A stretch of DNA of 64,000 nt from an uncultured Nitrospirota bacterium. Its GTDB lineage: Bacteria; Nitrospinota; Nitrospinia; CAJXCL01. A program made the translations under genes and the position numbers. Shown here one piece after another: positions 1 to 64,000 of the stretch. The DNA lies in contig CAJXCL010000002.1 of NCBI GenBank assembly GCA_913051775.1, forward strand, positions 18,307-82,306. The letters are read 5' to 3'. The notes under the pieces were generated by a model, which did no database searches, was not told where the DNA came from, and saw only the letters and a list, made by a program, of their open reading frames with translations. How positions within the stretch are numbered: the stretch's first letter is position 1; each line of letters starts with the position of its first letter.

Positions 1-11
1 GAGCCCTTGAA

Positions 12-2753
12 GTGACCGAGAAAACAGAGAAAGGTGCTTCTCAAGCAGAAGAAATCAAAGAGCAAAAGGAGCAAAAAATTGGTGAAACTCTGGATTCCAT
101 TTCTGAGGCTATTTCAAATATTGCCGAGAAATCTAAAGAAGTTAAGAAAGACAGACAAATTAAAAAACATGTTAAAAAAGAAACCATAACAAGTGATTTT
201 GAACACGTAACAATGGAGTCGAAAGTTCTATCTCTTGCACGAAAAAAACCGAGAAAAATACCACACCCCCGGGTACCAAAAAATATTCAAATTGAAAAAG
301 ATGTTACTTTAAACTTTGAATCGACTGACGTTAAAGATATTATTATCACATTTTGTGATCTATTAAAAATCGATTACATTATAGACCCCGGCATATCCGG
401 TAAAATAACATTACAAACTTTTAAAAAAGCCAAAGTTAAAGATTTATTTAAGATTTTAGAAAAGATACTAATATTGAATAATTTAACAGTGATAAAAACA
501 GGAAAATTTTATCGCTTCATGCCGGTTGAGTCAGCCAAAAAAGAATCGCTAAATATCTTTTTCGGAAAAGATAGCGCCCTTGTTCCATCACGGGACAGAT
601 TAATTATTCAGATAATACCTTTAAAAAACATTTCCACAAGTTCAGTGAAAAGTATTATTGGCCCTTTATTGTCCAAGAATGCCAGCTTTTTAGATATTCC
701 TGAAACCAATAACCTGGTGATTATCGACACTGCCAGTAATATTAAACAGTTGTTAGGTATTATTGAGATAATAGATATAGAAGCTGCTGAAAGTTTGCAG
801 GTAAAGCTTTTCCCTATCAAACATTCTGATGTGAACGAATTCGCAGCAGATATAAAAGAAATTTTTAATGCAATGGGCTATGCCTCAGCGGGACCATCCG
901 GAGATAAACCCAAAGTTGTACCCGGAACTAAACCTGCACCCAAAGCCAAACGTAAAGTTGCACCCAGAGCTAAACCCGGGGCTTCAACCAAGAGTAAACC
1001 CATTGATAGCTTCTCTGTAATAAATTTTCTTCCTATTAAAAAAATAAACTCCTTGTTAGTTATAAATCCGTTTCCAGATATTCTTCCAGACATCAAGTTC
1101 TGGATATCGAAATTAGATAGACCTTTTAAGCTTTTTATAGGAAAGGACAGTACCCTTGTTCCTGATACAAATGAGCAAATTTTACAAATAATACCTTTAA
1201 GTTTCGTTACACCGGGTTCCCTGAAAGATATTATTACCCCTATGATGACCAAGGAGGGAAGTTTATTATCAACTCCTGATCAAAACGGTCTGATTATTAT
1301 TGACTTTGTTAATAATATTAAGTGGATTTTAGAAATCATTAATGTATTAGATATAAACACGCTGGATAAGATACAGGTGAGGCTAATCCTTGTGGAACAT
1401 ACTGATGTGTTCGAAATAGCAAACATATTAACTGAAGTGTTTGATTCATTAGGTTACAAGGCTCAAGACTCGGGCTCTAGTTTGAAATTTGTTCCTGTTG
1501 AAAGATTAAATGCTTTAATAATAATCAATCCTTTTTTAGAACTTCTTCCTAATATCGAGTCCTGGGTTTCAAGATTAGATGCTCCTAGCATGGAGGGCCT
1601 GGAAGAAAAAACTTTTATTTATTACGTTCAAAATACAAAAGCTAGTGACCTGGCGTCGCTTTTATCTACATTATATCAACCAGACCCCTTGACAAGCAGT
1701 AAAGAAGAAATGGACAAAAGGTTTAGAGTAAGCAAAAAAGAGCCTCGAAAAGAAAAAAAAGTAAAAAGCAAAACTAAACCTAAGCCCAAAAAACCGTCAA
1801 TTAGAGTCAAAACCGTTCAGTCAGAAGAAGTCACCGGTAATATTCTTTTTGTCGCAGACTCGTTTACCAACGCAGTTATAATCAAAACCCTTCCCAGGAA
1901 TTATCCTGCAATATTGAAAACTATTGAGCTACTTGATTTAATGCCTTTGCAGGTGATGATTGAAGTGCTGGTATTAGAATTGACTATAGATGACCAAACA
2001 AGGGCAGGGATTGACTGGGCATTTAAAAACGGAGATCTTGCTGTGGGTTCTGCAGCGTCTCAATCTGTTTCCGTTGGAGCAGCTTTAGGGGAATCTGCAA
2101 CAACTATCCTGAGCCAAGGGTTTTCTATCGTTTCGCAAACGAAAAATTTTACCGCTTTGCTCCAGGCATTTGCTGAAGACTCTAAACTAAATGTATTATC
2201 AAATCCAGTTCTTATAACTTCTGAGAACAAACCTGCTTCGATCGACATTGTCAATGATGTTCCGATAGAGAGTTCAACTATCACCACACCCACTGCAGGA
2301 CAACCTTTGACTGAAACAACTGTTCAGTATAGAAGTGTTGGCATTAAGCTAAATATTACTCCTCGTATCAATAAAAACCGTTTTGTTTCGTTAAAAATCA
2401 GTCAGGAATCCAGTAGTGTTAACGAAGCTGCTGTATTCACTCAACCCGCTTTTTCCACACGCAGCACGAATACTAATATAGTTGTTAAAGATAAACAAAC
2501 TCTGGTTATCGGAGGGTTAATGGAAACAACAAAAAGCCATTCTAATGTCGGAGTTCCTATTTTAAAAGATATACCTGTGCTGGGTCGCCTTTTTAAAGCA
2601 AAAGCGGATAGACTGCGTAAATCAGAATTAATAATTTTTATAACTCCTCATGTGATTGCTGATGTTTCCGAAGCTAATCAAGCTACAAAAAGCTTCAGAT
2701 CGAAATTATTAAATATAAAGAAGGACTTTAAATTACAAAAAATAAAAAATTAA
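12..2753 (+). CDS. Outer-membrane secretin, GspD/PilQ family (type II secretion / type IV pilus); 5' end probably outside the window
   Basis: The C-terminal secretin domain (…VGVPILKDIPVLGRLFKAKADRLRKSELIIFITPHVI) and N0/secretin-N-like domains are both visible. One secretin-N module is internally duplicated (FGKDSALVPSRDRLIIQIIPL / IGKDSTLVPDTNEQILQIIPL). The reading frame is open back to nt 1 with no signal peptide, so the gene looks 5'-truncated. Confidence 0.85.
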   Translation: MTEKTEKGASQAEEIKEQKEQKIGETLDSISEAISNIAEKSKEVKKDRQIKKHVKKETITSDFEHVTMESKVLSLARKKPRKIPHPRVPKNIQIEKDVTLNFESTDVKDIIITFCDLLKIDYIIDPGISGKITLQTFKKAKVKDLFKILEKILILNNLTVIKTGKFYRFMPVESAKKESLNIFFGKDSALVPSRDRLIIQIIPLKNISTSSVKSIIGPLLSKNASFLDIPETNNLVIIDTASNIKQLLGIIEIIDIEAAESLQVKLFPIKHSDVNEFAADIKEIFNAMGYASAGPSGDKPKVVPGTKPAPKAKRKVAPRAKPGASTKSKPIDSFSVINFLPIKKINSLLVINPFPDILPDIKFWISKLDRPFKLFIGKDSTLVPDTNEQILQIIPLSFVTPGSLKDIITPMMTKEGSLLSTPDQNGLIIIDFVNNIKWILEIINVLDINTLDKIQVRLILVEHTDVFEIANILTEVFDSLGYKAQDSGSSLKFVPVERLNALIIINPFLELLPNIESWVSRLDAPSMEGLEEKTFIYYVQNTKASDLASLLSTLYQPDPLTSSKEEMDKRFRVSKKEPRKEKKVKSKTKPKPKKPSIRVKTVQSEEVTGNILFVADSFTNAVIIKTLPRNYPAILKTIELLDLMPLQVMIEVLVLELTIDDQTRAGIDWAFKNGDLAVGSAASQSVSVGAALGESATTILSQGFSIVSQTKNFTALLQAFAEDSKLNVLSNPVLITSENKPASIDIVNDVPIESSTITTPTAGQPLTETTVQYRSVGIKLNITPRINKNRFVSLKISQESSSVNEAAVFTQPAFSTRSTNTNIVVKDKQTLVIGGLMETTKSHSNVGVPILKDIPVLGRLFKAKADRLRKSELIIFITPHVIADVSEANQATKSFRSKLLNIKKDFKLQKIKN

Positions 2754-2893
2754 ATTACAATAAAACTCCTGCATGCCTGTACATCATAACCGCAACCAAA
2801 AATGGATTATGCCCCCTTAAATTTCCCCCTTGAAGGTCTAAGGTGGGTATAAACTTCTTCAAAAAAAAGATTCTCAGAGTATAATAGTATATA

Positions 2894-4420
2894 GTGAAAA
2901 AAGATAGAATCGTTATATTTGACACTACCTTAAGAGATGGAGAACAATGTCCCGGAGCCAGTTTAAACACCGGCGAAAAGTTGGAGATTGCACGTCAGCT
3001 TGCGCTTTTAAAAGTTGACGTTATTGAAGCCGGGTTTCCAATTGCCTCACCCGGAGATTTTGAAGCAGTAAGCACTATCGCAAGGGAAGTCAAGGGTTCT
3101 ACTATTGCTGGATTGGCGCGCGCGCTTAAGAAAGATATTGATGCTGCCGCTAAAGCCATCGAAAAAGCCAGAAAACCTCGCATCCATGTCTTTTTAGCTA
3201 CCTCTAAAATCCACAGAGAATTTAAGCTCAAAAAAGCAAAACAGGAGATTCTCAAGCAGGCTATTCAATCGGTAAAATACGCAAAGAAATTTGCCGACGA
3301 TATTGAATTTTCTCCAGAAGATGCCTCCAGAACGGAACAGGAGTTTCTCAATGAGGTGGTGGAAGCTGTTATTGACTCAGGAGCTAACACGGTAAATATC
3401 CCCGATACAGTAGGTTATGCCCTTCCCGGTCCTTTTGGCGAGCTTATTAAAAACATTGTCGATAACGTACCAAATATAAAAAAAGCAATAATAAGCGTCC
3501 ACTGTCACAATGATCTTGGTCTCGCTGTGGCGAATTCCTTGTCTGCGGTTAAAGCCGGAGCGCGCCAGGTAGAGTGTACAATCAATGGGCTCGGGGAAAG
3601 AGCAGGAAATGCTGCTATGGAAGAACTGGTCATGGGCCTTAAAACCAGGAAAGAATATTTTGGTGTAAAAACACAAATCGAGACAAAGCGCTTTGTCGGC
3701 ATCAGTAAGCTGACGGCCAATTTGACCGGACTGCACGTGCAGCGAAATAAAGCGATTGTCGGCGCAAACGCTTTTGCCCATGAAGCCGGTATTCATCAGC
3801 ATGGTATTTTATCTAAAAGAAACACTTATGAAATTATGAACCCTAAAGACGTGGGGTGGGAGAAATCCAACCTCGTGATGGGTAAACATTCCGGACGACA
3901 TGCTTTTTTATCACGGGTGAAAGAAATGGGATTTAAATTGTCAAAAGAAAAACTAAACACTGCCTTTGAACGATTTAAAATTCTTGCTGATGAAAAAAAA
4001 GAAATTTATGATGAAGACTTACTCGCAATCATAGAAGACCAGTTAGGCAAAGAAGAAATCCAATACTTCTCCCTTGAAAAATTCAAGATACTGGTAGATA
4101 CAGAGACCACACCAGAAGCGAATGTTACTTTAAAGTTTTATGATGGAAAAATCAAAAGCTCCAGAGCTTCCGGTGACGGGCCGGTGGATGCTACTTTAAA
4201 CGCCATTGATAAAATTACAAAGCTGAGGTGCCGTTTGTCCGATTATGAAATCCGCGCTGTAACAAAGGGAAGGGACGCGTTAGGAGAAGTGAGCCTCCAG
4301 GTAGAGTATAAAAAGCAAAAGGTACGAGGAAAGGCTGCAGGAACGAATATTATAGAGGCAAGCGCACGTGCTTATATCAGCGCGGTCAACCACCTCGTCA
4401 AAAAACAGCAGGAAGCATAA
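2894..4420 (+). CDS. leuA: 2-isopropylmalate synthase / citramalate synthase family (LeuA-like, short bacterial form)
   Basis: N-terminal IFDTTLRDGEQ motif, the HxH metal motif VHCHNDLGLAVANS, and a C-terminal LeuA regulatory/dimerisation domain. GTG start. Confidence 0.75.
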   Translation: MKKDRIVIFDTTLRDGEQCPGASLNTGEKLEIARQLALLKVDVIEAGFPIASPGDFEAVSTIAREVKGSTIAGLARALKKDIDAAAKAIEKARKPRIHVFLATSKIHREFKLKKAKQEILKQAIQSVKYAKKFADDIEFSPEDASRTEQEFLNEVVEAVIDSGANTVNIPDTVGYALPGPFGELIKNIVDNVPNIKKAIISVHCHNDLGLAVANSLSAVKAGARQVECTINGLGERAGNAAMEELVMGLKTRKEYFGVKTQIETKRFVGISKLTANLTGLHVQRNKAIVGANAFAHEAGIHQHGILSKRNTYEIMNPKDVGWEKSNLVMGKHSGRHAFLSRVKEMGFKLSKEKLNTAFERFKILADEKKEIYDEDLLAIIEDQLGKEEIQYFSLEKFKILVDTETTPEANVTLKFYDGKIKSSRASGDGPVDATLNAIDKITKLRCRLSDYEIRAVTKGRDALGEVSLQVEYKKQKVRGKAAGTNIIEASARAYISAVNHLVKKQQEA

Positions 4421-4640
4421 ACGTGCTTTAGAAACTGTACCTACCCAAAAGGTAATCTATTTGGACTGTTGCTATTCTTTTCTCTTTAATTTTTTCAACC
4501 AGTATATCAGATAAGACATAGAACCTCTGCACTGCAAACTTGTAAAATTGTGTTTCCACATTTGGATACCCGACGTGGTGTCCCATTTTAGCAAAGCTGA
4601 GTTTAGCTCTGTACAATTTTTATTAGTAAACTGGCGGCAG

Positions 4641-4765
4641 CTGTATTTGATTTCGGCAGAGCTTAGCTCAAAGCCAAGCTTAGCTTCGTAGCTCTGCCAT
4701 CCTCGGCCTCAATCCTTCGGGTGGCTTTCCTGCAAAATTGCGGTTGTGGTCCTGCCACTCTGCGA
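4641..4765 (+). repeat. REP-like structured intergenic element, family A, copy A
   Basis: Shared blocks atttgatttcgg, cctcaa(c/t)ccttcggg(c/t)gg (a CCC-UUCG-GGG hairpin), aattg(c/t)gg and ctctgcg. Located between leuA and the ammonia-lyase gene. Confidence 0.7.
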
Positions 4766-4889
4766 TATCAGCGCTCTTTGCGGTGGTTAATATCGACTCT
4801 TTTATCAAATCTTCCAAAGGCTTTCTCTCCGGATTTATGATAAAATTTAATCAGATTACCATCTTTTATTGTTCAGCCGGGAACATGCC

Positions 4890-6404
4890 ATGACTGAAAA
4901 ATTTCAATATGGTCTGGATCAACTGACCATCACTAAAGCGCTTCAAATTGCAAGGGATGAACTGCAGGGAATTCTAACAGATAAAGCCATATCCAATGTA
5001 TCCAAAAGTTATGATGCGGTTCAAAAAATCGCTGAAGGAGAAAAACTTGTCTATGGCATCAATACCGGACTTGGGTCTTTATGTACCAGGAAAATTTCTA
5101 AAAAAGATATCAGAACACTCCAGGAAAACCTGTTAAAAAGTCATAGTGTCGGGGTGGGAGAACCTGTTGCAAATGAACTCGCAAAACTAATGCTGATCCT
5201 GAAAGTTCATACTCTCTGCTTTGGCTATTCAGGAATTTCTCTGAAAGTCGTCGAAAGAATCTGCTGGCATCTTGAACACAACTGTATCCCTCCGGTTCCC
5301 GCCCAGGGTTCCGTTGGGGCTTCAGGTGACCTGGCTCCTTTAGCCCACCTTTTTCTCCCTTTGATTGGCTTAGGTATGCTCTCTGAAGACAGCAAAAGCT
5401 ATCGTCCCACTTCTGATGTTTTGAAAATGCATCAACTTTCACCTTTAAAACTGGGACCCAAGGAGGGGGTTGCTTTAATTAATGGAACCCAGTTTATTTC
5501 GGCACATGCGATTGCAGTTTCCGAAAAGTTTGCTCGTTGCCTGGATTATTCGGACCTTATTGGAGCACTCAGCCTGGAAGCCATGCTGGAATCTCATCAA
5601 CCCTTTGCTGAAAAACTCCATCAGCTTCGGCCTCACCCCGGAGCACTAACCGTTGCCAAACGAATGAGAACCATCCTAAAAGGATCTCAGGTTGTTAAAT
5701 CACATGAACATTGCGGACGGGTTCAAGACCCATATTCGGTTCGGTGCATCCCCCAGGTGCATGGCGCCTCCAGGGACACTCTTCATCATCTTAATAAAAA
5801 ACTGGTGTGTGAACTTAACTCTGTTACCGATAATCCTGTTATCTTCAATGCTGAAGATACGATAAGTGGTGGAAATTTTCATGGTCAGCCTCTTGCCATG
5901 CCGTTGGACTACGCCAGCTTGGCAGCTTCAGAACTGGGCAGTATTTCCGAACGACGCACCTACCTTCTTCTTGGGGGAGATGCGGGTCTTCCAACATATC
6001 TGATAAAAGAGTCCGGGCTCAATTCAGGTTTTATGATTACCCAATACTGTGCTGCCGCCCTGGTCAGTGAAAATAAATCGAACTGTTTTCCAGCTAGTGC
6101 GGACAGTATTCCAACATCTATGGGGCAGGAGGATCACGTAAGCATGGGATCGATCAGTGGACGAAAAGCCCTGACCATTGTGAAGAACCTGGAGAAAATT
6201 CTTGCGATTGAACTATTATGCTCAGCTCAAGCTTTTGATTTTAGAAGACCGGTTCAATCCAGTGAAATCCTTGAAAGGTTTCACTCTTCAATCCGAAAAA
6301 AAATACCTCATTTAAAAGAAGATACAGTAATGTCCGACTATATTGAAACGGCAACGAAATTCATTTCAAATGATGATTTGCTGAAAGCAACTATGAAGAC
6401 TTGA
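4890..6404 (+). CDS. hutH: Histidine/aromatic amino-acid ammonia-lyase (MIO-dependent, HutH family)
   Basis: GSVGASGDLAPLAHL, containing the Ala-Ser-Gly triad that forms the MIO cofactor. About 505 aa, typical HAL length. ATG at 4890 is preferred over the upstream TTG at 4869. Confidence 0.7.
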   Translation: MTEKFQYGLDQLTITKALQIARDELQGILTDKAISNVSKSYDAVQKIAEGEKLVYGINTGLGSLCTRKISKKDIRTLQENLLKSHSVGVGEPVANELAKLMLILKVHTLCFGYSGISLKVVERICWHLEHNCIPPVPAQGSVGASGDLAPLAHLFLPLIGLGMLSEDSKSYRPTSDVLKMHQLSPLKLGPKEGVALINGTQFISAHAIAVSEKFARCLDYSDLIGALSLEAMLESHQPFAEKLHQLRPHPGALTVAKRMRTILKGSQVVKSHEHCGRVQDPYSVRCIPQVHGASRDTLHHLNKKLVCELNSVTDNPVIFNAEDTISGGNFHGQPLAMPLDYASLAASELGSISERRTYLLLGGDAGLPTYLIKESGLNSGFMITQYCAAALVSENKSNCFPASADSIPTSMGQEDHVSMGSISGRKALTIVKNLEKILAIELLCSAQAFDFRRPVQSSEILERFHSSIRKKIPHLKEDTVMSDYIETATKFISNDDLLKATMKT

Positions 6405-6545
6405 ATTCGCTGATTTTTACGGACAAACATAATTTTATCCGCTATAATCCACATCGTCCGTAAGATCTGTGTTATATCTTTTGGTTTGTAGGAGTAGTTG
6501 AGTTTCCTATTTTTTTCTGACATATGCTATCCTTAGTTTAAAAAC

Positions 6546-7562
6546 ATGAACACTGCAAAACAAAATTATCAAATCATCAAGGAGTTGGAATCTAAAGCGA
6601 TAGAAAACCGACCGCTTGATAATGCAGAAGCTGTTTTTCTGTCCAACTTGAATGACCAGGATACTTTTGACTTAATTGCTTCTGCTAACCGAATCAGGGA
6701 AAAATTTAAAGGGAATAAAATCAGTCTTTGTTCCATTGTAAACGCAAAGTCAGGAAGGTGTCCGGAAGACTGTGTATTTTGTTCCCAATCTATCCATTTT
6801 AAAACAAACATTGATGAATACCCTTTGATAAAAAGTGAAGAGATGCTTCAAAAGGCTGAAGAAGCCTTAAGCCATGGAGCTCAGAAGTTTGGTATAGTTA
6901 CAAGCGGCAGGAGACTTAGCACAGAGCAGGAATTAAATGAAATCTGCAAAACCATTAAGAAACTTAAAGAAGAAGGTAAAATCCACCGTTGCGCTTCACT
7001 CGGAATATTAGGCCGTGACGAATTAATAAAACTAAAAGAAGCGGGTCTTGAAGAGTATCATCATAATCTCGAAACTGCCCGTAGTTATTTTCCGAAAATT
7101 TGTACAACACATGACTATGAAGAAGATGTTGAGACAGTAAAAATAGCAAAATCTATTGGCCTGAGATCCTGCTGCGGGGGGATTTTCGGCTTAGGCGAAC
7201 ATCCTGAGCAGCGAATTGAATTAGCTTTTACATTAAAAGAATTAGACGTCGATTCTGTACCGATAAATTTTTTGCATCCCATTAAGGGAACCGGGGCAGA
7301 AAACCTTCCTCCATTAAAGCCACTTGAGATTCTAAAGATCATTGCCATTTATCGTTTTCTACTCCCTGCAAAGGACATAAAAATTGCGGGGGGAAGAGAA
7401 CACAACCTGAGAGATTTCCAATCAATGATATTCGCCGCCGGAGCAAATTCCACCATGGTAGGGAATTACCTGACCACCAAAGGCAGGGATTTTCAAGACG
7501 ATTTACAGATGATCAAAGACATGGGCTTAGAGCCGGTCTCCAATGGATTTAATATCCCTTAA
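6546..7562 (+). CDS. bioB: Biotin synthase (radical SAM)
   Basis: GRCPEDCVFCSQS (CxxxCxxC plus QS, as in E. coli BioB), YHHNLETA (the YNHNLDT motif), CCGGIFGLGE and PINFLHPIKGT, all matching BioB. Confidence 0.75.
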   Translation: MNTAKQNYQIIKELESKAIENRPLDNAEAVFLSNLNDQDTFDLIASANRIREKFKGNKISLCSIVNAKSGRCPEDCVFCSQSIHFKTNIDEYPLIKSEEMLQKAEEALSHGAQKFGIVTSGRRLSTEQELNEICKTIKKLKEEGKIHRCASLGILGRDELIKLKEAGLEEYHHNLETARSYFPKICTTHDYEEDVETVKIAKSIGLRSCCGGIFGLGEHPEQRIELAFTLKELDVDSVPINFLHPIKGTGAENLPPLKPLEILKIIAIYRFLLPAKDIKIAGGREHNLRDFQSMIFAAGANSTMVGNYLTTKGRDFQDDLQMIKDMGLEPVSNGFNIP

Positions 7563-7865
7563 AGGCCCCTCAGACATTAGAGTGGCTCCGAAGGTGTAAT
7601 ACTGACTGCTGAAAGCTGAGTACTGATCGTTGAGGTATGTTATTCTCCCTGGTCTTACCTGCCTGTGTTAATTCGTACCCCTAGGTTGCAGAATTGCAAA
7701 ATAGCACCCTAAAAGAGAGATAGAAAAGAGTAAAAAAAGAAAAGGAGGAGTGCGTTTAAAAAAAATTTTAGAGGTCAAAAAAAATACCGTGAATTTTAAA
7801 AACTGATCTCCAATCCTCACAGGAATAGAATTTTTAAAATTCTATATCGGGATTTGGGTTTAAAA

Positions 7866-7894
7866 TTGACATTGATATTTCGATATGATTAAAT
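7866..7894 (+). promoter_or_regulatory. Candidate promoter for the atp operon
   Basis: TTGACA, then 17 nt (ttgatatttcgatatga), then TTAAAT, about 55 nt upstream of the atpZ-like start. A 12-bp perfect inverted repeat, gaattttaaaaa…tttttaaaattc, lies about 60 nt further upstream. Confidence 0.4.
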
Positions 7895-7950
7895 TATAAC
7901 TTTTTATGTTTAAAAAAGTTTGCTTTTTTTCGGCTTAATAGCCCTATATA

Positions 7951-8196
7951 ATGGTATTCAAAAAATATGGCTCTGATTCTATAAAGATGCTGCGAGATTT
8001 TGCTTCTGTCGGCAGTTTCGGTTTTCTTATGGCAGGGGCTATTCTTTTTGGATATTTTGCCGGAAATTTTTTAGATGATTATTTTGGCACTTCCCCTATA
8101 TTTCTTATCCTTTTTCTTGTTTTAGGCATTGTTGGCGGGTTTATGGAATATCTAAAGATTATAAAAAAAGTAATAAAAGATAAAAACAAAACATGA
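7951..8196 (+). CDS. AtpZ/Atp1-like small two-TM membrane protein at the head of the atp operon
   Basis: 81 aa with two hydrophobic helices, positioned immediately upstream of atpI. Resembles the PF09527 'ATPase gene1' family. Confidence 0.5.
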   Translation: MVFKKYGSDSIKMLRDFASVGSFGFLMAGAILFGYFAGNFLDDYFGTSPIFLILFLVLGIVGGFMEYLKIIKKVIKDKNKT

Positions 8197-8672
8197 TACC
8201 TATAAAAAAAATGAACATTTTAAAAATTGATGAAGGATTACCACGAAGGGTTCTTCATACATCTTTAATAGTGGCCGCCCTCGTTCTCTTAATTTCTATT
8301 TCAAACTGGTCTTTTGACGTCACTCTCGGGCTCGCTGTTGGAATGGGGATAAGTACTGTTTTTTTTATGATTTTGTGCAACAGCGTGAAATCCCTTGCGA
8401 TAATTGAAAAAAACAAAAGAATGCCCTTTTTTGTGATCGTTGCCATTTTGAAATTTATTGTTTTGAGCATAGCGCTATTTCTTGTTTTTGAGCATCTGTC
8501 TATTAGTTATCTCGCTCTCTTAATTGGGATTGGGTTAGCGCAGTCTATTGTTTTTTTGAAATTAATAGGAATGGGATTGGTTAATTTTATGAACAGAACG
8601 AACCAAATCGAAAACAAAGAAATTTCAAATACCAAGCTCCAAGTGACAAATAAAAAACAATATTCAATATAA
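8193..8672 (+). CDS. atpI: ATP synthase protein I (AtpI)-like membrane protein
   Basis: 159 aa, four predicted TM helices, located between the atpZ-like gene and atpB. Start codon overlaps the upstream stop. Confidence 0.5.
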   Translation: MIPIKKMNILKIDEGLPRRVLHTSLIVAALVLLISISNWSFDVTLGLAVGMGISTVFFMILCNSVKSLAIIEKNKRMPFFVIVAILKFIVLSIALFLVFEHLSISYLALLIGIGLAQSIVFLKLIGMGLVNFMNRTNQIENKEISNTKLQVTNKKQYSI

Positions 8673-8805
8673 AAATTTAAACAACCCTTCGACAAAGACT
8701 GTCCTGAGTTTATCGAAGGGATCAGGGTGACAGAGACTGTCATGGTGAGCCTGTCGAACCATGAATTTGTAATTTGTTTTTTTCATTACTTTTTAGAGAT
8801 ATTTT

Positions 8806-9561
8806 ATGGCAGTGGAACACGAAGCGGTAAATAAAGCAACAAAAACCAGCTTAGAGCTTCCTTCTTTCATGGATTTACTGGGGGACCTGCACCATGAAGT
8901 TTTTGGGATTTCCCTGCATCACTGGGTTCCTATTATTATGTCTTTGATAGTAGCGTCAATATTAGTGGCTGTCACGTATTACACTACTAAGGATTTAAAG
9001 AAAATTCCTCAAGGGATGCAGGCTTTCCTCGAAGTTGTTATAGAAGGAATGCAGGGTTTTTTTGGGGATATATTGGGATCCGGCGCTTCTGTTTTTTTAC
9101 CGTTTGTCGGCAGTCTTTTTATTTATATATATCTAATGAACATAATGGGCTTTATACCGTTCTTTCATGCCCCTACCAGCAGCCCAAATACAACAATTGC
9201 TCTCGCGGTGATTGTTTTTTTTATTACCCATTATGTTGGAATAACCAGAAATGGAGTTGTTGGATATCTAAAACATTTTGTGGGAGAACCTATATGGATG
9301 GCGCCCCTTCTTTTTCCCATTCATATTATAGGGGAATTAGCGCGGCCGCTTTCTCTTTCCATGAGACTTTTTGGGAATATTATGGGAGAAGATACAGCCA
9401 TTGCTATCTTAGTAGGGCTGGGAGTTTCATTATATTTTATACCTATCCAGTTTCCGATATTGCTGCTGGGCCTCTTGACAACTCTAATTCAGGCAGTAGT
9501 GTTTACAGTTCTGTCCAGCGTCTATATAGGAGGTGCTGTCGGTCATCATGATGAACATTAA
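8806..9561 (+). CDS. atpB: F-type ATP synthase Fo subunit a
   Basis: Contains LSLSMRLFGNIMGE with the essential Arg. Polytopic membrane protein. Confidence 0.9.
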   Translation: MAVEHEAVNKATKTSLELPSFMDLLGDLHHEVFGISLHHWVPIIMSLIVASILVAVTYYTTKDLKKIPQGMQAFLEVVIEGMQGFFGDILGSGASVFLPFVGSLFIYIYLMNIMGFIPFFHAPTSSPNTTIALAVIVFFITHYVGITRNGVVGYLKHFVGEPIWMAPLLFPIHIIGELARPLSLSMRLFGNIMGEDTAIAILVGLGVSLYFIPIQFPILLLGLLTTLIQAVVFTVLSSVYIGGAVGHHDEH

Positions 9562-9648
9562 ATCATTTGTCAAAGGTGAAGGGGAAAAAAGATTATTGTA
9601 GGAACTATTAACCAACAACTAAATAACTAATAAAAAGGAGGTGTTACT

Positions 9649-9912
9649 ATGCTTTATTTTGCTCTATTAGCCATTGCAACTTCTGTGGGGTTGGGAATTG
9701 CCGCTTTCGGGTGTGGAATAGGAGCGGGAAACGCAATTTCAGGCGCCCTGGCAGGTATGGCAAGGCAGCCGGAATTAACCGGTAAACTTCAGGTTACTAT
9801 GATTATAGGTCTGGCAATTATTGAATCGCTGACTATTTATTGCCTGGTTATTGCTTTCATGCTTTTCGCAAAACTACCGGCAACAGATCAGATGTTGGGT
9901 TTAATAAAATAA
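9649..9912 (+). CDS. atpE: F-type ATP synthase Fo subunit c
   Basis: GxGxGxG helix-1 motif, the MARQPE loop and the helix-2 carboxylate E59 in IIESLTIY. A strong RBS (aaaaggagg) lies upstream. Confidence 0.9.
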
Positions 9913-10167
9913 TTGGGAAAGCTTTCAGCCAAAACAGGGTAGAGACAGTGGCAGACGTTAGATGGCAAGTGTTAGTTTTTTTCTAATCCTTGAAACTATC
10001 AGTTTTTTTAACTTTGTTGTTTAGCGGCCTGAACTTTCACGACCATACAAGAAGTTATACTATTACACTGCAAAACTCGCTTTTTTTAGGCGCTGTTAGT
10101 TCTTGTTTTTTGCAGCACCTTATGCAAAACTTGAAAGTTTTTTCTCTTCTAAACCGGGGCGAAAGCC

Positions 10168-10295
10168 CTATTTGATTATCGGCAAAGCTGAGATTAGCTC
10201 TGCCAGCAGTGGCCTCAACCCTTTGGGTGGCTTTCCTTGGGGAACCGTCCAATTCGGTTTTCCTTACCGAATTGTGGATACGGCAGCTTGCCTCT
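10168..10295 (+). repeat. REP-like element family A, copy B, inside the atp operon between atpE and atpF
   Basis: tatttgatt…cctcaaccctttgggtgg…ccgtccaattcggttttccttaccgaattgtgg (caattcgg/ccgaattg 8-bp stem)…cggcagcttgcctc. Confidence 0.7.
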
Positions 10296-10312
10296 TTATG
10301 GAGTAAGATCAA

Positions 10313-10801
10313 ATGGAGTCTTTAGATTTTAGACTGATTATAGTCCAGGGCATCGGATTTGTACTACTGTATTTCCTATTGAAGAAGTTTTTATTTGGCC
10401 GAATTATCGATTTAATTAAGGCCAGAGAAAATGAAATCAGGGATACTTATGCTAAAAGCGACCAGGACAGGGATGAGGCTTCTAAATTAAAGTCCGATTA
10501 TGAAGCCAGAATCGCTCAGGCAGAAGAAGAAGCGCATAAAAAAATACAGGAAGCTGTGCTGGAAGCAAAAAAGATAAGCGATAATATTGTTAAAAATACG
10601 AAAGAGGAAACGGAAAAAATTAAAGAAAAAGCCAAGAGGGACATAGATCAGGAAAAAAAGAACGCCTTGGTTGAAATTAGAAAAGAAGTGGTTAATTTGA
10701 GTATGATTGCTACGGAAAAATTAATCGAAAAATCGGTTGACAAAAAAACGGCGGAAAAGCTGATAGAGAGCGCTATCCAGGATATAGGAGAAGTCTCGTG
10801 A
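10313..10801 (+). CDS. atpF: F-type ATP synthase Fo subunit b
   Basis: N-terminal TM helix followed by a long charged coiled coil (E/K/A-rich). Operon position supports the call. Confidence 0.8.
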   Translation: MESLDFRLIIVQGIGFVLLYFLLKKFLFGRIIDLIKARENEIRDTYAKSDQDRDEASKLKSDYEARIAQAEEEAHKKIQEAVLEAKKISDNIVKNTKEETEKIKEKAKRDIDQEKKNALVEIRKEVVNLSMIATEKLIEKSVDKKTAEKLIESAIQDIGEVS

Positions 10802-11346
10802 TCGAAAGGATAGCCGTTGGCAGATACGCTCAGGTATTGCTGGAAGAAGCTGCTGCATTAAATAAAGTAGATGAATTTGAAGAAGAACTCAAGTGGCTGG
10901 ATTCTTTATTGATAACAAACCCGAAACTGTTTCTTGTTTTAAAAAATCCTTTAGTTCAGCCTAAAAAGAAAAAAGAGTTAGTAGATAAAGTTTTTTCCAA
11001 AAATATCAACCTAAAACTAAAAAACTTTTTGTATCTTCTGATTGATAAACGCCGTGTGGAAATTTTGGAAGGAGTCCTAAAAGAATATCAGTTAAGGGCT
11101 GATACATACAGGGGAGTGGTAAAAGCCGAAGTGCAGTCTGCTATTACACTTTCCGAACAAAAAGTTGAAGAAATCAAAAAAGCACTTGAGAGCAAAATAA
11201 AAAAAACCATAAAAATTGAAGCGAAAGTTTTTCCAAAAATTATTGGAGGCTTAATCATTTATATTGGCTCCTCAATTATCGATAGGAGTATCATGGGACG
11301 ATTAAAAGTAATGCGGGAAAAACTGTTGGCAATGGAAGGGATGTGA
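10798..11346 (+). CDS. atpH: F-type ATP synthase subunit delta (OSCP)
   Basis: 182 aa, lies between atpF and atpA, and its start overlaps the atpF stop. Confidence 0.75.
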   Translation: MIERIAVGRYAQVLLEEAAALNKVDEFEEELKWLDSLLITNPKLFLVLKNPLVQPKKKKELVDKVFSKNINLKLKNFLYLLIDKRRVEILEGVLKEYQLRADTYRGVVKAEVQSAITLSEQKVEEIKKALESKIKKTIKIEAKVFPKIIGGLIIYIGSSIIDRSIMGRLKVMREKLLAMEGM

Positions 11347-11494
11347 AAGTTTACAGTAATCAGAGCTCAGTTGTCAGATTATTTGTACCATTTAGGTAGG
11401 TTTTATGTTGAACTCGAATCTAATGACAGGCTGACAGCCGATCCCTGACATCTGTAAACTTTTTATTATTAAATTTATTACAAGGAGGTCTGTT

Positions 11495-13009
11495 TTGGCA
11501 TTAAGGGCGGAAGAAATTACCTCGATTATAAAAAAAGAACTGAGTGGTTACGAAGAAAAACTCAAAATGGAAAGTGTGGGAACCGTTTTACAGGTTGGTG
11601 ACGGTATCGCGCGCGTTTATGGGTTAGATGACTGCATGTACATGGAGTTATTGGAATTTCCTAATAGCATTTTTGGAGTAGCTCTGAACCTTGAACGGGA
11701 CAATGTCGGCGTCATAATCATGGGTCCGGACACAGGAATTAAAGAAGGAGACATTGTTAAAACAACCGGCAAGATTATTCAGGTTCCTGTGGGCGATGCC
11801 ATGTTGGGAAGAGTTGTGAATGCTCTCGGTCAACCCATTGATGGAAAAGGAGAGATTGCTACAGAAAAATTCTTTCCATTAGAAGGAAGAGCGCCTAATG
11901 TTGTGCAAAGACAGCCTGTTAAAGAACCTATTCAGACAGGAATAAAAGCCATAGATGCCATGATCCCGATAGGGAGGGGTCAGAGAGAACTAATTATCGG
12001 GGACCGCCAGACCGGAAAGACCGCGATATGTATTGATACAATCATCAATCAAAAAAATACAGATGTTTATTGCATCTACGTGGCTATAGGACAAAAACAA
12101 TCCACTGTAGTCGGAGTTCAGGAGACTCTTGAGAAATACGGGGGCATGGATTACACCACGATCGTTGCGGCTAACGCGTCAGATCCCGCACCCATGCAGT
12201 ATATAGCACCTTACGCGGGCTGTGCGATGGGAGAATACTTCAGGGATAATAAAAAGCATTGCCTGATAATTTACGATGATCTATATAAACATGCTGTAGC
12301 TTATAGGCAGGTATCTTTACTGCTTAGAAGACCGCCGGGCCGTGAGGCGTTTCCCGGCGATATTTTTAACCTTCACTCTAGACTTTTGGAAAGAGCGGCA
12401 AAATTAAACGATGAACTCGGAGGTGGTTCTTTAACCGCGCTCCCTATTGTTGAAACTCAGGCAGGTGACTATGCCGCATACATTCCTACTAACGTGATAT
12501 CTATTACCGATGGACAGATTTATCTGCAGGGCGATCTTTTCTATGCCGGCGTCAGACCCGCAATTAACGTTGGCCTTTCCGTGTCCAGGGTTGGGGGAAA
12601 CGCCCAGATACCTGCCATGAAAAAAGTCGCTGGAACACTGCGGCTTGATCTCGCACAGTACAGGGAATTGGCCGCGTTTGCCCAGTTTGGCTCGGATCTC
12701 GATAAAGCGACAAAGTCCCAATTAGATAGAGGAATCAGAATGGTGGAAATCCTGAAACAGGGCCAGTTCATTCCGCTGGACGTAATAAGCCAGGTAATGA
12801 TTATCTCAATTGCCGGTTTTGGGTATCTTGATGATGTGCCGGTTAATGAAATGCAACCTTTTGAAAAAGGTTTCTATAAATACGCGGACAAAAATTTTCC
12901 ACATCTGAGAGAAAAATTAGCCGCGGAGAAGAAATTGTCCGATGACATTGTAGACTTGCTAAAAAAAGCAGCTGAAGGATACAAAGCAGAGTATAAAAAA
13001 GGAGCTTAA
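11495..13009 (+). CDS. atpA: F-type ATP synthase subunit alpha
   Basis: P-loop GDRQTGKT, and the protein aligns with alpha subunits throughout. TTG start. Confidence 0.95.
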
Positions 13010-13147
13010 CTGCTATTTAAAACTCGAAATCCGAAATAAACTCAAATAATAAAACTTAATTCTCTCTGTTGTTTATGAAATTTAATGTTTGAATTTTGGA
13101 TTTGTTTCGGTTTTTGCTATTCGGATTTAAACCTTTAAAGTATTTTT

Positions 13148-14005
13148 ATGGCCTCAGCAAAAGATATAAAAAAAAGAATAAAGGGCATCAAAAACATCCA
13201 GCAAATCACCAGGGCTATGGAAATGGTTGCCGGAGCAAAGCTCAGACGCGCTCAAGTGCTGGCGGAAAGCGCGAAACCCTACGCTGAAAAAATACAGTCC
13301 CTTATGCAAAACCTTGGTTCATCCGTTTCCGCCTTTGAACATCCCCTTCTGACAAAAAGAGCGGAAAACAATGTCGCCCTGATTTTAGTTACATCAGATA
13401 GAGGTCTTTGCGGAGCTTATAACACAAACCTGTTCAAAAAAGTTCAAGCATACTTCAGAGAAAATCAAGACAAAAAAATCTCCCTCTTTTGTATTGGCAA
13501 AAAAGGAAATGATTTTTTTAAGCATAGAAATTACGATATTCGATATTATTCTCCCTCGGACAATAAAATTATGACCCTGGATAAAGTGAATGAACTGGTG
13601 GATAAAATGATAAACGAATACACCAACACTTTTTTCGACAAAGTTCTGATAGTATTTTCAAAGTTTGTTTCAGTGATGAATCAAATTCCAACGGAAAGAC
13701 CGCTTCTGCCGGTAGAAAAAATTGAAGAAAAGGAAGACCGGCGGGTGGATTATATTTTTGAACCCGGGGCTCAAAGTTTACTTGAAAAACTGTTTCCAAA
13801 ATACTTGGAGAATCAGCTTTATAACGCAATTGTGGAGTCTTATGCGTCGGAATTAGCAGCACGTCTTGTGTCCATGAAAAACGCTACCAAGAGTGCGGGA
13901 GAAATGATAGATTCTCTGACACTAACTTATAATAAGGCAAGACAGGCTGGAATCACAAAAGAGATTTTAGAAATTATCTCCGGGGCAGAAGCCCTGAAAG
14001 GATAA
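13148..14005 (+). CDS. atpG: F-type ATP synthase subunit gamma
   Basis: N-terminus MASAKDIKKRIKGIKNIQQITRAMEMVAGAKLRRAQ is typical of gamma subunits. Confidence 0.9.
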   Translation: MASAKDIKKRIKGIKNIQQITRAMEMVAGAKLRRAQVLAESAKPYAEKIQSLMQNLGSSVSAFEHPLLTKRAENNVALILVTSDRGLCGAYNTNLFKKVQAYFRENQDKKISLFCIGKKGNDFFKHRNYDIRYYSPSDNKIMTLDKVNELVDKMINEYTNTFFDKVLIVFSKFVSVMNQIPTERPLLPVEKIEEKEDRRVDYIFEPGAQSLLEKLFPKYLENQLYNAIVESYASELAARLVSMKNATKSAGEMIDSLTLTYNKARQAGITKEILEIISGAEALKG

Positions 14006-14086
14006 AAGTTCATTACCCCCCATTATTATTCCTCCCTAACAAGGGGGATTAAGGGGGCGTTAAAATCTGCGTTCTATTTAATTTAA

Positions 14087-15861
<1,775 letters not shown>

Positions 15862-15890
15862 ATAAAAAAGCAATAGAGGAGTTTTTTTAA

Positions 15891-16364
15891 ATGAACTTTG
15901 TTTTTACCTCAATAATAATGTTTGTTTTCTGGATACTCCTGTCAGGTGAGTTCCATTTTTTACTCATGCTCTCAGGTATTGTATTTAGCCTCTTTGTTGC
16001 GTACATATCTCATGACCTTTTGATCGGAAGCGATAATATTAGACTTTTCTCTACAAGGATGCTCAGATTCTGCAGATACGTGCCGTGGCTTGTCTGGCAG
16101 ATTTTGCTGGCTAATCTCGACTTGGTCTATCGCACCCTGCACCCGAAAATGCCGATAGACCCACAGGTTATCAGATTTGATACAGCTCTTAGGTCAGATA
16201 TAGGGATAACAGTTCTTGCCAACTCAATAACACTCACACCCGGTACAGTCACTATAGTGGCAAACCAGGATGGTGAATTCATTGTCCATGCCATAGCAAG
16301 GAAGCCTGCTAAAGATCTTCTGGCAGGCGAGATGCAGGCAAAGGTAAAGAGAGTAGAGGGATAA
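15891..16364 (+). CDS. mrpE: Mrp/Mnh cation:proton antiporter subunit E
   Basis: MnhE-type signature SITLTPGT plus N-terminal TM helices. Confidence 0.8.
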   Translation: MNFVFTSIIMFVFWILLSGEFHFLLMLSGIVFSLFVAYISHDLLIGSDNIRLFSTRMLRFCRYVPWLVWQILLANLDLVYRTLHPKMPIDPQVIRFDTALRSDIGITVLANSITLTPGTVTIVANQDGEFIVHAIARKPAKDLLAGEMQAKVKRVEG

Positions 16365-16367
16365 TCA

Positions 16368-16622
16368 ATGTTTGATGCAGTTGCAACTATTATTGTATTT
16401 GCAGCAATTTTAGTCCTGTACAGGGTTATTAAAGGACCCACGATTTATGACAGAGTGCTCGCTGCAAATGCGATAGGAACAAAAACTGTGGTGCTCATAG
16501 CACTTATAGGATTTATCTATGAGCGCCCACATTTTCTTGATATTGCATTGGTATATGCGCTTATAAACTTTATAGCAACTATAGCTATTCTTAAATATCA
16601 AGAAATGGGGAGACTGGACTGA
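16368..16622 (+). CDS. mrpF: Mrp/Mnh antiporter subunit F
   Basis: 84-aa membrane protein with the MnhF/PhaF pattern (…KGPTIYDRVLAANAIGT…). Confidence 0.75.
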   Translation: MFDAVATIIVFAAILVLYRVIKGPTIYDRVLAANAIGTKTVVLIALIGFIYERPHFLDIALVYALINFIATIAILKYQEMGRLD

Positions 16623-16936
16623 TGGTAGTCACAACGATTATATCATACCTCTTTTTGGCAGTCGGTTGCTTTTTGATTGTGGTTGCATCAATTGGGATAA
16701 TCCGGTTCCCTGATGTTTATTCCAGAATACATCCTGCGGGCAAGTCTGACACCCTCGGACAGGCAATGATATTTATAGGATTGATGATTTATGAAGGGCT
16801 TTCTTTTGTAAGCATTAAGCTCTTAATAATTGTCATATTTATATTTATTACTAATCCGACAGCGACCCATGCTCTCGTAAATGCAGCACATGCGGCGGGT
16901 CTAAAGCCATGGGAAAAAGGTGATGACAGAAATTGA
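16622..16936 (+). CDS. mrpG: Mrp/Mnh antiporter subunit G
   Basis: About 100 aa with MnhG pattern (…IRFPDVYSRIHPAGKSDTLG…). Confidence 0.75.
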   Translation: MVVTTIISYLFLAVGCFLIVVASIGIIRFPDVYSRIHPAGKSDTLGQAMIFIGLMIYEGLSFVSIKLLIIVIFIFITNPTATHALVNAAHAAGLKPWEKGDDRN

Positions 16937-17058
16937 TCATTCGCCAATACCATATAGTTTCTAATGAGTAAATTTGAATTTGTTGAACTAAATTGTTTGT
17001 TAAGATTATTGTCACTAAAAGATGACTAATTTTAGTGGAAAAATGAAAAAGGAATGAA

Positions 17059-18090
17059 TTGATGATTGATTTGATGCTTCTTTTATTTCTTGTTGTGTGT
17101 GCTATTGCCGCAGTTTCCATGAAGGACTTGCTGAGTACAACCATTATCCTTGGAGTATATAGCTTAATAATGACTGTAGTATGGACAAGGCTGAATGCAG
17201 TAGATGTTGCCTTTACAGAGGCGTCTGTTGGGGCCGGTATTACAACAGTGTTAATAATAGCAGCATTGAGCAGAACAAAAAGGGAGGAAGAAGGTCAGGA
17301 ATATGGGATGTGGAGCAAGCTGTTGAATCCTCAAGACTTAAAGTTGACTGATAAACAGTCGCCACTTTTATGGTTGACATCCTTATTTATTGTACTAATA
17401 ACCGGAGCTGTATTGATATATGGCACCATTGATATGCCTGATTTTGGAGACCCAGATGCACCGGCGAATATTCATTTGGCTAAAAGGTTTATAGAAGAAT
17501 CCTATGAAGAAACAGGTGTACCTAATTTTGTTACCGCGATTCTTGCAAGCTATAGAGGATATGATACCCTCGGAGAGACTACTGTCATATTTACAGCAGG
17601 GATATCTTTGATATTGCTGTTAAGGAGAAAGAGCTATATCTGTGATACTACTATCAAAGAGAAAGAAATGAAGGAGCACATAGTTATAAGAACTATCTCC
17701 AGAATCCTGATCCCATTTGTGCAGCTTTATGCACTTTATGTTATTGCTCATGGTGAACTTAGCCCGGGCGGTGGGTTTCAAGGCGGAGTAATTTTTGGCT
17801 CAAGCATAATTCTTTATGTAATAGCCTTCGGTCTAGAGGAAGGAAGGAAGGTAAGAATTTTTCGAGAGATGGGCGACCTTTTAAATTCAACAGGCGTTTT
17901 AATATATGCAGGCATTGGGGTTCTCTGTTTATTGGCAGGGGGTGCATATCTCGAATACGATAAGCTCCCTCTGGGGTCAGAAAAAATGGCAAGTTCTTTA
18001 GGAATTTATGGCATTGAAATAGGTGTAGGGATTACAGTTGCTGCTGTAATGATAACCATATTCTTTATAACAGCAAGGCATGAAAGATGA
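17059..18090 (+). CDS. mrpB: MrpB-like subunit (DUF4040 N-domain fused to an MnhB domain)
   Basis: N-terminal DUF4040-like TM segment, then the MnhB core …YALYVIAHGELSPGGGFQGGVIFGSSI…. Architecture resembles the MbhD/E proteins of Mbh-type complexes. Confidence 0.7.
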   Translation: MMIDLMLLLFLVVCAIAAVSMKDLLSTTIILGVYSLIMTVVWTRLNAVDVAFTEASVGAGITTVLIIAALSRTKREEEGQEYGMWSKLLNPQDLKLTDKQSPLLWLTSLFIVLITGAVLIYGTIDMPDFGDPDAPANIHLAKRFIEESYEETGVPNFVTAILASYRGYDTLGETTVIFTAGISLILLLRRKSYICDTTIKEKEMKEHIVIRTISRILIPFVQLYALYVIAHGELSPGGGFQGGVIFGSSIILYVIAFGLEEGRKVRIFREMGDLLNSTGVLIYAGIGVLCLLAGGAYLEYDKLPLGSEKMASSLGIYGIEIGVGITVAAVMITIFFITARHER

Positions 18091-18515
18091 TTGAGCTCAT
18101 TTTAGGAAAATATAACTACTGGGTTTATATAACGCTTATGATGATAGGATTTTATGCAATGATTGAAAAAGAAAACCTGATTAAAAAAATCATTGGCATG
18201 AATATCTTTCAAACGGCAGTGTTTCTTTTTTACATATCTATTGCTAAGGTAAAAGGAGGAACTGCACCTATACTATGGGAAAAAGAAGGAATCCCGTACG
18301 ATAACCCCATTCCACATGTACTGATCCTTACCGCTATTGTTGTATCTGTGAGCACAACAGCAGTTGCCCTTGCCCTGATAATAAGGATATTTAAGGAATA
18401 CGGCACTATTGAAGAAGATAAAATCCTAATTATGAGTGAAGTGAGCGGCAAACAGGATTCGACAGAAAATTCCAAATTTTTATCTTCCACCTCCTTGCTT
18501 CAGAAGGGAGAATGA
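18087..18515 (+). CDS. mrpC: Mrp/Mnh antiporter subunit C (NuoK-like)
   Basis: Three-TM NuoK/MnhC-like protein (…NIFQTAVFLFYI…). Confidence 0.75.
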   Translation: MIELILGKYNYWVYITLMMIGFYAMIEKENLIKKIIGMNIFQTAVFLFYISIAKVKGGTAPILWEKEGIPYDNPIPHVLILTAIVVSVSTTAVALALIIRIFKEYGTIEEDKILIMSEVSGKQDSTENSKFLSSTSLLQKGE

Positions 18516-20047
18516 CTTTGACAGAAAGCCTTCCAATCCTGGTCATCATTATACCTTTAATATCAGCAATTATAATTCCTCTCATCGGAAGGATTGATAA
18601 GTCAATTGCCTTTGCTTTCGTCATATCTGCAAATTTTTTGTCCTTTATCATCTCAATTTCTCTTTTAAATACTGTCATGGAAACCGGCAGAATCAGTTAT
18701 TGGCTTGGCGGCTGGGAGCCTCCATGGGGTATAGAGTATGTGGTTGATTATCTAAGTGGCTTTGTACTCGTCATTGTTTCATTCATTGCTTTTATTATAT
18801 CAGTATACGCAAAAAAGAGTGTTGAGATGGAGGTTGAAGGGGAAAAAATACTCCCCTTTTACTCAATATACATGTTACTAGTTACAGGGTTTATGGGGAT
18901 GATCATAACCGGAGATATATTTAATCTTTATGTGTTTATTGAAATATCAGCTCTTGCTGGTTATGCCCTGATTGCCATAGGGAAAAAGAGAGCTGCTCTT
19001 ATAGCTAGTTATAACTATCTTGTGTTAGGCACAATAGGAGCCACATTTATCCTCCTTGGTATCGGCTACCTTTACATGGCTACCGGCACTTTGAATATGG
19101 CAGATTTGAGAGAGCGGCTGCCTATGCTTTATGACTCAAAGGTTGTGCTAACTGCCTTTGCATTTATAACGGTTGGGCTGAGCCTGAAACTCGCCCTTTT
19201 CCCGTTTCATATTTGGTTACCAAACGTATACAATCATGCTCCATCGGTTGTGTCCGCTTTAATGGCAGCAACTTCCGCAAAGGTTATTGCTTATGTTCTT
19301 GTGCGGATAATGTTTTCTGTATTTACGATGAAGTTTGATCTGGAGGTTGTGCCTGTTACAAAGATACTCCTCTTCCTTTCCGTCATTGCAATTATTGCCG
19401 GCTCTGTTCTTGCTATTGCCCAGACTAATATAAAACGGATGCTGGCATACTCCAGTATTGGGCAGATCGGATACATCGTCCTTGGCATTGCCATTTCAAA
19501 TCAACTATCCATGACCGGAAGCCTTATCCATTTACTAAACCACGCCCTGATGAAAGGAACCTTATTTCTTGTAGTCGGTGCTGTTGTTTACAAAACAGGC
19601 ATGGAAGATATATCGAGTCTCAAAGGTATGGGTAAAAAGATGCCTTTTACTATGGCTGCCTTTACAATTGGAGCGCTTTCGATGATCGGTGTTCCCCTTA
19701 CCGTTGGTTTTGTTAGCAAGTGGTATCTTGCCCTTGGCGCCCTGAAGGCCGGTATGTGGTTCTTGGTTTTCATAATCCTTGTAAGCTCTCTCCTTAATGC
19801 GGTGTATTTCTGGAGGGTTATTGAGGGGATATACTTTCATCAGAAGCCAAAAGTCAGAAGTCAGAAGTCAACAACTAAGGATTCAATCGAAAGCCTGAAA
19901 CCCGAAATCCAAAATCAAGACGATGCTCCTGTGGGTATGCTTATCCCGACGCTTATCCTTGCCGGTCTCTGTATAGTTTTTGGTATTGCTGCTTTTATAC
20001 CTGTATCTGTGGTAACACCAATTGTAAACATGCTTCTGGAGGTGTGA
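18512..20047 (+). CDS. mrpD: Mrp antiporter subunit D (NuoN/NuoM-like proton-pumping subunit)
   Basis: A 14-TM antiporter-like fold with the conserved region …LLNHALMKGTLFLVVGAVVYKTG…MPFT…. Confidence 0.8.
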   Translation: MTLTESLPILVIIIPLISAIIIPLIGRIDKSIAFAFVISANFLSFIISISLLNTVMETGRISYWLGGWEPPWGIEYVVDYLSGFVLVIVSFIAFIISVYAKKSVEMEVEGEKILPFYSIYMLLVTGFMGMIITGDIFNLYVFIEISALAGYALIAIGKKRAALIASYNYLVLGTIGATFILLGIGYLYMATGTLNMADLRERLPMLYDSKVVLTAFAFITVGLSLKLALFPFHIWLPNVYNHAPSVVSALMAATSAKVIAYVLVRIMFSVFTMKFDLEVVPVTKILLFLSVIAIIAGSVLAIAQTNIKRMLAYSSIGQIGYIVLGIAISNQLSMTGSLIHLLNHALMKGTLFLVVGAVVYKTGMEDISSLKGMGKKMPFTMAAFTIGALSMIGVPLTVGFVSKWYLALGALKAGMWFLVFIILVSSLLNAVYFWRVIEGIYFHQKPKVRSQKSTTKDSIESLKPEIQNQDDAPVGMLIPTLILAGLCIVFGIAAFIPVSVVTPIVNMLLEV

Positions 20048-20051
20048 ATTA

Positions 20052-21554
20052 GTGGAAATAATACAATCAGCACAGCCGCTTTATACCGTAGCCGTTTCTC
20101 TTTTAGCGATTATTCTTATCGGCTTGTCTGGTAATAAAGACCCTAACTTGAGAGAATCTTGGACAATCTTGGCAGCAATAATAAAGTTCTTTATGGTTGT
20201 TTCTATGATTCCACAAATCCTTGATAGTAAAGTAATTGAATATTCTCTCATCACGCTCCTACCGGGACTTGAAATAAAATTCAGAGTCGATGCCCTTGCC
20301 CTTACCTTTGCCACCACCGCTTCTTTTCTTTGGATTATCACATCGTTTTATTCTATTGGATATATGAGGACATTAAAGGAACATGCGCAGACTAGATATT
20401 TTATGTGCTTTGCCGGAGCAATGGCAGGAGCCATTGGCGTAGCCTTTTCTGCAAACCTGTTTACCCTTTTTCTCTTTTACGAAACTATCACCTTTTGCAC
20501 ATTCCCTCTTGTTGCCCATAGTGAAAAACCCGATGCCATAAAAGGTGCCAGAAAATATATTGTTTATCTACTGGGCACATCTTTAGCTTTTCAGTTATTT
20601 GCCATATTTCTTACATATAATGTTGCGGGAACTCTCGAATTTTCTAATCAGGGTATTCTGGCTGGAAAAGCTTCCAATGCACTGTTGACTGTAATATTTA
20701 TACTTTTCATTGCCGGGGTCGGAAAAGCCGCTATGATGCCACTTCACGCTTGGCTTCCTGCTGCCATGGTTGCTCCTGGGCCTGTAAGCGCCCTCTTACA
20801 TGCAGTGGCAGTAGTGAAGGTAGGAGTCTTTACAGTCGTAAAGGTGATACTTCATGTATTCGGAATTGACCTGCTCTCTCAACTTGGTCTCGGCACGTGC
20901 CTTGCTTATTTTGCTTCTTTTACTATAATAGTTGCATCCGTTATAGCGTTAAGACAGGATAATTTAAAAGCATGTCTTGCATATTCAACTATTAGCCAGC
21001 TATCTTATATCGTACTTGGTGTTGCACTCCTTGCTCCGTCCGGAATTACAGGGAGCATCTTGCACATAACAATGCATGCATTTGCAAAGATAACCCTGTT
21101 TTTTACAGCAGGAACAATTTATTTAGTTACTCATAAGACAAGGATAAGCGAGCTTGCCGGAATAGGAAAACAGATGCCATTTACAATGTCGGCCTTTGCA
21201 GTGGCCTCACTTTCTATGATAGGTATCCCCCCTCTCGGTGGTTTTTTGAGCAAGTGGTTTTTAGCTATTGGATCTATAGAGGCGAAGCAAATACCAATTA
21301 TTATTGTGTTGGCGACAAGCTCAATTCTTAATGCATCTTATTTTCTGCCAATAGTACATGCAGCATTCTTTAAAGAACCTCATTATGCTAAGCACCAGTC
21401 CCCTAAGCCAAAACAAAACATGCTTGAGGCCCCTGCCCTTGTGCTGATACCGCTTATGATTACTGCTATAGGGACGTTGGTATTGTTTCTATGGCCGTCG
21501 TTGTTTCTTGACCTTGCAAGGATCGTTGTTGCAGGTGTTACAGGAGAGAATTAA
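20052..21554 (+). CDS. Second NuoL/M/N-like antiporter subunit (MrpD/MrpA-like)
   Basis: Same fold as the preceding mrpD (…LHAVAVVKVGVF…MHAFAKITLFFTAGT…MPFTM…). Confidence 0.75.
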   Translation: MEIIQSAQPLYTVAVSLLAIILIGLSGNKDPNLRESWTILAAIIKFFMVVSMIPQILDSKVIEYSLITLLPGLEIKFRVDALALTFATTASFLWIITSFYSIGYMRTLKEHAQTRYFMCFAGAMAGAIGVAFSANLFTLFLFYETITFCTFPLVAHSEKPDAIKGARKYIVYLLGTSLAFQLFAIFLTYNVAGTLEFSNQGILAGKASNALLTVIFILFIAGVGKAAMMPLHAWLPAAMVAPGPVSALLHAVAVVKVGVFTVVKVILHVFGIDLLSQLGLGTCLAYFASFTIIVASVIALRQDNLKACLAYSTISQLSYIVLGVALLAPSGITGSILHITMHAFAKITLFFTAGTIYLVTHKTRISELAGIGKQMPFTMSAFAVASLSMIGIPPLGGFLSKWFLAIGSIEAKQIPIIIVLATSSILNASYFLPIVHAAFFKEPHYAKHQSPKPKQNMLEAPALVLIPLMITAIGTLVLFLWPSLFLDLARIVVAGVTGEN

Positions 21555-21558
21555 AAAG

Positions 21559-21801
21559 ATGAAAAAAGAGATAGAGTTCTTTGATAAACCCAAAAACATA
21601 AAAATAATGCGCAGGGTATTCCACCTATCTCTTGTCGTGCTTATTGCCTTAGATTTTTTTATCTCAAAACACCCCCAATTCTCCATGGAAGGAATCCCGG
21701 GATTCTATGCCACGTACGGGTTTATTGCATGTGCTTTGATCATTGCCGTATCAAAGGCCCTGGGACTTTGGCTTAAAAAGAAAGAGGATTATTATGACTA
21801 A
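21559..21801 (+). CDS. Small two-TM membrane protein inside the Mrp cluster
   Basis: 81 aa. RBS ggagag precedes the ATG at 21559. Its end overlaps the next gene by 8 nt. No recognisable family. Confidence 0.45.
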   Translation: MKKEIEFFDKPKNIKIMRRVFHLSLVVLIALDFFISKHPQFSMEGIPGFYATYGFIACALIIAVSKALGLWLKKKEDYYD

Positions 21802-23575
21802 CTGGATTCCTCCGGCAGCTATATTTATTTTTGGGGCATGCATTATCCCATTTCTAACAGGAAAGGCAAAGCAGGTCTATTTACTTCTACTTCCTGTTCT
21901 TGCTTTTATAAACCTTCTTAACATGCCTGAGGGTACAGACTGGGTATTTAATTTTCTTGGCTATGAAGTTATCTTTGGCAAGGTTGATAAACTGAGCAAG
22001 GTCTTCGGTTATATCTTTGTAATAATGGCATTTGGAGGGGCACTATTCTCTCTCCATTTAAAAGAGCAGCAAGAATCTGTGGCTGGATTTCTTTATGCCG
22101 GCGGCTCTCTCGGGGTTGTATTTGCAGGAGACTTCCTTTCTCTCTTTATCTTCTGGGAAATTATGTCAGTTTCATCAACTTACATCGTCTGGAGCCGAAG
22201 AACAAAGGCAGCCCAAGATGCGGGGTTAAGATATATCCTTGTGCATCTATTGGGTGGACTGTTCCTTTTATTCGGCATAATCATAAACGCATCTAATTCG
22301 GGCTCTATCGAGTTTGGTTTTATAGAATTAAATGGATTAGCGTCTTATCTTATACTGATTGGTTTTGCCGTGAATGCTGCCATTCCTCCTCTGTCTGCAT
22401 GGCTCTCCGATTCCTATCCTGAGTCAACAGTAACAGGAGCTGTATTCCTGAGTGCCTTTACAACCAAGACTGCAGTGTATGTCCTGTGCAGGGCGTTTCC
22501 AGGCGCAGAAATTTTGATATGGGCAGGGGCATTGATGACGATATACGGCATTATATATGCCATCTTAGAGAATGATATGAGGCGGGTTTTGGCATATAGC
22601 ATTATTAACCAGGTTGGATTTATGGTGGCAGGAATTGGAATAGGCACGGAACTATCAATCAATGGTACTGCCTCACACGCCTTTGCACATATCCTCTATA
22701 AGGCTTTGCTTTTCATGTCTGCCGGAGCGGTACTGTATAGGACAGGTAAAAGCAAGTGCACAGACCTAGGTGGGCTGTATAAGACAATGCCTGTAACCCT
22801 TATTTTTTGTCTTGTTGGTGCAGCCTCTATCTCAGCGTTTCCTCTAACCGGAGGATTTATAAGTAAATCAATGATAATTTCCGCATCAGGCCATGAGAAG
22901 ATGACAGTTATATGGTTGCTTCTCAACCTTGCATCAGCAGGGGTCTTCCTCCATGCAGGCATAAAATTCCCCTACTTTGTATTCTTTGCGAAGGACTCAG
23001 GTTTAAGGCCAAAGGAGCCGCCTTTAAACATGCTTCTTGCCATGGGCTTTTTTGCCTTTTTATGCATCTTTATCGGTGTATTTCCCGGGGTGCTTTACAG
23101 GATACTCCCATATCCTGTTGAATTTGTTCCTTACACTGCGAGTCATGTGATTAACCAACTCCAGATACTCTTATTCTCTGCCTTAGCGTTTTTTACACTC
23201 TTAAAATTTCTCCAGAGAACAGAAACGATAAGCCTCGATACCGACTGGTTTTATAGAAAAGGGTCCAGAGCCTTCTTGTGGTTTGTGGATAATCCAATGT
23301 CCAGATTTGGTCACCAGATGGGAAAGATTTTTTTCTATTATATCCTGGATTCCCTCATATGGTTTAGCAGAAACCCACTGGCAGTTCTCAAGATGGCTGC
23401 TGATACAATGTTCTTGTTGGTTAGCGATCCTGATCAAAGAATAGAAATAAAGAAACGAATAGAAAAAGAGAAGGAAATCTATCCGGGTGATATAATCAAA
23501 CACTGGCCTATAGGCTCAACAGTTCTGTACCTGACCTTCTTTCTCTTAACCTGTTTGTTGGTGTATTACTTGTAA
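21794..23575 (+). CDS. Third NuoL/M/N-like antiporter subunit with a C-terminal extension of about 120 aa
   Basis: RBS agagga precedes the ATG at 21794. Antiporter core (…HAFAHILYKALLFMSAGAV…) followed by an extra C-terminal TM region. Confidence 0.75.
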   Translation: MTNWIPPAAIFIFGACIIPFLTGKAKQVYLLLLPVLAFINLLNMPEGTDWVFNFLGYEVIFGKVDKLSKVFGYIFVIMAFGGALFSLHLKEQQESVAGFLYAGGSLGVVFAGDFLSLFIFWEIMSVSSTYIVWSRRTKAAQDAGLRYILVHLLGGLFLLFGIIINASNSGSIEFGFIELNGLASYLILIGFAVNAAIPPLSAWLSDSYPESTVTGAVFLSAFTTKTAVYVLCRAFPGAEILIWAGALMTIYGIIYAILENDMRRVLAYSIINQVGFMVAGIGIGTELSINGTASHAFAHILYKALLFMSAGAVLYRTGKSKCTDLGGLYKTMPVTLIFCLVGAASISAFPLTGGFISKSMIISASGHEKMTVIWLLLNLASAGVFLHAGIKFPYFVFFAKDSGLRPKEPPLNMLLAMGFFAFLCIFIGVFPGVLYRILPYPVEFVPYTASHVINQLQILLFSALAFFTLLKFLQRTETISLDTDWFYRKGSRAFLWFVDNPMSRFGHQMGKIFFYYILDSLIWFSRNPLAVLKMAADTMFLLVSDPDQRIEIKKRIEKEKEIYPGDIIKHWPIGSTVLYLTFFLLTCLLVYYL

Positions 23576-23622
23576 AGTAAAACTAAATCGTTCAATAATG
23601 TCTTCAGATTCTTTGAACAGGG

Positions 23623-23670
23623 GTGGGCGACATTGACGAAGTGCTTGAAAAAGCAAAGAAAATGAAGTAA
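23623..23670 (+). pseudogene. Remnant of the atpD 3' end, part of the duplicated segment
   Basis: ggtgggcgacattgacgaagtgcttgaaaaagcaaagaaaatgaagtaa encodes …[15 protein letters not shown]. The genuine atpD C-terminus is …[16 protein letters not shown]. Confidence 0.8.
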
Positions 23671-23745
23671 TAAAACCATGCGCTGTTTTCCCCCCTATCA
23701 AGAGGGGAAACAGGTGGTGTTAACTACATTACAGCTCAAAAAAAA

Positions 23746-24027
23746 ATGGCTGAAGAAAAAACATTCAAGTTGGAAATTATCACGCCTAACGAGGTGGTAT
23801 TAAGCAAGGATGTGTTGAGCATTACAGCTCCCGGAGCAGAAGGATCCTTTGGAATCCTTGCCAACCACGCACCTTTTATGACTTCCCTTGACAAAGGCGA
23901 ACTGAAAATCAAAGAACCCGGCCAGGTAAATCCTCTAATTATCGACATCAATAAAGGCTTTCTCGAAGTCTTAAACAACAAAGTTGTTGTCCTCGTCGAT
24001 AAAGTCAAAACCGAAGATCAAGAGTAG
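23746..24027 (+). CDS. Second ATP synthase epsilon paralog, short, about 65% identical to atpC
   Basis: MAEEKTFKLEIITPNEVVLSKDVLSITAPGAEGSFGILANHAPF… It is preceded by the same upstream sequence and RBS as atpC. Confidence 0.8.
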   Translation: MAEEKTFKLEIITPNEVVLSKDVLSITAPGAEGSFGILANHAPFMTSLDKGELKIKEPGQVNPLIIDINKGFLEVLNNKVVVLVDKVKTEDQE

Positions 24028-24121
24028 TCTTACTTGTTAGAACCATGATTGTCATTCCCGCATGGTTTCAGCTGGAATCCGGGTGTGAACAAATCCAAAA
24101 TAGCTCAACTGCGTTAAAATA

Positions 24122-24150
24122 TTGACAGTCAATGGTGCGCAATGTAAAAT
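24122..24150 (+). promoter_or_regulatory. Near-consensus sigma70-type promoter upstream of the ankyrin-repeat gene
   Basis: TTGACA, then a 17-nt spacer (gtcaatggtgcgcaatg), then TAAAAT, about 65 nt upstream of the start codon. Confidence 0.55.
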
Positions 24151-24215
24151 TTTTAACTAAGGAAAAAAAGATAAAATTTCACAATTTATAAAAATATTAA
24201 AGGAGATGGAAAACT

Positions 24216-24704
24216 ATGGCGGAAGATTTGAAAAGCGCAATTGAAAAAGGTGACCTGGAAGCAGTATCCGCGCTATTAGAAAAAGGGATAAGCGTTAATG
24301 AAATGCTGGAATCTGAATTTACTCCCTTAATCACCGCAACAAACAGCGGCCATTTTGATATTGTAAAAAAATTGATTGAGAGTGGAGCTGACGTAAATGC
24401 AAAATGCGAACGTGACATAACAGCTCTCAAAGCGGCATCGGCTCATGGAGATATAGAAACAGTCAAGCTCTTATTGGAGAACAGCGCAGATCTAAATGCG
24501 GCTGGAGGAACTTTACCGGCAATACTGATAGCTGCAAGTAACGGCCATATAAATCTTGTCAAGTTCATGCTGGAAAAAGGAGCCAAGATTAATTTAAAAG
24601 ATGAGAGAGAGTATGAAGCAGTAATGAATGCGGCACACAATGGTCACTTGGAGGTTGTAAAACTTTTGATGCAAACGGAAGGTAATCAAAGCAAAAAAAA
24701 ATAA
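24216..24704 (+). CDS. Ankyrin-repeat protein (4 to 5 ANK repeats)
   Basis: Repeated TPLITATNSGHFDIVKKLIESGADVNAK-type 33-residue modules. A strong RBS (aaaggagatgg) precedes the start. Confidence 0.85.
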   Translation: MAEDLKSAIEKGDLEAVSALLEKGISVNEMLESEFTPLITATNSGHFDIVKKLIESGADVNAKCERDITALKAASAHGDIETVKLLLENSADLNAAGGTLPAILIAASNGHINLVKFMLEKGAKINLKDEREYEAVMNAAHNGHLEVVKLLMQTEGNQSKKK

Positions 24705-25098
24705 GCGTGCAAGCTTCAGCGCTTAACCTGCTATAGTTTCTTTCACTTGCAGCTCACTTTTGGTTGCTCAAAACGAAATAGATCCAAACTTTCTCTCATA
24801 TGCTGCTCATCTGTAGTTTAGGTAAGTGTTACCATCTATGATTGATACTTTAATATTGAAGCTCCCCGGAACAATGACCTACCCTAAATCTTAGTGCCAC
24901 CCTTAGAGTGATGATTTTCTATACGATCAGTTGAAGCGTAGCGGAAACTGATGGTATAGGTTAATATTTTCATTGTGCTCATAATTACGGATACTGATTA
25001 GCAATTTCATTACCGCTTATGGTAGATTTAGAGAATAAGCGGAAATCACTATTAGGGGAAAGGCTCACAAGTGGAGTCATTTTTATTGAGGAACGAAA

Positions 25099-27258
25099 AT
25101 GACAGTTGGTGGTGGTTTTAAAGCGATTAAGTATTCTCTAAAAGTTGCACGTGCAGCAGGGTTCCGAAAGATACTGCAGGCTAGTTTGTCTAAAAATACC
25201 TGTAAATCCTGTGCGTTGGGCATGGGAGGCCAAAAAGGGGGAATGGTCAACGAAACGGGGAATTTTCCAGAAATTTGTAAAAAAAATTTTCAGGCCCAAA
25301 TCACAGATATTCAGCCCTCCATTTCAGAGAAGCTATTTCAAAAAAAAAGCATCGAGGATTTGAAAAAGACTCCGACTCGATTATTGGAGCGAAGCGGACG
25401 GCTCAATACCCCCCTCTATAAAGATAAAGGCGATTCTCATTATTCCACGATTTCCTGGGAGCAGGCATTAGAAAGAATCGCAAATCAATTCAAAGCGACT
25501 CTTCCTGAACGAACCTTTTTTTATAGTTCCGGGCGTTCTTCCAATGAAGCCGCGTTTTTACTACAACTCTTTGCGCGCATTTACGGTACCAATAACATTA
25601 ACAATTGTTCTTACTATTGTCATCAGGCATCCGGGGTAGGAATCGGTTCGACGATAGGAACAGGGTCAGCAACGATTCAACTGCAAGACCTAGAAAAAGC
25701 TGATTTAATTTTTGTCATTGGAGCCAATCCAGCCTCAAACCACCCCCGATTTATTCGTCAACTGCTCAATTGTCGTCGACGCGGGGGGCATGTCATTGTT
25801 ATCAACCCCGCCAAAGAAAAAGGACTGGTGAAATTTGCGATTCCTTCGGATGTCAGATCAATGTCTGTGGGAGGGAGTCCGATTGCTTCTGAATACATTC
25901 AGATTCATATTGGAGGGGACATTGCGTTACTCAAAGGGATTGCAAAAGCCGTGCTTGAGACGGGAAAGCACGATCTTCGTTTTATGGAGGATCATACTCA
26001 TGGGAAGCAAGGCTATATAGCGGATCTTCAAGAGACCCCTTGGGAAATGATCGTTTTGTATTCTGGTATTTCTAAACAGCGCATCCAGCAAATCGCCGAG
26101 ATTTACGGAAATTCCAGAAACGTCATATTTTCCTGGGCAATGGGAATCACGCATCATGAACATGGGGTGGAGAATGTTGAATCGATTGTCAATCTTGCAC
26201 TGTTGCGTGGAATGGTCGGCAGGCGTTTCGCCGGATTGCTTCCCTTAAGAGGCCATAGCAATGTTCAGGGGGTTGGATCCGTTGGCGCAACACCGGTCTT
26301 GAAAGATAAGATTTTTAAAAATATAGAGAAGCACCTGGGGGTTCAACTTCTGACTACTCCTGGAATGGACACCATGTCTTGCATGAAGGCTTCCTACAAC
26401 GGAAAAATCGATTTGGCCTTTTTACTGGGGGGAAACCTGTATAATGCCAACCCTGATACACAGTTTACGGAGAAGTCTTTAAACGCTATTCCTTTAAAGA
26501 TTTTTTTAAACACCACGCTCAACCAAGGGCACTTTTGTGGAGTGGAACGAGAAGTCTTGATTCTTCCGGTAGCTGCTCGGGATGAGGAACGCCAGAAAAC
26601 AACCCAAGAGTCCATGTTTAATTTTGTTCGGATGAGTGATGGCGGAATTGTTCGACTTGATAACGTGCGCTCGGAAGTTGAGATCATTAGTAGTATTGCT
26701 CAAAAAGTTTTGGTGGATAGCCCCATTGAATTTGGAAAATTAAAACGTCATCAAAATCTGAGAAAAGCCATCGCACAAACGGTTCCCGGGTTTGAAAAAA
26801 TGAGCGAAATGGACGAAACTCAGAAAGAGTTCCATATTTCCGGTAGGACATTTCATCAAGCCCGCTTTGCAACTCCAGACCACAAAGCAAATTTTAGAAT
26901 ATGCTCAATTCCTTCATTGAAAGGAGAAGAAGGAGATTTTCGAATGATGACGGTTAGAAGTGAAGGGCAGTTTAATTCCATTATATATGAAGAAGAAGAT
27001 ATTTACAGGGAGCAAACAAGTCGCCGGGTGGTGCTGATGAATAAGGATGATATTCAAAATAAGGGATTACAAGAAAATGATCTCGTCACTTTAGAATCTT
27101 CCGTAGGAAAAATGGAACGGGTTATGGTGCGTGAATTTGATATTCCTTGTGGTAACGTCATGACCTATTATCCAGAATCCAATGTTTTAGTGCCAACCAC
27201 GACCGATCCAAGAAGTCTAACTCCTGCATTCAAATTGGTTTGGGTGAAAATTTTATAA
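25099..27258 (+). CDS. ydeP: YdeP-family (FdhF-like) molybdopterin oxidoreductase alpha subunit
   Basis: Aligns closely with E. coli YdeP. Matching segments include FYSSGRSSNEAAFLLQLFARIYGTNNINNCSYYCHQASGVGIGSTIGTGSAT, NPASNHPRF, AMGITHHEHGVENV and LRGHSNVQG, plus an N-terminal Cys cluster. Confidence 0.9.
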   Translation: MTVGGGFKAIKYSLKVARAAGFRKILQASLSKNTCKSCALGMGGQKGGMVNETGNFPEICKKNFQAQITDIQPSISEKLFQKKSIEDLKKTPTRLLERSGRLNTPLYKDKGDSHYSTISWEQALERIANQFKATLPERTFFYSSGRSSNEAAFLLQLFARIYGTNNINNCSYYCHQASGVGIGSTIGTGSATIQLQDLEKADLIFVIGANPASNHPRFIRQLLNCRRRGGHVIVINPAKEKGLVKFAIPSDVRSMSVGGSPIASEYIQIHIGGDIALLKGIAKAVLETGKHDLRFMEDHTHGKQGYIADLQETPWEMIVLYSGISKQRIQQIAEIYGNSRNVIFSWAMGITHHEHGVENVESIVNLALLRGMVGRRFAGLLPLRGHSNVQGVGSVGATPVLKDKIFKNIEKHLGVQLLTTPGMDTMSCMKASYNGKIDLAFLLGGNLYNANPDTQFTEKSLNAIPLKIFLNTTLNQGHFCGVEREVLILPVAARDEERQKTTQESMFNFVRMSDGGIVRLDNVRSEVEIISSIAQKVLVDSPIEFGKLKRHQNLRKAIAQTVPGFEKMSEMDETQKEFHISGRTFHQARFATPDHKANFRICSIPSLKGEEGDFRMMTVRSEGQFNSIIYEEEDIYREQTSRRVVLMNKDDIQNKGLQENDLVTLESSVGKMERVMVREFDIPCGNVMTYYPESNVLVPTTTDPRSLTPAFKLVWVKIL

Positions 27259-27364
27259 AGCGGAGAGGCTCCGCAACCACTATTCGGCATGGAGAACCAA
27301 ACTGGACGAATGTTTGTTCAATCCGCCCAAAGGGTTGAGGCCATGGGAGATCGAAATCAAATGG
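27258..27364 (-). repeat. REP-like element family A, copy F, in inverted orientation, starting at the ydeP-like stop codon
   Basis: aagcggagaggctccgcaaccactattcggcatggagaaccaaactggacgaatg…ccgcccaaagggttgaggccatggg…cgaaatcaaatgg is nearly the exact reverse complement of copy D. Confidence 0.75.
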
Positions 27365-27428
27365 AGCTTCCGTTCCGGTGAGCAAAAAAAACTTGTTAAA
27401 AAAAACAAGCTTTTACATAGTACTGGTA

Positions 27429-27497
27429 TAATGGGGTAAGGCTTACAATTATGCAATTAGAATTCTAAAAATTGCGTTTTAAATTCTACAATCGTAA
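27429..27497 (+). repeat. Copy 1 of a ~70-bp direct repeat with an upstream TATAAT
   Basis: (ggtataa)tggggtaaggcttacaattatgcaattagaattctaaaaattgcgttttaaattctacaatcgtaag, with ggcttac…gtaagcc closing-stem potential. Confidence 0.7.
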
Positions 27498-27548
27498 GTG
27501 CATTAGTCAGTAAAAGCGCTTACAAGCGGCCTTCCGGTTTTATCCTTA

Positions 27549-28199
27549 TCAGAGTTTTCCTTGGTACTTCGGGTCTTTAGCCACCTCTATCATTTTAGCA
27601 AACCTTTTATTTTCCATGAAAAGCCTCAATTGACCTGCCAGAAAACCAAAAATCAATCCAACCAGACACGCAATAATCCAACCAGTAATAAAAAACATCT
27701 TTTTGGAATTTTCACTCTTTTCCTTGTCCTTAATTAATTGATCCTGACTTAGCTTAAACTCTTGTAATTCAAAACTTAATTTTTCTTTTTTCTTAATCGT
27801 TTCTGCAACATTCTTCTTAAGTTCTTCTATCTTCTTCTTAAGTTCTTCTATCTGACTTCTTTGGCGATCTATGGTATCTTTATGTTCTACAATTATTACA
27901 CTTTTCGGTTTCTCGGCTTTTACCGTTTTTCGAAAAATCCACCCTTCTTTATCACTCGGGAGTAACACCTTTAACCATTCCTTCTCTTCCTTCAGTATCT
28001 TTAGAACCTGGTCCATTTTTACTACTTCTATAACGCTATTTTCCAATCCTGGTCCTGACCGAATGTTTGTAGATCCCCCACTAACATATACATTTTTGGA
28101 AAGTGCAACCTCAGGAAAAAAAAGGACCAGAGCAAGAGGCAACAGTAAAAAATGGGTTATTCTAATTACAATTTTCAGGTTTTCTTTAAACAGAACCAT
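27549..28199 (-). CDS. YgiM-like SH3b-domain, coiled-coil, tail-anchored membrane protein
   Basis: N-terminal signal/TM segment, a bacterial SH3 domain (YVSGGSTNIRSGPGLENSVIEVV…WIFRKTV), a charged coiled coil containing a 21-bp tandem duplication (IEELKKKIEELKK), and a C-terminal TM helix. Confidence 0.7.
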   Translation of the reverse strand: MVLFKENLKIVIRITHFLLLPLALVLFFPEVALSKNVYVSGGSTNIRSGPGLENSVIEVVKMDQVLKILKEEKEWLKVLLPSDKEGWIFRKTVKAEKPKSVIIVEHKDTIDRQRSQIEELKKKIEELKKNVAETIKKKEKLSFELQEFKLSQDQLIKDKEKSENSKKMFFITGWIIACLVGLIFGFLAGQLRLFMENKRFAKMIEVAKDPKYQGKL

Positions 28200-28428
28200 T
28201 ATAATAAAATTGAATTTTTTGAATCACACAAGTGGGTTTTATTCCCCGTGAAATACAACACCTTTTCAACAAAATCTTATTCGATATCCTGTCCGCTTGC
28301 GGCAAAGACGTTCATTTGACTAAAATTGGTCTGATTTGTTTCTAATCTAATCTGCCACATAAAATACCTTTAATTCAAGCATTATTTTGTTTGAACTTCC
28401 CCTGTTTTTTAAGAATTAGCTATGGATA

Positions 28429-28499
28429 ATAATAGGGTAAGGCTTGCAATTATGCAATTAGAATTCTAAAAAATGTGGTTTAAATTCTACAATCGTAAG
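28429..28499 (+). repeat. Copy 2 of the ~70-bp direct repeat, about 93% identical to copy 1 and 1000 bp downstream of it
   Basis: taatagggtaaggcttgcaattatgcaattagaattctaaaaaatgtggtttaaattctacaatcgtaag, located 125 nt upstream of the ferredoxin gene. Confidence 0.7.
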
Positions 28500-28635
28500 C
28501 CTGACCAAAACCTGAGCACGAAAAATACCAGGTTCTTTCTACCCCAGCCCTAAGCTTTGAAATTCCGATACTGTAAAACAGTAATTTTGACTCGGAAATG
28601 CTGCTTTTGATATACTTATTAGTTTTGGAATAGAA

Positions 28636-28878
28636 ATGGCAAAAATCACTCGAGTTTGGCTGGATGAATCTGAATATGAGTGTACTATGTGCGGCTCCTG
28701 TGAAGCTGTATGTGGCTCTGTTTTTGAAGTACCGGAAAAGATGGTTATTAAAGAAGGTGCAGACTTATCCCTTAAAGAAGAAATTGAAGAAGCTGCAAAA
28801 GGATGTCCTGCCAGTACGATTGCTATTGAATATGAGAATAGCGGAAAACGGAACAACCCGTTAATAGATAGGTACTGA
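28636..28878 (+). CDS. Small single-cluster [4Fe-4S] ferredoxin
   Basis: CTMCGSCEAVC…CP pattern (Cx2Cx2C…CP), 80 aa, acidic. Confidence 0.7.
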   Translation: MAKITRVWLDESEYECTMCGSCEAVCGSVFEVPEKMVIKEGADLSLKEEIEEAAKGCPASTIAIEYENSGKRNNPLIDRY

Positions 28879-28977
28879 ATGGAACATGGATTCTATGTAA
28901 CAGTTCACCGTTGCTACTTTTTTGCCAGCGGGACACTAAGTACATTGATTCATAATACATTAACATAAAGCAAAAAC

Positions 28978-29138
28978 ATTAGACGGGATAACAGGATGAA
29001 TTAGAGGCTGGCATGATTTAAGCTTAGCTTTGTAAACGCTATTTATTATACAAAATAATCTTTTTAACACGTATTGAAAATATAATGAAGATAGAGCTTT
29101 TGATTAACAGATTAATATCCAGTTAATCCTGACAAATG
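28978..29138. repeat. MITE-like inverted-repeat element, family B
   Basis: Left end attagacgggataacaggatgaa. Right end atccagttaatcctgacaaatg is the reverse complement of a gacaggattaac-type terminus. The interior is AT-rich, about 115 bp. Confidence 0.55.
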
Positions 29139-29302
29139 ATTATATAAAATACGTTGCCGAATATATGAAATAGTGTACTAAGGCACTAAGGAAATTGGGG
29201 TCACATCTCGCCAATCAACAAAATTCAAACTTAATGTGGTTTGTTCTGAAAAATTAATTAACCGCAGAGTTCCCAAAGGTGAAGAATAATTTATGGAAGA
29301 AG

Positions 29303-30235
29303 TTAAAAATTAAAATGTTCTTGAACCGCTGTATAAATAGCTTCATCAGTCATTTCAGGCTTTTCAATATCCACTTCAATCCATTTTGTTGAAGAAACTT
29401 TTTTAAACCATGTTAATTGCCTTTTAGCAAAATTTCTTGTTTCTTTTTTTATATTTTCAACTGCTTTTTCCAATGCCAACTCTTTCCTCAAATACTGAAC
29501 GATCTCCTTATAACCTATACTCTGAAAAGGTTTTAACCGGTCTGAATACCCCCTGGCGAGAATAGCTTTGACTTCATTGACTAAACCTTTTTTGATCATC
29601 CTGTTAACACGCTCATTAATCCTTTGATACAACAAAGAGCGATCCATATTCAAAACAAGGTACAGAACATCATATTGATTTATCTCATGCTTCTCAGATG
29701 ATTGTAAAGATGACATAGGTTTCCCCGTCAGATAATAGACCTCTAAAGCCCTTTCGATCCGAAATTTATCAGCGGGATTAATTTTCTTTGCCGCATCGGG
29801 ATCTACTTTTAAAAGCTCATTATGCATGGCCGTGCACCCCTCTTTCTCTAAACTCTTTCTCAGGTTTTTCCTTACCTCAGGATCAGAAGGTGCAGCCATG
29901 GACAATCCTCTAGCAATAGCACTAATATATAAACCCGTGCCACCTGATACAATCGGTATTTTTCCTTTTGCGTGAAGTTTGTTGATTATTTTTCTCCCGT
30001 CTTTTTTAAATCTCCCTGCGTTATATTCTTCGTCAGGGTTTATTATGTTCGTCAAATGGTGAGGAATAGTTTTTCGATCTTTGATTGTAGGCTTTGCGGT
30101 TCCAATATCAAAATAACGATAAACCTGCATAGAGTCGGCACTGATAATCTCACTATTCAAGCGCTTTGCCAGATGGAATGATCTTTCAGATTTTCCTGTT
30201 GCTGTTGGTCCTGCGATTATTATTAAAGGAATCAT
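29303..30235 (-). CDS. miaA: tRNA dimethylallyltransferase
   Basis: N-terminal P-loop IIIAGPTATGKS followed by ISADSMQVYRYFDIGTAKPT. Confidence 0.9.
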   Translation of the reverse strand: MIPLIIIAGPTATGKSERSFHLAKRLNSEIISADSMQVYRYFDIGTAKPTIKDRKTIPHHLTNIINPDEEYNAGRFKKDGRKIINKLHAKGKIPIVSGGTGLYISAIARGLSMAAPSDPEVRKNLRKSLEKEGCTAMHNELLKVDPDAAKKINPADKFRIERALEVYYLTGKPMSSLQSSEKHEINQYDVLYLVLNMDRSLLYQRINERVNRMIKKGLVNEVKAILARGYSDRLKPFQSIGYKEIVQYLRKELALEKAVENIKKETRNFAKRQLTWFKKVSSTKWIEVDIEKPEMTDEAIYTAVQEHFNF

Positions 30236-31004
30236 AAATTTTCTGCATCTCTAAAGTATAGTTGCCATCATTATCATAGATATAAAGGGGGTCTAAAATT
30301 TTCGTCTTCATTTTTTGAAAATGCTCAGTTTTTTGTGGAGATTTTTTATTTACAACCCCATTTCCCCTACTTGCCAAGGAGGGGAAATGGGGGAGGTCTT
30401 CTTTTTTAACCCCCTCGATCAAAAACATCTTGGGATTGTTGTTTCTCTTTGAACAAATAAACCGGATTTTTTTTGGGATTAGTCCATGTTCTGCCATTGT
30501 ACGAACAAGTTCATCATATCGTTCAGGGAGATAAATCATAACCAGTTTTCCCTTATTGCAAAGCAGGTTGAAAGCGCTTTTAAGAAGCTCCGGCAAAGTA
30601 ATAAGAATTTCATGGCGCGCAATGGCTTTCTCTTCATTTGGATTCAGGCGCCCACTATTTAATTTTCGATAAGGGGGGTTGCTGACCACAATATCAAAAT
30701 ATCCATTTTTCAAAAATGATTTTGAGAACCTAATATCACCTTGAATCAACATTACCTGATTTTCAAGTCTGTTTTGGGCAATATTACGTCTGGCATGCTG
30801 CAACAAAGAATACTGGATATCAAGTCCTGCTATTTTAGATTTGGTCTTGCGTGACAGTAGCAAAGGGATAATGCCATTCCCTGTTCCAAAGTCAACAATT
30901 TTGTTCTCCTCCGTTGGAGATACAAAATCAGCTAATATAAAAGAATCTATCGAATACCGGTAACCGGCAACGCTCTGAAGAAGATATAATTGATTCATTT
31001 TCAT
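30186..31004 (-). CDS. tRNA (adenine-N6)-methyltransferase, TrmN6/YfiC-like SAM MTase
   Basis: YRYSIDSFILADF…VDFGTGNGIIPLLL…FDIVVSNPPY (NPPY motif). The C-terminal tail overlaps the miaA start by 50 nt. Confidence 0.7.
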   Translation of the reverse strand: MKMNQLYLLQSVAGYRYSIDSFILADFVSPTEENKIVDFGTGNGIIPLLLSRKTKSKIAGLDIQYSLLQHARRNIAQNRLENQVMLIQGDIRFSKSFLKNGYFDIVVSNPPYRKLNSGRLNPNEEKAIARHEILITLPELLKSAFNLLCNKGKLVMIYLPERYDELVRTMAEHGLIPKKIRFICSKRNNNPKMFLIEGVKKEDLPHFPSLASRGNGVVNKKSPQKTEHFQKMKTKILDPLYIYDNDGNYTLEMQKIYDSFNNNRRTNSNRKI

Positions 31005-31046
31005 CGAAAATCGCTTTTTGATTATTGTATTGTATTTTATAAAAAC

Positions 31047-31137
31047 TTTAGACAGGATTACAGGATAAACAAAAAAAGCAATGACACTGTCATTGCACTC
31101 TAAAAATAATATAAAAACAATGTCACAGGATTTAGAA
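31047..31137. repeat. MITE-like element family B, between the divergent MTase and coaE genes
   Basis: tttagacaggattacaggataaac, then the perfect palindrome gcaatgacactgtcattgc, then tgtcacaggatttagaa as a degenerate right end. Confidence 0.6.
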
Positions 31138-31184
31138 TTGTTGATGTTATATTTTTTGACCGTTCAGGAGGAGTAGTTTATATT

Positions 31185-31796
31185 ATGAGCATGTTATTAA
31201 TAGGCCTTACAGGTGGAATTGCTTCTGGAAAGACCACGGTTTCAAATATGTTTGTAAAACTGGGTGCTCATTTGATTGATGCGGATGTTATAGCACGGGA
31301 TGTTGTCAAACCGGACAAACCCGCCTGGAAGGAGATTGTCTCGGCTTTTGGCGAGTCAGTTTTAGATGATAAAAAAGAAATCATTCGCGAAAAGTTAGCA
31401 GCTGCAATTTTCAATTCTCCTGAAAAGCGCAAACAGCTTGAGGCTATTACGCACCCAAGAATTATTGAGGAGGAAAACCGGCTGATTAATGAGATACGAA
31501 AGAATAATAAACCTGGAATTATTATATTAGATGCTGCTCTACTAATCGAAGCTGGTCATCATAACCGTGTGGATAAGCTTATAGTTGTTTATTTAAACAA
31601 AAACACACAAATAAAAAGACTGAGGAAAAGAGATAGTCTAAGTTTCGCAGACGCCAAAAAACGGCTGGATTCCCAAATGTCTCTGAATGAAAAAGTTAAT
31701 TTGGCCAATTATGTGATAGATAACGGCAAGTCCACTGATGAATCAGAAAAGCAGGTATCTCAAATTTATAAAAAACTAATTATGGAGTGCAGATGA
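31185..31796 (+). CDS. coaE: Dephospho-CoA kinase
   Basis: LIGLTGGIASGKTTV P-loop and …IDADVIARDVV…. Confidence 0.9.
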   Translation: MSMLLIGLTGGIASGKTTVSNMFVKLGAHLIDADVIARDVVKPDKPAWKEIVSAFGESVLDDKKEIIREKLAAAIFNSPEKRKQLEAITHPRIIEEENRLINEIRKNNKPGIIILDAALLIEAGHHNRVDKLIVVYLNKNTQIKRLRKRDSLSFADAKKRLDSQMSLNEKVNLANYVIDNGKSTDESEKQVSQIYKKLIMECR

Positions 31797-31809
31797 ACCC
31801 AGCAAAATA

Positions 31810-31912
31810 TTTTAGACGAGATAACAAGATAATTTGAAAAAGTCTAGCTTGGCTTCGCTCACCTTTTTACTCCAAACAAAAAATCCAGTCCATCCTGTTA
31901 ATCCTGCCAAAA
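31810..31912. repeat. MITE-like element family B, between the convergent coaE and purQ genes
   Basis: Left ttttagacgagataacaagataat. Right ccagtccatcctgttaatcctgcc, which is the reverse complement of ggcaggattaacaggatggactgg. Confidence 0.6.
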
Positions 31913-31916
31913 AAAG

Positions 31917-32633
31917 TTAGCTGCTTTTATCTGAAAAATTCAGTGAGCTGTTTGCACTTAAAATGGACTGAAATATTTTAAGCCCATCCTGGTTTCCTAA
32001 AATACTCTCCGAGCATCTTTCCGGGTGCGGCATCATTCCTAAAACATTTCCTTCTTCATTGCAAATCCCGGCTATATTCAGGCAGGATCCATTAGGATTG
32101 GCATCGTCACTCACATCACCATCAGGAGAAGCGTATTTGAAAACAATCTGCTTATTTTCCTTCAGCTTGTTTAACGTTTTCTGATCGGCAAAATAGTTTC
32201 CATCGGCATGAGCGATAGGAATGGTTAACAGTTCACCATCCTTTAAGTTTCTGGTAAATGGAGTGCTGCTATTCTCCACTTTAACTGTTACATTTTTACA
32301 AATAAACTTTAATGACTTGTTTCTCATCATTGCCCCGGGCAAAAGGCTTGCTTCCATCAAAACCTGGAATCCATTACAAATACCGATTACCAGACCACCT
32401 TTTCCGGCGAATTTAATTACACCGTTCATAATCGGGGAGAATCGGGAAATAGCGCCGGGCCTCAGGTAATCTCCGTAAGAAAAACCGCCGGGTAAAATAA
32501 GGCAGTCATAATTTTTTTTTATTTCATCTTTATGCCATAAAAAATCAACTTCCTGTTCTAATACATGCTTTATAATGTGATAACAATCATGATCACAGTT
32601 AGAACCAGGGAAAACTATAATTCCAAATTTCAT
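31917..32633 (-). CDS. purQ: Phosphoribosylformylglycinamidine synthase subunit PurQ (glutaminase)
   Basis: [16 protein letters not shown]…GICNGFQVL, with the catalytic Cys in GICNG. The ATG at 32633 is preferred. The track's start at 32684 would overlap purS. Confidence 0.85.
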
Positions 32634-32643
32634 ATTTTGTAAT

Positions 32644-32895
32644 TTATTCAACATCGGGGTCAATTTCAAACCGGTAATCTTCAATGACGGTATTAGCTAA
32701 GAGTTTTTTACACATTTCTTTCAGCTTATTCCCCGCTTCCTCTTTATTTGTTCCTTTCATTTTTATTTCAATTATTTTCCCCACCCGAACTTCCTGAATT
32801 TCTTTATAACCGAGATCGAATAAAGAATGCTGGATTGCTTTTCCCTGGGGTTCGAGAATACCTTTTTTTAAAGTTATGTAGATTTTTGCGTTCAC
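32644..32895 (-). CDS. purS: Phosphoribosylformylglycinamidine synthase subunit PurS
   Basis: 83 aa: [25 protein letters not shown]…, located immediately upstream of purQ. Confidence 0.85.
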
Positions 32896-32919
32896 CAGAA
32901 GACCCCCTTATTCAATATA

Positions 32920-32944
32920 TTTCAGACAGGATAACAGGATAAAC
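32920..32944 (+). repeat. Family B terminal motif (solo or with a degenerate partner) upstream of purS
   Basis: tttcagacaggataacaggataaac. A possible degenerate right end lies at ~32991-33015. Confidence 0.45.
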
Positions 32945-33041
32945 AAGGTATTAAAATAGAAATAAAAATTTTTATAAAGAATGAAACACAAACTGATTTT
33001 CCTGATTGCTGATGGTTGACTGCTAAACGCTCACTTCTATA

Positions 33042-34445
33042 CTAATAAGCACTTTTGTTAATTAATCCTTTCCAGATAGTGAGCCACATAATCTTCAAAT
33101 CAAATAAAAGGGACCAGTTTTCGATATAATAAAGATCATATTCAATCCGTTTTTTCAACGATGAATCTCCTCTCCAGCCGTTTACCTGCGCCCATCCTGT
33201 AATTCCAGCTTTCATTTTATGCCGCAGCATATACTGATACACAGATTTTTTAAAATCATTGACAAACACAGGCCGTTCTGGCCTTGGCCCTACTATGCTC
33301 ATATCACTTTTCAGTACATTAAAAAACTGCGGAAGTTCATCGAGACTGGTTCTTCGCAAAAATTTTCCTATTGATGTTCTTCTAGGGTCACCATTTTTTG
33401 CCCAGACTGCCCCTGTTTTTTCCTCAGCATCCTCAAACATGGTCCTGAATTTATACATTGTAAAATGGCGGCCACCGAATCCCATGCGTTCCTGTTTATA
33501 AAGAAAGGGTCCTTTTGAAGTTAATTTTAAAGCAATCGCTATAATTATAATCATCGGGGACATAACAATCACTACGATTAAAGAAGCAATAATATCAAAA
33601 AATCTCTTCAATAGTTTGTTCCAGCCATATAAAGGCCCTTCACTTAAACTAACTATAGGTAGGCCGTCTATGTCATCTATCCCTGGGTTTAGCCGCATAA
33701 ACTGTAAAAGATCCGGCACAACTTTGATATCGACAAATTCTTCCCCTAAGTAGCTTATAACTTTTTCTAATCTATCATGGGCATGGCGAGGCAAAGCTAT
33801 AAAAATCTGGTCTACATTATATTCCTTCACGATTTTTTGAACATCTTCCAATTGCCCTAATATCTTTTTTCCTGAAACGGATTGACCAACTTTTTTAGAA
33901 TGATTCGTTAAAAATCCAACTATATTAAATCCTATTTCAGGATGAAGATTAATCTTTTCAGCAAGGTTTTTTGCCAGATCCCCTGCTCCAACGATTAAAA
34001 CATGTCGGAGGTTGTACCCTTTTTCTCTAAAATATTTTAAGGTCTTTCTTAAGTAAAAACGAGAAAGGCTGATAGTTATAATACTAAAAAACCAGAAAAG
34101 GACCATTACAATTCGAGAATATGAATTTTCACGATAAAAAAAGGTAATCGCAGTAAGGATAACAATGGATAAAGAAACTGCCTTAAATATGTTAACAAAC
34201 TCATCAAACTGCTTTTTACCCCTCATTGGTTTATAAAGACCGCCCCCTATAAGGCATACGGGAAAAACAATGCTAATGAAGAGGAGAAATATCAAGTAGT
34301 CGCTGAAAAACGGTAAGGGATGCCTTAAAGGAAATAATTCCAGAGTAAATCGAATAAAGAAAGAGGCTAACCACGAGAAAACAACCGAGGCAAGGTCGGT
34401 AATAAATAGCACTGAAATAAATACCTGAGCGTATTTTTTTAGCAT
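33042..34445 (-). CDS. Polyprenyl-phosphate hexose-1-phosphate transferase (WbaP/WcaJ-like bacterial sugar transferase)
   Basis: N-terminal TM helices, a central Rossmann-like region, and the C-terminal PF02397 core …YKFRTMFEDAE…VGPRPERP…DLYYIENWSLLFDLKI. Confidence 0.85.
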   Translation of the reverse strand: MLKKYAQVFISVLFITDLASVVFSWLASFFIRFTLELFPLRHPLPFFSDYLIFLLFISIVFPVCLIGGGLYKPMRGKKQFDEFVNIFKAVSLSIVILTAITFFYRENSYSRIVMVLFWFFSIITISLSRFYLRKTLKYFREKGYNLRHVLIVGAGDLAKNLAEKINLHPEIGFNIVGFLTNHSKKVGQSVSGKKILGQLEDVQKIVKEYNVDQIFIALPRHAHDRLEKVISYLGEEFVDIKVVPDLLQFMRLNPGIDDIDGLPIVSLSEGPLYGWNKLLKRFFDIIASLIVVIVMSPMIIIIAIALKLTSKGPFLYKQERMGFGGRHFTMYKFRTMFEDAEEKTGAVWAKNGDPRRTSIGKFLRRTSLDELPQFFNVLKSDMSIVGPRPERPVFVNDFKKSVYQYMLRHKMKAGITGWAQVNGWRGDSSLKKRIEYDLYYIENWSLLFDLKIMWLTIWKGLINKSAY

Positions 34446-34737
34446 TGGAAATAAACCATTTATTTCAATTTTCTAAAAAAAGATAAAAGATTATTATACA
34501 CTGCAACATGGTATGGCAGAAAATTTTTGATTTATTAGCAAATAGATACTGAGGAACAAATGTTTCAAAACGAGAGAAATGGTTAAAGAGAAAATATCTC
34601 CTTTTTCAATGGTATCATTTGCCTCATGCAGCCGGATATTTACGTTTAAGAATTTGACAATAAAATCGAGGATTTTAGCGGTGCGGAGCTAAGTATTTTT
34701 ATCAATTCTGAGATTTTCCTCAGTGGATTCTGTCATT

Positions 34738-35925
34738 CTATTTCAAAATATTTTTAATCCCTCTGATAGCCTGACGGGTGCGATGCTCGTTTTCTACTAA
34801 GGCAAAACGCACATAATGGTCTCCCCCTTCTCCAAATCCGATCCCCGGAGACACAACAACTTTTGCCTCTTTCAAAAGAAATTTTGAGAACTCCAATGAT
34901 CCCATCTTTTTAAAATTATCAGGGATTTCCGCCCATACAAACATCGTGGCTTTGGGCTTTTCAATCTGCCATCCTGCCTGGTTGAGTCCGTTAACCAGCA
35001 GATCACGACGCGTTCTATAGGTTTCAACTATTTTATTGACACAGTCTCGCTTACTGTTTAAAGCGATAATAGAAGCGATCTGTATCGGTTGAAACATGCC
35101 ATAATCTAGGTAACTTTTTATGCGGGCTAATGCGCCTATAATTTCTGAATTGCCTACCGCGAAACCAACTCGCCAGCCCGGCATATTATAGCTCTTTGAA
35201 AGGGAAAAAAGCTCAACCCCTACCTCTTTCGCTCCCGGTACCTGCAGCATACTTGGGGCCTTGTAACCATCAAAAACAAGATCTGCATAAGCAAAATCAT
35301 GAACAACAATAACATTATGCTCCCTGGCAAATTCTATAACCTTCTCAAAAAAATCATAGTCTACGCAGACAGTAGTGGGATTATGCGGAAAGTTGATAAT
35401 TAAAATCTTAGGGTGAGGCCAGTGGCTTTTAAACGCCTTTAAAAGATTTTCAAAAAAATCACCCTCTTTGTTCATGGGAACCTGAACTACATCTCCATTT
35501 GCTATTATTACGGCATAATTATGGATGGGATAAGTAGGTGTAGGCACCAGGACAATATCTCCCGAACCGATAATGGCCAACGATAAATGAGAAATACCTT
35601 CTTTAGATCCTATAGTTGCAATAGCTTCTGTTTCCGGGTTCAATTCAACATCAAAATTTCTTTTATACCAGTTTGTAATAGCAAGTCGCAAATTTGGAAT
35701 ACCCTTTGAAGCTGAATAACGATGGTTTTGAGATGCACCCGCTTTTTCAATGAGCTTTTTCACGATAAAATCAGGCGTCGGCTGGTCCGGGTTCCCCATT
35801 CCAAAATCAATAATGTCTTCTCCCCTTCGGCGAGCTTCAATCAGTAATTCCCTCACAATATTAAATACATAGGGAGGAAGTCTTTTTATTCTTTGAAATT
35901 CCCGCATAATTTTTCTGCACTGCAA
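34738..35925 (-). CDS. PLP-dependent class I aminotransferase (AlaT/AspC-like)
   Basis: RLPPYVF N-terminal motif and the PLP-lysine region [19 protein letters not shown]. The true start is probably the MREFQ Met at 35907. Confidence 0.8.
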
Positions 35926-36065
35926 GTCTATATCACTTTGTTATTTTAGCAAATTTTTTTGATCCCTTATTAATAGGGAATAAGAATAGTTTAATTCCCC
36001 CTTGTTTTTTTGGGGGGTAAAAAATGTAAATTCCTCCTTAGCAAATGGGGATACTGGGGGTTGTT

Positions 36066-36178
36066 ATTATTTGATTTCAACCATCCCTGATCTCAACCCT
36101 TCGGGCGGCCTTCCTTTTGGAATCCGTCCAATTCGGCTTTCCTACAGAATTGTGTTAGCGGCCCTGCCGCTCTGCGTT
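36066..36178 (+). repeat. REP-like element family A, copy C, overlapping the lipA 3' end
   Basis: tatttgatttc…ctcaacccttcgggcgg…ccgtccaattcggctttcctacagaattgtg…gccgctctgcg. Confidence 0.7.
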
Positions 36179-37030
36179 ATAAGAGCTTCTTACAAAAGGA
36201 CCGGATGTTGTATACTTAAAACCTATCTCGTTTCCTATTTCTTTGTATTGATCAAAAACCTCGGGGTAAATAAACTTTTCTACCGGCAGGTGGTTTTTTG
36301 ATGGCTGCAAATATTGTCCAATGGTAATAGCGTCACAATCAACAGTCCTCAAATCACTCATAACATTTACAACCTCTTCAAACCTTTCACCCAGACCAAC
36401 CATAATACCGGATTTTGAAATAACTTCTGGAGCCTGCTTCTTAACAGTCTCTATCAGTTTTAATGATTTATTATAATCAGCTTGGGGCCTGACTTCTGGA
36501 TACAAGCGAGGCACTGTTTCAATATTATGATTATATATATCCGGCTTACCTGATTTTAAAATCTCTTGTGGGTCTAAATCAGGTGTTAATATTTCTACTG
36601 AAATATCAGAACTAATTTTTCTCACAGCATTAATCGTTAAAGCAAACTGTTTTGCCCCACCATCTTCGAGGTCGTCCCGTGTCACAGAAGTAATCACAAC
36701 ATGATTTAAACCTATTTCTACTGCTGTTTTAGCTACTTCTTCAGGCTCAATGGGATTAACCGGTAACGGATCGCCGCTAAAAACAGCGCAAAACCCGCAG
36801 TTGCGTGTACAAACATTTCCCAAAATCATAAACGTAGCAGTAGGTTTTGAAAAACACTCAAAAATATTAGGACATTTAGCAGACTCGCAAACGGTATGTA
36901 AATTTCTTTTTCTTAACAGCCGTTTTACATCGTGGCTCTTACGATTCCTGAAACTCTTTTTAAGCCAAGGTGGCAATCGCCTATTGTTGGACTGACCGTA
37001 TTTAATATTTTGTTTTATTTCGATATGCAT
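36155..37030 (-). CDS. lipA: Lipoyl synthase
   Basis: CPNIFEC and TFMILGNVCTRNCGFCAV (radical SAM CxxxCxxC). The last ~8 codons overlap REP-like copy C. Confidence 0.9.
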   Translation of the reverse strand: MHIEIKQNIKYGQSNNRRLPPWLKKSFRNRKSHDVKRLLRKRNLHTVCESAKCPNIFECFSKPTATFMILGNVCTRNCGFCAVFSGDPLPVNPIEPEEVAKTAVEIGLNHVVITSVTRDDLEDGGAKQFALTINAVRKISSDISVEILTPDLDPQEILKSGKPDIYNHNIETVPRLYPEVRPQADYNKSLKLIETVKKQAPEVISKSGIMVGLGERFEEVVNVMSDLRTVDCDAITIGQYLQPSKNHLPVEKFIYPEVFDQYKEIGNEIGFKYTTSGPFVRSSYNAERQGR

Positions 37031-37220
37031 TCTCTATTTTTACAATTAATTTGCAATTTTATGCAAGTATTTTGTAATTTTGCATAATAGCACAATGATT
37101 TGAAGTGTTACTAAAAAAATTATACGCAACAATCTGTTTCCAAAATTAAAAGGTCGCGGAGTTCGCCGAGAAAAATCGATAGAATGGCTGAAGAAGCTTG
37201 ACTATACAAAACTTTTTTAT

Positions 37221-37249
37221 CTTGTTTATTCTGTTATCCTGTCTATAAT
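37221..37249 (-). repeat. Family B terminal motif (reverse orientation, solo) upstream of der
   Basis: cttgtttattctgttatcctgtctataat is the reverse complement of gacaggataacagaataaacaag and ends in a TATAAT-like hexamer 45 nt before the der start. Confidence 0.5.
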
Positions 37250-37284
37250 TCTTTTAAATAGATGCTAATTAATTTATTTAAGAT

Positions 37285-38628
37285 TTGGTCATTATGAGAA
37301 AATCGGTTGTCAGCATTGTAGGAAGACCTAATGTCGGAAAATCCACTTTGTTCAATAAAATAATCGGCCGCAGAAAGGCGATTGTGGAAGACACTCCGGG
37401 TGTTACACGGGATCGAAATTATGAAGAGACTTCCTGGAACGACTACACTTTTGATCTTATTGATACCGGTGGGTTTGAGCCGGCGTCAAAGGAAGACATG
37501 CTGTCCCAGATGAGAAGCCAGACTCAATTGGCAGTAGAAGAATCAGATGTTATTATTTTTCTTTGCGACGGGAAAGAAGGTCTTATGCCTGCTGATGAAG
37601 AAGCAATCAATCTTTTAAGAAAATTCCACAAACCCATCCTGCCTGCTGTAAATAAAATCGATGATCCATCTCACTCAAACAGAATTTACGATTTTGCCGG
37701 ATTGGGTTTTGGAGAAATAATATCTGTTTCCGCGGAACATAAGTTAGGGATATCTGATCTCATGGACAAAGTTACTGACTGTCTCGCGCACCTTCCAAAA
37801 ACAGAAACTGGCAATGACCTTCCCGGGGAAGATACAAAAATAGCTATTATAGGTCGTCCAAATGTGGGAAAATCTACTTTAATTAACCAAGTATTAAAAG
37901 AAAAAAGGCTTATGGTCAGCCCGGCGCCGGGCACGACGCGGGACCCCATTGATACCCGGGTGGAAATAGACGGAAAAAGATATATCTTTACTGATACCGC
38001 CGGCATCAGGCGAAAAGGGAAGGTATCCGGCAGGCTTGAAAAATATTGCGTTATCATGGCTAAAAAAGCAATGGAGCGGTCTGATATAGCGCTTTTAATA
38101 CTTGACGCAAAAGAAGGAGTAACCGCACAGGATTCTAAAATAGCGGGATACGCTTATGAAATGGGGAGAGGATGCATTATTGTCATTAATAAATGGGATC
38201 TTGTGGAAAAAGATCATAAGACCATAGAAAAATACAAAGACAGTGTACTGCAGCATATGAAATATCTTTCTTATGCCCCTGTTATTTCTTTATCGTCTCT
38301 TACAGGTCAACGGGTTCATAAAATCTTTCCATTGATTGGCAAAATCTCAGAAGAATATTCCAAGCAAATTAAAACCTCTCTTCTTAATAAATCATTTAAT
38401 GAAATTCTCGCGCAAAACCCGCCTTCTCTTTATCGCGGAAAGCCGGTAAAGTTTTATTACACTACCCAGATAAAAACAAAACCCCCGACTTTTTTATGCT
38501 TTGTGAATTTTCCAAAAGGGGTTCACTTTTCTTACGAGCGCTATCTCCACAACCAGCTGAGAACCAAGTTTAGCCTTGAGAATACCCCGATAAGGATTTA
38601 CTTCAGGGAAAGGGAAAGAAAGGGATGA
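37285..38628 (+). CDS. der: Ribosome-associated GTPase Der (EngA), two GTPase domains plus KH-like domain
   Basis: Two G1 motifs, GRPNVGKSTLFN and GRPNVGKSTLIN, each followed by DTPG/DTAG. The ATG at 37294 is an alternative start. Confidence 0.9.
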   Translation: MVIMRKSVVSIVGRPNVGKSTLFNKIIGRRKAIVEDTPGVTRDRNYEETSWNDYTFDLIDTGGFEPASKEDMLSQMRSQTQLAVEESDVIIFLCDGKEGLMPADEEAINLLRKFHKPILPAVNKIDDPSHSNRIYDFAGLGFGEIISVSAEHKLGISDLMDKVTDCLAHLPKTETGNDLPGEDTKIAIIGRPNVGKSTLINQVLKEKRLMVSPAPGTTRDPIDTRVEIDGKRYIFTDTAGIRRKGKVSGRLEKYCVIMAKKAMERSDIALLILDAKEGVTAQDSKIAGYAYEMGRGCIIVINKWDLVEKDHKTIEKYKDSVLQHMKYLSYAPVISLSSLTGQRVHKIFPLIGKISEEYSKQIKTSLLNKSFNEILAQNPPSLYRGKPVKFYYTTQIKTKPPTFLCFVNFPKGVHFSYERYLHNQLRTKFSLENTPIRIYFRERERKG

Positions 38629-38649
38629 CAGCACATGACATATGCATAT

Positions 38650-39513
38650 CTATTTATTTTCATGTACATTTAAAATAATATTATCGATAAGTCTTGTTTT
38701 GCCGATAAAAACAGCAATGGCAATCATAACCTGATCTTTTATTTCTTTAACGTCTTTTAAATCCGGCAGACTGACAATAGAAATATAATCGATTTCTGCT
38801 CCCTTTGTTTTGCTTACCATTTCGTACATCTCACCTGTAACTTTCATGGCGTCACGCTCTTTATCTTCCATAATACGTTTTTCAGCATTACAAAGTGTCT
38901 GGTTTAGAATCATGGCTTTTTCCCGCTCTTTATCAGAGAGGTTTTCGTTTCGTGAGCTGTATGTCAACCCGTCCTTCTCTCTTACAATCGGCATAAAACG
39001 GATATCTACCGGGAAGTTCAGATCATTCACCACCTTTGCCACAACTATTGCCTGCTGTGCGTCCTTCATCCCAAAATATGCTTTATCCGGTTGCACAATA
39101 TTCAACAATTTACAAACAACAGTAGCAACACCGCGAAAATGTCCCGGCCGAGAAATTCCGCAGAGGACATTTGTAGCATGCCCTGATACTTCCACAAATG
39201 TGGACGACTCTTCCGAATACACCTCTTTATCTTCCGGCATAAATAAAATATCCACGCTGGCATCCCGCGCAATCTGAGTATCCTTTTTGAAATCCCGCGG
39301 GTAAGTAGAATAATCTCTCTTGTCGGCAAATTGTATGGGATTCACATAAATGCTGATAACCGTGCATTCACATTCCTCTGTGGACGCTTTCACTAGACTG
39401 AGATGACCGGGATGCAAAGCTCCCATGGTAGGAACAAACCCTATAGATTTATTTTTTAATCGATATTCAAGAATAACAGGACGAAGCTCTTTAATCGTTT
39501 TGATGATTTGCAT
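38650..39513 (-). CDS. panC: Pantoate--beta-alanine ligase
   Basis: FVPTMGALHPGHLSL HIGH-type motif at the N-terminus. Confidence 0.9.
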   Translation of the reverse strand: MQIIKTIKELRPVILEYRLKNKSIGFVPTMGALHPGHLSLVKASTEECECTVISIYVNPIQFADKRDYSTYPRDFKKDTQIARDASVDILFMPEDKEVYSEESSTFVEVSGHATNVLCGISRPGHFRGVATVVCKLLNIVQPDKAYFGMKDAQQAIVVAKVVNDLNFPVDIRFMPIVREKDGLTYSSRNENLSDKEREKAMILNQTLCNAEKRIMEDKERDAMKVTGEMYEMVSKTKGAEIDYISIVSLPDLKDVKEIKDQVMIAIAVFIGKTRLIDNIILNVHENK

Positions 39514-39699
39514 GGTAGAAAAATATTAATATTTGCTTAGGGGTTTAAACGATTGTGATAGCATACAGCATTAAGCTACTAGCAATCAGCAAGAAATAAA
39601 AAAAAAGCAAACATTATTTGTAACCTTTTTTTTTAAATTTTTGGCGCAACTCCGCATCTTCCTGCTATGGCTGAAAACTGACCGCTGATAGCTGGGCGG

Positions 39700-40893
39700 T
39701 TATTTTCTCTCCAAGACTATTGCCGCTCCCTGCCCTCCTCCGGCGCACAGCGTTGCAAGCCCCAATTGTAAATCCCGCCGCTTCATTTCATATAAAAGGG
39801 AAACAATAAGTCTTGTCCCTGTGACGCCTACCGGATGGCCGAGGGCAATAGCACCTCCATTGACATTCACCTTTTCCCAATCCCATTTCAACATTTTCCC
39901 CACAGACAAGGTTTGAGCGGCAAAAGCTTCATTAATTTCAATTAACTCGATATCTTTCAAATCAAGCCCTGCTTTCTTCAGTGCTTTTGGGACAGCCAAA
40001 ACTGGCCCGATCCCCATCCGTTCCGGTTCAACACCTGCAAAGGCATATGCTTTAATATGCCCCATGATTTCAAACCCCAATTCTTTAGCTTTTTTTTCTG
40101 TCATCACCAACACTGCAGCAGCCCCGTCGCTGATAGGGCAGGAATTGCCTGAAGTCACGGTTCCGTCCTCCTTAAATATAGGCGGATAAAGGGACAGCAC
40201 CTGCACGGTAAGCGCTATGTTTGGGCCTTCATCCTGATTAAATGTTTCAGGAGTAACTTCTTTCCCGGCTGCCTTTTTCGGAATGGAAAGTGTAACTATT
40301 TCTTTTTTAAACTTTCCTTCACGAGTAGCTCGGAATGCCTTTTTTTGGCTTTCAACTGCAAACCGGTCTTGCTCCTCCCTGCTGATTTTGAACTCTTTAG
40401 CCAGATTTTCAGCTGTGCGCCCCATAATCTGGCCACAGATAGGATCGGTTAAACCTTCCCAGAGCGTGTCTATCAGTTCAGAATGCCGCAGTCGTTTTCC
40501 GAAACGCAGGTCCCTATTTACAAAAGGAGCTTTGCTCATGCTTTCCGCCCCACCGGCAATATATACATTTCCTTCTTCACATTGAATATTCTGGAATGCG
40601 TTTACAACTGATTGAATTCCCGAAGCGCAATTTCGCTGAACCGTATAAGCGGGAGTTGAAATCGGCAAGCCGGCTTTTAAAGCAATAACTCGCGCGAGAT
40701 TTGGGGCATCGCTGAATTGACCTATACAACCGAAAATCACTTCATCAATTATGGAATGGTCTATTTGAGAACGGTTGGTTAATTCCCTGACGACCCATTC
40801 ACCTAATTGTTGAGCTGTGATATCCCGAAGAGCTCCTCCTAAAAGTCCCTGTGGAGTTCGCAAAGCATGAGTAATAACAATTTCTTGAGCCAT
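39700..40893 (-). CDS. Acetyl-CoA C-acetyltransferase (thiolase II)
   Basis: [17 protein letters not shown]-terminus, active-site Cys in NRSQIDHS…CASG, and C-terminal GHPVGVTG…CAGGGQG. The track's start at 41109 is a 72-codon artefactual extension through REP-like copy D. Confidence 0.9.
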
Positions 40894-40984
40894 AACGGTT
40901 TTTTTTAAGCTTCTACACACTATTACTATGTAAAACTTACTTTTTATACAAGTTTTTTTTGTTTGCTCACCGGAGCGGTATTTC

Positions 40985-41090
40985 CATTTGATTTCGGCCT
41001 TCCATGGCCTCAACCCTTCGGGCGGATGGAAAAGACATCCGTCCAGTTCGGTTCTCCATGCCGAATTGTGGTTGCGGAGCCTCTCCGCTT
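40985..41090 (+). repeat. REP-like element family A, copy D, at the thiolase 5' end
   Basis: catttgatttcggccttccatggcctcaacccttcgggcgg…ccgtccagttcggttctccatgccgaattgtggttgcggagcctctccgc. Confidence 0.75.
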
Positions 41091-41123
41091 TATGATTTAT
41101 TCTCTCCAACTCTCCAGTCCATA

Positions 41124-41399
41124 CTAGCAGATGATATCTCGAACGATATTATCTATTTCAAAAAATTGCAGGGTGACCCGGAATTTCTTAGATTTTTCAT
41201 CTACAGTTTTTTTATTTACCAGAGCGTTGTACATAATAGTTCTGTTATCTCTGGAGAGTGGCTCTGCTTTGGCCTCTTCTAACATTGGCAATTCAGGTAA
41301 TTCAAAGAATACTGTAACGACTTCTTCTTTTTCGAGAATTGATATAAATTCTTCCACCTGTTCAATGGAATCGGCCCATTCATTCAAATCTTGTTCCAC
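41124..41399 (-). CDS. Hypothetical small acidic protein
   Basis: A 91-aa ORF with no family recognised by eye. Codon usage looks like the neighbouring genes. Could be spurious. Confidence 0.3.
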   Translation of the reverse strand: MEQDLNEWADSIEQVEEFISILEKEEVVTVFFELPELPMLEEAKAEPLSRDNRTIMYNALVNKKTVDEKSKKFRVTLQFFEIDNIVRDIIC

Positions 41400-41600
41400 C
41401 TTTTTTTATAAGATTTTCTATATATCTTTTTGTATTAATACATTTTAATATTAATACACAGTTTGATGATGTCAAAAATATTTTTTGATGGTTTTTGTGC
41501 TGATAATGCGTGAGGAGGGAAAACAATTGACAGTTATCAATTATTATTCTTATCTCCACTTTTTTGACTTTTACATATGCTTATGATAATTTTTAGTTGT

Positions 41601-42686
41601 ATGAATATTAAACGAAGAAAAGCGCGCGTAGTTCATGTTGGCCCTGTGGCAATTGGGGGTAACCATCCCATCTCTGTGCAATCTATGACCAATACAGACA
41701 CCCGTGATGTGGGAGCAACATTAGCTCAGATCGTGGAATTGGAAAAAGCAGGGTGTGAAATTATCCGGCTTGGTATTCCTGATATGGATGCCGCGGAAAA
41801 ATTCGGCGAAATCAAAGGCAGAACAAAAGCCCCGTTGATCGCAGATATTCATTTTGATTATAAACTGGCTCTTAAAGTAATTGAAAAAGGGGTCGATGGT
41901 TTAAGGATTAATCCCGGAAACATTGGAGAAAAAAAGCGGGTGCAGAAGGTTGTGGAAGCTGCGGGGAAAAACAACCTGTCTATTAGAATAGGAGTTAATG
42001 CCGGTTCCCTGGAAAAAGATTTGGAAGGAAAATATAAAGAAAATATCTCGGAAACCATGAGAATAAGCGCGCTGAAACATATCCGAATTTTAGAAGAAAT
42101 GGATTTTTATGATATTAAAATCTCTTTAAAAGCTTCCAATGTTTTAGAAACTATTGAGGCATATCAGCTCCTCGCGAAAGACGTGGACTATCCTTTTCAT
42201 ATAGGGATTAGCGAATCAGGCACGCTTTATTCCGGAACCATTAAATCTTCTGTTGGATTAGGGATTTTATTGGCCCAGGGTATTGGGGATACAATACGGG
42301 TCTCTTTAACCAGCAATCCTGTGGATGAGGTGAAGGCCGGTTTTGAAATTCTGAAGGCACTGGGTCTTAGAAAAAAAGGGATCAATATTATCTCCTGCCC
42401 CACTTGCAGCAGACAGGAAATTGATGTAATTTCTTTAGCCTCTGAAGTAGAAAAACGCTTGTCACATATTAAAAAACCGGTTGATATCGCAGTAATGGGG
42501 TGTGTGGTCAATGGCCCCGGAGAATCCAAACGCGCGGATATTGGCGTGGCCGGAGGTAAGAATTTAGGCGTTATTTATAAAAAAGGAAAGATTATTAAAA
42601 AAGTAAAGTTGGAAACCCGTCAACAACAGGAGAAGTTGATCGAAGATCTGCAGCGCGAAATTAACAAAACATCAGAGAATAGTTGA
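41601..42686 (+). CDS. ispG: 4-hydroxy-3-methylbut-2-en-1-yl diphosphate synthase (IspG/GcpE)
   Basis: MNIKRRKARVVHVGPVAIGGNHPISVQSMT N-terminus and a C-terminal Cys cluster (CPTC…C). The ATG at 41601 is preferred over the track's 41577. Confidence 0.9.
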   Translation: MNIKRRKARVVHVGPVAIGGNHPISVQSMTNTDTRDVGATLAQIVELEKAGCEIIRLGIPDMDAAEKFGEIKGRTKAPLIADIHFDYKLALKVIEKGVDGLRINPGNIGEKKRVQKVVEAAGKNNLSIRIGVNAGSLEKDLEGKYKENISETMRISALKHIRILEEMDFYDIKISLKASNVLETIEAYQLLAKDVDYPFHIGISESGTLYSGTIKSSVGLGILLAQGIGDTIRVSLTSNPVDEVKAGFEILKALGLRKKGINIISCPTCSRQEIDVISLASEVEKRLSHIKKPVDIAVMGCVVNGPGESKRADIGVAGGKNLGVIYKKGKIIKKVKLETRQQQEKLIEDLQREINKTSENS

Positions 42687-42707
42687 CAAGGGTCAGTTTG
42701 TAAAATA

Positions 42708-42837
42708 TTTGACGGAATATTCAGGATAAACTGGATGTAGTCCTTTTTTAGGAGTGCATCACCTGAGGTGATGCAATATGCAATGTCCCAGACATTTCCT
42801 CCAAAAAAATCTTGTTAATCCTGTAATCGTGTCAAAA
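42708..42837. repeat. MITE-like element family B, between ispG and proS
   Basis: Left tttgacggaatattcaggataaac. Core perfect palindrome gcatcacctgaggtgatgc. Right cttgttaatcctgtaatcgtgtcaaaa is the reverse complement of tttgacacgattacaggattaacaag. Confidence 0.65.
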
Positions 42838-42842
42838 TAGTT

Positions 42843-44552
42843 ATGAGATATTCACAATTATTCATACCCACATTAAAAGAAACTCCTGCGGAAGCTGAAG
42901 TTACCAGCCATAAGTTGATGATTCGCGCGGGCATGATACGAAAACTTGCCGCGGGAATATATTCTACCCTTCCTTTAGGACTCCGGGTTTTGCGGAATGT
43001 GGAAAATATTATTCGAGAAGAAATGAATGCAACAGGAGCGCAAGAAGTTTTCCTGCCGTGCATTCAGCCGGCTGAACTGTGGCAGGAAAGTGGCAGATGG
43101 AAGTTGTATGGAAAAGATCTGCTGCGGATTAAAGACCGGCATGATAGGGATTTTTGTTTTGGACCCACTCATGAAGAAGTTATAACGGATATCCTTAGAA
43201 AAGAAGTGCGATCTTACCGACAGTTGCCTATCAGCTTTTACCAGATACAAACAAAATTTCGAGATGAGATACGTCCCCGCTTCGGTGTTATGCGCGGCAG
43301 GGAATTTATGATGAAAGACGCCTATAGCTTTGATTGCGATGAGGAAGGTGCGGAAAGGGCTTACAAAAAAATGTATCAGGCATACTGCAATATTTTTAAA
43401 CGGTGCGGATTAAGTTTTAAAGCTGTGGAAGCAGATTCAGGAACTATTGGAGGGAGTTATTCTCATGAGTTTATGGTTATGGCAGATTCAGGAGAGGAAG
43501 CAATCGCATTCTGCGATAAATGTGATTACGCGGCTAATCTCGAAAAAGCGGAAATCAAGGCTACTGATAGTTATAAAAAAAACGAAAAGAAAAAATTAAA
43601 ATCCGTAGAAACTCCCGGAATGACTAGTGTCGAAGAAGTCTCTTCTTTTTTAAAGGTAACACCGAAAGATCTCGCAAAAACTCTGCTATTTGAAACTGAA
43701 AAAGGCACGGTAGCCGCAATGGTCAGGGGAGACCACCAGATTAATGAGATTAAACTTAAAAATATTACCGGCTGTTCCGAAATCAATCTGGCACGCGAAG
43801 AAGTGGTAAAAGAAATAAGTGGCGCTCCCACAGGATTTACTGGACCGATGGGTTTAAAAATTGCCGTCTTCGCGGACCATGCTATTCAACAGGGAACTAA
43901 CTTTGTAACTGGCGCTAACAAAGCCGATTACCACTTATTAAATGTTAATGAGGGCAGAGATTTCAGCGTTAAGAACTTCTGTGATATACGAAATGTAGAA
44001 GACGGTGATCCGTGCCCTAAATGTTCAGGCCAAACACAACTTAAAAGAGGAATTGAGGTAGGCCATGTCTTTAAATTAGGAGAAAAATACAGCAAATCAT
44101 TAAAAGCAACATTTCTGGATAAAGACGGGAAAGAAAAATATTTTGTAATGGGTTGTTATGGTATCGGTGTTGGAAGAACTATGGCTGCCGCAATCGAACA
44201 GAACTTTGATCAGGACGGCATTATCTGGCCTATTCCAATAGCGCCATTTCAGGTTATGGTTATACCATTAAATGTTAATAGTAAAGAAATTTCTAATGCG
44301 GCTGACAAAATATATGATCACTTATTGAAAGACAAAATAGAGGTTCTAATAGATGACCGCGATGAAAGGCCGGGAGTAAAATTCAAAGACGCAGATTTGC
44401 TCGGCATTCCCTTGCAGATCATTATTGGAGACAGAACCCTCAAAGAAAGCGCAGTTGAATTGAAGATTAGAAAGGATAAAAAAATAGAAAAAGTTGGCAT
44501 TGACAAAATAGCTAAAAGAATCGTTCGGCTTCTTGTGTCTGATCAATTATAA
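42843..44552 (+). CDS. proS: Prolyl-tRNA synthetase (bacterial type with editing domain)
   Basis: MRYSQLFIPTLKETPAEAEVTSHKLMIRAGMIRKLAAGIY and class II synthetase motifs. Confidence 0.95.
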   Translation: MRYSQLFIPTLKETPAEAEVTSHKLMIRAGMIRKLAAGIYSTLPLGLRVLRNVENIIREEMNATGAQEVFLPCIQPAELWQESGRWKLYGKDLLRIKDRHDRDFCFGPTHEEVITDILRKEVRSYRQLPISFYQIQTKFRDEIRPRFGVMRGREFMMKDAYSFDCDEEGAERAYKKMYQAYCNIFKRCGLSFKAVEADSGTIGGSYSHEFMVMADSGEEAIAFCDKCDYAANLEKAEIKATDSYKKNEKKKLKSVETPGMTSVEEVSSFLKVTPKDLAKTLLFETEKGTVAAMVRGDHQINEIKLKNITGCSEINLAREEVVKEISGAPTGFTGPMGLKIAVFADHAIQQGTNFVTGANKADYHLLNVNEGRDFSVKNFCDIRNVEDGDPCPKCSGQTQLKRGIEVGHVFKLGEKYSKSLKATFLDKDGKEKYFVMGCYGIGVGRTMAAAIEQNFDQDGIIWPIPIAPFQVMVIPLNVNSKEISNAADKIYDHLLKDKIEVLIDDRDERPGVKFKDADLLGIPLQIIIGDRTLKESAVELKIRKDKKIEKVGIDKIAKRIVRLLVSDQL

Positions 44553-45210
44553 GGTAATCAAATAGACCACTGAAAACACTCTCCTAGCGCCCCTAAATGC
44601 AGTCTATAAACTAAACCACCATGTTATTTCTACAAACGAAGAAGTTAAAAGTTATTCTGACAACTAAGAGGGACTATTTTAAACCAGCAGAGCGTTCAGA
44701 AAAATATGGTTCTTTATTTGCGTTAGTCAGTAAAGCGTTTACAGAAGGCCTTCTGGTTCAAAGAACTACGCAGCCATATTCTCCACCTCCTTTCCGTCAC
44801 TTTGCACATATTGTTTGTAGAGATCAAGTCCCTCACAAAAAGTATCAATTAGGGTGTTTCCTTTTGCAACACTTTCCCTTTGTCATTATATGTTACTTTG
44901 CTGATCATTCCTAATAAACCGTCAAAATTGAAATGTCGGCTTGAGTAAGGTGCCGGAAATCAGAGGACACGTAACAAAAAAAGTACATGTTTCTCCATGG
45001 GAAAATCGAAATTTAGGCTTGACTTGTTAGATTAATTTTAAGCCCTTGATTGCCCAAGATTAAGAGAAATTGCAGGTTTTATTCATTTGTAGTACGGAAG
45101 ATACTTCTTAAATTTGTACCATCCTTCAAAAACTTCCCCATCTGCTTTTTTTGCTTGCCAGAATGCTTAAAATATGATAATATTACGAGTTTTAAAAATT
45201 TGGTCTACTA

Positions 45211-45242
45211 ACAAAAAGTGGGCTCATGAGCCCACTTTTTTT
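45211..45242. terminator. Bidirectional intrinsic-terminator-like palindrome upstream of rimP
   Basis: aaaaagtgggctcatgagcccactttttttg is a perfect palindrome with A-run/T-run flanks. Confidence 0.55.
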
Positions 45243-45296
45243 GTTTGGACTTGTTTATTAAAAAATAGAAAATCAACTGAAATTTTGGGCGTAAGT

Positions 45297-45758
45297 ATTG
45301 AAAATTTAAGCATTAACAAAAAAATTCAAAGTGTTTTGAGGCCAATTGTAGAAGCTGAAGAAATGGAACTGGTTGAGGTGGAATATAAAAGGGGGCCAAA
45401 TGGGGTTCTCAGAATATTTATTGATAAAATAGGGGGGGTTAATGTTTCAGATTGTGCAAAAATAAGTACCCAGGTGCGAGCATTTCTCGATATTGAAAAC
45501 TTAATTGAAAATAATTATGTTTTGGAAGTCTCCTCTCCTGGATTAGATAGACCTTTAAAAAATAAAGCGGATTATGACCGAAATAAAGGAAAGCTGATAA
45601 AAGTTTCTCTTTATGCGCCGTTGGAAGGCAAAAAAACATTTACCGGACGAGTTATTAGCGCTGACGACCAGAAAATTGTTTTAAAAGAAAAATTAGATAA
45701 AATTATCAATATCCCATTTGCCGTCATTGCAAAAGGGATATTGGAAATAGAATTTTAA
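45297..45758 (+). CDS. rimP: Ribosome maturation factor RimP; start uncertain
   Basis: …IQSVLRPIVEAEEMELVEVEY…LEVSSPGLDRPL… is RimP-like. A perfect terminator-like palindrome at ~45211-45242 lies inside the track's N-terminal extension, so the real start is downstream of it. No canonical in-frame start exists before the conserved N-terminal region. An ATT at 45297/45312 or the TTG at 45336 are candidates. Confidence 0.6.
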   Translation: MENLSINKKIQSVLRPIVEAEEMELVEVEYKRGPNGVLRIFIDKIGGVNVSDCAKISTQVRAFLDIENLIENNYVLEVSSPGLDRPLKNKADYDRNKGKLIKVSLYAPLEGKKTFTGRVISADDQKIVLKEKLDKIINIPFAVIAKGILEIEF

Positions 45759-45779
45759 AAAATATTAAGGAGTGGTGGC

Positions 45780-47294
45780 ATGAGTGTAGAATTGCTCCAT
45801 ATTATTGACCAGGTTGGACGGGAGAAAGGGATCGACCCTTCTATTCTTGTTGAGGCGCTTGAAGAGGCGGTGCTATCAGCATGTAAAAAGAAGTACTCTT
45901 ATGAAAACTTAGAGACTCTGTTTAATAAAAAGACCGGTGAAGTAGAACTGTTTTTATGCAAACAGGTCGTAGAAACTGTTGAAGATGCTGATAAAGAAAT
46001 GGATTTAAAAAGTGCAAAGAAAATTGATTCAAAAGCAAAACTCGAAGATAGAATAAGAATTTCTTTTGGGGCGGGACCTTTAGGCAGAGTTGCAGCGCAA
46101 GTTGCCAAACAGGTAATAATACAAAAAGTAAGGGAAGCTGAAACCGATATTGTGCTAAAGGAATTTAGTGAGAAAAAAGGTGAGCTGGTGACTGGTGTTA
46201 TTCTACACCAGGAAAGGGGAGATATCATAGTTGACCTTGGAAAAGCTGAAGGGATTTTACCCAAAAAAGAACAAGTTTATAAAGAAGATTTCAAAAGAGG
46301 GGAACGTATGAAGGCTTTCTTGCTGGATGTGAGAAGAAGCGGAAAAGGAGCCCAGGTGATTTTATCACGTACACACCCTGGACTTCTTATAAACCTTTTT
46401 CAAATGGAAGTTCCTGAAATATCTGAGGGAATTGTAGAAGTAAAAGGAGCGGTTAGAGAACCGAATGGACGCTCAAAGATTGCAGTTCTTTCCAAAGAGA
46501 AAAGCATTGACGCAGTTGGTTCATGCGTGGGAATGCGTGGAGTTAGAGTGCAAGCTGTTGTGGCAGAACTGAGAGGAGAAAAAGTTGATATCATCCAGTG
46601 GTCTGATAATCCGACTGTCTTTGCTAAAAATGCATTGAGCCCGGCAAAAATTGCTACTATAGTTCCAAATGAAAATGAAAAACATTTGCTTGTTATAGTA
46701 CCAGACGACCAGCTTTCATTAGCGATTGGGAAAAGGGGTCAAAATGTTCGGCTGGCATCCCGGCTTTTAAGCTGGAGCATTGACATTAAAAGTGAATCTG
46801 AATATCAAAAGGGTTTGGAGGATAAAGGTGCTTTATCGGCTGTCAGTGATTCCAAATTTATAAAAGAATTGTGCAAGGTTTCCGGTTTAGGCAATGCTAT
46901 TGCCAATCTGCTCATTGAACACAATTTGATCGAACCTGGAAAAATTGAAGAAATAGGCACAGAAGGTTTAACCAAAATTTCTGGCATTGGATTGAAAACG
47001 GCTGAAAAAATTGTAGAGATTTGCCAGGACTTTAAATCCAAAGCAACGGTGCTTCTGGAAACAGACATTGAAAAACTTGAAACATCCGATATCGACGATT
47101 ATCCGATAGATGAGCTTAAAGGAATCGGCAAGAAAACTCTGGATATTCTTAATGCTAATGGTTATCAAACTGTAGCAGAATTATCGGTAGCGGAAATTGA
47201 AGAACTAATATCTTTTGAAGGAATTGGCGCCAAAAAAGCTGAATCAATATTAAAAAACGCCCAAGAATTTATGGCAAAACATGAAAATGCTTAG
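45780..47294 (+). CDS. nusA: Transcription termination/antitermination factor NusA (with C-terminal HhH/AR repeats)
   Basis: MSVELLHIIDQVGREKGIDPSILVEALEEAV, plus S1 and KH regions. RBS aaggag upstream. Confidence 0.95.
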   Translation: MSVELLHIIDQVGREKGIDPSILVEALEEAVLSACKKKYSYENLETLFNKKTGEVELFLCKQVVETVEDADKEMDLKSAKKIDSKAKLEDRIRISFGAGPLGRVAAQVAKQVIIQKVREAETDIVLKEFSEKKGELVTGVILHQERGDIIVDLGKAEGILPKKEQVYKEDFKRGERMKAFLLDVRRSGKGAQVILSRTHPGLLINLFQMEVPEISEGIVEVKGAVREPNGRSKIAVLSKEKSIDAVGSCVGMRGVRVQAVVAELRGEKVDIIQWSDNPTVFAKNALSPAKIATIVPNENEKHLLVIVPDDQLSLAIGKRGQNVRLASRLLSWSIDIKSESEYQKGLEDKGALSAVSDSKFIKELCKVSGLGNAIANLLIEHNLIEPGKIEEIGTEGLTKISGIGLKTAEKIVEICQDFKSKATVLLETDIEKLETSDIDDYPIDELKGIGKKTLDILNANGYQTVAELSVAEIEELISFEGIGAKKAESILKNAQEFMAKHENA

Positions 47295-47335
47295 TTCTAC
47301 AAAACCGCTTTAAATCTTCAATAATTATTTAATGT

Positions 47336-49408
47336 GTGCAAATGGGAAAAACTCGAGTATATAAATTGGCAACGGAGTTAGGGATATCGAATAAAGAATT
47401 AATCTCTGAGTTGGTAAGTTTAGGTTATCCCGTTAAAAACCGTATGAGTACCGTGGATATAGATGAGGTTTTTAAAATACGGGAAACCATCATAGCTAAA
47501 CTTAAAGAAGCTGAAAAAAAAGATATCAAACCTAAGCCGGCTACTCAAATATCGGAAACAGTTGCAGTTGAACCAAAGCCTCACCCCGATAAGGCTGTTG
47601 AAACTGAAACAGTACTAAAAGAAACTACTGCTGAAACTGAGGAAGCTCTTGAAGTAATTGAAATCCGTGAAAATATTACTCTGAAAGAGTTTGCTGAAAA
47701 AACGAAGTGCACCCCAAATGAACTAATGAAATCATTGATTAAAAAAGGGGTGATGGCCACTATCAATTCCCCCATTGATGAAAGAATAGCCAAAGTATCA
47801 GAACATATTTTTAAGAAATCCTTTAAGTTTATTCCACTTGAAGCAGATGAAATTTTCGACGATATTCTTGAGGAAGAAGAAAATGCTGATGACTACGTGC
47901 CCAGACCTCCTGTGGTAACCATTATGGGGCATGTGGATCATGGAAAAACTACATTACTGGACGCTATCAGAGAAAGCAAAATAACCGAAAAAGAAGCAGG
48001 AGGAATTACCCAGCACATTGGGGCTTATGAAATTTCTCACGAAAAAGGTCCTGTTGTCTTTTTAGATACGCCAGGACATGAGGCTTTTACGGCAATGAGG
48101 GCAAGAGGCGCACAGGTAACGGATATTGTAATACTCGTTGTAGCAGCTGATGACGGTCTTATGCCTCAAACCATTGAAGCCATTCACCACGCTCGAGCAG
48201 GAAATGTGCCTATTGTTGTGGCTATTAATAAAATTGACAAACCTAATGTTAATATCGAAAAAATCAAAAAAGATTTAACAGAGCACGATTTGGCTCCTGA
48301 AGAGTGGGGTGGACAAACAATATTTGCTGAAGTTTCCGCAAAAAATAAAATCGGATTGGACAATTTAATGGAAATGATCTTGCTGCAAACTGAGATTATG
48401 GAGTTGAAGGGAAATCCAAAAGTAAAAGGAAGGGGAACAATTATTGAATCCAAATTGGATAAAAGAAGGGGCGCTGTTGCTACGCTTATTGTTCAAAAAG
48501 GTGTTTTGAAAAACGGAGACTCGTTTGTTGCCGGATCAACTTATGGGAAAATAAGGGCGCTATTAAACGATAAAGGAACAAAAATCAAAAATGCCGAAAT
48601 CTCATCCCCTGTCGAGATAATCGGATTGTCATCAGTCCCAGCGGCGGGAGATTCCTTCATTGTGGTTAATAATGAAAAAGAAGCTCGCCACATTGCTACA
48701 GCAAGGCAGCAAAAACTTAAAGAAACTTTTTTAAAGAGATCTGTAACCAGAATTACGCTTGAGGATCTCAGAAATCAAATTGATGAGGGAAAGATTGAGG
48801 AACTGAATGTTGTAATAAAGGCTGATGTAGACGGCTCTGTCCAGGCAATTTCAGATTCGCTTCTGAAAATAGGCTCTGACGAAGTTAGGATTAAAATAAT
48901 TCATAGCTCTGTGGGGGGAGTTACCGAGTCGGATGTCCTGCTCGCAGAAGCTTCAAATGCTGTTATTATTGGATTTCATGTCAGACCGACCGAACAAGCG
49001 GCAACGCTTGCTGGAAATGAAAAAGTAGAAATGAAGCTTTATTCTGTTATATATGATGTTATCAATGATTTTAAGGCCGCTTTGGAAGGATTATTAAAAC
49101 CAAGGTTGGTGGAAAAACGCTTGGGAAGGGTAGAAGTCCGTCAAGTTATTTCAATACCAAGGGCAGGGGTTGTTTGCGGAAGTTATGTTTTGGACGGCAA
49201 TATTAAAAGAAATTCAGATGCAAGGCTTGTCCGGGATAGTGTTGTTATCTACGAAGGCAAGATCGCTTCATTAAGACGATTTAAAGATGATGTGAAGGAG
49301 GTGCAATCCGGGTTTGAGTGTGGAGTTGTACTGGAAAATTTTCAAGATATAAAACAGGGTGATATTATCGAGACCTATTATTTTGAAGAAATTGCTCGAA
49401 AACTATAG
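47336..49408 (+). CDS. infB: Translation initiation factor IF-2
   Basis: G domain [20 protein letters not shown]…DTPGHEAF…NKID. Confidence 0.95.
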
Positions 49409-49422
49409 ATTTTCATCTATAT

Positions 49423-49453
49423 GATTACACAGATTTTTTTAATCTGTGTAATC
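49423..49453 (+). terminator. Perfect 13-bp stem-loop between infB and the DUF503 gene; candidate attenuator or processing hairpin
   Basis: gattacacagatt-ttttt-aatctgtgtaatc. Confidence 0.4.
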
Positions 49454-49468
49454 AAAATTTAATTAAAT

Positions 49469-49750
49469 ATGATTGTTGGAACCTGTTGGGTGAAGTTATT
49501 CCTTCATGAAAATAATTCCTTGAAAGGGAAACGCAAAGTAGTTAAAAGCATTAAAGATAGGATTAGAAGTAAGTTCAATGTTTCCATTACGGAAATAGAC
49601 AGCCATGATGATTGGGAAAAGATCGTTTTAGGAATAGCCACTGTGAGTAATGATCAAAAATTTATTAATAAAGTACTGGATAATATAATTAATTCTATTG
49701 ACTCCATGCACCTTGCTGAAATGTTGGATTACAAAATTGAGATACTTTAA
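49469..49750 (+). CDS. DUF503 (YlxP-like) protein of the nusA-infB operon
   Basis: 93 aa with the typical DUF503 N-terminus (…LKGKRKVVKSIKDRIRSKFNVS…), sitting in the conserved position between infB and rbfA. Confidence 0.6.
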   Translation: MIVGTCWVKLFLHENNSLKGKRKVVKSIKDRIRSKFNVSITEIDSHDDWEKIVLGIATVSNDQKFINKVLDNIINSIDSMHLAEMLDYKIEIL

Positions 49751-49752
49751 CC

Positions 49753-50118
49753 ATGGAATTTAAAAGAGCTCAGAGAGTTGAGGGATTAGTCCTGGAAGAG
49801 ATTTCAAAAATTCTTCAAAATAAGATTAAAGATCCCCGTATTGGATTTGCTACAATTACAAAGGTAACCATGTCAGATGATCTTCGAAACGCGAAAGTCT
49901 TTGTGAGTATTATGGGTAATGAAAAAGAAAAAAAGAATTCTCTTAAAGGTCTTCATAGTGCCACAGGATTTATCAGGAAAGAATTAGCACATAGAGTACA
50001 TCTGAGACATGTTCCAGAGCTGGTTTTTAAGTTAGACGATTCAATGGAAAAAAGCGCTAAAATATTAAATATTCTTTCCGATTTAAAAGAAGCGGAGTGC
50101 CGTGAACGGAATAATTAA
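49753..50118 (+). CDS. rbfA: Ribosome-binding factor A
   Basis: KRAQRVEGLVLEEIS…DPRIGFATITKVTMSDDLRNAKVFVSI…. Confidence 0.85.
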   Translation: MEFKRAQRVEGLVLEEISKILQNKIKDPRIGFATITKVTMSDDLRNAKVFVSIMGNEKEKKNSLKGLHSATGFIRKELAHRVHLRHVPELVFKLDDSMEKSAKILNILSDLKEAECRERNN

Positions 50119-51031
50119 TTTTAACAAGCCTGTCGGTATAACTTCCTGCAGAGCAATAAATCATGTAAAAAAAGCCTTCCATTCTAAAAAAGCGGGCCAT
50201 ACGGGAACTCTTGATCCAAATGCAAACGGTGTCCTCCCTATCTGCATTGGCAAAGCCACTCAAATAGTCCAGTTTGCTATTCACCTTCCAAAAACTTATT
50301 GTGGCAAAATGCGGCTTGGTATCAGGACTGATAGTCAGGATGCAGATGGAAAAATTATTTCAGAATCATCTTGTGAGAAAATTCATCTGGAGCTTTTAAA
50401 AAATATATTTCAAAAATATACCGGGTCAATAGAACAAATACCACCCATGTTCTCTGCTGTTAGAGTTAATGGAAGAAGACTTTATACGCTAGCAAGAAAA
50501 GGAATCTCCATTGCCAGAAATCCAAAAAAAGTTCATATCTATTATTTGAAATTGCTGGATTACGAGGATGACCTGGTAACTTTTGAAACAAAAACATCCG
50601 CAGGAACCTATGTTCGGACATTGTGTGACGACATAGGGAATGAGCTCGGCTGTGGAGCTTATCTTGCAGAATTAACTAGAACCAGAGTTGGAGGATTAAA
50701 AATAGAGGATTCTATAACTATAGAAGATATTAACCGGTCAACCATTGGAAATGGTTTGAAGGATACGATTTATTCTATTGACAGAGCTCTTTCGTTTTTC
50801 CCTTCTGTTAAAATCAAAAAGGAAAGAGAAAAATTTGTTTTACTTGAGAGGAAAATCACGCGGGAAAGCATTGAAGATATTAATGGAGAATCCGATACCG
50901 GAGAATATTTCCGAATACACAATTTTTCAGGTAAATTATTGGGCATAGCGAGTTCTTTGTTGAATACGACACCTCTCTCTTCCTGTCATAAACAGGAGGT
51001 TTGTTTTAAATTTAAAAAGTTGTTGGTATAA
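50102..51031 (+). CDS. truB: tRNA pseudouridine(55) synthase with C-terminal PUA domain
   Basis: INFNKPVGITS…KAGHTGTLDPNANGVL (catalytic Asp in TGTLDP). GTG start overlaps the rbfA end. Confidence 0.9.
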   Translation: MNGIINFNKPVGITSCRAINHVKKAFHSKKAGHTGTLDPNANGVLPICIGKATQIVQFAIHLPKTYCGKMRLGIRTDSQDADGKIISESSCEKIHLELLKNIFQKYTGSIEQIPPMFSAVRVNGRRLYTLARKGISIARNPKKVHIYYLKLLDYEDDLVTFETKTSAGTYVRTLCDDIGNELGCGAYLAELTRTRVGGLKIEDSITIEDINRSTIGNGLKDTIYSIDRALSFFPSVKIKKEREKFVLLERKITRESIEDINGESDTGEYFRIHNFSGKLLGIASSLLNTTPLSSCHKQEVCFKFKKLLV

Positions 51032-51057
51032 ACTATAACTAAATAAGGAGAATTATA

Positions 51058-51327
51058 ATGCCTATTGCAAGTAACAAGAAAAATGAAATTATTGACAGTA
51101 ATAAATTGCATGAAAAAGACACCGGTTCTTCTGAAGTTCAGGTTGCGCTTCTCAGCGAAAGAATTTCTTACCTAACAGAGCACTTTAAAACTCATAAGAA
51201 GGACCACCATTCCAGGAGAGGGCTGATAATAATGGTTAGCCAGAGAAGGAAGCTCTTGAAATACTTGAAAAGGAATGATGAAAAAAGATACAAAGCTATT
51301 ATCAAAAAATTAGGAATTCGCGGATAA
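51058..51327 (+). CDS. rpsO: 30S ribosomal protein S15
   Basis: …[34 protein letters not shown]…. Confidence 0.95.
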
Positions 51328-51384
51328 CCGGAAAAAAATAATGAGTTATTATATGAGTTATTATATTACTTGAAAGGAGATTTA

Positions 51385-53481
51385 ATGCATCAATCGGTTG
51401 AAATGGAACTTGGCGGTAAAAAACTGATCATAGAAACAGGGGAACTTGCCAAACAAGCTAATGGAGCAGTTTTAATCAGCTACAATGAAACAGTTGCGCT
51501 GGTTACGGCTGTAGCGAGCAAAGAGCCTGTAAAGGGCAAGGATTTTTTTCCTTTGATGTGTGAGTATAGGGAAAAAACTTACGCGGCAGGCAAAATTCCG
51601 GGAGGCTTTTTTAAACGAGAAGGTAGGCCAAGTGAAAAAGAAATTTTAACTTCCCGTTTAATGGACAGGCCGATAAGGCCTTTATTTGAAGATGGTTTTG
51701 CAAACGATACTCAAGTAATCTGCTACCCCCTTTCCCATGATAAGGAAAATGATCCGGATATATTAGGAATCTTAGGAGCTTCAGCCGCGCTAATCATATC
51801 AGATATCCCCTTTCTGAACCCCATTGGTGCTGTACGTGTTGGAAGGGTTGAAGGAAAATTTATCTGCAACCCAACTTATGACCAGCTTAACGAAAGTGAC
51901 TTAAACCTGGTAGTTGCCGGAACCAAAGATGCTATTGTTATGGTTGAGGGAGAAGCCAATGAATTATCTGAACATGAAATGGTTGAAGCGCTAATGTTTG
52001 GACATGAAGAAATTAAGAAGCTGGTTGATCTTCAAAATAAACTCAGAGAAATCGCGGGAAAACCAAAAAGAGTTGCTGAAAAACCTCAAAAGAACGAAGA
52101 TCTGATAGAAAAAGTAACCCGGTCTGCTAAAGAAAAATTGACAGATGCTTTGTTTATTAAAGAAAAAATAGCAATGTATGATGCGGTCTCTGCTATTGGC
52201 AAAGAGACAATATCCGAGATTGGGAGCGAAGAAGATGAAGGTTTAAATAAGGAAATCAAAGCAATTCTTGCTGGCCTTGAAAAGGAGATTGTGAGACATC
52301 ACATCATTGAAAAAGAAACAAGATCTGATGGTAGAGGACTTAAAGACATTAGGACGATTAGTGGCAGGGTCAAAGCTCTGCCGAGGACACATGGGTCTTC
52401 GTTATTCACAAGGGGAGAAACCCAGGCATTGGTTGTTTTAACACTGGGAACAAGTAGCGATGAACAAATAATGGATAGATTGGAAGGTAGAACAAAAAAA
52501 TCTTTTATGCTCCATTACAATTTTCCCCCATTTTCTGTGGGTGAAACTAAGTTCATAGGAAGCCCGGGAAGAAGAGAAATCGGCCATGGCGCTCTCGCAG
52601 AGAGGTCTATATCTAAAGTACTGCCTTCTAATGAAGAGTTTCCGTATACCATTAGAATTGTCTCGGATATTTTAGAGTCCAACGGCTCTTCATCAATGGC
52701 GACTGTTTGTGGCTCTTCGTTATCCTTAATGGATGCAGGCGTTCCAATCAAAACCCCGGTGGCTGGGATTGCCATGGGCTTGATTAAAGAAGGAGATAAA
52801 ATTGCTATCCTTTCGGATATTTTAGGACAGGAAGACCATTTAGGTGACATGGATTTTAAAGTAGCAGGAACTGCAGAAGGAATAACCGGTCTTCAAATGG
52901 ATATTAAAATTGACGGTGTAACAAAAGATCTTTTAGAAACCGCGTTACAGCAGGCAAAAGAAGGTAGGCTTTTTATTTTGGGTAAAATGAACGAAATAAT
53001 CGACAGCTCAAGAAAAGAACTCTCCCCTTATGCCCCGAGAATTATTACCATGCAAATTAAGACAGAGAGAATAAAAGATGTTATTGGACCGGGAGGAAAA
53101 ACCATCAGGGGTATTATTGATAAAACCGGTGTAACAGTAGATATTGACGACAAGGGTCTGGTGTCTTTAGGCTCCCCCGATGAATCAAGGCTGAATGAAG
53201 CGATTCAAATAATAGAAGGGTTGACGCAAAGCCCGGAAAAAGGTTGTATATATACCGGTATAGTTAAAAAAATTATGGATTTCGGCGCTTTTGTTGAAAT
53301 ATTACCCGGTATTGACGGTTTGGTACATATTTCACAAATTGCACCTCACAGAATAGATAAAGTGACCGACGTGTTAAAAGAAGGGGACGAAGTAAAAGTA
53401 AAAGTTTTGGAAATTGACCGCGACGGTAAAATTCGCCTGAGCCGCAAAGAAGCCTTGTCAGCGGAAGTGAATAAAAAATAG
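51385..53481 (+). CDS. pnp: Polynucleotide phosphorylase (PNPase) with KH and S1 domains
   Basis: RBS aaggaga precedes the ATG at 51385 (MHQSVEMELGGKKLIIETGELAKQANGAV). C-terminal KH and S1 domains are present. Confidence 0.95.
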   Translation: MHQSVEMELGGKKLIIETGELAKQANGAVLISYNETVALVTAVASKEPVKGKDFFPLMCEYREKTYAAGKIPGGFFKREGRPSEKEILTSRLMDRPIRPLFEDGFANDTQVICYPLSHDKENDPDILGILGASAALIISDIPFLNPIGAVRVGRVEGKFICNPTYDQLNESDLNLVVAGTKDAIVMVEGEANELSEHEMVEALMFGHEEIKKLVDLQNKLREIAGKPKRVAEKPQKNEDLIEKVTRSAKEKLTDALFIKEKIAMYDAVSAIGKETISEIGSEEDEGLNKEIKAILAGLEKEIVRHHIIEKETRSDGRGLKDIRTISGRVKALPRTHGSSLFTRGETQALVVLTLGTSSDEQIMDRLEGRTKKSFMLHYNFPPFSVGETKFIGSPGRREIGHGALAERSISKVLPSNEEFPYTIRIVSDILESNGSSSMATVCGSSLSLMDAGVPIKTPVAGIAMGLIKEGDKIAILSDILGQEDHLGDMDFKVAGTAEGITGLQMDIKIDGVTKDLLETALQQAKEGRLFILGKMNEIIDSSRKELSPYAPRIITMQIKTERIKDVIGPGGKTIRGIIDKTGVTVDIDDKGLVSLGSPDESRLNEAIQIIEGLTQSPEKGCIYTGIVKKIMDFGAFVEILPGIDGLVHISQIAPHRIDKVTDVLKEGDEVKVKVLEIDRDGKIRLSRKEALSAEVNKK

Positions 53482-53559
53482 CGGTCATTAGACAGTAGTT
53501 ATTTGTTTTAGAAATTATATTTTTTCTCCTCCTCCTTCTTAACTATTGACCAATGATTA

Positions 53560-54843
53560 ATGCAAATGAAACAACAAAAGGAAAAGGATTTTTACAAAAG
53601 CAAATTATCAAACGGTATCCCGGTTGTCACCGCAAATATTCCTTACCTGAGATCAATATCCATTGGAATTTGGATTAAGGCAGGATCACGCAACGAAATT
53701 CCGGAATTAAATGGTATTTTTCATTTCCTTGAACATCTTGCCTTTAAAGGAACCAAACGAAGATCTGCTCATCAAATTGCCATAGAGATGGATTCTATCG
53801 GCGGACATATGAATGCCTTCACAAGCCGGGAATATACCTGCTATACTGCAAAAGTTCTTGACGAGCATCTTCCCATTGCAATAGATGTCCTCTCTGATAT
53901 TCTTCTTAATTCTGTTTTTGACCCTAAAGAAATTGAACGTGAACGCAGAGTTATTCTTGAAGAAATAAATATGGTAGAAGACACTCCCGATGATCTCATC
54001 TTCGATATGCTTTACCAGAATGTCTGGTCAAACCATTCGCTCGGCTTGCCAACCCAGGGATTTCCTGAAACAGTAAAGAAAATATCAAGGCAGGATATCC
54101 TTTCTCATATGGAAAGGTTTTATAGTTCAAACAATGTCATCATTTCCATCGCGGGAAATATCGATTTTCCGGATTTAATGGATCTCCTGGAAAAACATTT
54201 TTGCAAATTTAAAAGCGCTGAAAAAAACGACCTCGATTCTGTTCAGGAAATGAAAGTCGGCAGAGTTTTCAAATACAAAAAACTGGAACAGGTGCATATT
54301 TGCCTCGCTGCAGCCGGGATTAAAACAAATGACAAGCAAAGATATGAGTGTTACCTTCTAAATATAATTCTCGGCGGATCAATGAGTTCCAGGTTGTTCC
54401 AAAAAATCAGGGAAGAAAAGGGATTGGCTTACTCTGTTAATTCAATAAGCAGTCATTACAGAGATACAGGTATATTTATGGTCTATGCGGCAACGGGGAC
54501 AAAAAACTATGCGACTGTCATAGAATTAATTGTACAAGAGCTTAAAGAAATCACAAGCAATAAAGTCGATGCAAGAGAATTGGAAAAGGCGAAAAATCAA
54601 CTGAAAGGGGGGCTTATGCTGTCGCTGGAAAGTTCCGGGAGCAGAATGGTGCAATTGGCAAAAGAAGAGATGTACTTTAAAAAACATTTTACATTAGATG
54701 AAATGATAAAAAATATTGATGCCGTTACCGCAAATGGGATAAAAAGCCTTGCGAACAGGCTGTTTTATAGTAAATCTTTTACTCTTGCCCTGTTAGGTCC
54801 AATTAGAAATAATAAAGTGTTGAAAGACATTTTGCATAATTAA
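53560..54843 (+). CDS. M16-family zinc peptidase (insulinase-like)
   Basis: Inverted zinc motif HFLEHLAFKGT (HxxEH). Confidence 0.85.
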   Translation: MQMKQQKEKDFYKSKLSNGIPVVTANIPYLRSISIGIWIKAGSRNEIPELNGIFHFLEHLAFKGTKRRSAHQIAIEMDSIGGHMNAFTSREYTCYTAKVLDEHLPIAIDVLSDILLNSVFDPKEIERERRVILEEINMVEDTPDDLIFDMLYQNVWSNHSLGLPTQGFPETVKKISRQDILSHMERFYSSNNVIISIAGNIDFPDLMDLLEKHFCKFKSAEKNDLDSVQEMKVGRVFKYKKLEQVHICLAAAGIKTNDKQRYECYLLNIILGGSMSSRLFQKIREEKGLAYSVNSISSHYRDTGIFMVYAATGTKNYATVIELIVQELKEITSNKVDARELEKAKNQLKGGLMLSLESSGSRMVQLAKEEMYFKKHFTLDEMIKNIDAVTANGIKSLANRLFYSKSFTLALLGPIRNNKVLKDILHN

Positions 54844-55143
54844 AAAAGACCACGGATTTCGCTGATTTTTTTTATTGTAAGTATTTCTACCTTTTCATAC
54901 CTGTCGAAAGCTTTCAAGGTTTCTAAAACTTTCACATAGGCACAGAAACCGGAGGATATCAAAAACCTACAGGTATTGACTTGGAAATTTCAATAACGTA
55001 AAGTTGGTATTTCATGTAAGCCCCGTTAAAAATTGTTTGTTGATTACTTACTTTAATCAAAAATGATCACAATCTGGAATTTCTAACGGAGTAAACCTTA
55101 TTCAGGATTTACAACATCTGAGATTAATAAAGTAGGAGCAAAA

Positions 55144-56640
55144 GTGAATATAAAAGTTATTAAAGGATCCCCCATTAAAATAAAAGGTGTTTGTCTCGCC
55201 TTATGGTGTTTTGAAAAAGATGTACTGAACCCTGTCATCAAGCAAGTAGACAAACAGTTGACTGGAATCATCCGACAGCTTGTAAAAGAAAAAATCTTTG
55301 AGGGTAAGCTGAATCAAACAACTTTTATCTATTCCCTTGGCAAACTGAACGTGGATAAAGTCATATTGATTGGGCTTGGAAAAAAAAAGGAAATGACTCT
55401 TGATAAACTAAGACAAACCTCGGCAACAATCGCCAAAATTGCTGAAGGAAAAGGCATAAAAAAACTCATGACAAATCTTCCTGATATGAAGATCAAGGGT
55501 ATGCCTGCTATGGATATCGGTCAGACAATTGCAGAAGGAACAATCCTCTCGCTTTATAAGTTTAATAAGTATAAGTCGGAAAAAAACAATAATGAGAAAA
55601 AACTCTCTGAACTAACACTTTTAACCGAAAATGAAAAAAACGTAAAGACCCTGAAATCCGGCGTGAGCATAGCACTGAAAATCTCAAAAGCTGTTTATTT
55701 TACGAGGGATTTAATTAACCACCCGGGGAATACCGCTACACCGACTTATCTGGCAGAACAGGCCAAAAAGATTGCAAAACAATGTAATATTAAATGCAAA
55801 ATCCTGAATAAACCGGATATGGAAAAATTAGGGATGGGCGGACTCTTAGGCGTCTCCAAAGGAAGCCATCAGCCGCCAAAGTTCATTATTCTGGAATATT
55901 GGGGAACAAAAAAAAATAAAGCGCCGATTGTCCTGGTTGGAAAAGGGTTGACCTTTGATTCTGGCGGCATTTCTCTCAAACCGGGACAGGGTATGGAGGA
56001 AATGAAAACAGACATGTCCGGCGGCGCTGGAATGATAGGCGCCATTATGGCAGCGGCTTCTCTGAAACTGCCTGTTAATGTTGTAACCTTAGTGCCCGCG
56101 TCTGAAAATATGCCGGGAGGAAGCGCTAATAAACCGGGAGATGTTTTAAAAACAATGTCCGGGAAAACTATTGAAGTGTTGAATACCGACGCTGAGGGAC
56201 GGCTTATTTTGGCAGACGCCCTAACTTACGCGGAAAAGTATAAACCAAAATCCGTGCTTGATATGGCTACCTTGACAGGCGCATGTGTTATCGCCCTTGG
56301 AAACCATGCTACCGGAATTTTGGGAAACGATGAAAAATTAATCGATGACATTAAAAAAGCCGGAGAAGTAGCTGGTGAAAAAGTCTGGCAACTTCCTCTC
56401 TGGGAAGAATATGACGAGTTGATAAAAAGCGATATTGCGGATCTAAAAAATATTGGTGGCCGCGGGGCAGGAACAATCACTGCGGCAGGGCTCTTAAAAA
56501 AATTCGCCTCGGAATATCCCTGGGCTCATCTTGACATTGCAGGAACCGCCTGGACAGAAAAACCAAAACCATATGTCCCAAAAGGAGCCGTTGGCGTTGG
56601 AGTCCGCATGATAGTGCAATATCTGAGAACATCATTTTGA
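55144..56640 (+). CDS. pepA: Leucyl aminopeptidase (M17)
   Basis: NTDAEGRLILADAL signature. GTG start. Confidence 0.9.
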   Translation: MNIKVIKGSPIKIKGVCLALWCFEKDVLNPVIKQVDKQLTGIIRQLVKEKIFEGKLNQTTFIYSLGKLNVDKVILIGLGKKKEMTLDKLRQTSATIAKIAEGKGIKKLMTNLPDMKIKGMPAMDIGQTIAEGTILSLYKFNKYKSEKNNNEKKLSELTLLTENEKNVKTLKSGVSIALKISKAVYFTRDLINHPGNTATPTYLAEQAKKIAKQCNIKCKILNKPDMEKLGMGGLLGVSKGSHQPPKFIILEYWGTKKNKAPIVLVGKGLTFDSGGISLKPGQGMEEMKTDMSGGAGMIGAIMAAASLKLPVNVVTLVPASENMPGGSANKPGDVLKTMSGKTIEVLNTDAEGRLILADALTYAEKYKPKSVLDMATLTGACVIALGNHATGILGNDEKLIDDIKKAGEVAGEKVWQLPLWEEYDELIKSDIADLKNIGGRGAGTITAAGLLKKFASEYPWAHLDIAGTAWTEKPKPYVPKGAVGVGVRMIVQYLRTSF

Positions 56641-56678
56641 TTTAACATTTATTGCTAACAGATAATCTTTCCTTTTAG

Positions 56679-57698
<1,020 letters not shown>

Positions 57699-57854
57699 GA
57701 GGGCTTTCATCATAATGCTGCTAAATGACAACAAAAAAATGCAAAATCACAAATTCCAAGCAACAAATATCAAATATTTCATTTTGAATTTATAAGATAA
57801 TAATATTTAAAATATATAGTGCAAACTTGTGGAAAAGATATAAGGATATCCTAA

Positions 57855-58637
57855 ATGAGAGGTTTATTGATTGCCGGAAACTGGAAAATGAACGGACTCA
57901 TAGGAGAGTCTGTTCAATTGATAAAAGAAATCCAACCAGCTAATAATGAAAAAATCGAAATAGTGCTTGCTCCCCCATTCACTGCCCTTCATGCTGTAAA
58001 CGCCTATCTGTCAAAGGATGATTCAGGACAAATAAATAATTTTTTTTTGGCAGCCCAGGATGTTTTTTGGGAAGAAAAAGGAGCTTACACCGGAGAAGTT
58101 TCTCCGGAAATGTTGGCAAATACTGGTTGTTATTATGTTATTATAGGCCATTCTGAAAGACGACAGTTTTTTCATGAAACAAACAAAACGGTTAATAAAA
58201 AAATTAAAGCTTCTTTAAAAGCAAATTTGCAATGCATCGTCTGTATAGGGGAAACTTTAGAGCAAAGAGAAAATGGCAATACATTTTCAATTATTGAGTC
58301 GCAAATTAAAGAAGGATTTGCTAATATATCATCCGAAGAGTTGGATAAGTGTATCATTGCCTACGAACCTGTCTGGGCAATCGGAACCGGAAAGACTGCC
58401 ACTCCTGAACAGGCTGAGGAGATACATCAATTCATCAGGAAAAAAATAGAGGAGATTTTCAACAAATTCTCCTCTGAAAAGATGAAAATCCTCTATGGCG
58501 GCAGTGTTAATCCGGGTAACGTGGAAGGGCTTCTTTCAAAAGAAGACATAGACGGTGCCCTTGTCGGTGGAGCCAGTTTAAAAGCAGAATCATTTAACAA
58601 AATTATTCAGGCAGGAGAAAATACAATCAACAATTAG
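57855..58637 (+). CDS. tpiA: Triosephosphate isomerase
   Basis: LIAGNWKMNG, …IGHSERR… and AYEPVWAIGTG. Confidence 0.95.
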   Translation: MRGLLIAGNWKMNGLIGESVQLIKEIQPANNEKIEIVLAPPFTALHAVNAYLSKDDSGQINNFFLAAQDVFWEEKGAYTGEVSPEMLANTGCYYVIIGHSERRQFFHETNKTVNKKIKASLKANLQCIVCIGETLEQRENGNTFSIIESQIKEGFANISSEELDKCIIAYEPVWAIGTGKTATPEQAEEIHQFIRKKIEEIFNKFSSEKMKILYGGSVNPGNVEGLLSKEDIDGALVGGASLKAESFNKIIQAGENTINN

Positions 58638-58732
58638 CGGTTAGCAATGAAAGTGTTTAGCGAGCGCATTCCCCGTATCTTACTAAGGGGAGCTTCAATA
58701 ATGTTATTCATTAACCACCTTCGGCGGGACTT

Positions 58733-58832
58733 TTTTAGACAAGATTAACGGGATTAACAAGATAAACGCAATGACATAGTCATTGCACTCCGAAATAAAT
58801 CCAGTCTATCCTGTTCATCCCGTCAAAAAAAA
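58733..58832. repeat. MITE-like element family B, between tpiA and secG
   Basis: Left ttttagacaagattaacgggattaacaagataaac (three 9-mer units). Core palindrome gcaatgacatagtcattgc, almost identical to the 31047 copy. Right ccagtctatcctgttcatcccgtc plus an A-run. Confidence 0.65.
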
Positions 58833-58921
58833 TAATAAAGAGGAAATTCCTATTCATAAATTTAAAAATGGACTATTAATATAAAATTGATAACTGTTAA
58901 TTGTTTTTGGGGGTTATTTTA

Positions 58922-59254
58922 ATGACTACATTTTTAACTATTTTACATATCACTTCAGGGTTGTCTTTAATACTGATAGTGCTGCTACAAACAGGAAAAG
59001 GAGCGACTATGGGAGCTGCTTTTGGCGGGTCCAGTCAAACGGTTTTTGGAAGCGGTGGTGCCGGTGGTTTTCTTGGAAAATTAACCACAGGGGTTGCTAT
59101 CCTGTTTATGGTAACTTCATTAAGTCTGGCAACTATATCTTCAAAAAAAACGACTTCCTCTATTGTTACTGAAGCAGGTCCACAATCAGAAGCGCCTGGA
59201 ACAGGTGAAAATTTCCCAACCGAACATAAAGAGACACCTGTCGAGGCTCGATAA
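58922..59254 (+). CDS. secG: Preprotein translocase subunit SecG
   Basis: …LLQTGKGATMGAAFGGSSQTVFGSGGAGGFLGKLT… RBS ggggg precedes the ATG at 58922. Confidence 0.85.
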   Translation: MTTFLTILHITSGLSLILIVLLQTGKGATMGAAFGGSSQTVFGSGGAGGFLGKLTTGVAILFMVTSLSLATISSKKTTSSIVTEAGPQSEAPGTGENFPTEHKETPVEAR

Positions 59255-59351
59255 TAGAAGGAATTTCTTTTAGAATGAGAAAAACCGCTCAGCCTACTAA
59301 GGACATCCGCTGAATTGCAGATCAAGATTCGGCTTTAATCACCTCTAACAT

Positions 59352-60219
59352 TTAACCAACAATTTTATCGGCGTCATCATAAGAGACCTGGCAGGTTTCC
59401 ACCGCCTTGTGTCCGCCACCACCGTACTTCAGCATAAGTGAGTCTACATCCACTTTCGCTTTGCGGTTGAAAATGCTGTAACCTATAGAAATGGCCACGA
59501 ACTGTTTCTTGAAACCGTCGATGAACCGGATGGAAATATTAGTATCAGGGTATAACGCGTAAACAAGGTGACGATTACCAAACGGAATCTCGGGAACACC
59601 CCGAAAATCGGTTATCACAATAGGTCCGTAAAGCTTGGAGTGTTATTCCAGCATCTTCCGGTGGAACTCATTTTTTTCTTTGTACCTGTCCACCCTTTCT
59701 TTAACGTCAGGCTCTGCCATAATTTCATCTATACTCTTGGTTCTTTAATGATCCACAAGCTCCTCTCATAAGCTGTTTATTGCTGATTTTATAACTGCGA
59801 TGGTATCCCAGGACTGTGCGGGGATCGCAAATGAAAGAGAGGAGCTCCCATCCCTGGGGATTGAGGATGTCGTCTTTGCTGAATTGAGCCGAATTCGCTT
59901 TATCAACCGCATCCATCATTTCCTTAAATTTACCAAGTTTTTCATCGCTGCCATAATACTCATAAACTACCATTTCGGCACTTGGAGCAGGCCTGCTGCA
60001 ACCTTTATACTTTCCTACAAGATTAAGCCGTTCATCCTCCCTGGAGTGGTGGCCAAACCGAAGTGAGCATTCTTCAACATACGGAACATTCACAAGAACA
60101 TCGTTTTCCGTAATAGGAACCTTGCCGTCCTGCAAATCCTTAGGATGCGCTAAAAACGTTTCGTTAATAATCCAGAGTTCTTTCAAAAGCGCTGCTGACA
60201 CCTGGCCGTCAAATCTCAT
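59352..60219 (-). pseudogene. Two consecutive minus-strand ORFs (59725-60219 and 59352-59618), possibly one frameshifted gene; the downstream part carries a GGGH (DHHA1-like) motif
   Basis: The ORFs are 106 nt apart on the same strand. The second contains LKYGGGGHKAVETCQV, a GGGH motif as in DHHA1 domains. No complete family assignment is possible by eye. Confidence 0.25.
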
Positions 60220-60870
60220 AAAAACCTCCCCAACTTATAAATTTTATAATAGACATTAATCCTTATTTTTTTAAGGGTTAATAATATTAAGAATTCTGCG
60301 ACCTGTTGTAAAGCCATTGAAAAGTATTTTCAACCTTCTAAAATATTTCCATATTAACACTATGAAAAAATCATTAATTATCATTTTTCAAGAGGATGTA
60401 TAGGATAGGCCTGATTTATTACCCTGCATTACGCACAATAAAGTAAAAAGCTGATACGAAAATATGCAAAGAGCAAATTTCAGGCAAAGGATGTGGGCTT
60501 TTTGTCTGCTTTTACCTCGCCTAAGATAAGTTGCTTCTTCACGAAGCGTTAGCTAGACTCCAAAAATATAACGACAAGCCAGAAACTTAGAAGATATTTT
60601 TTGATAGTTTGTCCGAATCCTTCATTTTGGTTTACTAATCATGACATTCCAATTAAGCATCCTCATCCAATATCTTGCTGCTTTATCATACTTTGAAAAA
60701 TGTACCCCATATCTACCTCATCAGGGAATATTTCGACAATATTTTTAATCTTAGATACAAAAAGTTTGAAAAGAAGAAGCTAATATTCTTATAATTCAGT
60801 ATGGTCGTCCCAATCTCAATTTTGGATAATCTGTTGTTGAACAATCTGCTGATTAAAGGAGGAGATTTCT

Positions 60871-62271
60871 ATGGAAACACTTGCCAAATGGAAAATAAGG
60901 ATTAAAGACCTCTTGGATTCAACGGAATATGATATTCCCGTTATCCTTAGAGGATGGGTCAAGACCCGGAGAGGCTCTAAAAAATTTTCTTTTGTTGAAG
61001 TTAATGATGGCTCCACTCTGCACAATATACAGGTAATTGCGGACTGCAATTTACCTAATTACTCCGACATAGAAAAACTTACAGCGGGATGCAGTATCCG
61101 GGTGGAGGGAAAACTGGTGAAATCTCCCGCCAAAGGACAGAATGTCGAAGTCCAGGCTGACAAGATATCTGTTTACGGATGGGCAGACCCTGAAAAATAT
61201 CCATTGCAGAAAAAAGCCACCAGCCGTGAATTTTTAAGACAGATTGCCCACCTGAGACCCCGCACTAAGACATTTGGAGCCGTTTTCCGGGTGAGAAATA
61301 TCCTGGCTTGTGCGGTCCATAAGTTTTTCCAGGACAGAGGTTTTGTTTATGTCCACACACCAATTATTACTTCCAGCGACTGTGAAGGAGGTGCAGAAAT
61401 GTTTCAGGTCTCAACGCTTGATTATGACAATCCACCTGTTAAAGACGGCATTGTTGATTTTTCACAGGATTTTTTTGGAAAATCGGCGAAGTTAACTGTA
61501 AGCGGTCAACTGGAAGGTGAACTTTTTGCCACTGCATTGATGGATATTTATACTTTTGGTCCGACCTTCAGAGCGGAGAATTCACAAACACCGAGACATC
61601 TTGCGGAATTCTGGATGGTTGAACCGGAAATGGCTTTCTGCGATTTTGAGGAAAATATAATCCTGGCAGAGGATTTTTTAAAATATATTTTGAATTATGT
61701 GTTGGAAAATTGTGAAGAAGATCTGCTTTTTCTTGGGAAAAGAAATGAGGTTGATGTTTTAAAACAGTTAAAAAAGGTTGTGGATTCCCAGTTTAATAAA
61801 ATTACTTATACTGAGGCTGTAGAGTTGTTGAAAAATTCAGGCAAATCTTTTGAATATCCGGCCGACTGGGGCAAGGATTTGCAAACGGAACATGAAAAAT
61901 ATTTAGCCGAGGAAAAATTTCACGGACCTGTGGTTGTTACCGATTTCCCAAAAGAGATAAAGGCATTTTATATGAGACTGAATGATGACGAAAAGACTAT
62001 GCGGGCTATGGACATATTGCTCCCGGGAATAGGTGAGATCATAGGAGGCAGTCAGCGTGAAGAAAGGCTGGATTTTTTACAAGATAGAATAAAAGAAATG
62101 GGATTTAATGAAGACGATTATTGGTGGTATTTAGACATCCGCAGATTCGGGACGGTTCCCCACGCCGGGTTTGGCGTTGGTTTTGAGAGAGTGCTCCAAT
62201 TCGTTACTGGTATGAGCAACATTAGGGATGTGATCCCGTTTCCCAGGGTTCCAAATAACGCAGAATTTTAA
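60871..62271 (+). CDS. asnS: Asparaginyl-tRNA synthetase
   Basis: Class IIb motifs [24 protein letters not shown] and [15 protein letters not shown] aaaggagg upstream. Confidence 0.9.
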
Positions 62272-62683
62272 AGCAAAGTTTTGTGGATTACTTTTTTAGC
62301 CACTAAGACACAGAGGTGCGAAGAATTATTATATAAAATTTCTTACTTTTCGTGTTCTTCGTATTACTAACCTGGGAAACGTTCTTTTTTTAGCAACGTT
62401 TTTGGCAAACTATTAGAATATAAAATGGAATATCGAAACCAGAAATTCGAAGTAATATCGAAATTCAAATTTCTAAAATTCAAAACAACCTGACCATGCC
62501 TTGTTTGGATGGAAAGCTTTTGAGTCTTGAGCATTAGAAATTTTGTTATTCGAATTTGTTTCGAATTCAAGCCTTTACTTGATTTCTTCATTGGGCGAAT
62601 CTTGGTCGATTTTTACCAAAATTTCGATATTCGAATTTCGGATTTTTGAGAAAGGATTTAGAAAATTAACATTTTATTTAGTG

Positions 62684-62723
62684 CCTATTGTGGTTGCGGC
62701 TCTGCTGGGCTATGTAATCTGCG
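62684..62723 (+). repeat. Partial (3' half only) REP-like family A copy upstream of tilS
   Basis: cctattgtggttgcggctctgctgggctatgtaatctgcg matches the gaattgtggttgcgg…ctctgcg 3' block of the other copies. Confidence 0.5.
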
Positions 62724-62751
62724 AACTATTTTTTTTGCAGTTAATTTATTC

Positions 62752-64000
62752 TACGATCAATATGATTTTTAAAGTTAAAGAGTTTTTGATTAAGCAAAAC
62801 TTGGTTAAACCTGGTGAAAAATTAGCAGCTGCAGTATCCGGTGGACCCGATTCTGTAGCTATGCTTTTCTGCCTGAATGATTTAAAAAAAGATATCGGAT
62901 TCGAGCTGTCCGTGTTTCATATTAACCACATGCTGAGAAGTAAAGAATCCGACAGAGACGAGTTGTTTGTAAAAAACCTAACAGAAAGTCTTGATCTTCC
63001 CTTTTACTTTGCAAAAACGGATGTTGCCGGGTATCAAAAAAAGCATAAATGTTCCGTTCAAGTTGCCGCGAGGGAGATGCGGTATTTTCACATGAATCAA
63101 CTCGCTGACCGTTATTCCATCTCAAAGATCGCTACAGGCCATACGGCTGACGACCAGGCTGAAACGGTGTTAATGAGAATTCTCAAGGGCTCTGGGTTAA
63201 AGGGGGTTTCAGGTATTCCGCCAATAAGAGACAATAAATATATAAGGCCTATGCTGGAAGTTACCCGTGAAGAGATTGAACAATTTTTAAAGCAAAATAA
63301 AATCAAATATTTAATGGATTCAACTAACCTGAAAAATCATTACCACAGAAACCGAGTAAGAAATAAACTAATCCCATTTTTAAAGAAAGAATTTAATCCT
63401 TCTATTATTGATGCATTATGCAGATCTTCACAAATATTCCGAGCGGATGATAATTTTATTTCAGAAGTAGCGCAAAACGAGCTTAATACGTTGCTGTTAA
63501 AAAACCATGACAAGATACTAATTTTAGACGCGACCCATTTTCAAACATTACATGAAGCTTTAAAAAGAAGAATTATTTTAGACGCTATTTATCAATTTTC
63601 CGGTTCTGGAAGGCAGGTTTCGCAAAATATAATTGAAACCATCTTGCATGTTATAAGGTCTAACGTATCAGGAAAATTTTTATCTGTTTTCAATAATTTG
63701 ATATTTAAATACCAGTACAATCAGATTATTTTTGAGCTCCAAAAGAAAAACCTCAGTGGAACCCTGATAAAGCAGAAAAAGTTGTTAATTCCAGGGAAAA
63801 CAAAAATTGAGGAGATTGGAAAGGAAGTGATTTCAACTATAATAACCAAAAAGGATGTTCCAAAAGATTTAAAAAAAACAGCCTCTTTTACTGCCTTTAT
63901 TGATTACAGCGTAACGGGAAAAGAACTTTTTGTCCGCTCCCGCCAAAGAGGAGATAAGTTTTGTCCATTAGGAATTAAAGGGCATAAAAAAATAAAAGAT
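62752..64000 (+). CDS. tilS: tRNA(Ile)-lysidine synthetase TilS, 3'-truncated at window end; missing from the ORF track because no stop is reached
   Basis: Open frame from the ATG at ~62752 to nt 64000. PP-loop AAVSGGPDSVAM, ATGHTADDQAETVLMR and C-terminal …RSRQRGDKFCPLG…. Confidence 0.85.

Follow-up and report, generated by a model that had tools for sequence, protein, structure and literature searches.

The intergenic repeats scattered through the 64,000-nucleotide stretch of DNA analysed here (the window) form a genuine family of small, hairpin-rich, non-coding mobile DNA, which has spread through the gene gaps of marine Nitrospinota. The family is new but its kind is familiar, and it does not represent a new type of RNA gene; the best overall explanation, which we regard as probable, is a Nitrospinota-specific family of non-autonomous modular mobile DNA elements that are moved in trans. 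A sequence-only reading of the window had offered a REP/MITE family or a small-RNA or transcript-stabilising element; the former is right in kind, since the repeats are interspersed, insertionally polymorphic and non-coding, although the family departs from both canonical MITEs and canonical REPs.

Searches of the window leave little room for chance: the 18-mer core CCTCAACCCTTCGGGCGG has five matches with at most three mismatches (0.00 expected), CCGAATTGTGGTTGCGG likewise has five (0.09 expected), and a covariance model run with filters off returned exactly five copies and nothing further below E = 0.2. The elements are ~175-260 nt long, a canonical copy measuring ~195 nt, and their seven loci, compared with the six first counted, make up ~2.4% of the window:

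2786-2888, minus strand: decayed coreless short form, tentative (short-form HMM, E 0.002)
4531-4763, plus strand: mosaic TCTGC-subfamily copy (covariance model, E 2.5e-9)
10059-10299, plus strand: atp-operon copy (covariance model, E 1.3e-31)
27255-27427, minus strand: full-length copy (covariance model, E 9.7e-34)
35919-36175, plus strand: TCTGC-subfamily copy (covariance model, E 8.1e-31)
40919-41094, plus strand: best-preserved full-length copy (covariance model, 142.5 bits, E 1.4e-41)
62353-62714, plus strand: probable decayed mosaic copy, tentative (LE-like hairpin and right-end fragment)

The sequence-only reading correctly placed the ordered blocks common to the five full copies; however, it underestimated the real spans by 60-140 nt and overlooked their nested modular build. 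What it named "family A" is an ~85-nt core that is usually nested within an outer element, the latter composed of an A/T-rich terminator-like hairpin (LE), a G+C hairpin (H0) and a further G+C hairpin (H4) followed by TTTAT. The canonical order runs from a TTTAT-like left flank across the insertion point to RCTATTACACTG, LE, H0, ATTTGATT, the core with hairpins H1-H3, H4 and the terminal TTTAT. In the best-preserved copy, which sits between the divergent thiolase (minus strand) and ispG/gcpE (plus strand) genes, these parts are arranged as follows:

Left flank: ...CTACAC up to the insertion point
~40932-40957, plus strand: LE, A/T-rich hairpin, then a T-run
~40972-40985, plus strand: H0
40986-40993, plus strand: ATTTGATT
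40994-41073, plus strand: nested core, with H1 (GGCC/GGCC), H2 (GGGCGGATG/CATCCGTCC) and H3 (CAGTTCGG/CCGAATTG)
41074-41088, plus strand: H4, GCGGAG-CCT-CTCCGC
41089-41093, plus strand: terminal TTTAT, then G

The core is a separable module, which is found alone, in tandem or missing altogether. Coreless short forms measure ~95-100 nt, bare cores lie 3' of TTGATT/TGTGATT and end in TTGTGATT or TTGTGGTT, and tandem copies meet at a junction of ...GCCGCTTTAT and ACTATTAC with one motif between both. Truncated, mosaic and tandem variants are abundant, and the G+C-rich hairpins, set in an A/T-rich genome, also form mosaics with other short modules.

The minus-strand full-length copy shares 86% identity with the best-preserved one (154 nt) and occupies the convergent gap between a molybdopterin oxidoreductase gene (plus strand) and an SH3-domain gene (minus strand), where its left flank is ATTAT. 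This oxidoreductase is the ydeP-like gene whose stop codon a copy was said to abut, and indeed the TAA (27256-27258) lies inside the terminal TTTAT, read as its reverse complement ATAAA. The copy placed between atpE (ends 9912) and atpF (starts 10313) was likewise found there in sense orientation; its LE region contains an additional insert, a palindromic module of 22 nt occupies 10182-10203, its left flank is GTTAT, and its right-end TTTAT adjoins the atpF Shine-Dalgarno GGAG at 10300. The copy at 35919, the exact extent of which was set by comparison with empty sites, lies between aminotransferase and lipA (both minus strand), antisense to both, and is degenerate in its left half; as had been proposed, it overlaps the lipA stop, encoding the final six LipA codons and the stop (ERQGR*). 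The mosaic copy at 4531, between the leuA-like and aromatic amino-acid lyase genes (both plus strand), has lost H2 and H3 of its core, has received a small palindromic module twice, and shows TCTGC both at its left flank and at its right end.

The two remaining loci are decayed. The locus at 2786, missed by the sequence-only reading, holds the LE hairpin, then ...TTTTTGGTTGCGGTTAT, directly upstream of the leuA-like start. The sixth copy of that reading, at 62684-62723, does not match the core covariance model; over its first 18 nt it agrees perfectly with the right end of another copy (L148:1441), and it probably formed the right end of a mosaic copy, since decayed, upstream of tilS, in which unrelated A/T-rich repeats separate an LE-like hairpin (62353-62403) from the right-end fragment (62683-62714). 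The claim that five of six copies share one orientation stands, and becomes five of seven with the extra copy.

The element ends were compared with their flanks. Among 31 canonical copies, the right 5-mer is TTTAT in 27, while the left flank is TTTAT in 12, ATTAT in six, TATAT in four and another sequence in the remainder. Left and right 5-mers agree in nine of the 31, only where both equal the consensus; none of the 19 copies with a non-consensus left flank matches its own right end there, and 18 of these 19 retain TTTAT. The right-terminal motif is element-borne and constant, whereas the left flank is variable and resembles it. The same pairing of flank and end recurs in the TCTGC subfamily (TCTGC at both) and in the TGTGAT subfamily (TGTGAT at both), and the first LE bases shift with the motif (CTAT versus CTGC) as a direct repeat, although not in every subfamily.

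Two classes of DNA-cutting enzyme were weighed against these ends. Classical MITEs, i.e., deletion derivatives of DDE-transposase insertion sequences with terminal inverted repeats and target-site duplication, would account for small, intergenic, high-copy elements at A/T-rich insertion sites including TA. However, no terminal inverted repeats were found: the ends ACTATTACACTG... and ...GGCCGCTTTAT do not form an inverted repeat, and ACTATTACACTGTAAAA... and ...GCGGCCCCTTGGCCGCTTTAT are not mutual reverse complements. Nor is there a target-site duplication of at least 4 bp, a duplication of 2-3 bp (AT or TAT) being still compatible with the data, and the target preference varies by subfamily and tracks the element's own end, which is not expected from a shared DDE enzyme. 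The MITE reading is therefore close to refuted, and we give it hardly any credence. Movement by a site-specific recombinase or a DEDD (IS110-type) enzyme, in which short-core recombination leaves the core at both junctions, would explain the same short motif at left flank and right end in four subfamilies, the tandem copies with a single common motif and the lack of terminal inverted repeats. IS110-type targets, however, are longer and two-sided, whereas here conservation covers only ~5 nt to a single side of the insertion point, the right flank being random; furthermore, the left and right motifs of one copy are often unequal, a misfit with the exchange of identical overlaps, and no gene for such an enzyme was seen. 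This route is very unlikely.

That the copies are dispersed and their insertion polymorphic between lineages is evident from comparison of sites. Among 120 genome hits, genuine copies are confined to Nitrospinota MAGs; 88 marine metagenome loci also carry them, and the 127 copies at ~82 distinct sites all lie in Nitrospinota genomes or marine metagenome contigs. Full-length copies in metagenome Ga0255058 have a mean identity of 85%, while their flanks drop to 30%. In relatives (L210-L213), lipA overlaps the aminotransferase gene by 22 nt; in the window, 257 nt are inserted at this junction, between ...TTCTGC and GTTATAAG, altering a coding end. The atpE-atpF spacer measures 400 nt in the window and less elsewhere: L214/L215 have 178 nt, including a decayed remnant, L216 has 62 nt and L217/L218 have 45 nt. 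Copies that share a short contig often point in opposite directions; thus, as far as short contigs can tell, there is no sign of replication-strand bias.

Hairpin pairing is maintained via compensatory changes. Paired cells amount to 91.7% as against 86.5% in shuffles, and cells changed on both sides number 104 as against 38.6, neither value being reached by any of 500 shuffles; slid controls pair at 31-53%. H3 switches from CGG/CCG to TTA/TAA in three copies, and the 8-bp caattcgg/ccgaattg stem described earlier is real and likewise bears compensatory changes. The proposed CCC-UUCG-GGG hairpin fared less well: it never varies and therefore carries no information, it is not the consensus pairing, and it competes with GGGCGG/CCGTCC, which RNAalifold favours and which shows one compensatory change. 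The LE hairpin forms in most copies (mean z-score -2.45) and, being an A-tract/T-tract hairpin, has the shape of a bidirectional intrinsic terminator.

Such a conserved multi-hairpin fold might be expected if the elements were primarily functional RNA, whether a small RNA present in many copies or a cis-acting terminator or stabiliser located in 3'UTRs or between cistrons, copied because the host uses it, for example to raise atpE relative to atpF. The UUCG and GNNA loop types, the terminator shape of LE, the flagging of H0 and H4 with their T-rich tails as terminator-like, the retention of the atpE-atpF copy in several lineages (the window, L175 and L184) and the position of 26 of 114 right ends within ~45 nt of a stop codon all agree with this. 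Against it, Rfam gave no match at gathering score for the window and none at E <= 1 for three copy-rich loci, no conserved promoter lies outside the element, and both orientations are common, with 26 antisense and 17 sense copies between co-directional genes beside 14 in divergent and eight in convergent gaps. With one fixed G.T pair set aside, G.T pairs (58) are about as frequent as A.C pairs (50), which gives no strand signal. In related lineages, moreover, deletion has left a ~40-nt scar of the lipA-site interior in L219, other sequence takes its place in L220, and the atp copy has decayed in L214/L215; the abundance of truncated, mosaic and tandem forms and the coding end disrupted by one copy argue in the same direction. 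An RNA gene or cis-RNA as the primary nature of the family, which the sequence-only reading had allowed for, is hence not supported and appears unlikely, and the host effects of the copies look like by-products.

The reading of the copies as mobile DNA moved in trans has a close model in the IS200/IS605 group, which inserts next to a target motif (e.g., TTTAT) resembling the element-encoded end motif, without target duplication, and which has subterminal hairpins and gene-less PATE derivatives (PMC10055086; PMC6006769). By analogy with PATE and REP elements, copies would be made from single-stranded hairpin DNA and would insert 3' of a short motif recognised jointly with the element's own ends, and a trans-acting Y1/HUH enzyme, either TnpA-like as in IS200/IS605 or RAYT-like, would mobilise them. 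Like PATEs, the present elements lack terminal inverted repeats and target-site duplication, as the empty/filled comparison at lipA also indicates; their insertion point lies 3' of a motif of 4-5 nt, TTTAT-like in this family, that resembles their own right-end motif, and they have subterminal hairpins at both ends, join in tandem at the motif and fall within a size range of 100-400 nt. They differ in that a second module with its own flank/end motif pair is nested inside the element and that no partner carrying tnpA or tnpB was identified. In IS608-type elements, the left and right subterminal hairpins are similar, whereas here LE is A/T-rich and H4 G+C-rich. Guide-to-motif covariation was also not found at the IS608 position: copies of the TTTAT subfamily and of the TCTGC subfamily alike have GGTT as the 4 nt 5' of H4, and an IS608-style guide there is therefore not supported. 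The 100-nt interior, with its four conserved hairpins, exceeds what a transposase needs at the ends.

A Y1/HUH transposase is possibly the mover of the elements. The only Y1 gene seen is a RAYT-type pseudogene, which one element-bearing MAG (L029/L153) carries at a distance of 1.2 kb from a copy and for which no link to the element ends was found; no element module flanks it, and copies are absent from the contigs that carry its nearest intact relatives. An autonomous partner was not found in 845 kb of Nitrospinota sequence.

A related reading takes the copies as PATE-type IS200/IS605 derivatives whose interior and H4 form an omega-RNA-like scaffold for a TnpB/IscB nuclease acting in trans, the RNA being read toward the right end and the flanking DNA serving as guide. 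The left-flank TTTAT coincides with a target-adjacent motif already known for TnpB, and omega RNAs are frequently encoded by PATEs (PMC10055086); moreover, the right boundary is immediately preceded by ~130 nt of conserved structure, and one G.T pair is fixed on this strand. We nevertheless consider it quite improbable, as the Nitrospinota sequence examined contains no tnpB, iscB or tnpA gene, coreless short forms are dispersed too, no promoter was identified, and the terminator-like LE hairpin stands upstream. Its bolder version is equally doubtful: an undescribed type of nested, gene-less, ssDNA-mobilised element with the same omega-RNA-like scaffold, in which each module has its own target specificity and its last bases would be the motif beside which it inserts. 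If the omega-RNA reading were true, hundreds of copies per genome would be orphan guide-RNA genes for a TnpB/IscB-type nuclease in an abundant marine nitrite-oxidiser lineage.

Returning to non-autonomous mobile DNA, the family also resembles REP and BIME (REPIN) sequences in being extragenic, G+C-rich imperfect hairpins in mosaics with short modules; as in REPs, a GTGG stands two nt before the foot of H4 in the long forms, a RAYT-type pseudogene occurs in one element-bearing MAG, and side effects on termination and mRNA stability are likely. The published REP search rule specifies a 21-65-nt unit, GT[AG]G 0-2 nt 5' of the hairpin and a 7-20-bp basal stem (PMC6006769). In contrast, the present units span 175-260 nt with five or six hairpins, the H4 stem has 6 bp, short forms have TTGG where long forms have GTGG, inverted doublets are absent among the ~82 sites, neighbouring copies being tandem, and no REPtron (a RAYT gene flanked by repeats) was seen. 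BOX of Streptococcus pneumoniae and ERIC/IRU of enterobacteria are intergenic repeats of modular build, in which the end modules are conserved and the internal module is optional or repeated. The present core is similarly absent, single or tandem between conserved end modules; strong hairpin potential and the lack of an assigned transposase are also common to them, and the copies are presumably transcribed within neighbouring mRNAs in the same way. Unlike BOX and ERIC/IRU, the family follows a defined rule for its flank and end motifs and carries an end hairpin resembling a terminator, and its sequence and host phylum are unrelated.

The elements lack stop codons in some frames and therefore create false ORFs and false N-terminal extensions, as was suspected for the thiolase, in which the Pfam domain begins at residue 77 of the 469-aa ORF; real stop codons and C-terminal tails come from them as well, in LipA and the molybdopterin oxidoreductase. 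Masking them would improve gene calls in Nitrospinota MAGs. Copies bring in terminator-like and stabiliser-like hairpins and separate formerly overlapping genes, and their insertions serve as dated markers, those at lipA and atp splitting lineages at roughly 70-80% protein identity. Small, gene-dense marine genomes thus still bear an expanding selfish repeat, in which a flank motif equal to the element's own end motif, at two nesting levels, provides a clean natural data set that could be used, once the enzyme is identified, to study target choice by gene-less ssDNA-moved elements.

The five intergenic copies of a hairpin-rich repeat named in the sequence-only reading are genuine, with the ordered blocks common to all five. 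In a pattern search of the window, the 18-nt core gave five matches at ≤3 mismatches against 0.00 expected, and the right-hand block five against 0.09. A covariance model trained on 65 related copies, with which the window was scanned with filters off, returned exactly the same five (E = 1.4e-41, 9.7e-34, 1.3e-31, 8.1e-31 and 2.5e-9) and no further match below E = 0.2. Their limits had been drawn too short, since conservation extends ~80 nt further left in an alignment of distinct copies with long flanks. The revised extents are listed below together with two decayed candidates.

Copies of the element in the window
2786-2888 (-), decayed short form (a copy lacking the core); tentative
4531-4763 (+), mosaic copy with hairpins H2/H3 deleted
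10059-10299 (+), copy within the atp operon
27255-27427 (-), full-length copy
35919-36175 (+), copy at the 3' end of lipA
40919-41094 (+), best-preserved copy
62353-62714 (+), probably decayed copy, including the fragment formerly counted as the sixth

Together these seven copies make up 2.4% of the window, and the well-preserved ones have a G+C content of 41-47% vs 39% for the window. Two other kinds of repeat were recorded in the window. The motif TTTAGACAGGATwACAGGATAAACAA occurs in intergenic DNA at 28978-29003, 31047-31072 and 32921-32946, and inverted at 37213-37249 and 42812-42837; it looks like a putative operator or binding site and not a part of the repeat family. A 37-nt stretch common to 31074-31110 and 58764-58800 contains the palindrome GCAATGACAnnGTCATTGC followed by a minus-strand T-run, and was flagged as terminator-like.

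In the alignment of distinct copies, a canonical copy measures ~195 nt and is built as follows.

Canonical build, left to right
TTTAT-like left flank, then the element boundary
RCTATTACACTG
LE, the A/T-rich left hairpin, AAAAAC-TTS...SAA-GTTTTT(T)
GTTTGTTC
hairpin H0, e.g. CCAGGGC-GGAA-GCCCT
ATTTGATT
core (~85 nt): hairpins H1; H2, CTCAACCCTTCGGGCGG...CCGTCC; H3, CAATTCGG/CCGAATTG
TGTGGTT
hairpin H4, GCGGCC-CCTT-GGCCGC, with many variants
TTTAT, then the boundary, the next base usually being G

The "family A" of the sequence-only reading thus corresponds to the inner module within a larger element that is nested and mosaic. The LE hairpin, an A-tract paired with a T-tract, forms in most copies (mean z-score -2.45) and, as folded, resembles a bidirectional intrinsic terminator in shape. 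In twelve copies the core is missing altogether, H0-TTTTGG being joined directly to TTGCGG...H4-TTTAT; others consist of the core with or without H4, preceded by unrelated DNA up to TTGATT, TGTGATT or ATTGATT. The right ends of such bare cores are TTGTGATT, or TGTGAT after H4 (related loci L095, L040, L148, L140 and L034), and one locus, L080, carries two tandem cores. Some copies contain inserts, namely the 22-nt palindrome GCAAAGCTGAGnTTAGCTCTGC, placed directly after TTGATT or in the LE loop, and other short modules. The palindrome lies at 10182-10203 in the window, with variants at 4590-4611 and 4657-4697, and has 18 pattern matches across 845 kb of Nitrospinota loci, where it probably constitutes a mini-repeat family in its own right. 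In L009, L129, L143, L148 and L177, a module ...AGTGyTTAGCGAGyGCATTC...GCTGCGG... takes the place of the right part of the core, which suggests that these intergenic sites also house other repeat families.

A six-helix model was tested on 65 distinct copies against 500 shuffles and slid controls. Paired cells amounted to 91.7% vs 86.5% in the shuffles (0/500 as high), pairing in the slid controls was 31-53%, and the compensatory substitutions sought were present, with both-side changes in 104 cells vs 38.6 in the shuffles (0/500). Helix by helix, the copies show alternative pair types in H0 (AU 29, GC 14, UA 4; and AU 24, GC 23) and H1 (CG 36, GC 22, AU 3), the replacement of CGG/CCG by TTA/TAA in three copies in H3, and many stem variants in H4. 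Unaided, RNAalifold chooses H2 (GGGCGG...CCGTCC plus an inner stem) and H3. The CCC-UUCG-GGG hairpin, previously singled out for its evident RNA potential, is not chosen; it needs the GGG that H2 also uses, and is invariant (192/194 cells C-G), so that covariation neither supports nor refutes it. The balance of G.T vs A.C mismatches (58 vs 50, one fixed H2 G.T left aside) gave no strand signal.

Exact protein matches assign the window to Tara Oceans marine metagenome contigs. A core-pattern scan of one genome per species yielded 120 loci, among which, by an HMM of the copies, full-length relatives are confined to two Nitrospinota MAGs (six loci each) and one uncultured-bacterium MAG, the remaining matches being chance 17-mers. 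A more specific two-block pattern retrieved 88 marine metagenome loci, and the total of 127 copies was collapsed by flank comparison to about 82 distinct insertion sites; viral contigs held no copy. In one metagenome with 25 full-length copies, mean identity is 85% within the element and drops to 30% in the flanks. The window has no Rfam match at gathering score, and three copy-rich related loci have none even at E ≤ 1. The literature search turned up no paper on the family, and none on Nitrospina that deals with repeats or with IS200/IS605 elements.

The aligned copies have no terminal inverted repeats. Of 31 canonical copies, 27 have TTTAT as their right 5-mer; as the left-flank 5-mer, 12 have TTTAT, 6 ATTAT, 4 TATAT and 2 TTAAT, the remainder having other sequences. 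A 5-bp target duplication was considered and rejected, as agreement of the left and right 5-mers is not higher within a copy than across copies (p = 0.12); the comparison excludes duplications of ≥4 bp, and one of 2-3 bp would be compatible with the ends. Where the left flank departs from the consensus (19 copies), the same 5-mer never recurs on the right (0/19), and TTTAT is kept there in 18/19. The right motif is thus element-borne, and the left one is a preferred target. Variant ends also occur in pairs: a TCTGC flank with a TCTGC end (4531-4763 and 35919-36175 in the window, and L139), and, in bare cores, a TGTGAT flank with a TGTGAT end. Tandem copies have a single motif at the join, with the boundary between ...GCCGCTTTAT and ACTATTAC. 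This arrangement resembles the IS200/IS605 scheme, in which a transposon-adjacent motif (TTTAT in ISGst2) is accompanied by a similar transposon-encoded motif and subterminal hairpins, and of which gene-less derivatives (PATEs) exist (PMC10055086; PMC6006769); in both, target preference goes with the element's own sequence, and neither inverted repeats nor duplication occur.

Because ATAAA contains TAA, insertion beside a TTTAT that overlaps an opposite-strand stop restores that stop, as at 27256-27258. An opposite-strand ORF of ≥80 codons stops within -45 to +57 nt of 26 of 114 right ends, and in 5 of those 26 its stop is the TAA inside the end motif. One base past the left end of the 27255-27427 element begins the first copy of a 71-nt direct repeat (27428-27498 and 28429-28499, 93% identical), which brackets an SH3-domain gene at 27549-28199 (-).

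A precise pair of empty and filled sites came from lookups of LipA homologues. In relatives with 79% and 71% LipA identity, lipA overlaps the next gene, an aminotransferase gene, by 22 nt, whereas the two stand apart in the window. The empty site reads AATTCTTCAGC followed directly by GTTATAAG; the filled site reads AATTTTTCTGC, then the 257-nt insert (ACTGCAAG...CCGCTCTGC), then GTTATAAG. The ERQGR* tail of LipA is the translated reverse complement of H4 plus the end motif, and other relatives likewise carry element-derived tails, e.g. AERQGHN and AEQQGRNQR. Only a ~40-nt scar of the element is left in L219 (88% identity), and in L220 (76% identity) other repeats have taken the place of its interior; the insertion is therefore old and the interior dispensable. 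A/T-rich repeats with TCGAATATCGAA-like units were seen both at 2080-2380 of L220, where they lie inside the inverted repeat GAATGTCGAA...TTCGACATTC and have displaced the old interior, and at 62420-62650 of the window.

At the atpE-atpF site, which is also filled in L175 and L184, the spacer measures 400 nt in the window, 178 nt with a 14-nt H3-loop remnant in L214 and L215 (AtpF 72% identical), 62 nt with only a native G+C hairpin in L216 (67%), and 45 nt in L217 and L218 (54%). Flank matching among the related loci gave imprecise empty sites only, as intergenic DNA diverges too fast. The same operon shows a direct duplication of the atpD end and atpC (15451-15828 and 23622-24003, 75-86% identical), giving two epsilon-subunit ORFs (15529-15861 and 23746-24027) around an mrp/mnh antiporter cluster (15891-23575), which looks as if it had been inserted into the operon end.

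A mobilizing enzyme was sought in several ways. Tblastn with IS200 and IS608 TnpA queries gave no hit below E = 1 in the related loci, and no autonomous element turned up in 845 kb of Nitrospinota sequence. A left end paired with a distant right end would mark such an element, but the unpaired left ends were all coreless short forms or variants missed by the pattern. A six-frame HUH motif scan revealed one Y1 transposase pseudogene of the REP-associated (RAYT) type with a single in-frame TGA (Pfam Y1_Tnp E = 6.8e-8; L029 5398-5973, same in L153), 1.2 kb from an element copy and adjoining a Phd/ParE toxin-antitoxin pair and a 1781-aa ORF. Its flanks contain no element modules, and the contigs of its closest intact homologues (73% and 68% identity) contain no copies, so that it attests only to the presence of this enzyme family in the lineage. 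The repeat family is real and previously undescribed, and its kind is ordinary, that of a non-autonomous, mosaic, hairpin-rich mobile element. We consider the mobile-repeat reading very probable; a Y1/HUH single-strand mechanism is plausible at somewhat less than even chances, and the statement that combines the two is held with modest confidence, on the favorable side of even.

Orientation bears on whether the element acts as RNA. With a single copy taken for each site and genes predicted roughly from long ORFs, 26 sites lie antisense and 17 sense between co-directional genes, 14 between divergent genes and 8 between convergent ones. Neighboring copies on the same contig, separated by a few kb, are often oppositely oriented, which lends no support to a replication-strand bias, and such mixed orientation does not fit a cis-acting RNA element. 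An outward promoter formed by TTGCGG in H4 and a flank -10 is a weak candidate, the two motifs lying 13-14 or 20 nt apart and a suitable flank being present only occasionally. At L182 (~9500-9645, -), a short form ends 20 nt upstream of the tRNA-like sequence GGGGCAGTAGCTCAGATGGGAGAGCGC, its H4 TTGCGG and a flank TATATA standing 18 nt apart in a promoter-like arrangement. An RNA gene is unlikely to be the element's primary nature; individual copies, above all the one in the atp operon, may still have been recruited by the host as terminators or stabilizers.

What the first reader, a model, noticed from the sequence alone, without database searches (positions are those of the whole stretch)
15891..23575. 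Atypical Mrp cluster: order E-F-G-B-C-D-D-(small ORF)-D, no canonical MrpA, three NuoL/M/N-like subunits
Canonical Mrp operons run mrpABCDEFG with a large MrpA (an MrpB-like domain fused at its C-terminus). Here the order begins E-F-G, and the MrpB-like protein carries a DUF4040 N-domain. Three separate 500-610-aa antiporter-like subunits are present, the last with a C-terminal extension of about 120 aa, plus an unassigned 81-aa membrane protein. E-F-G-B-C-D is the order of the membrane arm of Mbh/Mbx-type (group 4 hydrogenase-related) complexes, yet no NuoB/C/D/H/I-like or hydrogenase subunits are present. This may be a stand-alone antiporter of the Mbh-arm type or part of an undescribed respiratory-like module that works with the flanking ATPase.
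Basis: partly seen in the sequence, partly recalled or inferred. Interest (0 to 1): 0.6.

Follow-up and report, generated by a model that had tools for sequence, protein, structure and literature searches.

The report
Common group-3 Mrp cation/proton antiporter
This is a complete sodium/proton antiporter (Mrp) gene cluster of a widespread, already annotated subtype with three proton-channel subunits, so it is ordinary; only its position inside the ATP synthase operon of a marine Nitrospinota bacterium is unusual.

Summary
The genes are real and in the stated order: mrpE, F, G, a MbhD+MbhE+MnhB fusion, C, three antiporter-like subunits (D1, D2, D3) and an 80-aa membrane protein (X) between D2 and D3. 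No redox subunit lies anywhere in the 64-kb window.

The cluster is not an undescribed type. Six of its proteins pass curated NCBIfam cut-offs. The D3 subunit occurs in at least 587 GTDB species. The same order, X included, recurs in distant bacteria and archaea. Published genome papers call it "group 3 Mrp" or "MrpEFGBCD1D2D3". The exact proteins are already deposited from Nitrospinota MAGs as Na+/H+ antiporter subunits.

MrpA is split, not missing. D2 has the MrpA-type histidine on TM8. D3 has the TM15, lateral helix and TM16 extension. The MrpA C-terminal domain is fused to MrpB. Residues on the sodium path are conserved.

The best reading is a stand-alone cation/proton antiporter with three proton modules. 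The link to the ATPase is confined to one species-level lineage: the cluster sits between two diverged copies of an atpD-3'/atpC segment, and the c subunit resembles proton-type rings.

Residual points: X is a large family with no annotation, and the D2-X-D3 triplet is shared with the rhizobial "green" complex I.

The parts
15891..16364 (+). mrpE (157 aa)
   Evidence: Pfam MNHE, E = 6.6e-36. It is the first gene of the conserved order in related loci.
16368..16622 (+). mrpF (84 aa)
   Evidence: Pfam MrpF_PhaF, 1.8e-20. NCBIfam NF009244 scores 93.6 against a cut-off of 90. The GPTxxDR motif aligns with the same motif of MbhB, MbsB and MrpF chains in the PDB.
16622..16936 (+). mrpG (104 aa)
   Evidence: Pfam PhaG_MnhG_YufB, 4.4e-28. 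NF009314 scores 107.6 against a cut-off of 102.
17062..18090 (+). Fusion of the MrpA C-terminal domain (MbhD + MbhE) with MrpB (342 aa)
   Evidence: Pfam MbhD at residues 9-75, MbhE at 136-191 and MnhB at 209-333. NF009161 covers the full length, 336.2 against a cut-off of 272, and the protein aligns to positions 610-928 of an MrpA'-type model. The PDB alignments keep the DVAFTEA Glu, YRGYDTLGE and HGELSPGGGFQGG motifs.
18087..18515 (+). mrpC (NuoK-like, 142 aa)
   Evidence: Pfam Oxidored_q2, 1.9e-23. NF005621 scores 154.1 against a cut-off of 126.
18512..20047 (+). D1, an MrpD/MbhH/MbsH-type antiporter-like subunit (511 aa)
   Evidence: Best PDB matches are MbsH (1.7e-76), MbhH (3.1e-63) and MrpD (3.2e-54), against MrpA at 1e-36. 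The TM5 Glu, TM7 Lys, TM8 Lys and TM12 Lys are all present.
20052..21554 (+). D2, an MrpA-N/NuoL-type 14-TM core without a lateral helix (500 aa)
   Evidence: Best PDB match is NuoL (2e-40). There is a Proton_antipo_N hit just below its cut-off. NF006236 scores 670.2 against a cut-off of 663. TM8 carries both the His and the Lys of MrpA, aligned to H273/K279 of 6z16_A.
21559..21801 (+). X, a conserved 80-aa two-helix membrane protein with no annotation
   Evidence: X lies between D2 and D3 in every locus that covers that interval. There are 86 distinct sequences, with a conserved His, a YGF motif and a C-terminal EDYYD motif. It has no Pfam or PDB match. 2,511 cluster representatives match at E <= 0.001. 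AlphaFold2 predicts a hairpin of helices 11-34 and 49-79.
21794..23575 (+). D3, an MbsH'/MrpA-N/NuoL-like subunit with TM15, lateral helix and TM16 (593 aa)
   Evidence: NF009310 scores 766.5 against a cut-off of 564 over the full length. Best PDB sequence match is MbsH', 3.9e-38. The AlphaFold2 model has pLDDT 88.5, with TM15 at 449-473, helices spanning 485-562 and TM16 at 573-592. The top Foldseek matches are MrpA 7qru_A and 6z16_A, then NdhF and NuoL. An invariant Asn194 sits at the position of the TM7 Lys.
15451..15861 (+). Left copy of the duplicated segment: last 52 nt of atpD, the intergenic hairpin and atpC1
   Evidence: Direct repeat families D1, D3 and D4 and the DNA alignment.
23622..24027 (+). 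Right copy of the duplicated segment: dead atpD 3' fragment, the intergenic hairpin and atpC2 (93 aa)
   Evidence: AtpC1 and AtpC2 are 64% identical. dN/dS is 0.17. Pfam ATP-synt_DE_N, 5.4e-25.
8806..15861 (+). Context: F1Fo ATP synthase genes (a, c, b, delta, alpha, gamma, beta, epsilon) directly upstream
   Evidence: ORF translations, Pfam labels on identical contigs and the c-subunit alignment to PDB rings.

Best explanation
The cluster encodes a stand-alone, secondary Mrp (CPA3) monovalent-cation/proton antiporter of the 'group 3' kind, made of ten gene products.

The cation-handling module consists of MrpE, F, G, the MrpA-C/MrpB fusion and MrpC. A row of three antiporter-like proton modules is attached to it. 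In the order suggested by gene order these are D1 (MrpD-type, next to MrpC), D2 (MrpA-N-type core carrying the TM8 histidine) and D3. D3 carries a helical segment of about 78 residues and a C-terminal transmembrane anchor, which presumably clamps the row together as in MrpA, NuoL and MbsH'. The small protein X is most likely a structural subunit at the D2/D3 junction.

Protons driven inward by the proton motive force pass through the antiporter-like subunits. Their charge changes are relayed along the central polar axis to the Glu of the MbhD domain and the Asp of MrpF, and this expels Na+ (possibly K+ or Li+).

Shown here: gene content, domain identities, conservation of key residues, the fold of D3, absence of a redox module, and the wide distribution of the type.

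Inferred: ion specificity, subunit order within the complex, a higher H+ to cation ratio from the third module, the role of X, and co-transcription with the atp operon in this organism.
For: - Every Mrp subunit family is present at strong E-values, and six proteins pass curated NCBIfam cut-offs.
- Key residues are conserved:
  - The TM5 Glu, TM8 Lys and TM12 Lys are present in all three large subunits, and the TM7 Lys in D1 and D2.
  - The MrpA-type TM8 His is present in D2.
  - The equivalent of MbsD E58 / MrpA Glu687, the YRGYDTLGE motif and the PGGGF motif of MrpB are present (roles as described in PMC9568556 and PMC7684303).
  - The MrpF DR motif is present.
- The D3 model has TM15, a lateral helix and TM16, and its best structural matches are MrpA, NdhF and NuoL.
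- There is no NuoA/B/C/D/J/K homologue in the window. None of the 35 complete loci of this type has NuoA-D within the flanks held (up to 10 kb); one (L069) has a separate NuoJ/NuoK pair on the opposite strand.
- The same order recurs in Nitrospirota, Desulfobacterota, Brocadiaceae, Alpha-, Beta- and Gammaproteobacteria, methanogens and ANME archaea.
- A group 3 cyanobacterial Mrp showed Na+/H+ antiport when expressed in E. coli (as summarised in PMC5703873).
- Published annotations of the same type: PMC7784846, PMC13274419, PMC3578206.
Against: - No member of this exact subtype (three antiporter-like subunits plus X) has been assayed or solved. The closest PDB chain to D3 is MbsH' at only 3.9e-38.
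- D3 lacks the TM7 Lys (invariant Asn194), so its proton module may work differently or be partly structural.
- Ion specificity cannot be read from sequence. One Mrp is reported to be a Ca2+/H+ antiporter (PMC5703873).
- A redox partner encoded elsewhere in the genome cannot be excluded from a 64-kb window.
Confidence: 0.85

Rival explanations
1. The cluster is the membrane arm of a redox-driven, complex-I-like or Mbh/Mbs-like ion pump whose peripheral module is encoded elsewhere. One candidate partner is the FdhF/YdeP-type molybdoenzyme 1.5 kb downstream.
For: - The gene order and best PDB matches resemble the MBS and MBH membrane arms.
- The D2-X-D3 triplet is also part of real complex I clusters, flanked by NuoJ and NuoK upstream and NuoA-D downstream, in Rhizobium, Ensifer, Acidobacteriota and others. 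This is the 'green complex I' of PMC9040806.
- An FdhF/YdeP-family gene lies at 25099-27258.
Against: - There is no NuoH/MbhM-like anchor and no NuoB/C/D homologue in the window.
- None of the 35 complete loci of this type has NuoA-D nearby.
- Close relatives have unrelated neighbours and no YdeP gene beside the cluster.
- The E, F, G and B subunits, which this type always carries, are absent from the complex-I-type loci.
Confidence: 0.05
2. The cluster is a dedicated partner of the ATP synthase. It is co-transcribed with the atp genes and converts proton and sodium gradients for a Na+-coupled or mixed-coupling F1Fo, with the second epsilon subunit as part of this adaptation.
For: - The cluster starts 29 nt after atpC1, and a second intact atpC follows it.
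- No convincing terminator lies between atpB and atpC2, and the strongest promoter-like site comes only after atpC2.
- Both epsilon copies are under purifying selection, dN/dS = 0.17.
- The arrangement is stable in many contigs of this species.
Against: - The arrangement is confined to the 99%-identical lineage. The relative whose D3 is 86% identical has a different gene downstream, and the 78% and 76% relatives have no atp genes on either side.
- The c subunit aligns best with proton-type rings (Spirulina c15, chloroplast c14, Bacillus PS3). By my own reading it has Ala where the Na+-binding Gln sits and Leu where the Thr sits (for the alignment; the identity of the Na+ ligands is from my memory of the Ilyobacter tartaricus c-ring literature).
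- The promoter and terminator counts do not exceed the shuffled controls.
Confidence: 0.1

Closest known systems
Group 3 Mrp antiporters (irregular gene order). Examples: 'Mnh/MrpEFGBCD1D2D3' of Verruconatronum alginivorum, the group 3 Mrp of Ca. Nitrospira alkalitolerans with two extra NuoM/L-like genes, the 'eight subunit Mnh-type' antiporter of Nitrospina gracilis, and Aphanothece halophytica mrpCD1D2EFGAB.
   Same: - The subunit families are the same.
- There are several MrpD-like genes.
- MrpA is reduced to a short DUF4040 protein.
- No redox genes are present.
- For the first two examples the gene order is also the same (PMC13274419, PMC7784846, PMC3578206, PMC5703873).
   Different: - In the window MbhD, MbhE and MnhB are fused into one protein. 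This is a minority variant, also seen in L040 and L078.
- The cluster is embedded in the atp operon.
- None of the papers I read with these tools mentions the small X gene. (One of the papers in the 'same' list, PMC3578206, I queried only with the terms Mrp, antiporter, ATP synthase and ATPase.)
Canonical group 1 Mrp (Bacillus pseudofirmus 7QRU, Anoxybacillus flavithermus 6Z16)
   Same: - All seven subunit functions are present.
- The proton-path and sodium-path residues are conserved.
- A lateral helix clamps the antiporter-like subunits (PMC9568556, PMC7419157).
   Different: - MrpA is divided among D2 (core with the His switch), D3 (lateral helix and anchor) and the MbhD/MbhE domains, which are fused to MrpB.
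- There is one extra antiporter-like subunit.
- There is an extra subunit, X.
- The gene order is E-F-G first.
Membrane arms of Pyrococcus furiosus MBS (6U8Y) and MBH (6CFW)
   Same: - The gene order is E/F/G, then D/E/B, then C, then H (and H').
- These are the best sequence matches in the PDB for D1, D3, the B fusion and F.
- MbsH' also carries TM15, helix HL and TM16 (PMC7684303).
   Different: - The window has no MbsM/J/K/L/N redox module.
- It has three antiporter-like subunits where MBH has one and MBS two.
- It has X.
'Green' complex I of rhizobia and Complex_I_3 of Ca. Manganitrophaceae (two MrpD-like subunits replace NuoL)
   Same: These clusters share the D2-X-D3 triplet. Their D3 is about 55-60% identical to the window's and of the same length (PMC9040806).
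   Different: There the triplet sits between nuoK and nuoM in a full nuo cluster with a redox arm, and no MrpE, F, G or B genes are present.

Membership tests
Mrp / CPA3 multisubunit cation:proton antiporter | MrpE, MrpF and MrpG subunits encoded together | tested here: met
   Pfam PF01899, PF04066 and PF03334 at 6.6e-36, 1.8e-20 and 4.4e-28.
Mrp / CPA3 multisubunit cation:proton antiporter | MrpB and MrpC (NuoK-like) subunits | tested here: met
   PF04039 at 8e-27 and PF00420 at 1.9e-23. NF009161 and NF005621 score above their cut-offs.
Mrp / CPA3 multisubunit cation:proton antiporter | At least two antiporter-like subunits, one MrpD-type and one MrpA-type with a lateral helix, plus the MrpA C-terminal domain | tested here: met
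   D1 is MrpD-type. D2 has the MrpA TM8 His. D3 has TM15, the lateral helix and TM16. The MbhD and MbhE domains are present. These functions are spread over three proteins rather than held in one MrpA.
Mrp / CPA3 multisubunit cation:proton antiporter | Conserved acidic residues of the cation path (equivalents of MrpA Glu687, MrpA Glu780 and MrpF Asp38) and the MrpB gating Phe | tested here: met
   The motifs DVAFTEA, YRGYDTLGE, GPTIYDR and PGGGF align with those of the solved chains. The residue roles are taken from PMC9568556. Assigning the Asp/Glu of YRGYDTLGE to Glu780, the Asp of GPTIYDR to Asp38, and the Phe of PGGGF to Phe41 of MrpB is my own inference.
Mrp / CPA3 multisubunit cation:proton antiporter | Measured cation/proton antiport activity | not testable with these tools
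   This needs expression in an antiporter-deficient E. coli strain and vesicle assays.
Group 3 Mrp (Ito et al. 2017) | All subunit types are present but the gene order or number is irregular (neither ABCDEFG nor A'CDEFG) | tested here: met
   The order is E-F-G-(A-C/B)-C-D1-D2-X-D3. The definition is in PMC5703873.
Group 1 / group 2 Mrp | A single large MrpA (about 800 aa), or an MrpA-MrpB fusion (about 950 aa), as the first gene | tested here: not met
   The largest protein is 593 aa. MrpA-family NCBIfam models are hit only partially and far below their cut-offs.
Mbh/Mbs/Mbx-type or complex-I-type redox-driven pumps | A NuoH/MbhM-like membrane anchor and a NuoB/C/D/I-like peripheral arm in the cluster | tested here: not met
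   No NuoA/B/C/D/J/K homologue is present in the window. None of the 35 complete loci of this type has NuoA-D. NuoH and NuoI were not used as separate queries. However, the gene calls with Pfam labels around the five relatives show none.

The most novel reading that the evidence does not exclude
X may be an obligatory subunit, so far unnamed, of a portable distal pump module (D2-X-D3). This module has been plugged both onto an archaeal-type Mrp core and, in place of NuoL, onto complex I. In the Mrp setting it would raise the H+ to Na+ ratio. In this Nitrospinota lineage the whole antiporter would have been recruited into the atp operon by a recombination event that duplicated atpC, coupling its expression to that of the ATP synthase.
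Probability: 0.3. Interest if true: 0.45.

Novelty: already known. Interest (0 to 1): 0.2.

Why it matters
As an Mrp cluster it adds nothing new. The type is catalogued, widespread and named in several genome papers, and these exact proteins are already deposited with the correct annotation.

Its residual value is as a pointer to open questions:
- No member of the three-pump, X-containing subtype has been assayed or solved.
- Stoichiometry in the Mrp/complex I superfamily is still unmeasured.
- A family of at least 2,500 cluster representatives of a small membrane protein (X) has no name.

A structure or a stoichiometry measurement of this subtype would test the idea that pump number sets the ion ratio.

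Tried and rejected
- **Hidden redox module.** I searched the window and 88 related loci with NuoA/B/C/D/J/K sequences taken from a rhizobial locus. None was found next to clusters of this type.
- **Conserved link to the ATP synthase.** I rejected this after looking at relatives whose D3 is 86%, 78%, 76% and about 65% identical.
- **Na+-coupled ATP synthase.** The c subunit aligns best with proton-type rings and lacks two of the Na+ ligands.
- **Homology of X to anything known.** Pfam, NCBIfam and a PDB profile search found nothing. The word-indexed protein search found only 25 relatives, whereas the exhaustive profile search found 2,511.
- **Regulatory RNA.** An Rfam scan of 7500-25200 found nothing. 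The promoter and terminator scan did not exceed the shuffled controls.
- **Papers not held.** Fukaya 2009 (PMC2765133) and Chadwick 2018 (PMC6194058) could not be read. What I say about them comes from the papers that cite them.
- **Position of D2 relative to D3.** I tried to infer it from lateral-helix length but could not. D3 has the same length in the three-pump Mrp loci and the four-pump complex I loci.
Full report
**What is there**

Window 15891-23575 carries nine tightly packed + strand genes.

| Gene | Coordinates | Length | Assignment |
|---|---|---|---|
| mrpE | 15891-16364 | 157 aa | MNHE |
| mrpF | 16368-16622 | 84 aa | MrpF_PhaF |
| mrpG | 16622-16936 | 104 aa | PhaG_MnhG_YufB |
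| B fusion | 17062-18090 | 342 aa | MbhD (DUF4040) + MbhE + MnhB |
| mrpC | 18087-18515 | 142 aa | NuoK-like |
| D1 | 18512-20047 | 511 aa | Proton_antipo_M |
| D2 | 20052-21554 | 500 aa | Proton_antipo_M |
| X | 21559-21801 | 80 aa | no family |
| D3 | 21794-23575 | 593 aa | Proton_antipo_M |

All Pfam assignments are far beyond chance, from 1e-19 to 1e-67. Small corrections are needed to the start codons of D3 and X and to the length of the D3 extension.

**It is a catalogued type**

- Six proteins exceed the curated NCBIfam cut-offs for whole-protein equivalog (subfamily for MrpG) models:
  - NF009161 for the fused B protein, 336 against a cut-off of 272, full length
  - NF005621 for C
  - NF006236 for D2
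  - NF009310 for D3, 766 against 564, full length
  - NF009244 for F
  - NF009314 for G
- D3 is highly conserved. More than 8,000 database proteins scored below 1e-20, with 60-70% identity across Nitrospirota, Planctomycetota, Firmicutes, Actinobacteria, Marinimicrobia and archaea.
- A scan of one genome per GTDB species found at least 587 species that encode D3.
- I annotated the 80 best loci, plus eight found through exact-protein look-ups, by BLAST against the window's proteins.
  - The triplet D2-X-D3 is present in every locus that covers it.
  - 35 of the 80 loci contain the complete E, F, G, (MbhD, MbhE, MnhB), C, D1, D2, X, D3 set. In 31 of these the order is that of the window.
  - The three small B-like domains occur separate, fused in pairs, or all fused as here.
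- Examples from an archaeon carrying pyl genes, a Scalinduaceae MAG and a close relative show the same order, with Pfam labels and unrelated neighbours.

**Literature**

- Ito et al. define group 3 Mrp as clusters with all subunits but an irregular order (PMC5703873).
- Daebeler et al. describe a group 3 Mrp in Ca. Nitrospira alkalitolerans. It is followed by two genes resembling NuoM and NuoL, which they interpret as additional mrpA/D-like genes (PMC7784846).
- The Verruconatronum paper names 'Mnh/MrpEFGBCD1D2D3' (PMC13274419).
- Other genome papers list MrpEFGBBCDD and MrpEFGBBBCD+MrpDD.
- Nitrospina gracilis, from the same phylum as this window, is said to have an eight-subunit Mnh-type antiporter (PMC3578206).
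- The window's own proteins are in NCBI from Nitrospinota MAGs, named Na(+)/H(+) antiporter subunit D and ATP synthase epsilon.

**MrpA is split, not missing**

- **D1** matches MbsH, MbhH and MrpD much better than MrpA.
- **D2** matches NuoL, NdhF and MrpA best. On TM8 it carries both the His and the Lys that align with H273 and K279 of the A. flavithermus MrpA chain. This is the histidine described as the proton switch in MrpA and NuoL (PMC9568556, PMC7419157). D2 ends after the 14-helix core.
- **D3** matches MbsH' best by sequence.
  - Its AlphaFold2 model (pLDDT 88.5, pTM 0.83) shows a 14-helix core, TM15 (449-473), three consecutive helices spanning 485-562, and a terminal TM helix (573-592).
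  - The best structural matches are the lateral-helix-bearing chains MrpA (7qru_A, 6z16_A), NdhF and NuoL.
- **The B fusion** aligns with MbsD, MbsE/MbhE and MbhF/MrpB, and with positions 610-928 of an MrpA-MrpB fusion model.
- All canonical parts are therefore present, plus one extra antiporter-like subunit and X.

**Residues that bear on mechanism**

- The TM5 Glu, TM8 Lys, the central His and the TM12 Lys are present in all three large subunits.
- The TM7 Lys is present in D1 and D2. In D3 it is replaced by Asn194, which is invariant in 68 family members.
- In the small subunits these motifs are conserved:
  - the Glu of DVAFTEA (aligned to the DVAMTEA Glu of MbsD, equated by inference with MbsD E58 and MrpA Glu687)
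  - YRGYDTLGE
  - HGELSPGGGF of MrpB
  - GPTxxDR of MrpF
- This fits a working cation/proton antiporter that uses the mechanism proposed for solved Mrp complexes.
[quoted passage not shown] By analogy a third module would raise the proton to cation ratio. That is an inference.

**No redox arm**

- No NuoA/B/C/D/J/K homologue is present in the 64-kb window.
- None of the 35 complete loci of this type has NuoA-D nearby.
- In contrast, 21 other loci carry D2-X-D3 followed by two NuoM/N-like genes, flanked by NuoJ and NuoK upstream and NuoA-D downstream. These loci come from Rhizobium, Ensifer, Burkholderiaceae, Acidobacteriota and Ca. Manganitrophaceae.
- This second arrangement is the 'green complex I', in which two MrpD-like subunits replace NuoL (PMC9040806). 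The D2-X-D3 triplet is thus a module shared by two kinds of complex.

**X**

- I collected 86 distinct X sequences from the loci. They share two hydrophobic helices, a conserved His in the loop, a YGF motif and a C-terminal EDYYD motif that overlaps the D3 start.
- X has no Pfam, NCBIfam or PDB match, and sources call it hypothetical.
- An exhaustive profile search found 2,511 cluster representatives at E <= 0.001. The best 150 are all small stand-alone proteins.
- AlphaFold2 predicts a helical hairpin with moderate confidence.
- None of the papers I read with these tools mentions X.

**The ATPase link**

- The atp genes (a, c, b, delta, alpha, gamma, beta, epsilon) end 29 nt before mrpE, and a second atpC follows D3.
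- About 410 bp are duplicated around the cluster: 15451-15861 and 23622-24027. The segment holds the last 52 nt of atpD, the intergenic region and atpC.
- The two epsilon proteins are 64% identical, with dN/dS 0.17 and saturated dS.
- The 123 nt upstream of each atpC are 85% identical, and both copies can fold into a similar hairpin.
- The arrangement occurs only in contigs that are about 99% identical to the window. It is absent from relatives whose D3 is 86%, 78% and 76% identical.
- The c subunit aligns best with proton-type rings.
- I therefore treat the embedding as a lineage-specific rearrangement, possibly giving co-transcription, and not as evidence of a new ATPase-linked machine.

**Verdict**

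This is an ordinary member of a known and widespread Mrp subtype, correctly annotated in public records. Interest is low. The unnamed X family, the Asn at the TM7 position of D3 and the atpC duplication are the only points worth a further look.

Noticed in passing
window 21559-21801; also between D2 and D3 in L001-L088: An 80-aa two-helix protein (X) with a conserved His, a YGF motif and a C-terminal EDYYD motif. It lies between D2 and D3 in both the Mrp-type loci and the complex-I-type loci. It has no Pfam, NCBIfam or PDB match, and at least 2,511 cluster representatives match its profile.
   Followed up: yes
window 15451-15861 and 23622-24027: A direct duplication of the atpD 3' end, the intergenic region and atpC brackets the mrp cluster. 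The coding part has diverged (67% nt identity, dN/dS 0.17). The 123 nt upstream, which include a dead atpD fragment, are 85% identical.
   Followed up: partly
window 15503-15573 and 23674-23745: Both atpD-atpC intergenic copies can fold into a similar hairpin (z-scores -1.6 and -3.4 against shuffles). This may be a conserved element controlling epsilon expression.
   Followed up: partly
window 22373-22375 (D3 residue 194): An invariant Asn replaces the TM7 Lys of the Glu/Lys pair in the whole D3 family (68 of 68 sequences). D1 and D2 keep the Lys.
   Followed up: partly
L027, L041, L042, L048-L051, L053, L055, L057-L060, L062, L066-L068, L071, L073, L082, L086: In these loci D2-X-D3 sits between nuoK and two nuoM/N-like genes, with nuoA-D downstream. 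This is the 'green' complex I of rhizobia and relatives, and X is part of these clusters too.
   Followed up: partly
L046 (ANME-1 Methanophagales MAG): This locus carries D1, D2, X, D3, X, D3, D3, D3: repeated copies of the D3 and X genes in one stretch.
   Followed up: no
window 15529-15861 and 23746-24027: Both epsilon subunits are short (95 and 93 aa) and match only the N-terminal beta-sandwich domain. The usual C-terminal helical domain appears to be absent.
   Followed up: no
window 24216-24704 and 25099-27258: An ankyrin-repeat-like protein and an FdhF/YdeP-family molybdopterin oxidoreductase follow atpC2. Neither lies next to the mrp cluster in relatives.
   Followed up: partly
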